From assembly GCA_031373455.1 (NCBI GenBank), contig JANMMR010000002.1, positions 1 through 37,495 on the forward strand: a stretch of 37,495 bases of DNA, read 5' to 3'. Origin of the DNA: Rhodoferax sp. (GTDB lineage: Bacteria; Pseudomonadota; Gammaproteobacteria; Burkholderiales; Burkholderiaceae_C). A program made the translations under genes and the position numbers. A model generated the notes under the pieces. It did no database searches and was not told the origin of the DNA. It saw only the letters and a list, made by a program, of their open reading frames with translations. Below, piece after piece: positions 1 to 37,495 of the stretch. The number at the start of each line of letters is the position of its first letter. Within the stretch, counting starts at the first letter, position 1.

Positions 1-1
1 T

Positions 2-508
2 TTGCGCCACCAGACGCCCGAAACCGGACCGGCGCCGCTGGACGGGCGGCGCACCGTGGTGCTGGTACATGGCACCACCCGGCTGGACAACGAATGGCCA
101 CAGGCGCGCTGGATCGACCTGGGCCGGCGCCTGGTCAGCCAAGGCTTCCATGTGGTGCTGCCGCAAAATGGCGGCATGGAGCTGGCCTTTTCAAAAACCG
201 TCGCGCAGGCCATCGGTCCGGGCGCTGAAGTCTGGCCGCGCATGGCGCTGGCGCCACTGTTGGACCAGCTGGCGCTCACCACCGGCGTGATCGGTGTGGA
301 CACCGGCTTGAGCCACCTGGCCGTGGCGCTGGATTTGCCGCACGTGCAGATCTTCAGCCAGCCGCGCGCCTGGCGAGCCGGGCCGGTGGGGCGCAAACAC
401 CAGCGCGCGGTGGGCGGCGAAGCCGCGCCCACGGTTGACTTGGTGTGGCGCACCTGGCTCAAGGTCTCGGAGGGCAGCGATTCGATGTGGCAGTCGCCCT
501 CGTTCTGA
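2..508 (+). CDS. Glycosyltransferase family 9 (LPS heptosyltransferase-like), C-terminal fragment; 5' end lies outside the window
   Basis: The ORF is open to the window edge. The motif GVIGVDTGLSHLAVALDLPHVQIF is typical of GT9 heptosyltransferases. It lies directly upstream of waaA. Confidence 0.75.
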   Translation: MRHQTPETGPAPLDGRRTVVLVHGTTRLDNEWPQARWIDLGRRLVSQGFHVVLPQNGGMELAFSKTVAQAIGPGAEVWPRMALAPLLDQLALTTGVIGVDTGLSHLAVALDLPHVQIFSQPRAWRAGPVGRKHQRAVGGEAAPTVDLVWRTWLKVSEGSDSMWQSPSF

Positions 509-525
509 TGCGCTGCACGGCCCTG

Positions 526-686
526 GTACTGCGACTCAGAGATTTCGAAACATGAAAGCGTGCTTGCGCCCCCATACCCGCGTTGCAAAGCCTCGCCATG
601 GCCACAGCCATGTCTGCGTTTTGCGCCTTGGCCTGAGTGCGAAATCACCACTTTCATTGTGTTTCGAAATCTCTGAGTCGCAGTAC
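526..686. repeat. 161-bp element bounded by perfect 27-bp inverted repeats (MITE-like element or giant hairpin)
   Basis: Read directly: 526-552 GTACTGCGACTCAGAGATTTCGAAACA is the exact reverse complement of 660-686. The pairing extends to TGAAAG 553-558 / CTTTCA 651-656 across a small bulge. It fills the gap between the GT9 stop (508) and the waaA start (705). Confidence 0.85.
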
Positions 687-704
687 TAGTGTGAAAGCCG
701 GCGC

Positions 705-2075
705 GTGATCCGGGCGGCCTATTCGCTGGTGATGCGCCTGGCGCAGCCCCTGATGCGCGCCAAACTTCGCCGCCGCGCCGTGGCCGAGCCGGGGTATGCC
801 GTGGCGATGGACGAACGCTTCGGTCTGTATGCCACTGCAACCCCCAACCCAGCACCGGGCCAGGCCTTGGTGTGGGTACACGCCGTGTCATTGGGCGAAA
901 CCCGGGCCGCCGCCATTTTGGTCAAGCGCCTGCGCGAGCAACGGCCGGGCATGCGTTTGTTGCTCACCCACGGCACTGCCACCGGGCGCGCGGAAGGCGT
1001 TGCGCTCCTGCAAGAGGGCGACGTGCAGGCCTGGCAGCCGTGGGACACCCCTGGCGCGGTGGAAAAATTCCTCACCCATTTCAAGCCGCGCATCGGCATC
1101 TTGATGGAAACCGAAGTCTGGCCCAACCTCGCCGCAGCGTGCCGGAGCCGGCAAATTCCGCTGGTGCTGGCCAACGCGCGCCTGAGCGAGAAGTCGTACC
1201 GGCAGGCGTTGCGGCTCGCGTGGCTGGCGCGGCCGGCCTACCGCGCGCTGGCGGCGGTTTGGGCACAGACCGAGGCGGATGCCGCGCGCCTCAACAACCT
1301 GGGCGCACCAGTGGCCGGCGTGTTGGGCAACCTGAAGTTCGACGCCACACCCAACCCGCAACAGCTCGAACAAGGGCGCGCCTGGCGCAGGCAATTGGCG
1401 CGGCCGGTGGTGCTTTTTGCCAGCTCGCGCGACGGTGAAGAAGCCGCGCTGCTGGCCATCTTGAAAGACCCGGTCCATCCTGCCAGCGCTACGGCACGGG
1501 CGGTGCAGTGGCTGATCGTGCCGCGCCATCCACAGCGTTTTGACGACGTGGCAGCGATGGCCAGCGCACACGGTTTTGCTGTGTCGCGGCGCAGCACCTG
1601 GGGTAACGGATTGCCAATTCCAGCCGCTGCCGCTGAATCGCCTCCGGATCTGGCCGCGCCTGCGACCATCTGGCTTGGTGATTCCCTGGGTGAGATGCCC
1701 GTTTATTACGGCCTGGCCAGCGTCGCGTTGCTGGGTGGCAGTTTCGAGCCGCTGGGCGGGCAAAACCTGATAGAAGCGGCGGCCTGCGCCTGCCCCGTGG
1801 TGATGGGGCCGCACACCTTCAATTTCGCCGAAGCCGCGCAGTTGGCCCTGGAGGCGGGCGCTGCCCAACGTGCTTCGGGCCTGGCGGAGGCCGTGCAAAT
1901 GGCGCTTTTGCTGGCGGCCGATGCGACGCGTTTGCAGGCCGCCCGCACGGCCGCGCAAACCTTCACCGCAGCGCACCAGGGCGCGACTGCCCAACTGGTT
2001 CAGGCCATTGAGGCTATGCTGGCGAACCCGCCAATTCCACCGATCCTGCAAAAACCAGCCAAGGACGCCGCGTGA
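705..2075 (+). CDS. waaA: 3-deoxy-D-manno-octulosonic acid (Kdo) transferase
   Basis: 456-aa ORF with a GTG start. The motif VWVHAVSLGETRAA and the C-terminal GGSF..GGQN.IEAAA pattern are characteristic of WaaA/KdtA. High GC3. Confidence 0.9.
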   Translation: MIRAAYSLVMRLAQPLMRAKLRRRAVAEPGYAVAMDERFGLYATATPNPAPGQALVWVHAVSLGETRAAAILVKRLREQRPGMRLLLTHGTATGRAEGVALLQEGDVQAWQPWDTPGAVEKFLTHFKPRIGILMETEVWPNLAAACRSRQIPLVLANARLSEKSYRQALRLAWLARPAYRALAAVWAQTEADAARLNNLGAPVAGVLGNLKFDATPNPQQLEQGRAWRRQLARPVVLFASSRDGEEAALLAILKDPVHPASATARAVQWLIVPRHPQRFDDVAAMASAHGFAVSRRSTWGNGLPIPAAAAESPPDLAAPATIWLGDSLGEMPVYYGLASVALLGGSFEPLGGQNLIEAAACACPVVMGPHTFNFAEAAQLALEAGAAQRASGLAEAVQMALLLAADATRLQAARTAAQTFTAAHQGATAQLVQAIEAMLANPPIPPILQKPAKDAA

Positions 2076-2905
2076 GTTATTCCGACATCCTCTACAACGT
2101 GCGCGACCAGATCGCCACCGTCACCCTGAACCGCCCCGACAAACTCAACGCCTGGACGCGCACCATGGACACCGAAGTGCGCGCTGCCATGTCTGCCGCC
2201 GCGCAGGACGCCAAGGTGCGCGTGATCCTGATCACCGGCGCCGGCCGTGGCTTCTGCGCCGGCGCCGACATGAACCTGCTCAGCGGCATTTCCTCGGGTG
2301 CCGTGCAGCGCGAGCCGGTGCCGGGTGTTTCGCCAGTGGCAGCGGGCGACGGCCCTGGCAGTGAGATGGCAGCCAACTACGAGGCCAGTTTTGGTTACCT
2401 GCAGCGCTTGGGCAAACCGGTGATCGCGGCCATCAACGGCCCCGTTGCCGGCATTGGCCTGTGTTTTGCCCTGTATTGCGACATCCGCCTGATGGCAGAC
2501 GGCGCCAAACTCACCACCGCGTTCGCGCGGCGCGGGCTGATCGCCGAGCACGGCATCTCCTGGCTGCTGCCGCGCCTGGTCGGCCCGATGCAGGCGATGG
2601 ACCTGCTGCTGTCGGCGCGAACCGTTAGCGCTGCCGAAGCGGCTCAAATGGGCCTGGTGAAACTGATGGACAAGGAAGGTTTTGAAGACGCGGCGCTGGC
2701 CTATGCCCGCGAGCTGGCGCAGCTCTCGTCCCCGCGCTCCATGGGCGTGATCAAGCGGCAACTCTTTGAAGCGCAGTTCCAGTCGTTGGGGCAGGCGGTG
2801 GCGGTGGCCAACCACGAGATGATGCAGTCGTTCGGCTCGGAAGACTTCAAGGAAGGGGTAGCGCACTTTGTGCAAAAACGCGCGCCGGCCTTCACGGGTC
2901 AATGA
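2072..2905 (+). CDS. Enoyl-CoA hydratase/isomerase (crotonase) family protein
   Basis: 277 aa. Crotonase oxyanion-hole motif ITGAGRGFCAGADM. The GTGA start/stop overlap with waaA suggests co-translation. Confidence 0.9.
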   Translation: MSYSDILYNVRDQIATVTLNRPDKLNAWTRTMDTEVRAAMSAAAQDAKVRVILITGAGRGFCAGADMNLLSGISSGAVQREPVPGVSPVAAGDGPGSEMAANYEASFGYLQRLGKPVIAAINGPVAGIGLCFALYCDIRLMADGAKLTTAFARRGLIAEHGISWLLPRLVGPMQAMDLLLSARTVSAAEAAQMGLVKLMDKEGFEDAALAYARELAQLSSPRSMGVIKRQLFEAQFQSLGQAVAVANHEMMQSFGSEDFKEGVAHFVQKRAPAFTGQ

Positions 2906-2971
2906 ACCCTGGCACTGATTCCAGGCACTGAACCCGGCTACAGAATCCAGGCGCCGAATTCGCATACAGCC

Positions 2972-3802
2972 ATGGCTTACCTTCGCCTGCGCCAAGTCTG
3001 CCTGCTGGCGCGCGAGCTGGAGCCGGTGGTGCAGGATGTGTGTGCGGTGCTGGGCCTGCAGGTCTGTCACCGCGACCCGGGCGTTGAGCGGTTTGGCCTG
3101 CACAACGCGCTGATGCGCATGGGCAGTGCGTTCATCGAAGTGGTGGCGCCTTTGCCGGGCGCTGCGGGGGAGGGCACGGCGGCCACGCGCCACCTGGCGC
3201 GCCAGGGCGGCGACAGTGGCTACATGGTGATTCTGGATTGCGACGACGTCACGCCCTGGCGCAACCACATGGCGGCCGTGGCTGTGCGCGAAGCGGCGTT
3301 TCTGGAAATGCCCGGCGCGCCTGGCCAGCCCATCGCCTACCAGGGTTTGCAATTGCACCCGCGCGACACCGGCGGCGCACTCCTTGAGATCAACCACACG
3401 CCGGGCGGCGCGTCGCTCAACGGGCCGTATTGGCCCGCCGGGCCGCATTGGCAAAACGCCGCCGATGGCCGCTTGGGCGCAAGCCTTGGCGGCGTAACTT
3501 TGCGCGCGGTCGACCGTGACGCACTGGCGCTGCGCTGGGCAAACTTTCTGAAGCGGCCCCTGAGCGGTGAGCCCGCCACGCAAAGCCTCGCACTGGACAA
3601 CGGCACCACCATCCATTTCACGTCAGCCACGGCCGATGAAGGCCCTGGCTTCTCGCAAATCAACTTGCGCCTGGAGCTTGCCGCCAGCGAAGCCGACGCC
3701 GTTTTTGCCGGTGTGGCCGAGCGCGCCGGTGCGCAAGCCTGCGCAGTTGACAGACGCCAGCGGGCGGTAAAAATCGGTGGGGTCTGGTGGAGATTTGGCT
3801 GA
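2972..3802 (+). CDS. VOC/glyoxalase-like domain protein (function uncertain)
   Basis: 276-aa ORF with host-like codon bias. The N-terminus (LRQVCLLARELEPVV...GSAFIEVVAP) resembles glyoxalase-like domain proteins. This assignment is from memory only. Confidence 0.65.
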   Translation: MAYLRLRQVCLLARELEPVVQDVCAVLGLQVCHRDPGVERFGLHNALMRMGSAFIEVVAPLPGAAGEGTAATRHLARQGGDSGYMVILDCDDVTPWRNHMAAVAVREAAFLEMPGAPGQPIAYQGLQLHPRDTGGALLEINHTPGGASLNGPYWPAGPHWQNAADGRLGASLGGVTLRAVDRDALALRWANFLKRPLSGEPATQSLALDNGTTIHFTSATADEGPGFSQINLRLELAASEADAVFAGVAERAGAQACAVDRRQRAVKIGGVWWRFG

Positions 3803-3850
3803 TATTAAATAAATTTCATGTATATTTTCGTGTATAAATAATTCTCTTTC

Positions 3851-3888
3851 AAGTCACGAATTATATGAATATTTAGCTATTATTTTTA
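3851..3888 (+). promoter_or_regulatory. Bipartite motif instance A: AAGTCACG-N17-GCTATTATTTTT
   Basis: AAGTCACG is at 3851-3858, a 17-nt spacer at 3859-3875, and GCTAT at 3876-3880 followed by a T-rich run. The same boxes and spacing occur at 33495-33532 (+) and 14577-14614 (-). Confidence 0.5.
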
Positions 3889-3967
3889 TTGTAAAAAAGT
3901 ATATAAAATAAACAAAAATATAAATAAAATATAATATAAACAAATTTAAAGTTTCAATTTCGACAAT

Positions 3968-3987
3968 AATTAACACCCTTGTTAATT
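3968..3987. promoter_or_regulatory. Perfect palindrome AATTAACA-CCCT-TGTTAATT (candidate operator)
   Basis: Read directly: 8-bp arms with a 4-bp spacer, ending 16 nt upstream of the ATG at 4004. Confidence 0.35.
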
Positions 3988-4003
3988 AGTACACAGGCCC
4001 GCC

Positions 4004-5380
4004 ATGTTTTTAAAACAACTTGAGATCAGCCAAATCCGCGCCATCGAACACGCCGCCCTCGATTTCAGGGGTGAATCGGCGGCTGGCGCGGGTGCCATGC
4101 GCCAGCGCACGGTTTTGATCGGCGACAACGCTTGCGGCAAGAGCACCGTGCTGCGCACCGCCGCGCTGGTCCTGGCGGGCACTGAGGCGCTGAACGCAGC
4201 GGGCGCGCAGCCTGGCTGGTTGGGCGAGCCGGCGACTTGGGTGCGCAACGGCCAGAAGCAAGGCCACATCCGGGCCGTGCTCACGCCGGAAAAAGGCGCA
4301 GACATCACCGTCGCCCTGACGCTCCAGCCCGGGTGGAGCCTGCGCCAAACGCTGGCCAAAAACCAGAAGAGCCTGCAGGCGCTCGATGCCGCACTGGCGC
4401 AGTCGGCGCGGCGTTATTTCACGCTGGCTTATGGTGCCTCGCGCCGGCCGTCGCGCCTGGCGCAGGTCGGCGCGTCATCCAAAGCGGCCAGCGCGCCAGC
4501 CAACGCCGCCCGCGCAAGCGCCAGCCCTCTGCAACGCAGCGGGCAACTGGCCGGATTGTTGTCGCCCGATGCAGCGCTCGTCGCCTTTGAGCCGTGGGCG
4601 GCGGGCTTGAGCGCTCCGGGCAAAGCCGCGTTGCGGGCACTGCTCAAAGCCCTCCTGCCGGGCGTGGCCGTTGCCGGTATCGATGCCTCAGGCGGCCAGG
4701 TCGTCTTCAAAACGGCCGATGGCTCGATTCCTTTTGCGCAGCTCTCCCTGGCGCACCAGACCCTGATCGCCTGGTGTGGCGACCTGCTCTACCGCGTCGG
4801 CCAGGCCTTTGGCGCGGCAGCGTCGCCCCTCAAAACCAGCGGCCTGTTGCTGCTCGACGAGCTGGAGCTGCACCTGCACCCGCTGCACCAGCGCGGCGTG
4901 CTGGTGGCACTGTCTGCGGCTCTGCCCAACCTGCAAATCATGGCCACCAGCCACTCGCCGATGGTGGTGCAGCAACTTCGCCCGGGTGAGCTGGTGCTGC
5001 TGGAGCGGGCTACGCCGCAGCGCGGCGCAACAGCGCGGGTGGTGCAAGGCGACCCGAGCCAGTTGACGCTGGGCCAGTTGATGGCGCCGATGTTTGGCAT
5101 TGATTCAACCGACTCCACCCGGGTGGCGGCGCTGCGCAGCCGCGCGCGCTCGAGCCCGGGTCTGCTCGCGGCGCGTGACCACATCGAGCTGGCCAGCCTC
5201 TCGCCCATCCACCAGTTGCCGCCAGCCCTGCAGGCGCAACTCCAGGCCACCACCGAACTCACCGAGGCGGTCGCCCGCTCGGCCGGCCAACGCGCGCCCA
5301 AACTCGACCCGGCCAAGCTGCGCGAAAAAATGGGGGAACGCATCCAGAGCGCCGCCTTGCGTGTGGGGGGCGGCACATGA
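4004..5380 (+). CDS. ptuA: ABC/AAA_21-type ATPase, Septu PtuA-like
   Basis: 458 aa. Walker A LIGDNACGKSTVL, Walker B LLLLDELELHLHP, H-loop-like ATSHSP. The N-terminus MFLKQLEISQIRAIE is typical of RecF/SMC-like defence ATPases. It is translationally coupled to the downstream HNH gene. Confidence 0.8.
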   Translation: MFLKQLEISQIRAIEHAALDFRGESAAGAGAMRQRTVLIGDNACGKSTVLRTAALVLAGTEALNAAGAQPGWLGEPATWVRNGQKQGHIRAVLTPEKGADITVALTLQPGWSLRQTLAKNQKSLQALDAALAQSARRYFTLAYGASRRPSRLAQVGASSKAASAPANAARASASPLQRSGQLAGLLSPDAALVAFEPWAAGLSAPGKAALRALLKALLPGVAVAGIDASGGQVVFKTADGSIPFAQLSLAHQTLIAWCGDLLYRVGQAFGAAASPLKTSGLLLLDELELHLHPLHQRGVLVALSAALPNLQIMATSHSPMVVQQLRPGELVLLERATPQRGATARVVQGDPSQLTLGQLMAPMFGIDSTDSTRVAALRSRARSSPGLLAARDHIELASLSPIHQLPPALQAQLQATTELTEAVARSAGQRAPKLDPAKLREKMGERIQSAALRVGGGT

Positions 5381-6213
5381 TTGCCCTCTCGCGCAAGCCC
5401 GAGGGCATTCCTGCCAAATACCGCGGCGCCGGCCTGAAAAAAGCCATGGCGGCCTTGCTCGAGGCGTTTTATGCCAATGCCGGCGCGGTGCCCTTCAACC
5501 AGCAGAAAAACCTGCAAATCTGGACCGAGGCGAAACCCAACCTCAAGCTTGAATCCCACGACAAATGCGCCTACTGCGAAGCGCCCACCAGCGCCGTGAC
5601 ATTTGGCGATGTGGAGCACTTCCGGCCCAAAAGCGGCTACTGGTGGCTGGCCTACAGCTACGACAACTACGCCTACGCCTGCCAGATCTGCAACCAGGCC
5701 TTCAAGGGCGACCGGTTCGACGTTCGGGCGCCCAAACTGAATGCGCCGGTGCCACTGCCGGCCAAACGCCCGGCAAAAGCGGCGCTGGAGCAACTGGCCA
5801 CCCAGTTATGCCCGGACCCGGCCACCAGCAGCCAGGCCAGCCTGCGCGCCTTGTGGAAGGGCGAAAAAGCCGTGTTGCCGCACCCGTATCTGGAGCTGCC
5901 CGAAGCGCTGATGGCGTGGCAGGTGGATGAGATCAACCAGGAAGTCACGCTGGTTCCAGTGCCCGGCAGCAGCGCCTCAAAAGTGGCGGTGAAGGCGTGT
6001 GAAAAACTGCTCGGCATGAACCGCGAGGAATTGCGCCGACTGCGTTACCCGCAGTACGACCGGGTCTTCAGCCACGCCCTGGTGGTGCAGGAGGCCCGCA
6101 CCGAGGCGGTCCGCCAAATGGCCAAAACACGCTTGGCCGCCGCCGCCCGCGACGACCAACCCTTCGCCGGCATGACGCGTTATTTCCTGCGCCAGTGGGG
6201 TGTTTTGGTCTGA
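5377..6213 (+). CDS. ptuB: HNH endonuclease (TIGR02646-like), Septu PtuB-like
   Basis: 278 aa. HNH core CAYCEAP...GDVEHFRPKS...YACQICNQAFKGD. The start overlaps the ptuA-like stop as ATGA (5377-5380). Confidence 0.8.
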   Translation: MIALSRKPEGIPAKYRGAGLKKAMAALLEAFYANAGAVPFNQQKNLQIWTEAKPNLKLESHDKCAYCEAPTSAVTFGDVEHFRPKSGYWWLAYSYDNYAYACQICNQAFKGDRFDVRAPKLNAPVPLPAKRPAKAALEQLATQLCPDPATSSQASLRALWKGEKAVLPHPYLELPEALMAWQVDEINQEVTLVPVPGSSASKVAVKACEKLLGMNREELRRLRYPQYDRVFSHALVVQEARTEAVRQMAKTRLAAAARDDQPFAGMTRYFLRQWGVLV

Positions 6214-6315
6214 GCGACCGTGGGGGCTATTTTCCGCCGGGCCGCCCCAAGGAAAATGCGGCCCCCTCGGGGGGCAGGGAGCTACACGAAGTGAGCGACC
6301 GCGGGGGCCACTTTC
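6211..6315. repeat. Structured REP-like intergenic repeat (two 24-nt direct copies plus internal G5/C5 hairpins)
   Basis: 6211-6234 TGAGCGACCGTGGGGGCTATTTTC and 6292-6315 TGAGCGACCGCGGGGGCCACTTTC match at 21/24 positions. GGGGGCTATTTTCC 6222-6235 can pair with GGAAAATGCGGCCCCC 6251-6266. There is a C5/G5-6 hairpin at 6262-6274. Copy 1 starts at the ptuB-like stop and copy 2 covers the tolC stop. Confidence 0.6.
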
Positions 6316-7690
6316 ATTTCACCAAGAGGGCATTCACACCCGAGAGATCGCCGGCTGCGAGTGACCCACTGGCCTGGCGCAGGCGCAGGCCACCGACCAA
6401 GACGTCGTAACGCGCTTTGGCGAGGTCACGTTTGGTCTGAAACAACTGGCTTTGCGCGTTGAGCACATCGATGTTGATGCGCACGCCCACTTTGTAACCG
6501 AGCTGGTTGGCTTCGAGCGCGCTTTGGCTCGAGGATTCCGCCGCCTCCAGCGCCTTGACTTGGCCTTGGCCCGACAACACACCAAAATAGGTCGAACGCA
6601 CCGCCTGGGCCACCGACCGGCGGGCGCCTTCGAGGTCGATGCGGGCCTTGTCTTCCAGCGCCAGCGTTTCCTTGATGCGGTTTTGCGTAGCATGGCCGGT
6701 GTACAGCGGCATGTTCAACTGGATGCCGACGCTCGTGGAGTTGACCAGCGAGCCGATGTTGGTGTTGGTGTTGCCGCCGTCGTTGCGCACGATGCCGTAG
6801 TTGCCCACGATGTCCACCGTGGGTTTTTCACCGGCGCGTGCTTTGGCGGTTTCCAGCACCGCCACGTCCAGCGCGGTGCGCAACTGGCGCAGGCTTGGGT
6901 GGTTCATTTCCGACTGTTGCACCCAGGAGTTGACGTCCGCCGGCGTCACAGCCGGCAGGGTCAGGGGCAGGGCAACCGGTTTGGGTTCGGCGTTGAGTTT
7001 CCCGACCGCCTGGTCCAACGCCAGGCGCTTGACGAGCAGGTCGTTTTCAGCGGCCACTTGCTGGGCGATGACCAGGTCAAAACGGGCCTGCGCTTCGCGC
7101 GTGTCAGTGATGGTGGAAGTACCAACTTCAAAATTGCGCTTGGCGGCGGCGAGCTGCTCGGCAACGGCCGATTTTTGCGCCAGCACGAAGGTCAGGCTGT
7201 CTTTGGAGGCCAGCACGTCAAAATAAGCCTGGCTGATGCGCACCATCAAATCCTGGTCGGCCGCCAGCAACTGCGCTTCGGATTGCTCCAGCAATTTCTG
7301 GCCTTGATCAAATGCGACCTGGTTGGCCGGGCGGTACAGCGGGTAGCTGCCACTGACGCCGACCTGCTGGGTGCCAAATCCGCGGTCTGAACCGGGGCCG
7401 ATCGACGGCGACACCCACAGGTAAGACTGCGACGCAGCTGCCGCCAGCCCAGCGGTAGGCAACAGGCCGGCCCGGGCTTGCTCGCTGCGGGCGAGGTTGG
7501 CGTCGGCCTGCGCCTTGGCCGAAAGGAAAGCGGCATCGGAAACGCGGGCCAGCTCGTACAGTTCCACCAGGCTTTGGGCTTGGGCCGGCAAAGCCAGGAA
7601 ACCCAGCAAAGCGCCGGCTGCGGCCATCGCCGTGACAAACCTGCCGGCAAACCAGGCGCTGCGTCGGTGCAAAAGAGGGGAAGTTTTCAT
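6314..7690 (-). CDS. tolC: TolC-family outer-membrane efflux channel
   Basis: 458 aa. Signal peptide ends ...LALPAQAQSL. The TolC N-terminal LVELYELA.. motif is present, with a two-repeat architecture. Confidence 0.92.
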   Translation of the reverse strand: MKTSPLLHRRSAWFAGRFVTAMAAAGALLGFLALPAQAQSLVELYELARVSDAAFLSAKAQADANLARSEQARAGLLPTAGLAAAASQSYLWVSPSIGPGSDRGFGTQQVGVSGSYPLYRPANQVAFDQGQKLLEQSEAQLLAADQDLMVRISQAYFDVLASKDSLTFVLAQKSAVAEQLAAAKRNFEVGTSTITDTREAQARFDLVIAQQVAAENDLLVKRLALDQAVGKLNAEPKPVALPLTLPAVTPADVNSWVQQSEMNHPSLRQLRTALDVAVLETAKARAGEKPTVDIVGNYGIVRNDGGNTNTNIGSLVNSTSVGIQLNMPLYTGHATQNRIKETLALEDKARIDLEGARRSVAQAVRSTYFGVLSGQGQVKALEAAESSSQSALEANQLGYKVGVRINIDVLNAQSQLFQTKRDLAKARYDVLVGGLRLRQASGSLAAGDLSGVNALLVK

Positions 7691-7787
7691 GGGTGTCTTG
7701 GGCTTGCGGTGCGTTTGGGCAGTTTAGCAGGTTGCTACAAAAAAGCGAGTGTGAAGGGCCTGTCGCGGGGCCATTGCAGCCGCGGTG

Positions 7788-8132
7788 TCAGTAACGCGCC
7801 ACGCGCGGGTCGAGTTCCACTGACCAGGCTTCAATGCCGCCCGCGATGTTGGCGACCTGCTTAAAACCCTGGTTTTCGAGGAACTGGGCGATCCGCTGGC
7901 TGCGCGCGCCGTGGTGGCACAACACGGCGACTGGCCGGGTGGTGTCGAGTTCGGCCAGTCGGGCCGGCACACTGTTCATGGGGATGGCCACCAATTCATA
8001 ACCGGCATCGGGCGCAACGCTGGCGACGGCCAGCTCATTGGGCTCGCGCACATCCAGCAGCATCGGTTTGCCCGGCGGTTGGGCGGCGTCGAACCAGGCG
8101 GCCAGCTGGGCAGGGCGGATTTGCGGAATCAT
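7788..8132 (-). CDS. Rhodanese-like domain protein (sulfurtransferase)
   Basis: 114 aa. Active-site loop VLCHHGARS. Confidence 0.85.
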   Translation of the reverse strand: MIPQIRPAQLAAWFDAAQPPGKPMLLDVREPNELAVASVAPDAGYELVAIPMNSVPARLAELDTTRPVAVLCHHGARSQRIAQFLENQGFKQVANIAGGIEAWSVELDPRVARY

Positions 8133-8178
8133 GCGAAGTGAAGGCGAACGTGGAGGCGAAGGTGACTGGCCCGTGCCG

Positions 8179-8856
8179 TCAGAAGCTGAAACGGGACGGC
8201 TCGGGGAAATTCGCCAGGCGTGGCGCCACCGTGTCCCAGGGTTGTGTGGTGACGAAATCCGTGGCGGAGTTGCGGGTGACGAAGGTGGCGCGCATCATCG
8301 GCTCCTCGCCAACAATCGCGCCCAAGCGGCCGCCAATTTTCAGGCTGTCGAGCAGGCCGTGGGGAATCTCGGCGACCGAACCGCTGAGCAGGATCACGTC
8401 AAACGGGCCTTCAACCGGCGCGCCTTTGGCACCATCTGCGAGGCGGACTTCGGCGTTGTGCACACCGTTTGTTTGCAGGTTGGCGCGCGCCATTTCCACC
8501 AGCGCGGGCTCGATCTCCAGCGAGATCACGCGTTGTGCACGGTGAGCCAGCAGGGCCGCCATGAACCCGCTGCCAGCACCGATTTCCAGCACTTTTTCAT
8601 GTTTTTGCACCGCCAGATCCTGCAACAGGCGGGCCTCGACGCGTGGCGCCAGCATGCACTGGCCCAGGCGCGTGGCGTCGTCAAATGAACCACACAGCGG
8701 GATTTCCATGTCGACAAAGGCCAGGGCCTTGTGGGCAGCGGGCACAAAGTCTTCCCGCTTGATCACCGCCAGCAAATGCAGCACGTGCGCGTCCAGCACG
8801 TTCCACGGGCGGATTTGCTGCTCAATCATGTTGAAGCGGGCTTGTTCCAAATTCAT
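8179..8856 (-). CDS. Protein-L-isoaspartate O-methyltransferase family protein
   Basis: 225 aa. SAM-binding motif VLEIGAGSGFMAALLA. As far as I recall, the methyltransferase-rhodanese-tolC arrangement recurs in betaproteobacteria. Confidence 0.85.
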   Translation of the reverse strand: MNLEQARFNMIEQQIRPWNVLDAHVLHLLAVIKREDFVPAAHKALAFVDMEIPLCGSFDDATRLGQCMLAPRVEARLLQDLAVQKHEKVLEIGAGSGFMAALLAHRAQRVISLEIEPALVEMARANLQTNGVHNAEVRLADGAKGAPVEGPFDVILLSGSVAEIPHGLLDSLKIGGRLGAIVGEEPMMRATFVTRNSATDFVTTQPWDTVAPRLANFPEPSRFSF

Positions 8857-8920
8857 CTCGGCAACTCCAGGTATTCATGCGTGACGCGCCCAGCGGGGCA
8901 CTTGGTCAGCGCCGGCGATT

Positions 8921-11900
8921 TTACGCGGCCGGCGTTGCTTTTGCGCCAAACAGGCGTTTGAACCAATTCGCCAGGTCGTCCATGTAACAGTAGACGATCG
9001 GCACCACCACCAGCGTGAGCAGCGAGGAGGTGATGACGCCGCCAATCACCGCCTGGCCCATCGGTGCGCGGGTCTCCGAGCCTTCCGTGAGCGCAAACGC
9101 CAGCGGGACCATGCCGAAAATCATCGCCAGGGTGGTCATCAAGATCGGGCGCAAGCGCACTTTGGCGGCCAGCAGCAGGGCTTCGTTGCGGCCCAGGCCC
9201 GGCACTTCCACGCCTTCGTCGTTCAGGTGCGGCCCGCGCGAGCGGATGGCAAAGTCGACCAGCAAAATGGCGTTTTTGGTAACGAGGCCCATCAGCATCA
9301 CCACGCCGATCACGGAAAACATCGAGAGTGTGGAATTGAACATCATCAGTGCCAGCACCACGCCGATCAGCGTGAGGGGCAAGGCGGTCATCAGGGCCAG
9401 TGGCTGCAGGAAACTCTTGAACTGGCTGGCCAGGATCATGTAAATGAACACAATGGCCAGGATCAGCGCCGAAATGGCATAACCGAAGGCCTCGGCCATG
9501 TCTTTGGTGGAGCCGCTGAACTGGTAGCTGTAACCCGGCGGCAGTTTGAGGCTGTCCATGGCGGTCTTGATGTCGGCCGAGACCTCACCGGCCGAGCGCC
9601 CCGAGACGTTGGCGTTCAGGCTCACCTCACGCGTCAGGTCCCGCCGGTTGATCTGGTTGGGCCCGGTGGTTTCCTTCACCTGCGCCACCTGGTTGAGCCG
9701 CACCACGCGGCTGCTGCCGTCGGCGTTGTTGCCCAGGGCGAAGGGCAGCCGCTCCAGGTCTTGCGGGCTGTTGCGCGCTTGCGGGGCGAGCCGCACATTG
9801 ACGTCGTAGGTCTGGTCATCGGGCGCGCGCCAGTTGCCCACGGTCTGCCCGGCTACCAGCGTGCGCAGGCCGGAGCCAATCTGGGCGACCGACAAGCCCA
9901 AGTCAGAGGCCGCATCGCGTCGCACTTCCACATCCAGCGTGGGTTTGTTGGGTTTGACGCTGGAATCCAGGTCCACCAAGCCGGGAATTGGTTTGATTTT
10001 CTCTATCGCCAGCGCGGTCAGGCGCTCCAGCTCGGCGGTGTTGGGGCCCAGGATGGAGAACAGGATCTGCTTTTGCCCGCCTACCATGTCCAGGAGGCCG
10101 ACGTGGGTGACGGTGATGCCGGGCACCTGCTTCAGGCGCTCACGCAGCAAAACGGCCATGTCGTTGGCGCTGAGTTTGCGGTCTTTGCGGTCGGTCATGC
10201 GCACGTAAATATTGGCGTAAATCTTGCCCTGCGCGTTGCCGGTGTTGATGGTGGAGAGCGTGTAACGCACCTCCGGAAACTCGCGGATGATGCCCTCGAC
10301 CTGCCGCGCCTTGGCCTCGGTGACTTCGAGCGAAGAGCCCACCGGTGTGAAAAAGTTGAGCGAGGTTTCGGAGAAATCGCCCTTAGGCACAAATTCGGTG
10401 CCCAAAAGCGGCACCATGAAAAGGCTGGTGGCAAAAATCGCGATCGCCAGAAAAACGGTTTTGAGTTTGTGCACCAGCGCCCAACGCAGGATGGCCTGGT
10501 AACTGTGAGCCAGCGAATCCGTGGCGCGGTCGAACCAGCCGGTGACGCGGCCAATGGTCTTGTCGTAGAAGGTGCGGGGCGCGCCCTGGCGGCCGAGTGC
10601 ATCGATGCTCGGGTCGTGCCAGATTGACGACAACATCGGGTCCAGCGTGAAGCTGACAAACATCGATATCAACACGGCGGCCACGATGGTGATGCCGAAC
10701 TCGTGGAAAAACTTGCCGATGATGCCGCCCATGAAACCGATCGGCAAAAACACCGCAACGATGGAGAACGTGGTGGCCAGCACCGCCAGGCCAATCTCCT
10801 GGGTGCCGTCGAGCGAGGCCTGGTAGGCGGTTTTGCCCATTTGCACGTGGCGCACGATGTTTTCGCGCACCACGATGGCGTCGTCAATCAGCAAACCGAC
10901 GCACAAAGAGAGCGCCATCAGGGTGATCATGTTGACGGTGAAGCCAAACAGGTTCATGAAGAAGAAGGTGCCGATGATGGCGATGGGCAGCGTCAACCCG
11001 GTGATGACCGTGGAGCGCCAGGAGTTGAGGAACAGGAAAACGATCAGGATCGTCAAGAGCGCGCCTTCAATCAAGGTGCGGCGCACGTTTTCGACCGACA
11101 CCCGGATGGCGCGCGAGCCGTCGACAATCTGCTCCAGCTTCACGCCCGGCGGCAACTGCGCCTTCATGTCGGCCATGGTTTTCAGCAGGCCGTCCACCAC
11201 CTGGATGGTGTTTTCGTCCTGCGATTTCTGCACACTCAGCAGCAGCGTGCGTTGGCCGTTGTAAAGCGCCAGGGTTTCGATTTCCTGGGCGCCGTCGGCC
11301 ACGCGGGCAACCTGTTCCACACGCACCGGCACGTTGTTTTTGCGGGCAACGATGATCTTGCCAAAATCTTCCGGGCGCTGCATGCGCGCGTCGATCTGGA
11401 TGACTTTTTCCTGCTCGGCGGAGCGGATCGCGCCCAGTGGCAGGTCCTGGTTTTCGCTGCGCACGGCCGCCACCACCTGGTCGGGCGTGATGCCGAAAGA
11501 CTCGAGCGCCTGCGGATTCAAATAGACATTGATCTCGCGTTTGGTGCCGCCCACCACCGTGACCGAGCCGACTCCACGCACGTTCTCCAGCCGTTTCTTG
11601 AAGGTTTGTTCGGCCCAGTTGGTAAGTTCTATGTCGGAGAGGGGTTTTACGCCACTTTTGAGGTCAGGCAAAACCGCAACCGACCAAATGGAGCGGGCAG
11701 AAGGATCAAAACGCAACACACGCGGCTCTTTCACCTCCGCGCGCAAATTGGGTTTGATCGCTGCGACCTTTTCACGCACGTCGTCGGCGGCCTTGCGCCC
11801 GTCAATGTGCAAGCCAAATTCGATCACCACCACCGACTGGTTTTCGTAGCTGCGCGAAGTCAGCGCGTTGATGCCAGCGATCGAGTTGACACCTTCCTCG

Positions 11901-12100
11901 ATCTTTTTCGAGACTTCACTTTCCACGATCTCGGGCGCGGCGCCGGGGTAGTCGGTGATGACCACCACCACCGGGAAATCGATGCTGGGAAACTGGTCAA
12001 CCTTCAGGCGCTGCAGGGAAAACAGACCCAGCACCACCAGCGCCAGCATGAGCATGGTGGCGAAAACCGGGTTTTTGATACTGACGCGTGTGAACCACAT
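8921..12100 (-). CDS. RND efflux pump inner-membrane permease (AcrB/HAE1-like)
   Basis: 1059 aa. The N-terminus [24 protein letters not shown] and the 12-TM/two-large-loop layout are typical of AcrB-family pumps. Confidence 0.95.
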
Positions 12101-12105
12101 GGTGC

Positions 12106-13314
12106 TTACCGGGCTGGGTTGGAAGAAGCCGGCGCGGGCATCGCTGCGGCCGGCTTGCTGCCGGACAGCAAGACGAGCGTGCCTTCACGCAAGGCGCCCA
12201 CACTGCCTTTGATGACGCGGTCGCCTTCGGCCAGTGCACTGACGGCCACCATCAACTCGCCGCCACTTTCTCCACCAATTTCGCCGCGCGCGCCGGTTCG
12301 TACCGGGCGATGCACCACCTTGCCGCTTTCGACCAGTTGCACGTAAGGCACAGGTTTGTCGGTGCGAATGGCGGTAACGGGCAAGGCCAGCGTGTTTTGC
12401 CGCGCTGTGCCCAAAATGCCCTGGGCAAACAGGCCCTGGCGCAGGCCAATGCCATTGCCCGGGCCGGTGGCGGCGCCTTGGTTCAGCACCAGATACGCCA
12501 ACACACTGCGGCTGCCCGCCTGCGCACTGGGGTTGATGCGGGCCACGGTGGCCGTGAGGGGTTGCGCCACGCCTTCGACCTGCAACACGGCGGTCTGGCC
12601 AACTTTCACGCTCACTGAATCGGCCGCGCTGAGCGAGGCTTCGAGCTCCAGACGGCTCAGGTCCACCACTTCGAGCACACGCGCGTCAATGCCGACCCGT
12701 TCGCCCGGTTGCGCCAGGCGCTGGGCCACCTGGCCGGCAATGGGGCTGCGCAAAATCGTGTCGTCCAGCGCCTTTTTGGCCATCTCGACCTGGGCCAGCG
12801 CGGCTTTGTGGGTGGCCTGCACGCCCAGGAGTTGCGCGGAAGACGTCTCCAGCGAGGTTTTGGAGATGAAACCCTGCTCCACCAGGGAGCGGTTGTTGTC
12901 AAACTGGCGCTGGGCGATGTCGATCTGCGTGCGGGCGGCGTCGGCCTGCTCCTGGGCCTGCTTGATGCGCCAGATGGAATCGGTCGCGTCGACCTTCGCT
13001 ACCACTTGCCCGGCTTTGACCCAATCGCCTTCGCGCACTTTCAAATCCTGCAACTCGCCGGCCACGCGGGCCTTGATGAAAGCCGAATTGGCGGCTTTGA
13101 GCGCACCTGAAATGGCCAAGCCTTCGGCGATTTCGCGGGTTTGCACGGTCACCAGGTCGGTGGGCGCCAGCTCGATGCTTGACTGCGCCGGTTTCGCTGC
13201 CAGCGCCGCCGCAGCGGTTTGTTGTGCTTTTTTGGCCGACAACGTACGCACGATGCCATACGACAGCGCCGCGATCACCAACACGGCGACGGACCATTTC
13301 AAGATGCGTTTCAT
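12106..13314 (-). CDS. RND efflux periplasmic adaptor (membrane fusion protein)
   Basis: I chose the start at MKRILKWSVAVLVIAALSYG (signal/anchor). That ATG overlaps the tetR stop as ATGA (13311-13314). It has a coiled-coil plus barrel organisation and ends 5 nt before the pump start. Confidence 0.9.
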   Translation of the reverse strand: MKRILKWSVAVLVIAALSYGIVRTLSAKKAQQTAAAALAAKPAQSSIELAPTDLVTVQTREIAEGLAISGALKAANSAFIKARVAGELQDLKVREGDWVKAGQVVAKVDATDSIWRIKQAQEQADAARTQIDIAQRQFDNNRSLVEQGFISKTSLETSSAQLLGVQATHKAALAQVEMAKKALDDTILRSPIAGQVAQRLAQPGERVGIDARVLEVVDLSRLELEASLSAADSVSVKVGQTAVLQVEGVAQPLTATVARINPSAQAGSRSVLAYLVLNQGAATGPGNGIGLRQGLFAQGILGTARQNTLALPVTAIRTDKPVPYVQLVESGKVVHRPVRTGARGEIGGESGGELMVAVSALAEGDRVIKGSVGALREGTLVLLSGSKPAAAMPAPASSNPAR

Positions 13315-14063
13315 GGGGCAGGGCTTCCAGGCGACAAGGTGGCGGGTTGACGGGTTTTGGTGGGATGGGATTTGGGGTGCGTTTTGCACAGGCCATGCAG
13401 GAGCAGGTCGACCTGCGTGGCCAGGTAGTCGGGCGGCGAGAGGCGCGCTTCGGGTGGCAGGGCGGTGGCGGCTGAGTGTTTCCAGAGCATCAGGTAGAGC
13501 ATGGGCGCAATGAGGGCATGCACGCTGTGTTTGAGGTCTACCGCGCGAAATTCTCCGCGCGCGATGCCGCGCTCCAGAATGCTGCGGATCAAGGCCTGGC
13601 CTGGTGCTATCGCCTCCTGGAAGTAAAACGCCGCCAGCTCGGGGAAATTGGCACCTTCACTGACCATCAGTTTGGTGATGCCCGATGCCTTGGTGTCGCC
13701 CACCGAGCTCCACCAGCTGAGCATGCAGCCGTGCAACATGTCGGCCGTGCTGCCTTCAAAACTGCGGATCTGGTCGTGCCACTGCGGGTAGTGTGCCGTG
13801 ATGTTTTCGCGCACGACCGCCTTGAACAACTCTTCCTTGCTGGCGAAATACAAAAACAGCGTACCTTTGGAGACGCCGGCGCGCTGGGCGACTTCTTCGG
13901 CGCGGGTGGCGGCGAAGCCTTTTTCAACAAACAAATCCAGCGCCGCCGCCAGCAACTCGCCAGGGCGCGCGTCTTTGCGCCGCTCGCGTTTGTGCGATCC
14001 GGCGGTGGCAAGGTCAACGCTCGCGCCGACAGTGGCGTCGGGGACTTTGGGATACAGGGACAA
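13311..14063 (-). CDS. TetR/AcrR-family transcriptional regulator, first gene of the efflux operon
   Basis: 250 aa. HTH region ELLAAALDLFVEKGFAATRAEEVAQRAGVSKGTLFLYF. Confidence 0.9.
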   Translation of the reverse strand: MSLYPKVPDATVGASVDLATAGSHKRERRKDARPGELLAAALDLFVEKGFAATRAEEVAQRAGVSKGTLFLYFASKEELFKAVVRENITAHYPQWHDQIRSFEGSTADMLHGCMLSWWSSVGDTKASGITKLMVSEGANFPELAAFYFQEAIAPGQALIRSILERGIARGEFRAVDLKHSVHALIAPMLYLMLWKHSAATALPPEARLSPPDYLATQVDLLLHGLCKTHPKSHPTKTRQPATLSPGSPAP

Positions 14064-14075
14064 GGATGAAATTAT

Positions 14076-14099
14076 TAATGACTGACTGGTTGGTTATTA
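14076..14099. promoter_or_regulatory. Imperfect palindrome TAATGACTGACT/GGTTGGTTATTA (candidate TetR operator)
   Basis: 8 of 12 positions are symmetric. It lies 13 nt upstream of the tetR start codon. Confidence 0.3.
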
Positions 14100-14289
14100 G
14101 TTTAGCCAATGACACGGTGCACGTCAAGATTCCGGTGCCCAAGGGCCAATCTGTGCGGAAATTCACAGTTGTTACCAACGTACAAATTGTTGCCGCCCAA
14201 ACTGCCAATTCGTACCGCATTTGGGTTTTGAGAAATACCAATTGCTGCCTACAGTTCGTCGGTCAAAACATTTTTAAGGGAGAGTGATC

Positions 14290-14496
14290 ATGACATTCAA
14301 CCAGCACGAACTGTATTGGAACGACGGGTTTCTGAAGCAACCGAATCACCAGCGCGTGGTCCGCCTGTTGCGGGAAATGCAGTACAACTCCCACGCTGAT
14401 CGGCGCTGCAGTCAAAAACAGCCCGAGAACGACAGGCGCGAAGACCATTCCGTGTTGTCGCGCTGGTCTGAAAAAATCTGGCAAACGCTGCACTGA
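14290..14496 (+). CDS. Small hypothetical protein (68 aa), no recognisable family
   Basis: Strong SD AAGGGAGAG 6 nt upstream of the ATG at 14290. Third-position GC is moderately high. It is fully overlapped by a minus-strand ORF, so the coding strand is not certain. Confidence 0.4.
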   Translation: MTFNQHELYWNDGFLKQPNHQRVVRLLREMQYNSHADRRCSQKQPENDRREDHSVLSRWSEKIWQTLH

Positions 14497-14532
14497 GACT
14501 GCACATGCCCAAGGGATTGGGCAAGCAAGACG

Positions 14533-14559
14533 CCTGGCTGCACAGTGTTGCAGCCCAGG
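14533..14559 (+). terminator. Hairpin CCTGGCTGCA-cagtgt-TGCAGCCCAGG downstream of the small ORF
   Basis: About 10-bp stem with one bulge, followed by TTATCTGTT (weak U-tract). Confidence 0.3.
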
Positions 14560-14576
14560 TTATCTGTTACATGCTA

Positions 14577-14614
14577 TTAAATATATAGCATAAAACACAA
14601 TTAATACGTGACTT
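14577..14614 (-). promoter_or_regulatory. Bipartite motif instance C: AAGTCACG-N17-GCTATATATTTA (minus strand)
   Basis: The reverse complement of 14607-14614 is AAGTCACG. The spacer at 14590-14606 is 17 nt. GCTAT is the reverse complement of 14585-14589. It overlaps the palindrome ATGCTAT-TAAATAT-ATAGCAT at 14571-14591. Confidence 0.5.
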
Positions 14615-14617
14615 GAT

Positions 14618-14656
14618 GGCCGATCTGGTGTGAAATACCGGCTGTCGGCCCTTTTG
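14618..14656 (+). terminator. Putative intrinsic terminator (GGCCGA...TCGGCC stem plus CTTTTG)
   Basis: Outer 6-bp GC stem and inner CUGGU/ACCGG stem, followed by CTTTTGG. Confidence 0.4.
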
Positions 14657-14810
14657 GCGCGCCAATAAACCCCAATTTGGGTATGACAGGTTCCTGCTGC
14701 GGCTTGCAAAACCGCTGCCGGACAGAGGGGAGCATGTATCCCGGCCAGCGGGGATTCATGCGTTTGTCACACCAACCGCCGACGATACGGCCTTCACAAC
14801 AGGAGATCCC

Positions 14811-16121
14811 ATGCGCACTTCCCGATTCGCTCCCTGGATTTCAGGCCGCCGTTGGCCGCAACTCTCGCTCGCAGCGGTCACCGCCGTGGCGCTGATGGCC
14901 ATCGCGCCCTTGCCCGCAAACGCGCAGCGCGCGGCGCAGAAGCCGCACATCCCGATCCTGATCGCCCACCGTGGCGCCAGCGGCCACATGCCCGAACACA
15001 CACTGCAAAGTTACGCGCTGGCGATTGAGCTGGGTGCCGATTTTGTCGAGCCCGATCTGGTCTCCACCAAAGACGGCGTGTTGATAGCGCGGCATGAGCC
15101 CAACATGATCAACACCACCGACGTGCGCAACCGCCCCGAATTTGCCAGCTACAAACGCGTGCGCTCAGTGGACGGTGTGAACGAAGAGGGCTTCTTCGCC
15201 GGCGACTTCACCCTGGCCGAGATCAAGACGCTGCGCGCCATCCAGCCCGCTGCGAACCGGGAGCAGGCCTTTAACGGCTTGTTTGAAATCCCGACCTTCG
15301 ACGAAATTTTGCAGCTTGTGCGCCGCAAAACCGAGGAAGAAGGCCGCCAGATTGGCGTCTACCCGGAGACCAAACACCCCAGCTTCCACTGCGCGCTGGG
15401 CCTGCCGCTGGAAGACAAGCTGCTCGCGTCCCTCACGCGATTTGGCTTCAACCACCGCAACGCGCCGGTGTTCATCCAGAGTTTTGAAGTCTCCAACCTC
15501 AAATACCTGCGCACCCGCACGCAGGTGAAACTGGTGCAACTGATCGATGGCGATGATGTGGCGGCCGATGGCAGCGTTACCCTGGCGGCGCCTTTTGACA
15601 AGCCGTTTGACTTTGCGCTCGCGAACGACCCGCGCACCTTCAAAGACCTGCTCACACCGGCCGGTTTGCAGGAAATCGCCACCTACGCCGATGGCATCGG
15701 GCCCTGGAAGCCCTATTTGATTGGCGCGCGCTGCATCAGCGTCGCCGCCAACGGCAAATGCGCGGACGCCAATGGTGACGGCCAGGTCAACGAGCAAGAC
15801 CGCGTGCTGAACCCGCCCACCAGCGTGGTGGCAGACGCCCACGCCCGTGGCCTCGTGGTGCACCCCTTCACTCAGCGCAACGAGCAAGCGCGCCTGGCCA
15901 GCGACTTCGGCGGCAACCCGGTCAACGAGCTGGTGAAGTTTTACGAGTTGGGCGTAGACGGCTTCTTTTCAGATTTCACCGAAACCGCGCGTGTGGCACG
16001 CTATGTGTATCTGCTCAAAACCTACCCCGAGGCGCGGGCGTGTTTGCTCGGCCCCAAACACGGCCACTCGCATGAAAATTCCGCGTTGTGCCGGGTGATC
16101 CGCGGCAACGTCAAAGACTGA
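14811..16121 (+). CDS. glpQ: Glycerophosphodiester phosphodiesterase, periplasmic
   Basis: 436 aa. Signal peptide ...PLPANAQ. Catalytic motif [16 protein letters not shown] and [14 protein letters not shown] upstream. Confidence 0.9.
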
Positions 16122-16128
16122 AGCGCGC

Positions 16129-16163
16129 AAAAAAAACAGCAACCGGTGGTGTGCCGGTTGCTG
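16129..16163 (-). terminator. Intrinsic terminator of the Liv-type operon
   Basis: Perfect 10-bp stem CAGCAACCGG/CCGGTTGCTG (16137-16163) with a 7-nt loop. On the minus strand it is followed by T8 (A8 at 16129-16136). Confidence 0.7.
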
Positions 16164-16238
16164 CGGGTGAGGGGCCCAATGGCGTTTTGCGCCTTGGGCT
16201 TGGTGTGTCGGGTTTGGGTTTCCGTTCAGGCTTGCGTT

Positions 16239-17444
16239 TTAGCGGCCGTAGACCTTGCCAAACAGGGCCCAGGTTTTGCCGTCAAACTTCATCATCTGTT
16301 CACGCTCCACCGGGTAGAAGTCGTCCGGACCGGTCTTGACGTTCACGCCAGGCAGCAGCATGGGCAAGGTCAAATCCAGGCTGGCGGCTTGCTTCATCAC
16401 GTTTTCCCGGGTCAGGTTGTCGCCGGCTTTTTGCAGCGTATGAACCATCAACTGGGCGATGGTGTAGCCGTAAACATTCAAGTTGTCGGTGATGTTGGCA
16501 GTTGGCTGGTACTTTTTCATCCAGGCCAGCCAGTCGTCCCACTCTTTGCCTTTCTGGAACTGAGGATCGGTCGGGTCCTTGATGTAACCGGCGGTCAGGA
16601 TGCCGATGGAGTTGTCAATGCCGGCGGGCGTCAACACCGACGCTACGGAGCTGGAGACGCTGTTGAGATAGTGCGCGGGCTTCCAGCCGAGCTCTGCCGC
16701 CTTCTTGATCGCCTGCGCCGCAAACTTCGGCGTGGTGATGTTGAAGAAGGTGTCTGCGCCAGCAGCCTTCAGGGACACCATCTGGCTGTCCACAGTGGCA
16801 TCGGTCACTTCGTAGGTTAGTTTGGAGACGATCATCGACGCCGCCTTGGCGCCCAATCCGTCTTCAAAGCCTTTCAGGTAATCTTTGCCGTAATCGTCGT
16901 TCTGGTACAGGATGCCGATCTTAGCGTTGGGTTTGGTCTCCAGGATGTGCGCGGCGAACACCTTGGATTCACTCTGGTAGTTGGGTTGAAAACCCATCGT
17001 CCAGGGAAAGTTTTTCGGATCACCCCATTTGGTGGCGCCGGTGGCGACAAACAGGTGCGGCACCTTTTTGTCGTTCATGTATTTGTGAATCGCCGAATTC
17101 GGCGGTGTGCCCAGTGGCTGGAACAAAAGCAGGACTTCTTCCTGCTCGACCAGTTTGCGCGCCATTTCCACTGTTTTGGCCGGGTTGTAACCGTCGTCCA
17201 GTGAAATGAATTTGACCTTGCGGCCATTGATGCCGCCTTCGGCATTGACTTTTTCGAAGTAGGCAGCGATGGCTTTGCCAATCGTGCCGTATGCCGATGC
17301 CGGACCGGAATACGGGTTGATGTGGCCGAGCTTGATTTCCTTGTCGTCAGCGCCGACGTCATACTTTTTCTGCGCCAACGCGTGGCTGGTGACCAGTGTG
17401 GCAGCGGCAATTGCCAGCGCCTGGCCGAGTAGTTTCAGTTTCAT
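16239..17444 (-). CDS. Branched-chain amino-acid-type ABC transporter substrate-binding protein (LivK-like)
   Basis: 401 aa. Signal peptide ...SHALAQ. Type-I periplasmic binding-protein pattern IKLGHINPYSGPASAYG. SD AAGGAGA. Confidence 0.9.
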   Translation of the reverse strand: MKLKLLGQALAIAAATLVTSHALAQKKYDVGADDKEIKLGHINPYSGPASAYGTIGKAIAAYFEKVNAEGGINGRKVKFISLDDGYNPAKTVEMARKLVEQEEVLLLFQPLGTPPNSAIHKYMNDKKVPHLFVATGATKWGDPKNFPWTMGFQPNYQSESKVFAAHILETKPNAKIGILYQNDDYGKDYLKGFEDGLGAKAASMIVSKLTYEVTDATVDSQMVSLKAAGADTFFNITTPKFAAQAIKKAAELGWKPAHYLNSVSSSVASVLTPAGIDNSIGILTAGYIKDPTDPQFQKGKEWDDWLAWMKKYQPTANITDNLNVYGYTIAQLMVHTLQKAGDNLTRENVMKQAASLDLTLPMLLPGVNVKTGPDDFYPVEREQMMKFDGKTWALFGKVYGR

Positions 17445-17549
17445 GGCTATTCGTCTCCTTCAAAAAAAGGTTTCAGGGGATTCAGCACAACATTACAACG
17501 CGGGCTTCACCGCAAGGCTGTCCGGACAAACCCCCAGACCCTGGGCCTT

Positions 17550-18563
17550 TCAACGCCGCAGTTTGTGCCATGCAGTCTTCAGGCCACCCATGATGCCCAT
17601 GGGCATCAGGTACATCAAACCGATCAGCAAAACGCCGTAAATGGCTGCTGGTGCCGATTTGGACAATTCATCGGCAATGTTGGGCACGTACTGAATGAAC
17701 ATGGCGCCGAAAATCGCGCCGGGAATCGACGCCAGACCACCAACGACAACGCCCACAAGCAGAAATATCGAGAGGTTCACAGTAAAGCTGTCGGGTGACA
17801 CATAAGCCACCACGATCGCGCCCAAAGCCCCGGCTACGCCACAAAACGCCGCCGAGACGCCAAAGGTGATCGACTTGAACACCGGCAGGTTGATGCCCAT
17901 GGCGGTGGCTGCAATCGGGTGGTCACGCACGGCAATCAAGGCGCGCCCGACGCGCCCATGCAGCAGGTTGTAAGCCAGGACAAACATTACCACCGCCGCG
18001 AACAGCGAGACGAAATACAGCCAGCGGTCCGGACTCAGGGGCTGGCCAAACAGGCTGAATTCAAAAGGCGGCACCGGTTTGGACAACACAATGCCCTGCA
18101 CGCCGCCCGTGAAACCCTCGATTTTTTTGTATTTGAGCAATTGCGGCACCGCCAGGGCCAAGGCAAAGGTGGCCAGCGCCAGATAGTGGCCGGCCAGGCG
18201 CAGCGCCGGGAAGCCCATCAGGTAACCAAACACAAAACACACCACACCGGCTGCGGGCAGCGTCGCCCAATAGGGCACGCCCGTCTTGTCCATGAGGATG
18301 GCCGCGGTGTAGGCGCCAAACGCGTAAAACGCACCGTGCCCCAGCGAGATCTGGCCGTTGAAACCGGTGAGGATGTTCAAACCCAGAATGGCGATGGCAT
18401 ACACCAGCACCAGGTTGAACTGGAACACGCGGTAGTTCTTGAACAGGAAGGGCAGGATCAGCAAGGCAACCGCGAGCACGGCCAGGCCCACCCATTTACC
18501 GGTGCTGGAACTGGCGGCGGGCGACACAACCGCGCCGGCGTTGGCGTTTGGAATCGCGTTCAT
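17550..18563 (-). CDS. Branched-chain amino-acid ABC transporter permease (LivM-like)
   Basis: 337 aa, polytopic. GQISLGHGAFYAFGAY motif. 4-nt overlap with the upstream permease gene. Confidence 0.9.
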   Translation of the reverse strand: MNAIPNANAGAVVSPAASSSTGKWVGLAVLAVALLILPFLFKNYRVFQFNLVLVYAIAILGLNILTGFNGQISLGHGAFYAFGAYTAAILMDKTGVPYWATLPAAGVVCFVFGYLMGFPALRLAGHYLALATFALALAVPQLLKYKKIEGFTGGVQGIVLSKPVPPFEFSLFGQPLSPDRWLYFVSLFAAVVMFVLAYNLLHGRVGRALIAVRDHPIAATAMGINLPVFKSITFGVSAAFCGVAGALGAIVVAYVSPDSFTVNLSIFLLVGVVVGGLASIPGAIFGAMFIQYVPNIADELSKSAPAAIYGVLLIGLMYLMPMGIMGGLKTAWHKLRR

Positions 18564-19432
18564 ACCCGTGTCACCACTTGTTTGCCAAAAAGGCCATCTG
18601 GTTTGAGGGTCAAGGTGGCGACGATCAACACCAGCGCCACGGTGAGTTTCAGCTCGGTGCCAATCACGTAGGCGCCCAGCAGATTCTCCAGGACGCCCAC
18701 GACCAATCCGCCGATCACGGCGCCCCAGGGGTTGTCAATGCCGCCAAGCAAGGCGGCGGCAAAGCCGTAAAGCAGGATGCCGGCCATCATGTTGGGATCC
18801 AGAAAAACAATCGGTGCCACCATCATGCCCGCCACAGCACCAATGGCTGCGGCAAGTCCCCATCCAAGCCCCAACATCCAGCTGACGCGGATGCCCACGA
18901 GCCGCGCTGAATCGGCGTTTTGGGCAGCCGCACGCATGGCCAGGCCAATCGGCGTGTAGCGAAAGAAGGCATACAAGGCCAGCAACACGCCGACCAGCAC
19001 CATGGCGGAGCCGACATTGTGGGCACTGAAGTAGGAGGTGGCCATCCAGCTGTCTTTGGGGAATGGGCTGGGGAAGGATTTGAGCGTGTGGTCGAAGATC
19101 CAGCCCGACAAGGCGTTGACGATGAGCAACAGGCCGATGAACACGATCACGTTGGTCAACACCGGGGCCTTCTCCACTGGCCGCAGGATCAGGCGCTGGA
19201 TCACCAGGCCGCCGACAAACGACACAGCCACGGTGGCAAAAAACGCGCCCCAGTATGGCCAGCCTGCCTGCACCAGAGCCCAGGCGATGAAAGTGCTGAA
19301 GGTGGCCATTTCGCCCTGGGCGAAATTGATGTGATGGGTGGACTGGTAAATCATCACCAGTGCCAGTGCCACAGAGCCGTAAATGCAGCCGTTGGCCAGG
19401 CCGGAGAAAATTTGGTGGAGGAAGGCTTCCAT
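18560..19432 (-). CDS. Branched-chain amino-acid ABC transporter permease (LivH-like)
   Basis: 290 aa. INFAQGEMATF motif typical of LivH. Confidence 0.9.
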   Translation of the reverse strand: MEAFLHQIFSGLANGCIYGSVALALVMIYQSTHHINFAQGEMATFSTFIAWALVQAGWPYWGAFFATVAVSFVGGLVIQRLILRPVEKAPVLTNVIVFIGLLLIVNALSGWIFDHTLKSFPSPFPKDSWMATSYFSAHNVGSAMVLVGVLLALYAFFRYTPIGLAMRAAAQNADSARLVGIRVSWMLGLGWGLAAAIGAVAGMMVAPIVFLDPNMMAGILLYGFAAALLGGIDNPWGAVIGGLVVGVLENLLGAYVIGTELKLTVALVLIVATLTLKPDGLFGKQVVTRV

Positions 19433-19447
19433 GTCGTGATGCCTTGT

Positions 19448-20161
19448 TCAGTAGCCCAGGTACGCTTTGCGCACGGACTCGTCGTTTTTGATCTGCTCGC
19501 TCGGGCCAGACAGTGCGACCTTGCCGGTCTCCAGCAAATAGGCGTGGTCAGCCAGGTCCAGCGCCAGGCTGGCGTTTTGCTCCACCAGCAGCATGCTCAC
19601 TTTGTCTTCCTTGTTGATGGTGCGCATGATGCGGAAAATCTCGGCCACGATCAAAGGGGCCAGGCCAAACGAGGGCTCGTCCAGCAGCAACAATTTGGGC
19701 CGCAGCATCAGCGCCCGGCTGATGGCCAGCATTTGTTGTTCGCCGCCCGACAAGGTGCCAGCCTGTTGGTGGCGGCGCTGTTTCAGGATCGGAAAACGCG
19801 TGAACGCCTTTTCCATGTCGAGCGCCAGCTCGGCCTTGTCGTTACGCACATAGGCGCCCAGCCGCAGGTTTTCTTCGGTAGACAAGGCGGTGAATGTGCC
19901 GCGCCCTTCGGGCACATGCGCGATTCCCATGCGCACGATGTTTTCGGTCGATTTGCCGATGAGTTGCTGGCCGTCAAACACAATGCTTCCAGTGGTCTTG
20001 ACGGTTTGGCAAAGCGAGCGCAGTGTGGTGGTTTTGCCGGCCCCATTGGCACCGAGAATGGCCGTGATGTGCCCGGTTTCAAGCGAAAAATTGATGTCGT
20101 GCAACACCTTGGTCGCACCGTAGGCCGCATTCAGGCCGCTGACTTCAAGCAGCCGGGTCAT
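19448..20161 (-). CDS. ABC transporter ATP-binding protein (LivF-like)
   Basis: 237 aa. Walker A GANGAGKTT, signature LSGGEQQML, Walker B LLLLDEPS. Confidence 0.9.
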   Translation of the reverse strand: MTRLLEVSGLNAAYGATKVLHDINFSLETGHITAILGANGAGKTTTLRSLCQTVKTTGSIVFDGQQLIGKSTENIVRMGIAHVPEGRGTFTALSTEENLRLGAYVRNDKAELALDMEKAFTRFPILKQRRHQQAGTLSGGEQQMLAISRALMLRPKLLLLDEPSFGLAPLIVAEIFRIMRTINKEDKVSMLLVEQNASLALDLADHAYLLETGKVALSGPSEQIKNDESVRKAYLGY

Positions 20162-20967
20162 TTGTTTTTCCCCTCATCGGCGGGTTTCCCAAGGTAGGCC
20201 TCGATCACGTCGGCATTGTTCTGGATGTGCTCCGGGTCGCCCTCGGCGATTTTCTTGCCAAAGTTGAGCGCAACGATGTGGTCGGACACCCCCATCACCA
20301 GGCTCATATGGTGCTCGACCAGCAGGACCGTGATGTGCAGGCGGTCGCGGATGTCCTTGATCATGCGGCCCAGGTCTTCGAGCTCTTCGTGGTTCAGCCC
20401 GGCTGCGGGTTCATCGAGCATCAACAGCTTCGGGTCGGCGGCCAGCGCGCGCCCGAGTTCCACACGTTTTTGAATGGCAAACGGCAGGTCTCGCACGGGC
20501 TTGTGCGCGTGTTGTGAGAGGTCCAGGTAATCCAGGATGTCAGCCGCGCGTTTTTGCAAGCGCAACTCTTCGGCACGCACGCGCGGCAGGCGCAGGGCGC
20601 TGGAGGCAAATCCCGATTTGGAACGCGAATGCGCGCCGACCATGATGTTCTCGCGCACCGGCATGGTCTGGAACATGGCCAGGTTCTGGAATGTGCGGCC
20701 CATGCCCAAGCCCGCAACCTGGTGCGTCGGCGTGTTGGTGATGGATTGCCCCTCAAACAGGATGTCGCCAGCCTGGTATGAATACAGGCGGCTCATGCAA
20801 TTGAACAGCGTGGTTTTGCCTGCGCCGTTGGGACCAATCAGGCCGCAGATACCGCCTTTGGCGACATCGAAGCTGACAGAATCCAGCGCCACAATGCCGC
20901 CGAAACGGACGGTTACACCACGTACGCTCAACAAAGGTTTGGAGTCTTCGGCAGAGGGTGAACTCAT
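20158..20967 (-). CDS. ABC transporter ATP-binding protein (LivG-like)
   Basis: Walker A GPNGAGKTT, Walker B LLMLDEPAAGL. I chose the start at MSSPSAED (ATG 20967). The ORF stays open to an upstream ATG at 21027. Neither start has a clear SD. Confidence 0.85.
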   Translation of the reverse strand: MSSPSAEDSKPLLSVRGVTVRFGGIVALDSVSFDVAKGGICGLIGPNGAGKTTLFNCMSRLYSYQAGDILFEGQSITNTPTHQVAGLGMGRTFQNLAMFQTMPVRENIMVGAHSRSKSGFASSALRLPRVRAEELRLQKRAADILDYLDLSQHAHKPVRDLPFAIQKRVELGRALAADPKLLMLDEPAAGLNHEELEDLGRMIKDIRDRLHITVLLVEHHMSLVMGVSDHIVALNFGKKIAEGDPEHIQNNADVIEAYLGKPADEGKNK

Positions 20968-21168
20968 GGTGTGATGGACTTGTCCCGGTTTTGTTTTGTC
21001 TGGCCTGTAAACCAGTTGGTCGCGCATTATCAGCGGAGGCGCGGGACGCCCGGCCTACGGAGTTACCCTTGGCGTTTCCTCATTCACATTTTCTCATTTT
21101 CAGACACTTGTAAGATCAGGGCGGCCCGATTGACTCATTCGGGCAAGCCCCTGTTTTGGAGAACCAAC

Positions 21169-21714
21169 ATGCCTTCATCGACACAAACCATCGTCTTGGG
21201 TGGCGGCTGCTTTTGGTGCACGGAAGCGGTGTACAAAGGTGTCAAGGGTGTTACTGACGTGGAAAGCGGCTACAGCAACGGCCATGTGGTGAATCCAAGT
21301 TACGAAGACGTGTGCACAGGCAGCACCGGGCACAACGAAGTAGTGAAGCTTGAATATGACACGGCGCAAATTACCACCCGCGAGATTCTTGAAATTTTCT
21401 TCGTCATCCACGACCCCACCACCCTGAACTACCAGGGCAATGACCACGGCACACAATACCGCAGCGGCATCTATTTCACTGATGAGGCGCAAAAAGAAGA
21501 GGCGCTGGCCCTGATCCGCGAAACCGGCAAGGACGCCGGGTTCTTCAGCCGGAAAATCGTCACAGAAGTGCTGCCATTGAAGAACTACTGGCCGGCGGAA
21601 GACTACCACCAGGATTTTTTCGAGCGCAATCCGACGCAGGGTTATTGCATGGCGGTTGCGGGCCCCAAGGTGGCGAAATTCCGCAAGACCTTTGCCCGTC
21701 TGGCCAAATCGTAG
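21169..21714 (+). CDS. msrA: Peptide-methionine (S)-S-oxide reductase
   Basis: Start chosen at MPSSTQTIVLGGGCFWCTEAV (GCFWC active site), with SD GGAGA 7 nt upstream. The longer ORF from 20971 is rejected. Confidence 0.92.
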   Translation: MPSSTQTIVLGGGCFWCTEAVYKGVKGVTDVESGYSNGHVVNPSYEDVCTGSTGHNEVVKLEYDTAQITTREILEIFFVIHDPTTLNYQGNDHGTQYRSGIYFTDEAQKEEALALIRETGKDAGFFSRKIVTEVLPLKNYWPAEDYHQDFFERNPTQGYCMAVAGPKVAKFRKTFARLAKS

Positions 21715-21744
21715 ATCGCCGGCCCGCCAAAACCTGAGTGCGCT

Positions 21745-23175
21745 TCAGGCGGGCGCGCGTTCGCGCAGCCGCATAGACAAGCCGACCGGGTTCATCGTGA
21801 AGGCCATCAATTCCTGCGGCGGCAGCTTGTCGGGTGTGCTTACCTCGGCAATGTCGAAACTGGCCAGCAACATGGCCATCGCCATTTTCATTTCGAGCAG
21901 GGCCAGGTAACGCCCCGGGCACATGCGCGGGCCGGACCCAAACGGCAGCGAGGCGCGTTTGGCCTCGTTGCTCAGGGGTTGCGGCGCGTCGGGGAGCCAG
22001 CGCTCCGGCCTGAATGCCGTGGGGTCGGCAAACCAGGGCTCGCTGACGCTGTTGTGGCGAAGTACTCCCCACACCATCGCGTCTTTGGGCACCGCGACAT
22101 CGCCCACCCGGGAGTCACGCAGCGCCTGCAGGGGAATGAAGGGCGCTACGGGTTTGAGGCGCATGGTTTCGGTACAACACGCGTCCAGGTACACCAGGCT
22201 GTCCACCAACTCCATGGTGAACCGGGCCGGATCGGGCGCCTGTGTGCGCACCTCATGCTGCAGGCGCTGCAGTGCGGCCGGGTTCTGCATGAGCAAGGAG
22301 GTCATCCAGGCCAGCGTATTGGCGGTGGTGTCCTCTCCGGCCAGCAACATGGTCAGAACATTGCCGGTCAACTCGGCATCTCCGAGTTCACTGCCGGGCT
22401 GGTCGGCGGCGACGATCATGGCTTCGAGCAGGTTGCTTGGTTTTGCGCGCGCTTCTGGATCGTTTTGCAGGCGGCTCCTGGCCTGTGCAACGTAGTCTTT
22501 GAGCATGGCGTTGATGACGACGACGCTCTTGTCAAGCTGGCGGTCTTTCTTCAGTTTGAACCAGCGCCAATAGGGAATCAGACTCAGGGCACGCGTCGAT
22601 ACAGCGGGCAGGATCTGGTCCAGGTGGCGCTGGATCACGTCTTCGCCCGCTTGCAAGGTGTTGACGTCTTTTCCAAACGCCAGGCCCGCGATGGCGTCAA
22701 CCGTGAAACGCATCAGGTCCGCCTGCAGGTTGATCGACGCATTGGCCCGCGCGGCGTTTTGCCAACGCTCCCGCAGGCGCAAGGTCACCTTCACCAAAGA
22801 CGGAAAGTAGGCCCGCACGTGGCCCGGCGCAAAACTGGCCATCACCATGCGGCGCTGCTGCCGCCAGGAGTCACCTTCGGCACTGAAGACGCCCTGCGGC
22901 AGTCCCATTTCCTTGCCGATTTTTGACGTCAGCGGGCTGCGCCGAAAGCCTTCCGGCCGATCCTTCATCACGGCCGCCAGCAATTCGGGGTCGGCGATCA
23001 CCAGCAAGCGGCGCGGGCCAAGTTTCATCTGGAACAGGGGCCCGTACTTGCATGCCCAGCGTTCCACGTTCTGGTGGATTTGCGCGCGCGACACCTGAAA
23101 GGCATTGCCGACAATGGGCAAACCCGGTGGGCCCGGGAGATCGGTGATCTGACGCAATACGGTGATGCTTTCCAT
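21745..23175 (-). CDS. Cytochrome P450
   Basis: Heme-binding FGSGPRMCPGRYLA, EXXR (ETMR), and an N-terminal proline-rich PGPPGLPIVGN motif. Start chosen at MESITVL (ATG 23175). Confidence 0.9.
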   Translation of the reverse strand: MESITVLRQITDLPGPPGLPIVGNAFQVSRAQIHQNVERWACKYGPLFQMKLGPRRLLVIADPELLAAVMKDRPEGFRRSPLTSKIGKEMGLPQGVFSAEGDSWRQQRRMVMASFAPGHVRAYFPSLVKVTLRLRERWQNAARANASINLQADLMRFTVDAIAGLAFGKDVNTLQAGEDVIQRHLDQILPAVSTRALSLIPYWRWFKLKKDRQLDKSVVVINAMLKDYVAQARSRLQNDPEARAKPSNLLEAMIVAADQPGSELGDAELTGNVLTMLLAGEDTTANTLAWMTSLLMQNPAALQRLQHEVRTQAPDPARFTMELVDSLVYLDACCTETMRLKPVAPFIPLQALRDSRVGDVAVPKDAMVWGVLRHNSVSEPWFADPTAFRPERWLPDAPQPLSNEAKRASLPFGSGPRMCPGRYLALLEMKMAMAMLLASFDIAEVSTPDKLPPQELMAFTMNPVGLSMRLRERAPA

Positions 23176-23266
23176 GGCAGTTCCAATCGGGTGGACGCGG
23201 CATCTTACTGGCAAGGGCATCGTGCCGTTGGATTTCGTCAGTCGATTGCGTCAATAATCCGTCCCG

Positions 23267-23941
23267 ATGATCCACAGCGCCGATCTTGCTTACCGCTACC
23301 CTGACGGGCCAGACATTCAATTCCCCGACGTTGACGTGCCACAGGGTGGCGTGTTGCTGGTTCGCGGCCCGTCGGGGTGCGGCAAATCGACCTGGCTGGC
23401 GCTGGCGGGTGCGTTGTTGCGCCCGTCGCGCGGGCAAATCAGCGTGGCAGGCCAGCCCCTGAACGGGCTGGATCCCGCAGCTGGCGATGCATGGCGTGCC
23501 CGGGCCATTGGGTTCCTGCCGCAAAAACTTCACCTCAGTGCGGCATTGACGGTGTATGGCAACCTGGCACTGGCGTATTACGCGGCCGGATTACCCGTCG
23601 ACGCCGCAGCGGTAGAGGCGGCGCTGTTGGCCCTGGACGTGGCCCAGCTTCGCCATCGCAAACCGTCGCAACTGTCGGGCGGACAGGCGCAACGTGTTGC
23701 GCTGGCCCGCGCCGTGTTGCGCCGCCCACAAGTCATATTCGCTGACGAACCCACGGCCAGCCTGGATGACGAATCGGCCCACGCAGCGCTGAAATTGCTG
23801 CGCGAGGTGGCCGGGAGTAGCAACGCGACGCTGGTGGTGGCGACCCACGATGCGCGGGTGGTGCAGGCGATGCCACGCGCCGTGACACTGCAACTTCAAC
23901 AAAAATACAGCGCTCAAGTCTCGGATTCATTGCATAAATAG
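23267..23941 (+). CDS. ABC transporter ATP-binding protein (MacB/FtsE-like)
   Basis: 224 aa. Walker A GPSGCGKST, signature LSGGQAQRV, Walker B IFADEPT. Confidence 0.9.
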   Translation: MIHSADLAYRYPDGPDIQFPDVDVPQGGVLLVRGPSGCGKSTWLALAGALLRPSRGQISVAGQPLNGLDPAAGDAWRARAIGFLPQKLHLSAALTVYGNLALAYYAAGLPVDAAAVEAALLALDVAQLRHRKPSQLSGGQAQRVALARAVLRRPQVIFADEPTASLDDESAHAALKLLREVAGSSNATLVVATHDARVVQAMPRAVTLQLQQKYSAQVSDSLHK

Positions 23942-23943
23942 CT

Positions 23944-25140
23944 ATGAAAACAATAGCTTTGGCATTGCAATACCTGTGGTCCAAGCCGCTGGCCGCAGGC
24001 TTGAATCTGCTGCTGTTGAGCCTGGGCCTGGCGTCGATGAGTTTCCTGCTGCTGATGGGTGACAAGCTAGACAAGGCGTTTGAACGCGATCTTGCGGGCA
24101 TCGACGTGGTGGTGGGCGCCAAGGGCAGTCCGTTGCAGTTGATTCTGGCGGGGGTCTTCCACCTGGACGTGCCCTCGGGCAATGTGCCCTTGAAGGCCGT
24201 CGAGGCCTTGCGTGAGCATCCGCAGGTCGCCCGGGTGATTCCCGTCAGTCTGGGCGACAGCTTCAGAGGCTTTAGGATTGTGGGCACCACGCTCGATTAC
24301 CCCAACCACTACAAGGCTGCGCTGGCGTCGGGCGCATGGTGGTCGGCGCCCATGCAGGCCGTCGTGGGGGCGCAAGTGGCTTTGCAAACCGGCCTGAAAC
24401 CCGGTGACCGCTTTGAAGGCAGCCATGGCCTGGGCAGCAGTGGCCAGGTGCATGGCAACACGCCCTACAACGTGAGCGGCGTGATGGCCGCCACCGGTGG
24501 TGTGCTGGACCGTCTGATCCTGACGGCGACCGAATCAGTATGGCAAGTGCACGAAAACGCCACGGCCAACGACGACGCCGACAAAAAAATCATGCAGGAA
24601 GAGCGTGAGCTGACGCTGGCTTTGATTCAATACAAAACGCCGCTGGCGGCGGTGACCTTCCCCCGCTTCATCAACACCACCACCGAAATGCAGGCGGCCG
24701 CGCCGGCCATTGAAATCACCCGCCTGTTGCGGATGTTGGGCGTGGGCATTGACGTGATGCGGGCGCTTGCCGGCATTTTGTTGCTGACCGCGACCCTGAG
24801 TGTCTTCATCGCCTTGTGGGGCGCCGTGCGCGAGCGTCGGGCAGACCTGGCGCTGTTGCGCATGTTGGGCGCGCCGCCGGTAAAATTGGCGTCACTGCTG
24901 CTGTGTGAGGCCCTGTGGCTGGCCTTGCTGGCCACCGTGCTGGGCATTTTGTTCGGGCAAGGCCTGGTCGCCTGGCTTGGCTGGATGTTGCAGCTGGATC
25001 AGTCGGTGCTGTTGGGCGGCTGGGCGTGGCCGGCTTCGTTGTGGGGCGTGCCCTTGCTGGCGGTGGCTGTGGCCGGTGCTGCGGCGTTGGCGCCAGCAAT
25101 GGGCGCCTACCGGGCCAGTGTGTTTGAATTGTTGAAATAA
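23944..25140 (+). CDS. ABC transporter permease, FtsX-like
   Basis: 398 aa. N-terminal TM, a large periplasmic domain, then three C-terminal TMs (FtsX/MacB topology). It starts 3 nt after the ATPase gene. Confidence 0.85.
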   Translation: MKTIALALQYLWSKPLAAGLNLLLLSLGLASMSFLLLMGDKLDKAFERDLAGIDVVVGAKGSPLQLILAGVFHLDVPSGNVPLKAVEALREHPQVARVIPVSLGDSFRGFRIVGTTLDYPNHYKAALASGAWWSAPMQAVVGAQVALQTGLKPGDRFEGSHGLGSSGQVHGNTPYNVSGVMAATGGVLDRLILTATESVWQVHENATANDDADKKIMQEERELTLALIQYKTPLAAVTFPRFINTTTEMQAAAPAIEITRLLRMLGVGIDVMRALAGILLLTATLSVFIALWGAVRERRADLALLRMLGAPPVKLASLLLCEALWLALLATVLGILFGQGLVAWLGWMLQLDQSVLLGGWAWPASLWGVPLLAVAVAGAAALAPAMGAYRASVFELLK

Positions 25141-25158
25141 AGTGGAGCCAGATCAATC

Positions 25159-25407
25159 GTGAACAAAAATACAGCCGCAGGGGTGCTCATTGCCTTGGTG
25201 TGTGGGTTTGCAGTTGCCCAGCCGAAACACAGCGACAAGGAAACCCAGCAAGATATCGCCCGCCACCGCGCGATGGCGGCGGCGCACGAGGGTGCGGCCA
25301 AATGCCTGGAAGCCGGAAAAAAGGAAGACGTGTGCCTGAAGGAATTGCTGACCGCCTGCAAAGGGCTTGCCATCGGCAAGTATTGCGGCATGAAACACGA
25401 GCATTGA
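25159..25407 (+). CDS. Small secreted Cys/His-containing protein (possible periplasmic metal-binding protein)
   Basis: 82 aa with a GTG start. Signal peptide ...CGFAVAQP. The mature part has 4 Cys and several His (HRAMAAAHEG..C..C..C..C..KHEH). SD GGAG is 11 nt upstream. Confidence 0.55.
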   Translation: MNKNTAAGVLIALVCGFAVAQPKHSDKETQQDIARHRAMAAAHEGAAKCLEAGKKEDVCLKELLTACKGLAIGKYCGMKHEH

Positions 25408-25442
25408 ATGACAGGCATTGAACGACGGGCATTGAACGATTT
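25401..25442. repeat. Three tandem 14-bp repeats GCATTGAAYGAYNK
   Basis: gcattgaatgacag / gcattgaacgacgg / gcattgaacgattt, read directly. Copy 1 contains the stop codon (25405-25407) of the small secreted protein. Confidence 0.8.
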
Positions 25443-25481
25443 CGCGCAACGGTGTCCAATACGGGTAGACAGGAGCTTCAC

Positions 25482-25982
25482 ATGAAACTGGTTTCACTTG
25501 TAGTCGCGGCGGCTTTGGCTTCGGGTTCGCTTGCTGCCAGCGCGCAACTTTCCTCGCCTCTGCCCGCCGGCACCGGCCCGGGCGTGCATGGCGCCAACAG
25601 CCCCTTTGCCCCGATCCAGGAGCGCAATGACGTGTTGCCGTGGTCAATGCTCAGCGAGGTCAAGACGCGGGCTGAAAAAAACAAGCTGCTGCCGGTGTTC
25701 ACGGCGCCCATCCAGGCGCTGAACCAGAAAACCCAGCGCGTTCAGGGTTTCATGATGCCGCTGGAGCCGGGCGACAAACAAAAGCATTTCCTGCTGAGCT
25801 CAGTGCCGCTCACCTGCGGATTCTGCGTACCCGGCGGGCCGGAGAGCATGGTTGAAGTGAAGACCAAAACGCCGGTGAAATATTCCATGGAAGTTGTCGT
25901 GGTAGAGGGCAAGTTCAACGTGTTGAGCGACGACCCCTATGGCCTCTATTACCGCATCACCGATGCGGTGAGTGTCAAGTAG
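25482..25982 (+). CDS. DUF3299-like periplasmic protein
   Basis: Start at MKLVSLVVAAALASG (signal peptide), SD AGGAG 6 nt upstream. The motif GFMMPLE....HFLLSSVPLTCGFCVPGGP matches my recollection of DUF3299. Confidence 0.8.
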   Translation: MKLVSLVVAAALASGSLAASAQLSSPLPAGTGPGVHGANSPFAPIQERNDVLPWSMLSEVKTRAEKNKLLPVFTAPIQALNQKTQRVQGFMMPLEPGDKQKHFLLSSVPLTCGFCVPGGPESMVEVKTKTPVKYSMEVVVVEGKFNVLSDDPYGLYYRITDAVSVK

Positions 25983-25986
25983 CAGG

Positions 25987-26415
25987 ATGCGGATGGGCCT
26001 GCGCGCCAGCCGGCCTCGCCGTTGGCTGGCGTGGGTTGCCGCCTGTGCACTCTTGCTGCTGCTGGTGCAAACACTGGGCGCATTGCATGGAGTGGTTCAC
26101 GCGGACGCCACCGCCATTGCCACCGGTGAATCCCAGGTAGCCGGCGACCATCCGGAACCAACGAGCAAAGCCCCATACAGGTCTGCGAAGAGCGAAACTG
26201 GCCGCGGCTTCCTCTTGTTGCTGTTTGCAGGGCATGAGAGCGATTCCGACTGCCGCGCCTACGACCAACTCTGCCATTTCGACGCCATCGCAGATTTCGC
26301 ATCCCCTGCCCTGGTGCTGGTGTTGCAAACTTTCGTACTCGTGCTTCTTGCGGGCCTGGCAAAAGCCCGTTGGCACGCGCTCCACCAAGCGCGTGGCCCA
26401 CCCCTGCTTCGTTGA
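25987..26415 (+). CDS. DUF2946-like small membrane/periplasmic protein
   Basis: Arg-rich N-terminus, then a TM WLAWVAACALLLLLVQTLGALHGVVH. It sits immediately upstream of a TonB-dependent receptor, as DUF2946 genes often do. The start is ambiguous (GTG 25972, ATG 25987 or 25993). Confidence 0.55.
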   Translation: MRMGLRASRPRRWLAWVAACALLLLLVQTLGALHGVVHADATAIATGESQVAGDHPEPTSKAPYRSAKSETGRGFLLLLFAGHESDSDCRAYDQLCHFDAIADFASPALVLVLQTFVLVLLAGLAKARWHALHQARGPPLLR

Positions 26416-26495
26416 CATTCTGATCTCAAGGTGTTGCCTGCCGGTGTTTTGCCGGCGGGCGGCTTCGCATTTCATTTTGATTCTTCGAGGTATCC

Positions 26496-28595
26496 ATGAA
26501 AAATTCATTCGCACGCCTTGCGGCGGGCACTGCGGTGCTTGTGGGTCTGTGCAGTCAAGCCCACGGGCAGGATAAAGGCATTGCCACGCTAAAAGAAATC
26601 ACCGTCACTGGTAACCCCCTGGGCGCCACGGACCCCATCGCGCCGGCCGCGCAGTACTCGGGCACCCGTCTGTTGTTGCGCTCGCAGACCACACTAGGTG
26701 AGACGCTGGACGGCACACCTGGCATCAGCAGTACCTACTTTGGCCCCAACGCGAGCCGGCCGATCATCCGAGGGCTTGACGGCGACCGCATCCGCATCCT
26801 ACAAAACAGCGGTGCCAGCGTCGACGCCTCGGGATTGAGTTTCGACCACGCCGCGCCCAGCGACCCCATCAGCATGGAGCGCGTTGAAGTGTTGCGGGGG
26901 CCGGGCGCGCTGTTGTACGGCGGCAGCGCCGTCGGCGGCGCCGTGAACGTGATCGACAGCCGGATTCCACGGGGCGCACTGTTTGGCGCAGAGGGCGGCG
27001 TTGGCGGCAAGGCCGATCTGGGTTTTACCAACGGCAATGCCGAACGTGGCGCCGCCTTAGCCCTGGAAGCTGGCAATGCGCGCTTGGCTATCCATGCCGA
27101 TGCCTTCAACCGCACCAGCAGCGACGTGACGGTGCCGGTTTCCCTGCCCTGCAGCAAGTCGGGCTCACCCGTGCAGGGCAACACCATCTGCAATTCCGGG
27201 GCCCAGACGCGCGGTGGCGCACTGGGTGGATCGATGCTGTTCGACCGCGGCTACCTGGGCGCGTCGGTCAGCGATTACGCGTCAAACTACGGGACCGTGG
27301 CCGAAGACGCGGTGACGATCGGCATGAAGTCGAAACGCTACGCGCTGGAAGGTGAAGTCAGGGGATTGGCCGGCCCGCTGCTATCCATCAAGGGCCAGTT
27401 CAGCCGCAGCGAGTACGAACACACGGAATTCGATGCGGGCGTTGCCGGCACAGTGTTCAGGAATGCCGGCAACGACTTGCGTCTGACGGCGCGCCATGCC
27501 CGGCTCGGGCCACTCGAGGGTGTGATAGGCGCGCAGTTCGAGAGTTCACAATTTTCGGCCGACGGCACAGAAGCCTTTGCGCCCTACAGCCGTACCGACC
27601 AACGCGCACTGTTCGCCTACGAAGAATTGCCTCGGCCATGGGGCAAGCTGAGTTTTGGCGCGCGGCTGGAGTCGGTCACCGTGGCGTCAATGGGCAGTCC
27701 ACGGGTGCCCCGGTTTATGCCGGGCAGCCGCAGCTTCGATCCGGCCAGTGTTGCGATGGGCGCTTTGTGGAACCTCTCGCCGGCCTGGCAAATCACGGCC
27801 AACCTGGCCTACAGTGAACGTGCACCCAAAGACTACGAACTGTTTGCCGACGGCCCGCACATTGCCACCAGCGCTTACGAAGTGGGCAATGCCAGCTTCA
27901 CCAAGGAGCGATCCAGCAATCTCGATATTGGTGTGACATGGAAGAACGGTGCCAACCGTTTTGGCCTGAGTGCATTTGTCAACCAGTTCAGCAACTTCAT
28001 TGCACTGGACGCGACGGGTGTGCTGCGTGACAGCGACGGCAATGGCGCCGGTGGCGTCGGCGTGACGGACTCTGGCAACAGTGACAACACCTCCGCCGAA
28101 TCCGGCGGCACAGCGGGCATCCTGCCCGAGTTTGCGTATGCCCAGGTTCCGGCACGCTTCACCGGGCTGGAACTGAGTGGCAATGTCCGCCTGCTGGATA
28201 GCGGGCAAACGCTTGACCTGGAAGTCAGTGGCGACTGGGTGCGCGCCATCAACACGGCCACCGGCCAGAACCTGCCCCGCATCGCCCCACTGCGTGTAGG
28301 TGCCGCCTTGGTCTGGGCGCGAGGGCCTTGGGGCGTGCGGTTGGGTGTCAACCACGTGGCGGCGCAAGGGCAGGTGGCGCCGGGTCAACCAACAACGAGC
28401 GTTTACTCGCTGCTGAACCTCGCGGCCAGTTACCGGCAAACGGTGGGTCGGGCCAGCTACTTCTGGTTTGCACGCATCGGCAACTTGGGCGATGTGTTGG
28501 CATATTCCGCCACATCAATCCTCACCCAAACGGCGCCGGGCAAATCGCCGTTGCCAGGACGCACCGCCAAAGTCGGCCTGCAGGTGAATTTCTAG
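26496..28595 (+). CDS. TonB-dependent outer-membrane receptor (copper/metal receptor, OprC-like)
   Basis: 699 aa. Signal peptide ...CSQAHGQ. Plug-domain motifs (IRGLDGDRIRILQNG, VEVLRGPGALLYG). C-terminal beta-barrel ends in ...GLQVNF. Confidence 0.92.
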   Translation: MKNSFARLAAGTAVLVGLCSQAHGQDKGIATLKEITVTGNPLGATDPIAPAAQYSGTRLLLRSQTTLGETLDGTPGISSTYFGPNASRPIIRGLDGDRIRILQNSGASVDASGLSFDHAAPSDPISMERVEVLRGPGALLYGGSAVGGAVNVIDSRIPRGALFGAEGGVGGKADLGFTNGNAERGAALALEAGNARLAIHADAFNRTSSDVTVPVSLPCSKSGSPVQGNTICNSGAQTRGGALGGSMLFDRGYLGASVSDYASNYGTVAEDAVTIGMKSKRYALEGEVRGLAGPLLSIKGQFSRSEYEHTEFDAGVAGTVFRNAGNDLRLTARHARLGPLEGVIGAQFESSQFSADGTEAFAPYSRTDQRALFAYEELPRPWGKLSFGARLESVTVASMGSPRVPRFMPGSRSFDPASVAMGALWNLSPAWQITANLAYSERAPKDYELFADGPHIATSAYEVGNASFTKERSSNLDIGVTWKNGANRFGLSAFVNQFSNFIALDATGVLRDSDGNGAGGVGVTDSGNSDNTSAESGGTAGILPEFAYAQVPARFTGLELSGNVRLLDSGQTLDLEVSGDWVRAINTATGQNLPRIAPLRVGAALVWARGPWGVRLGVNHVAAQGQVAPGQPTTSVYSLLNLAASYRQTVGRASYFWFARIGNLGDVLAYSATSILTQTAPGKSPLPGRTAKVGLQVNF

Positions 28596-28666
28596 CAAGC
28601 AAGGGGGCACGGCGACATTGAAGGGTGCCTCAGCGGGTTGGTAGACTGGGCGATCGCCGCCGCCCT

Positions 28667-29629
28667 ATGAACCTGCCGACCTTCACGCCTGTCCTGGCGT
28701 CGCTGATCCCCGTCATCCTGTTGATCACCACCGGTTTTGTCGCCGCGCGGGCGGGGTGGCTGCGCCCCGAATCTGTCAAAGACATCTCAACCCTGCTGTT
28801 TCTGGTGCTCACGCCGGCGCTGATGTTCCGCGCCATGAGCCGCGTGCACCTGGAGAGCCTCAACCTGCTGCCAATTGCCGCCTATTTCACGGCGGCGGTT
28901 GCGCTGTTTGGGGCCGTGGTGTGGATCGGGCGCGGCACAGGCCGGGCGGCCGCAATGGCTATTTCGGCCACGTTCGGCAACACCGTGGCGATAGGTATAC
29001 CGTTGATCGGCCTGGCCTATGGTGAAGCGGCCCTGGTGACGCTCTTCACCATCGTCGCGGTGCACGCGCTGATCCTGCTGACGCTCACCACCGTGGTGTT
29101 TGAGCTCGCCGTGGCACGCGAACAGCCGGCCCACGCAGCCGGTGGCGCCAGGCGCTTGATGGTGACCATCGCTGTGGCCGTCAAAAACGGCATCATCAAC
29201 CCGGCGACTTTGCCCACGCTGCTGGGCCTGGCCTTTGCGCAGACCGGTCTGGACCTGCCGGTGGTGCTGGACAACACCTTGAAACTGCTGGCCGGCGCGA
29301 TGGCCCCCGTGGCGCTGATGCTGGTTGGCGTAACGCTGTTTGGCGCGCGGGTGGGCGAGCTGATGCGCCCTGCGCTGGGCTTGACGCTGCTCAAAAACGT
29401 GCTGCTGCCGCTCCTGGTGACGGCCTCCGGTTGGGCCTGGGGATTGTCGGGCCAGACCTTGACGGTGATGGTAGTCGCGGCGGCCATGCCGATTGGCGCC
29501 AATGCCTTTCTGTTTGCCCAGCGTTACAACGTGGCGCAAACGCTGGTCACGGCCAGCGTGGCGGTTTCTGCAAGCTTGGCGCTGGCCTCCGTGCCGCTGG
29601 TGATGGCGTTGGCGGCCGTGCTTAAATAA
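28667..29629 (+). CDS. AEC (auxin efflux carrier) family transporter
   Basis: Start chosen at MNLPTFTPVLASLIPVILL. About 10 TM segments in a two-repeat layout. Confidence 0.85.
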   Translation: MNLPTFTPVLASLIPVILLITTGFVAARAGWLRPESVKDISTLLFLVLTPALMFRAMSRVHLESLNLLPIAAYFTAAVALFGAVVWIGRGTGRAAAMAISATFGNTVAIGIPLIGLAYGEAALVTLFTIVAVHALILLTLTTVVFELAVAREQPAHAAGGARRLMVTIAVAVKNGIINPATLPTLLGLAFAQTGLDLPVVLDNTLKLLAGAMAPVALMLVGVTLFGARVGELMRPALGLTLLKNVLLPLLVTASGWAWGLSGQTLTVMVVAAAMPIGANAFLFAQRYNVAQTLVTASVAVSASLALASVPLVMALAAVLK

Positions 29630-29639
29630 GCCCCAACCC

Positions 29640-30827
29640 ATGCTCAACACGTTACATAAAACTGCCATCCCGCCCGAAGACGAAGCCCTGCGTGCGCCGG
29701 TGCGGGCATTTTTGCGCGAGGCATTGCGTGGCGTTCCGGCCCACGTGCGGGCGAAGTCCTGGATGGGTTACGACGCGGCCTTCAGCCGTGCGCTGGGCCA
29801 GCGCGGCTGGCTCGGTATCACCTTGCCGCGTGAATACGGCGGCGGCGGGCGCAGCGCGTTTGCGCGGTATGTGCTGGTGGAGGAGTTCCTCAACGCGGGC
29901 GCCCCCGTGGGCTCGCACTGGATCGCAGACCGCCAAAGCGCGCCCCTGATTCTGAAATACGGCACCGAGGCGCAAAAGCGGTTTTACCTGCCGCCCATTT
30001 GCCGCGGCGAATCATTTTTTTGCATCGGCATGAGTGAGCCTAATTCGGGCTCTGACCTGGCCAGCGTCAAAAGCCGTGCCACCCCAACCACGGCCAATGG
30101 CGTGAGCGGCTGGCAGCTCAATGGCCAGAAAATCTGGACCAGCAATGCCGCCAACTGCCACCACATGATCGCGCTCGTGCGCACCTCGGGCGAGGCGGCA
30201 GACCGTCAAAAAGGTCTCTCGCAGCTCATCGTCGATCTCTCCTTGCCCGGCGTTACCGTGCGCCCGATCCGCGATTTGACGGGCGACAGCCAGTTTTGCG
30301 AGGTGTTTTTTGAAAACGTGGCCCTCCGGCACGATGCGCTGATTGGCGCCGAGGGCGGCGGCTGGGCGCAGGTCACCGCCGAACTCGCCTACGAGCGCAG
30401 CGGGCCGGAGCGCATTTACTCCAGCATGGTGCTGTTCGATGAGTGGCTGGCGTACATCCGCACCGCCAGGGGCCAGTCGCCCGAATCCGCGCAACTCGCG
30501 GGCAAACTCCTCAGCCAGCTGGCGCCGCTGCGCGCGCTCTCCATCGCGGTGACCGAAAAAATTGTGCAAGGCCAAAGCCCGGTGGTGGAAGCGGCGCTGG
30601 TCAAAGACCTCGGTGTGACGCTGGAGCAACTCATGCCCACAGCGATCGCCGACGACCTGTTCTCGCGGTCCTCACCCGGCACCACACCTGACACGGCACC
30701 CGACATCCCGCTGGAATTGCTTCAGGCATTGACCTATGTGACCCAGGTGGCACCATCGTTCTCGCTGCGCGGCGGCACGCGCGACATCCTGCGCGGCATG
30801 ATCGCGCGCGGGCTGGGGCTGCGCTGA
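29640..30827 (+). CDS. Acyl-CoA dehydrogenase (full three-domain)
   Basis: 395 aa. FAD/substrate motif FCIGMSEPNSGSDLAS and WQLNGQKIWTSNA. Confidence 0.92.
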   Translation: MLNTLHKTAIPPEDEALRAPVRAFLREALRGVPAHVRAKSWMGYDAAFSRALGQRGWLGITLPREYGGGGRSAFARYVLVEEFLNAGAPVGSHWIADRQSAPLILKYGTEAQKRFYLPPICRGESFFCIGMSEPNSGSDLASVKSRATPTTANGVSGWQLNGQKIWTSNAANCHHMIALVRTSGEAADRQKGLSQLIVDLSLPGVTVRPIRDLTGDSQFCEVFFENVALRHDALIGAEGGGWAQVTAELAYERSGPERIYSSMVLFDEWLAYIRTARGQSPESAQLAGKLLSQLAPLRALSIAVTEKIVQGQSPVVEAALVKDLGVTLEQLMPTAIADDLFSRSSPGTTPDTAPDIPLELLQALTYVTQVAPSFSLRGGTRDILRGMIARGLGLR

Positions 30828-30837
30828 TACACGTGCA

Positions 30838-31749
30838 ATGAAGGCCGCAACCGTGAACCCCGGATCCATCGACGACCTCTTCGCCAAGGCGCTGCATGAC
30901 CTGCTGGCGGCGCATTGCACACCGGCCGTGGTGCGGGCGGTTGAACGCGGCGACTCGCCCCAAGCCGCTCAAGACCTGTGGCAGGCCCTGGACGCCTCGG
31001 GTTTTGCCAACGCCATGGTTCCCGAAGCCCTGGGCGGTGCGGGATTGTCACTGGCGCAGGCCTTCCCCCTGTTTGAGTTGTGTGGCCGGTTTGTGGTGCC
31101 ACTGCCGCTGGCTGAAACCATGCTCCTGCGGGCCTGGGCGGCGCAACGCGGCATCGAGTGGCCCAATGCCTGTGTCGGGCTTGAATGGGTGAAGGCGACC
31201 GATCCAAACGTTGAAAGCACCGAGCCGCCAGATGTCCGCGTGATGCAGGCTGCCGTGCTTGCCGCGCAAATGGCCGGCGCCTTGCAGCGCGTGCTGGAGA
31301 TGACGCTGCAGTACGCCAATGAGCGCCAGCAGTTCGGCCGTGCGCTGGGCAAGTTCCAGGCGATCCAGCACCAGCTGGCACAGATGGCCGAGCACAGCCT
31401 GGCGGCCCACATGGCAGCGCAAATCGGTTGCTCGGGCGTGGCTCTGGCCTCAACTCCCGCCGCTCCAGCCTTCATGCCGCAGCGCCTGCGCGCCGGCATC
31501 GCCAAGGCGCGCGCCAGCGAAGCGGCCGTGGTGGTGGCAGACCTGGCGCACTCGATCCACGGCGCCATCGGTTTCACCGAGGCCTTTGACCTGCAACTGT
31601 TCACGCGCCGCCTGCACACCTGGCGGCAGACCGCAGGGGCTGAATCCTATTGGCACCGTGACATTGGCGCGGCGCTGGTGCACCAGCACGATGGTGCGGT
31701 GCTGGACCTGCTGCGCCAGGCAACTGACCCAAGCCCGGCAACGCCCTGA
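30838..31749 (+). CDS. Acyl-CoA dehydrogenase family protein, short form lacking the SEPxxGSD motif
   Basis: 303 aa. The C-terminal ACAD helix domain (YANERQQFGRALGKFQAIQHQLAQM, HGAIGFTEAFDLQLFTRR) is present, but the middle-domain motif is not seen. Confidence 0.85.
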   Translation: MKAATVNPGSIDDLFAKALHDLLAAHCTPAVVRAVERGDSPQAAQDLWQALDASGFANAMVPEALGGAGLSLAQAFPLFELCGRFVVPLPLAETMLLRAWAAQRGIEWPNACVGLEWVKATDPNVESTEPPDVRVMQAAVLAAQMAGALQRVLEMTLQYANERQQFGRALGKFQAIQHQLAQMAEHSLAAHMAAQIGCSGVALASTPAAPAFMPQRLRAGIAKARASEAAVVVADLAHSIHGAIGFTEAFDLQLFTRRLHTWRQTAGAESYWHRDIGAALVHQHDGAVLDLLRQATDPSPATP

Positions 31750-31793
31750 AAACATTCATCCAAGCACCCAACCACACAACCGAAACCAACACC

Positions 31794-32585
31794 ATGGGCC
31801 AATTTTTAAAATCCTCGCGCAACGGCGTCATCCTCACCCTCACCATGAGCCAGCCCGAGACGCGCAACGCCTTGACCGGCAACACAGCGGTGCAGGAATT
31901 TGTAGATACCTGCGCTGCCATCGCGCTGGACGCCAGCGTGCGTGTGGTGATCCTCACGGGCGAAGGGCCGGTGTTCTCATCGGGCGGCAACGTGAAAGAC
32001 ATGAAGCGCTTCTTCGAGCAGGACATTTCGCCCGAGTTGATCCGCGAGGAATACCGCAACGGCATCCAGCGCCTGCCCAAGGCGTTGTACAACCTGGACG
32101 TGCCGGTGATTTGCGCCGTCAATGGCGCGGCGATTGGCGCAGGCATGGATTTGACCTGCATGTGCGACATCCGCATCGCGGCGGACACGGCCACCTTCGC
32201 CGAGAGTTTCGTGCGTGTGGGCATCATCCCGGGCGACGGCGGCGCCTGGCTGTTGCCGCGCATTGTTGGCAAATCCAAAGCTGCCGAAATGGCTTTCACG
32301 GGCGAATCGCTCACGGCTGCAGAAGCCTTGGCATGCGGGCTTGTTTCGCGCGTGGTGCCGGCGGGCGAGTTGATGGCCGAAGCGCAAAAACTTGCCAACA
32401 AAATCGCCGCCAACCCGGGCGGCGTGTTGCGCATGACCAAACGCCTGCTGCGAGAAGGGGAGCGCGCCAGCCTCGAGTCGCTCCTGGAATTGTCAGCCGG
32501 TTACCAGGCCATCGCCCACAAAACGGCGGACCACAAGGAAGCCGTAATGGCCTTCATCGAAAAAAGAAAACCCTCCTTCACCTGA
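31794..32585 (+). CDS. Enoyl-CoA hydratase/isomerase family protein
   Basis: 263 aa. Motifs VILTGEGPVFSSGGNV and AVNGAAIGAGMDL. Confidence 0.92.
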   Translation: MGQFLKSSRNGVILTLTMSQPETRNALTGNTAVQEFVDTCAAIALDASVRVVILTGEGPVFSSGGNVKDMKRFFEQDISPELIREEYRNGIQRLPKALYNLDVPVICAVNGAAIGAGMDLTCMCDIRIAADTATFAESFVRVGIIPGDGGAWLLPRIVGKSKAAEMAFTGESLTAAEALACGLVSRVVPAGELMAEAQKLANKIAANPGGVLRMTKRLLREGERASLESLLELSAGYQAIAHKTADHKEAVMAFIEKRKPSFT

Positions 32586-32603
32586 CGCGCGGGTGGCGCA
32601 CAG

Positions 32604-32675
32604 GCGAAGGAGGGTTCAGGGCTTGAAGGGCTCTAAGGACTAGAAGGTTTTTAAGGCCTTTAGGGTCTTTAAGAA
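32604..32675. repeat. Degenerate 9-bp-periodic repeat array (about 8 units, NYTNAAGGN)
   Basis: gcgaaggag ggttcaggg cttgaaggg ctctaagga ctagaaggt ttttaaggc ctttagggt ctttaagaa, read directly. It has stops in all frames and lies between convergent genes. Confidence 0.55.
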
Positions 32676-32706
32676 TTCAGAGCCCAAAGCCCAAGGGTTT
32701 TGGCCT

Positions 32707-33177
32707 TCAGGACTTGGGAATCACCACTGTGTCGATCACATGGATCACGCCATTGTCGGCGGCGATGTCGGTGCTCACCACTTTGGCGTTGTTCACCATC
32801 ACGCCACCGGCCGTGGTGATGCTCAGGTCGGAGCCCTGCACGGTTTTGACATTGCCGGCTTTCACGTCGGCGGCCATCACCTTGCCGGGGACCACGTGGT
32901 AGGTCAACACGGCGGTCAATTTCGCCTTGTCTTTCAAAAGCGCGTCCAGATCGGCTTTGGGGATCTTGGCAAACGCCGCGTCAGTAGGTGCAAACACAGT
33001 GAACGGGCCCGGGCCTTTGAGCGTGTCGATCAGCCCTGCAGCGGTGAGCGCCGCGGCCAGCGTTTTGAAATTGCCGGCTGAAACGGCGGTGTCGACGATG
33101 TCTTTGGCTTGGGCGCCAACGGCCATGCCGAGTGTCAGAACGGAAGCAAGAATTGCCTTTTTCATGAGTTTCTCCAA
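32707..33177 (-). CDS. Fasciclin (FAS1) domain protein, secreted
   Basis: 156 aa. Signal peptide ...GAQAKD. FAS1 motifs [10 protein letters not shown] and [11 protein letters not shown]. Confidence 0.9.
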
Positions 33178-33428
33178 TGAAGCAAAGAGACCCTTGGGCC
33201 AAGCCCTGGGTCAACGCCAAAATGGGCGTAGGCGAATTCTATACCGATTAGTCAGTAACGGACTGTAAAGTCTATAAAAAAACTAAACGGTTTCAAATTA
33301 CCCGTGTTTCGAGTCAAAACTTACATCCAGACAAGGCTCCATTCGCCGTTGAAAGGCCTTTGGATGGGTGGAGAAAGTCGTTTCTCGCAAGCTGCGTGGA
33401 ACGTCTGCACGCGCAACTCAGGGTGGTG

Positions 33429-33612
33429 AAACTTGAAATTCAAATTATTGAAATACAAAATTTAACAATACATTAGTCAAAAAAAATGGATATTAAGTCA
33501 CGCATTTGTTAAATAAATTGCTATATATTTTAACTATAAATTGAATAAAATATAGTCAAATATAAACATAAATTATGTAAATTACTATTATTACGGAGGA
33601 ATAATACCCAAT
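33429..33612 (+). promoter_or_regulatory. AT-rich island B
   Basis: I count 11 G/C per 60 nt in both 33481-33540 and 33541-33600. It has no ORF above 8 codons. It ends with SD GGAGG (33595-33599) and ATG (33613). Confidence 0.5.
33495..33532 (+). promoter_or_regulatory. Bipartite motif instance B: AAGTCACG-N17-GCTATATATTTT
   Basis: AAGTCACG is at 33495-33502, a 17-nt spacer at 33503-33519, and GCTAT at 33520-33524 followed by ATATTTTA. Confidence 0.5.
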
Positions 33613-33627
33613 ATGGGTATGGCCATC

Positions 33628-33663
33628 GGCGATGGCGATGGCGATGGCGATGGCGATAGCGAT
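33628..33663. repeat. Hexanucleotide tandem repeat (GGCGAT)5 plus one degenerate unit
   Basis: Five perfect GGCGAT units at 33628-33657, then AGCGAT, decaying into GACGCG/ACCGCG/ACGGCA. Confidence 0.9.
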
Positions 33664-33671
33664 GACGCGAC

Positions 33672-33690
33672 CGCGACGGCAACCGTCGCG
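33672..33690 (-). terminator. GC hairpin CGCGACGG-CAA-CCGTCGCG just downstream of the pdxH stop
   Basis: Perfect 8-bp stem, 4 nt after the pdxH stop on the minus strand. There is no U-tract, so it may be a stabiliser rather than a canonical terminator. Confidence 0.35.
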
Positions 33691-33694
33691 TTCC

Positions 33695-34357
33695 TCAGGG
33701 CGCCAGCCGCTCACGCACCCAAGCGCCCGTGTCATCCAGCCGGTAGCGCAGCCGGTCGTGCAGGCGGCTTTTTCGGCCCTGCCAGAATTCCCATTGGTCG
33801 GGTACCAGCCGGTAGCCGCCCCAGTGCGGTGGGCGTGGTGGGTTCAAGGCGAATTTCGCGGCATATTTGGCGGCGTTGGCCACCAGCACCGCACGGCTGC
33901 TGATGACCTCGCTTTGCGGAGACGCCCAGGCGCCAATGCGCGAATCCAGCGGGCGGGTTTTGAAATACGCGTCGCTCACCTCGGCGCTCACCTTCTCCAC
34001 CCGCCCTTCTATGCGCACCACGCGTTCAAGCTCGACCCAGTGGAATTGCAACGCGGCGAAAGCGTTGTGCGCCAGCTCGCGGCCCTTGCGGCTTTGGTAG
34101 TTGGTGTACCAGACGATGCCGCATTGGCCGGCTTGATCGTCAAGGCCCTTGATGAGCTGGATGCGTGTGGAGGGGCGGCCGTTGTCGCCCACCGTGGCCA
34201 ATGTCATGGCGTTGGGCTCGGGCACCTGCGCGGCAATGGCTTCTTCCAGCCAGCGCGAAAACTGGTCTTGCGGGCGGGCCAGCGAGGCGGACTCGTCCAG
34301 CTCGGCGCGTTCGTAGCTTTTTCTCAATGCGGCAAGCTGGTCAGACGTCAAGGACAT
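33695..34357 (-). CDS. pdxH: Pyridoxamine 5'-phosphate oxidase
   Basis: Start chosen at [16 protein letters not shown]. Motifs [17 protein letters not shown] and the C-terminal [22 protein letters not shown] are classic PdxH. Confidence 0.92.
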
Positions 34358-34561
34358 GGCCGCCAGTATAGGCAGGCGCAAATGGCCGCACCTGTGGGTC
34401 GTACATGCGGGCCGCGAGCGTGCCGACATTGTTTCAAATTGCGAATTCCAGATGCATACAAGGGCTTTCCCGGATACGGTTCGGAACATCTTGAACTAGG
34501 CTCTACGGCGGACAAAAGAGCAAGTCGGCCATATCGCCACATTTCAACCGGAGACTTCAAG

Positions 34562-35026
34562 ATGAGCGTCAATTTTCAAATCAACGGCAAGGCGGTTGCC
34601 GCCAAGGCCGAACCCGACACCCCGCTGTTGTGGGTGATCCGCGATGAGCTGGGCCTCACCGGTACCAAATTTGGCTGCGGCGCGGCGTTGTGTGGCGCCT
34701 GCACCGTTCACGTGAACGGGCAAGCCGTGCGCTCCTGCCAGACGCCCGTGAACACGGTCGGCGGCAAAAAGGTCGCGACGATCGAAAGCCTCTCCAAAAA
34801 CAACTCGCACCCGCTGCAGATGGCGTGGATCAAGCACGACGTGCCGCAGTGCGGCTATTGCCAGAGCGGCCAGTTGATGAGCGCTGCGGCCTTGTTGTCA
34901 ACCAACAAAAACCCGAGCGACGCCGACATCGACGCCGCCATGTCCGGCAACATCTGCCGCTGTGGCACCTACCCCCGCATCCGCGCAGCCATCAAGGACG
35001 CGGCTTCTTCCATGCGCAAAGCCTGA
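34562..35026 (+). CDS. (2Fe-2S)-binding small subunit of a molybdopterin oxidoreductase (IorA-like)
   Basis: 154 aa. Cluster motifs [12 protein letters not shown] and CGYCQSG...CRCGTY. SD GGAGA upstream of the ATG at 34562. The 464-aa ORF from 33632 is an artefactual extension. Confidence 0.92.
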
Positions 35027-35039
35027 GGAGCACACACAC

Positions 35040-37238
35040 ATGACTTCATTCACCAAAATTGAAACCACCGCCATCGAAGCGGCAGACATTGCACCCAAAG
35101 GCCTCAAAGCCTCGCGCCGCGGGTTCCTGAAAACGTCCGCCATTGGCGGCGGCGGCCTGCTGATGGGTTTTGCCCTGCCATTCAAGAGCGCGCTGGCTGC
35201 CGGCACGGTTCACACACCCAATGCCTGGGTCCACATCGCAGATGACAACACCATCACCCTGATCTCGGCACGCTCCGAAATGGGCCAGGGCGTCTACACC
35301 GCGCTGCCGATGTTGATCGCCGAAGAGCTCAACGTTGATTTCCGCAAAATGAAAGTGGCGATCGCCCCGCCGGATGCCAAGGTTTACGGCAACCCGCTGG
35401 TTGGCGGCCCGCAGCTTACCGGTGGCTCCACCTCGGTGCGTGACGCGTGGGAGAAACTCCGCGTAGGCGGCGCGCAAGTGCGCGAGATGCTGATCAGCGC
35501 CGCAGCCGACAAATGGAAAGTCGACCGCAGCACACTCAAGGCCGTTAACGGCACCGTGGTTGGCCCCAAAGGGCAAAAAGCCACCTATGGCCAGCTCGCC
35601 GCTGCTGCCTCCAAACTGCCGGTGCCCGAGAAGCCACCCATCAAGGACCCGAAAGATTTCACCATTGTGGGCAAGGCCACGCGCCGCCTGGACACACCGG
35701 CCAAAACCAACGGTACGGCGGAGTTCGGCATCGACGTGAAGCTGCCCGGCATGGTGTATGCCTCGCTCGAGCAGTGCCCGGTGATTGGCGGCACGGTCAA
35801 GTCGGTGGATTCGGCCAAAGCCAAATCGATGCCCGGCGTGATCGACGTGATCCAGATCCCCGATGGTGTGGCCGTGGTGGCCAACACCTGGTGGCGTGCC
35901 AACCAGGCGCGCAAGGCCCTGGCCGTCACGTGGGACGAAGGCGCGGGCGCCAATGTCAACACGGCCGCCATGTACGAAGGCACGCGCGCTGCGTCCAAGA
36001 CCGGCACGGCACTGCCCTTGAAGGCCGTGGGTGATGCAGACGCCGTCATCGGCGCTTCGCAAAACGTGGTGCGCGCTGAGTATGTGAGCCAGAACGTGTC
36101 GCACTCGCCGCTGGAGCCGATGAACTTCACGGCCTGGTTCAAAGACGGCAAGATGGCCCTCATTGGCCCCACGCAATGGCAAGACGCGGCGCAATCGGCC
36201 ATTGGCAAAGCGGTCGGCATCAAGACCGAAGACGTGTCCGTCAAGACCACCTTCCTCGGTGGCGGTTTTGGCCGTCGCATCGACATCGACTTCATCGTGC
36301 AGGCGGCGCTGATTGCCAAAGCCGTGCCGGGCAAGCCGGTCAAGCTCGTGTGGTCGCGTGAAGACGACATGACGCACGACATTTATCGCCCCTTGGCGTT
36401 CCACACCATTGCAGCCTCAATCGGCGACGATGGCAAACCAACGGCCATGACCTTCCGCCACACCGGCCAGTCGATCACCGGCCGTGTGTTTGGCCTGCCC
36501 GCGCCGGTGCAAGACCCGCTGATGACCGAAGCCGCCATTGCCGGTTACGAAATTCCCGCCACCAAGCATGACGTTGTCAAACACGACGCCGGCCTGCGCG
36601 TGGGTTACCTGCGTTCCGTGAGCCACGCCGTCAATGTGTTCGCCAACGAGAGCTTCATTGACGAGCTGGCTTTGAAGGCGGGCAAGGACCCGGTCGAATA
36701 CCGCATGTCGATGCTCTCCAAAGGGCCGCGTTACGCCAATGTGCTCAAGCTGGCCGCCGACAAGGCAGGCTGGTCCACCGCACCAGCGGCTGGGCGCGCC
36801 CGCGGTGTGGCACTGATGGAAGGTTACGACTCCTACCTCGCCGCCGTGGCCGAAGTGAGCCTGAACTCCGACGGCTCGGTCAAGGTGCACAAGATCACCT
36901 TGGCTGCCGACGTGGGCCGCATGGTGAACCCCGACACGGTGGAAGCACAGGTTACGTCAGGCGCGGTATTTGGCCTGGGCATGGCGACTATGCAGAACAT
37001 CACGGTCGACAAGGGCCGCGTGCAGCAGACCAATTTCAACGGTGCTTTCCAGCTGCCGCGCATGAGCGAAGTGCCGCCGATGGACGTGATTTTGGTCACC
37101 AGCACCGAGAAGCCTGGTGGCATTGGCGAGCCCAGCGTGGCCGTCACGGTGCCCGCCATCGCCAACGCGGTGGCCAAGCTCACCGGCAAACGCGTGCGCA
37201 GCCTGCCGATCACGGCAGACGCGATCAAGTCGGCCTGA
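35040..37238 (+). CDS. Molybdopterin-binding large subunit (aldehyde oxidase/xanthine dehydrogenase family, IorB-like) with Tat signal
   Basis: 732 aa from the ATG at 35040 (SD GAGGAG 9 nt upstream). Twin-arginine motif SRRGFLKTSAIGGGGLL...ALA. Confidence 0.92.
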   Translation: MTSFTKIETTAIEAADIAPKGLKASRRGFLKTSAIGGGGLLMGFALPFKSALAAGTVHTPNAWVHIADDNTITLISARSEMGQGVYTALPMLIAEELNVDFRKMKVAIAPPDAKVYGNPLVGGPQLTGGSTSVRDAWEKLRVGGAQVREMLISAAADKWKVDRSTLKAVNGTVVGPKGQKATYGQLAAAASKLPVPEKPPIKDPKDFTIVGKATRRLDTPAKTNGTAEFGIDVKLPGMVYASLEQCPVIGGTVKSVDSAKAKSMPGVIDVIQIPDGVAVVANTWWRANQARKALAVTWDEGAGANVNTAAMYEGTRAASKTGTALPLKAVGDADAVIGASQNVVRAEYVSQNVSHSPLEPMNFTAWFKDGKMALIGPTQWQDAAQSAIGKAVGIKTEDVSVKTTFLGGGFGRRIDIDFIVQAALIAKAVPGKPVKLVWSREDDMTHDIYRPLAFHTIAASIGDDGKPTAMTFRHTGQSITGRVFGLPAPVQDPLMTEAAIAGYEIPATKHDVVKHDAGLRVGYLRSVSHAVNVFANESFIDELALKAGKDPVEYRMSMLSKGPRYANVLKLAADKAGWSTAPAAGRARGVALMEGYDSYLAAVAEVSLNSDGSVKVHKITLAADVGRMVNPDTVEAQVTSGAVFGLGMATMQNITVDKGRVQQTNFNGAFQLPRMSEVPPMDVILVTSTEKPGGIGEPSVAVTVPAIANAVAKLTGKRVRSLPITADAIKSA

Positions 37239-37272
37239 CCCGTTGGGTCAAGCAAAGCCTTAAAAAAGCGGC

Positions 37273-37495
37273 TTGACCCAGCCTCTCCCTACAGCGCTCG
37301 TTCTGGCTTCCGGCCGGGGCGAGCGCTTTTTGGCGTCTGGCGGGCAGACACACAAGTTAAAAGCGCTGCTGGCCGGCAAACCGGTGCTGCAGCATGTGAT
37401 CGACGCTGTCCGGTCCAGCGGCCTGCCGTTTCACGTGGAAGACGCCGGCCACCCCGGCATGGGCGACTCCATCGCGGCGGCGGTTCGGGCAACTC
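37273..37495 (+). CDS. MocA-like nucleotidyltransferase (molybdenum cofactor cytidylyltransferase), N-terminal fragment running off the window
   Basis: My own translation of this frame gives ..ALVLASGRGERFLASGGQTHKLKALLAGKPVLQHVIDAVRSSGLPFHVEDAGHPGMGDSIAAAVRAT. The LAxGxGxRF and GMGxSI motifs fit MocA/MobA-like proteins. The only in-frame start I see after the stop at 37261 is TTG 37273. This ORF is not in the supplied track. Confidence 0.55.
   Translation, partial: MTQPLPTALVLASGRGERFLASGGQTHKLKALLAGKPVLQHVIDAVRSSGLPFHVEDAGHPGMGDSIAAAVRAT

Follow-up and report, generated by a model that had tools for sequence, protein, structure and literature searches.

Extragenic repeats of the REP/BIME/REPIN type in Enterobacteria and Pseudomonas and the RIMEs of rhizobia are presented in two articles (PMC2817692, PMC3333891) as high-copy, clade- or species-specific mosaics that combine a palindromic unit with other conserved motifs at regular spacing, lie at gene 3′ ends and in gaps between genes of the same orientation, are rare in divergent promoter regions and, in the case of REP/BIME elements, bind proteins. 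REPs themselves are G+C-rich palindromes of 20–40 nt tagged GTAG or CGTC (PMC3733652). The Rhodoferax family that we describe here resembles these systems in being a high-copy, clade-specific, extragenic mosaic that is rare between divergent genes. In REPs, however, the palindrome is the conserved unit, whereas the Rhodoferax family has as its invariant unit a bipartite, non-palindromic motif whose boxes are rigidly spaced by 17 nt, and its palindrome (GTTAACA-N4-TGTTAAC or ATACCCAA-TTGGGTAT) is AT-rich and accessory; the element has 75–90% A+T in a 62% G+C genome. REP/BIME elements are bound by IHF and gyrase, and in REPIN–RAYT systems the elements reportedly persist over long periods of vertical descent with their cognate protein.

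The Correia (CREE/NEMIS) elements of Neisseria carry promoter-like hexamers and IHF sites and can alter the expression of neighbouring genes. Like these MITEs, the Rhodoferax elements are intergenic modules of about 100–200 bp that are present or absent between close relatives. In MITEs (for general features see PMC3184786), however, terminal inverted repeats and target-site duplications are defining features, and we found neither in the Rhodoferax modules; MITE copies are usually similar over the full length, whereas the Rhodoferax copies are similar only in the boxes. On the other hand, a short, invariant, orientation-independent core, AAGTCACG, with dialects and phased AT-rich segments recalls uptake sequences. 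In the USS of the Pasteurellaceae (core AAGTGCGGT) and the DUS of Neisseria, phased AT-rich segments follow an invariant short core; both are orientation-independent, have lineage-specific dialects and are conserved as motifs without their flanks. Yet they occur about once per kb and are common in genes, whereas the Rhodoferax octamer alone is not over-represented, and they lack the obligate second or third box and the palindrome at a fixed 60–130 nt that the Rhodoferax modules have.

A pair of short boxes at a fixed distance of 16–17 nt, clade specificity and occurrence at many loci are also features of alternative-sigma (ECF-type) promoters. To our knowledge, however, the Rhodoferax motif matches no sigma consensus, be it sigma-70, -54, -32, -28 or ECF, including ECF41 (TGTCACA-N16-CGTC); its spacer and surroundings are extremely AT-rich, and the core ignores the orientation of genes and is depleted where promoters are needed. 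The mismatch with sigma-70 had already been remarked in an earlier note on this DNA, and it holds. A tRNA promoter of the housekeeping type from the same clade has the normal, and different, form TTTACG-18-CATAAT. The AT-rich intergenic repeat-module family with this motif as its invariant core is apparently undescribed. We lean, by a modest measure, towards reading the motif as the core of a clade-specific, modular, REP/BIME-like family of AT-rich intergenic elements and as a putative protein-recognised DNA site.

The motif within and beyond the window

The stretch analysed, referred to as the window, comprises 37,495 nt of Rhodoferax sp. DNA. The pattern AAGTCACG-N17-GCTAT, consisting of box 1, a spacer and the start of box 2, lies where the earlier note had placed it, at 3851–3880 and 33495–33524 on the plus strand and at 14614–14585 on the minus strand. 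Against these three occurrences none is expected, and none arose in 100 dinucleotide-preserving shuffles. No extra copy was found in the window when three mismatches were allowed over the extended pattern. AAGTCACG alone occurs four times (0.9 expected), the fourth instance, at position 5942, being located inside coding DNA without box 2. The consensus GCTATWTATTT that had been proposed for box 2 does not fit the copy at 3851 (GCTATTATTTT), and the common form is GCTATWWWTTT. Assignment of the copies to three AT-rich islands is correct for two large ones (3766–4026 and 33404–33630, with 25–27% GC in a window of 62% GC), but the one around 14541–14639 is short.

A search beyond the window located the motif elsewhere too, mainly in Rhodoferax sp. 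MAGs of a species-representative genome collection. Three of these MAGs hold 57 of the 91 exact matches among those listed from 185,579 species-representative genomes, and the remaining listed matches are distributed over about 30 unrelated genomes, with one or two mostly AT-rich stretches each. Within one clade of GC-rich Rhodoferax there are dozens of exact cores per assembly, and the family reaches a density of roughly one copy per 6–20 kb. Plasmid and phage records yielded no homologous sequence.

Architecture of the family

An nhmmer profile collected 72 family copies from 409 kb of clade DNA. Among copies that come nearly all from fragmented MAGs and were ascertained via the exact motif, box 1 and box 2 are separated by exactly 17 nt in all 65 cases, and box 2 is accompanied by box 1 in 60 of 61, a single box 2 standing without it. 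On both strands of the 409 kb the octamer AAGTCACG occurs 84 times, 65 of them within cores. This rigidity is consistent with the two-box, putatively protein-recognised site that the earlier note had suggested, and so is the fact that orthologues retrieved via proteins keep the boxes while the spacer diverges. Other parts of that proposal are not borne out, namely that the spacer is free and unrelated, and that recognition should be assumed rather than shared ancestry. The copies have far more than two boxes in common, the spacers of long-form copies approach AATTTATTnAATTTATT, and all are members of a single repeat family, in which additional modules recur at set distances.

In the short form, a palindromic unit is followed by a linker of about 50 nt with phased T-tracts, box 1, the 17-nt spacer and box 2, which is completed to GCTAT-N7-ATAGC. 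The long form consists of an AT-rich left arm, box 1, the 17-nt spacer, box 2, a 53-nt AT tail and box 3 (ACGA at +89), often with a palindromic unit at +116 or +126. The T-tracts of the linker upstream of box 1 have a periodicity of about 10 nt, A(A/G)TA directly after box 2 is conserved across the family, and in 16 of 33 long copies an ACG starts at +88 to +90 despite diverged tails. Palindromic units are physically coupled to cores, with 31 of the 37 lying within 150 nt of one. Of 33 upstream palindromes, 27 are centred between −59 and −62 (outliers at −51 and −72/−73, and one doubtful match at −38); downstream palindromes are centred at +116/117 or +126/127.

The three copies of the window

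The copy at 3851 is of the long form (class 2). Its AT-rich left arm (3803..3850, plus strand), delimited by sequence, island limits and the family left-arm consensus TTnAAATAnnTnTTT about 47–33 nt upstream of box 1, begins right after the stop codon of a glyoxalase-like gene (2972–3802). The core (3851..3886, plus strand; nhmmer E=1.9e-9) is made up of box 1 AAGTCACG (3851–3858), the 17-nt spacer (3859–3875) and box 2 GCTATTATTTT (3876–3886). In the AT-rich tail (3887..3965, plus strand), which was assigned by sequence and the family box 3 position, ACAA exactly at +89 (3940–3943) corresponds to box 3 with one mismatch. A palindromic unit of type P1, TAATTAACA-cccT-TGTTAATTA (3967..3988), is centred at +127 from box 1; its 9-nt arms are 100% complementary with 4 nt between them, and it ends 15 nt ahead of the PtuA start codon. 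The idea that this copy points into the ATPase-HNH module overlooks this perfect palindrome, which separates the core from the start codon of PtuA.

The copy at 14614 is of the short form (class 1). It has a type P2 palindromic unit, ATACCCAAATTGGGGTTTAT in element orientation (14665..14684), centred at −61 from box 1, and between this unit and box 1 the linker (14615..14664, minus strand), recognised by sequence and the family linker consensus with phased T-tracts. The core (14572..14614, minus strand; nhmmer E=2.7e-12) contains box 1 AAGTCACG (14614–14607), the spacer (14606–14590) and box 2 GCTATATATTT (14589–14579), after which AATAGCA (14578–14572) completes the inverted repeat GCTAT-N7-ATAGC.

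The copy at 33495, again of the long form, has a left AT-rich arm (33433..33494, plus strand) defined by sequence and island limits, and a core (33495..33530, plus strand; nhmmer E=1.2e-8) with box 1 at 33495–33502, the spacer at 33503–33519 and box 2 GCTATATATTT at 33520–33530. Within its AT-rich tail (33531..33603, plus strand), assigned by sequence and family box 3, the box-3-like ACGG (33593–33596) lies at +98, a displacement of 9 nt; in the orthologue L182, ACGA stands exactly at +89. The type P2 unit ATACCCA-ATA-TGGGTAT (33604..33620) is centred at +117, and L182 has the palindrome ATACCCAGTCTGGGTAT at +116. What had been taken for a Shine–Dalgarno sequence after this copy overlaps family box 3 (ACGG within ACGGAGG), and the supposed ATG of a GD-repeat ORF is inside the palindrome ATACCCAATATGGGTAT. 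We discarded this ORF as spurious; it is missing from the orthologous module in a related species. The window copies near the Septu, glpQ/tetR-RND and pdxH genes are ordinary family members and not dedicated regulators.

Orthologous regions

Three orthologue comparisons are free of motif-ascertainment bias, as the orthologues were retrieved via proteins. In these, 1 of 24 positions changed in box 1, 5 of 33 in box 2 and 21 of 51 in the spacer (p = 0.0008 and 0.015 for box 1 and box 2 versus spacer); in one of the three, L182, 7 of 11 box 2 positions are conserved. In L177, the P2 unit is identical to that of the 14614 copy at 20 of 20 positions, and the adjoining linker is 56% identical. Conservation in orthologous intergenic regions, which the earlier note had proposed as a check, thus extends to boxes and palindrome, while spacer and linker have diverged. 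A further module, about 175 nt long, is present in L177 and missing from the window, L176 and L178, and the interval between pdxH and the fasciclin gene is free of modules in L189 and L190. Gain and loss take place module by module, as discrete units. In the genome of L178 and L188, a sister lineage, GGCCGACG or GGCCGTCA replaces box 1, and the 17-nt spacing, box 2 and AGTAGCA/AATAGTA are retained.

Gene context and alternative explanations

According to gene calls from a crude GC3-based caller, every copy examined is located between called genes, in 37 co-directional, 18 convergent and 4 divergent regions. Available regions numbered 54 (convergent) and 50 (divergent); the convergent excess over divergent is 4.5-fold (p = 0.004), and in co-directional regions the core has the same orientation as the genes 18 times and the opposite one 19 times. 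Tabulating position and orientation therefore reveals a positional bias (intergenic, convergent-enriched) and no orientation bias in co-directional regions, which goes against the directional readings into neighbouring genes. The data give no support to a reading of the core as promoter of the gene next to it.

A rather unlikely, broader variant is that the core is a promoter for a clade-specific alternative sigma factor or other polymerase, with box 1 of the −35 and box 2 of the −10 type, an UP-like or curved T-tract linker and a start near A(A/G)TA. Its products would be mostly short non-coding or antisense RNAs, which in the long form would be AU-rich and extend about 50–90 nt to box 3 or the palindrome. 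Since the housekeeping promoter type differs, a distinct promoter class is conceivable, and the rigid spacing, the invariant TAT followed by A/T in box 2, the phased T-tracts immediately upstream of box 1, the conserved A(A/G)TA and the selection on the boxes would all suit it, as would the module being, in some co-directional cases (for example L053, L067 and the PtuA gene), the sole conserved non-coding element before an SD-less gene. However, the lack of orientation bias toward downstream genes and the 4.5-fold depletion in divergent promoter regions are difficult to reconcile with a promoter, and the convergent enrichment would mean firing into gene 3′ ends, sometimes 6–8 nt from a stop codon (L025, L045). 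Moreover, one form carries the palindromic unit upstream of the core and the other downstream, neither structure nor sequence is conserved among the putative transcripts, no known RNA gene lies downstream of a core, and box 1 is swapped wholesale in the sister lineage.

The discrete presence/absence polymorphism, the strictly intergenic, "safe" sites, the host-foreign composition (10–25% GC in a 62% GC genome), a multi-site layout recalling att sites or the ends of transposons, with a hairpin at either end of the short form, and a box 1 dialect that varies by lineage as if sites co-evolved with an enzyme would all be accounted for by a purely selfish, non-autonomous MITE/PATE-type element without host function, its boxes and palindrome serving a transposase or recombinase encoded elsewhere. 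We hold this to be distinctly unlikely. Flanks of non-orthologous copies reach an identity of about 0.7 at best, and near-identical paralogous copies were not found in the family, which argues against a recent burst. No terminal inverted repeats were found on the modules, and the single insertion examined has no clean target-site duplication and is flanked at most by a doubtful direct repeat of 5 bp, CAAGA. Neighbouring cores in one locus (4 co-oriented, 10 opposed) are irregularly spaced and do not form inverted pairs; individual loci keep boxes and palindrome while the spacer and the linker become random, which is unexpected for decaying copies; and there is the absence from plasmid and phage records. 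Highly improbable, finally, is an element that works as RNA, in 3′-UTR or intra-operon stabilisation, termination or protein binding like REP hairpins. The transcribed untranslated positions (3′ ends and between co-directional genes) and compensatory stem changes in the palindromic unit, G..C versus A..T at an outer position, would speak for it, but the non-palindromic boxes occur in both orientations relative to flanking transcription. Neither strand has a conserved fold (RNAalifold 0.0 on both strands, single-sequence z-scores of about 0 to +1), the T-run after palindromes is inconsistent, and neither a terminator scan nor Rfam gave a match on the elements.

A dispersed element with a proposed protein-docking core

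Under the reading that we favour, a dispersed REP/BIME-like family with a protein-recognised core, the element would be a docking platform that acts on double-stranded DNA. A sequence-specific protein or complex would read boxes 1 and 2 across 2.5 helical turns of bendable, meltable AT-rich DNA, and the palindromic unit, as a dimer site or cruciform, would be presented on one side or the other in a constant helical phase. The core is asymmetric and its geometry is promoter-like, with boxes about 24 bp apart centre-to-centre, a TATA-like box 2, upstream T-tracts and a very meltable downstream region; therefore, RNA polymerase with an unknown sigma factor is a candidate reader.

The modules would have entered intergenic DNA as discrete units, as the observed insertion polymorphism indicates, and would have survived mainly where promoters are undisturbed, which matches their distribution at 3′ ends and in convergent and, in either orientation, co-directional regions. 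Vertical inheritance would have followed, with purifying selection on boxes and palindrome and randomisation of the rest, a pattern seen at the two window copies that have comparable motif-independent orthologues. By analogy, this behaviour seems closest to that of REP/BIME/REPIN-type elements kept together with a cognate DNA-binding protein. For the cell, the consequence may be a role in topology or as a boundary where transcription units end, or possibly the self-maintenance of the element.

A two-box core of fixed spacing

The core of the element consists of box 1, a 17-nt spacer and box 2, and the copies of the window are named here by the position of box 1. As the earlier note had claimed, there are three instances: AAGTCACG-N17-GCTAT occurs exactly three times in the window, at 3851 (+), 14614 (−) and 33495 (+), and 100 dinucleotide-preserving shuffles contained 0 occurrences. 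Searching the window for the extended pattern with up to three mismatches revealed no further copies. The proposed form of box 2, GCTATWTATTT, proved too narrow, the common form being GCTATWWWTTT. In this DNA of 62% G+C, the copies at 3851 and 33495 are embedded in islands of 25–27% G+C (~230–260 nt), and the 14614 copy is located inside a short AT-rich patch.

A species-level scan (one genome per species, 185,579 species; pattern AAGTCACR-N17-GCTATWWWTTT) matched at least 91 stretches. Among the matches listed, 57 are from three Rhodoferax sp. MAGs of glacier-fed streams (VAR_83, 21; OTE_75, 23; SOY_35, 13). The other 34 listed stretches are scattered over about 30 unrelated, mostly AT-rich genomes with one or two each, and represent chance expectation, since the pattern carries ~34 bits. 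Contigs of the same study, like GCA_031380145.1, match the window at 98–99% identity. Copy numbers from the species-level scan are lower bounds, and the density of one copy per 6–20 kb is a rough estimate. Nearly all data on the family stem from fragmented MAGs, in which contigs tend to break or gap at the AT-rich modules, so that the copy number is probably underestimated. For example, a run of N at 4397–4495 of locus L001 (L-numbers denote loci of the clade or of more distant relatives) coincides exactly with the pdxH-fasciclin island, the L180 contig stops 77 nt short of glpQ, and the contigs of L057, L010, L012 and L080 end at or near a core.

Box 1 and box 2 are obligately coupled. On both strands of 409 kb of clade DNA, AAGTCAC[AG] occurs 84 times. 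GCTAT follows in 65 cases; its distance is exactly 17 nt in every one of them, and the other distances from 10 to 25 are not represented. Five of the 19 occurrences outside cores are degenerate cores, and the remainder correspond to about the background frequency. As this sequence is not over-represented outside cores (65 of 84 are inside), a DNA uptake sequence was dismissed. Conversely, box 1 is missing from only 1 of 61 GCTATWWWTTT occurrences. A profile of the core retrieved 72 copies from the same 409 kb, including degenerate ones in which AAGTCAYG, GCTAT and TAGC are still kept.

Beyond the clade, 80 loci from more distant relatives, retrieved from metagenomes with the fasciclin protein (≤86% identity) and too remote to provide filled/empty pairs, all lacked the element. 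A blastn search of plasmid and phage records with the short-form module gave no match, and viral contigs gave a single chance match on a contig of 35% GC; a plasmid or phage origin was rejected on these grounds. An exact-sequence look-up of PtuA, GlpQ and the glyoxalase-like protein returned no identical record, and a literature search on the sequence and on AT-rich intergenic repeats of Rhodoferax yielded no description of the family.

Anatomy of the modules

Modules are of two types. In the short form (class 1), exemplified by the 14614 copy, an AT-rich perfect palindrome is followed by a T-tract linker, box 1, the spacer and a completed box 2. The linker is made up of phased T-tracts (GAATTTTCACGATTTTCAAGCTTTTCAGCC) with T/A autocorrelation peaks at 9–10 and 19–21 nt. 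Box 2 is completed to GCTAT-N7-ATAGC(A), beyond which there is an abrupt change to ordinary G+C-rich DNA. The long form (class 2), to which the 3851 and 33495 copies belong, has an AT-rich left arm of ~50 nt before the core and a tail of 85–90% A+T after it. Within this tail lies a third box, wAACGAww (box 3), the ACG of which starts at +88 to +90 from box 1 in 16 of 33 copies even though the tails are unalignable. About a quarter of the long-form copies bear a palindromic unit further downstream.

Two types of palindromic unit can be distinguished, P1 (wwwGTTAACA-TGGG/CCCA-TGTTAACwww), in which outer stem positions covary, and P2 (ATACCCAAwwTGGGGTAT). In the 409 kb of clade DNA, 31 of 37 units are located within 150 nt of a core. 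Upstream palindromes are centred at −59 to −62 from box 1 in 27 of 33 cases, as is P2 of the 14614 copy (−61). Five of the outliers, at −51 and −72/−73, are offset from −61 by a single helical turn, equal to one T-tract unit; the sixth, at −38, is a doubtful match. Downstream palindromes are centred at +116/117 or +126/127, as seen for P2 of the 33495 copy (+117) and P1 of the 3851 copy (+127). Upstream and downstream positions differ by 177 nt, i.e. ~17 turns.

Genomic context

Gene context was derived from crude GC3-based gene calls, with the same loci serving as background. Every copy examined lies between called genes. Occupied regions comprise 37 of 177 co-directional, 18 of 54 convergent and 4 of 50 divergent ones (convergent vs divergent, p = 0.004), and in co-directional regions 18 cores are oriented with the genes and 19 against them. 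This distribution is that of REP/BIME-type elements, not of promoters of protein-coding genes. The same counts do not support the earlier reading in which the cores, if directional, point into neighbouring genes, nor do they support a promoter of the adjacent gene. Several short-form copies abut the stop codon of a convergent gene at a distance of 6–60 nt, as checked by hand for L025, L045, L055 and L059. Neighbouring copies are co-oriented in 4 and opposed in 10 cases, which speaks against a KOPS- or Chi-like replichore-polar motif, and multi-copy loci lack the regular inverted pairing of cores expected of the ends of a larger transposon.

In the window, a Septu system lies downstream of the 3851 copy, with a perfect palindrome between the core and the start codon. 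This two-gene anti-phage system (4004–6213; PADLOC, PtuA 8e-71, PtuB 2e-34) has a native-like G+C content of ~68%, and the start codon of PtuA, 15 nt after the P1 palindrome, lacks a Shine-Dalgarno sequence. Between ptuB and an outer-membrane efflux gene (6216–6311) there is a G+C-rich repeat (…gagcgaccgtgggggcc…ccgccgggccgccccaaggaaaatgcggccccctcggggggcagggagc…) that matches L008, L058 and L072 at 86–91% identity; it has the appearance of a conventional REP-like element of the clade, separate from the AT-rich family.

The 14614 copy is situated between glpQ and a conserved gene for 68 amino acids (14290–14496, +). This gene has a good Shine-Dalgarno sequence (GGAGA-7-ATG) and no Pfam family, is present as an exact copy in GCA_031380145.1 and as a diverged copy in L177, and is followed by a G+C-rich hairpin (14534–14560); in L176, its immediate upstream neighbour is a called ORF of 69 aa. 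The 33495 copy is flanked by pdxH and the fasciclin gene. Upstream of the latter, a moderately AT-rich segment (…ttataccgattrgt…aaaccgtttggtata…) is conserved in distant relatives (window 33235–33300; L097 1570–1640; L135 2370–2440; L189 1400–1470). This segment probably serves as the regulatory region of the fasciclin gene itself and has no relation to the repeat family.

Conservation, gain and loss

The paralogous copies are old: flanks of non-orthologous copies reach an identity of ~0.7 at best, and there are no near-identical pairs. Unrelated copies share up to 16 of 17 spacer positions, owing to a weak spacer consensus (AATTTATTnAATTTATT). In L011, two short-form modules (3681–3745 and 5201–5267) are located ~1.5 kb apart, each after paralogous 3′ gene ends, and the L064 copy at 1944–1980 is closer to the non-orthologous L011 copy, ~100 nt of flank included. 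This pattern points to a joint duplication of gene and module, or to modules that have recombined.

Orthologous pairs retrieved by the motif (L007/L051, L055/L059 and L011/L064) have boxes that look strongly conserved, but they were discounted because both members had been picked through the exact motif. For a test of selection, orthologues were instead fetched through neighbouring proteins, and only three comparisons are free of ascertainment bias. L176, with 99% identical DNA, differs from the 14614 copy by one spacer change. In L177 (GlpQ 92% identical at the protein level, its gene 87% at the DNA level), P2 is retained at 20/20 positions, box 1 at 8/8 and box 2 at 10/11, with 8/17 spacer positions changed and a linker of 56% identity. 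In L002 and L003, where the fasciclin gene is 99% identical (DNA) and the aligned contigs ~96–98%, the counterpart of the 33495 copy keeps box 1 at 7/8 and box 2 at 11/11 positions, and 5/17 spacer positions are changed. L182–L187 are more diverged (fasciclin protein 94%, gene 84% identical); they have retained box 1 (8/8), the 17-nt spacing, ACGA at exactly +89 and P2 at +116, and show 7/11 for box 2 and 8/17 spacer changes. Pooling the three motif-independent comparisons gives 1/24 changes in box 1, 5/33 in box 2 and 21/51 in the spacer (Fisher's test vs spacer: box 1, p = 0.0008; box 2, p = 0.015). These alignments show constraint on box 1, box 2 and the palindrome.

As alignments of relatives show, whole modules are also gained or lost as units, giving rise to presence/absence polymorphism. 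L177 contains an extra long-form module of ~175 nt AT-rich DNA (~1150–1330 of contig Ga0654621_0000857, JGI 3300083086), AAGTCACA-N17-GCTATTATTTT, with …GCGTCAAGATT preceding the insert, in the region that separates tetR from the 68-aa gene. The corresponding site is empty in the window (~14130), L176 and L178. In this one comparison with the window the insert is flanked by a possible 5-bp direct repeat, CAAGA, next to 8–10 nt that are unalignable. In L189 and L190, the spacer between pdxH and the fasciclin gene is G+C-rich, 320 nt in length and devoid of a module.

A sister genome harbours modules at ~1660–1720 of L178 and ~2150–2250 of L188 (ENA BUSI22-1_SAMN19433708 scaffold_45) that keep the 17-nt spacing, box 2 and AGTAGCA/AATAGTA, one of them also with a P2-like palindrome. 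In these two examples, the position of box 1 is taken by GGCCGACG or GGCCGTCA instead of AAGTCACG, each time after TA or ATA, a replacement that we read as a lineage-specific dialect. At L188, a RES-Xre toxin-antitoxin pair (40–1208; PF08808, PF09722) replaces pdxH upstream of the fasciclin gene.

Relation to known repeat classes

Like REP/BIME sequences, the family is high-copy, strictly extragenic and depleted in divergent promoter regions. However, a REP unit is a G+C-rich imperfect palindrome of 20–40 nt with a GTAG or CGTC tag, whereas the invariant unit of the family is a non-palindromic bipartite motif, and its palindrome is AT-rich and lacks a GTAG/CGTC tag. Although the family behaves like REP/BIME/RIME elements in distribution and mosaic build, we did not assign it to them, because their defining sequence features are absent. 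With MITEs it shares the presence/absence polymorphism, but not the terminal inverted repeats: an inverted-repeat search of the three islands recovered only low-complexity AT matches and internal palindromes. The left-end and right-end consensus sequences of the modules are unrelated. A classical MITE was rejected for want of such repeats in the three islands; the one filled/empty site shows only a doubtful 5-bp direct repeat. PATEs derived from IS200/IS605 have subterminal hairpins at both ends; the short form could be likened to them, with the palindrome on the left and GCTAT-N7-ATAGC on the right, but 25 of 35 long-form copies have neither the second arm nor the palindrome. Among the consensus sequences of IHF, Fis, H-NS, LTTR, parS, CtrA and hix, none fits all copies when compared by eye. 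The family is best called a dispersed intergenic mosaic repeat, previously undescribed as far as the literature search shows.

Candidate functions

The modules combine a rigid multi-box architecture with a strictly intergenic placement that ignores gene orientation. We lean towards the view that the element as a whole would serve as a docking platform on double-stranded DNA. To read both boxes, a sequence-specific protein or complex would span 2.5 turns of DNA that bends and melts easily, with the palindromic unit, as a dimer site or cruciform, held in helical register on either side, and the T-tract linker could supply intrinsic curvature. As reader, one could envisage either a host factor of DNA architecture or topology, or a domesticated enzyme of mobile-element origin. 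There are parallels for both: BIMEs are read by IHF and gyrase, and the REPIN-RAYT system represents a domesticated mobile-element enzyme.

It is unlikely that the core is instead a promoter for an unrecognised sigma factor, from which non-coding or antisense RNAs of the element itself would start. Such a role would be compatible with the two-box geometry, with T-tracts upstream and with easily melted DNA downstream, but not with the context statistics and the two-sided palindrome, and no conserved RNA, tRNA or Rfam family follows a core; tRNA scans placed tRNAs only far from cores. The misfit to sigma-70 noticed earlier holds, as box 1 and box 2 do not together make up a promoter-like site in any of the three islands when these are scanned with the consensus. 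With a −10 element starting at the TAT of box 2, CACGNN would occupy the −35 position. In the tRNA-Tyr operon of the clade (L026), the housekeeping promoter is a canonical TTTACG-18-CATAAT. We know of no other sigma consensus that the core would fit. An intrinsic terminator was ruled out, since the terminator scan is empty at the elements and A-runs are as frequent as T-runs behind the AT-rich palindromes. Likewise, structured RNA was rejected (RNAalifold 0.0 on both strands; single-sequence z-scores 0 to +1, tails no more structured than shuffles), and Rfam at gathering thresholds found nothing at the elements in the window and 18 clade loci. An element acting at the RNA level in the 3′-UTR seems most improbable. 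Small peptide genes in the AT-rich tails were excluded too, as the copies inspected share no ORF. The earlier note had seen a Shine-Dalgarno/ATG start and a GD-repeat ORF after the 33495 copy. This is an artefact: the 'SD' overlaps box 3 (ACGG in ACGGAGG), the 'ATG' lies inside P2, and the GD repeat is a (GGCGAT)n hexamer run (33625–33667) just past the pdxH stop codon. The run gives the GD repeat of a 96-aa ORF antisense to pdxH; both run and ORF are absent from the orthologous locus L182.

A purely selfish, non-autonomous transposable element would account for the indels, the composition and the box 1 dialect, but it is at odds with the lack of young copies and the conservation at single loci, and we regard it as quite unlikely. 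A further reading, unlikely as well, takes core, palindrome and curved linker as the cis element of an unrecognised clade-specific system acting on transcription units. This might be a new class of promoters that depend on an undescribed polymerase or sigma factor and start short or antisense transcripts where genes end, or else a protein-bound boundary or roadblock (topological) element at unit ends, with a specificity that co-evolves between sister lineages (AAGTCACG vs GGCCGNCN).

Implications

Dispersed intergenic repeats are known, but the combination of properties in the Rhodoferax family is unusual: a family of 75–90% A+T in a genome of 62% G+C, a multi-box architecture that is nucleotide-exact over ~180 bp, evidence from orthologue alignments of purifying selection on a non-palindromic bipartite core, and a recognition box that appears to be swapped in a sister lineage. 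As the islands break or gap some metagenome assemblies, they bias MAG contiguity, and annotators are prone to misread them as promoters or as horizontally acquired DNA beside defence genes such as Septu. For the uncultured Comamonadaceae of cold streams, the family offers a clean, testable case of a genome-wide cis element that would co-evolve with a DNA-binding factor.
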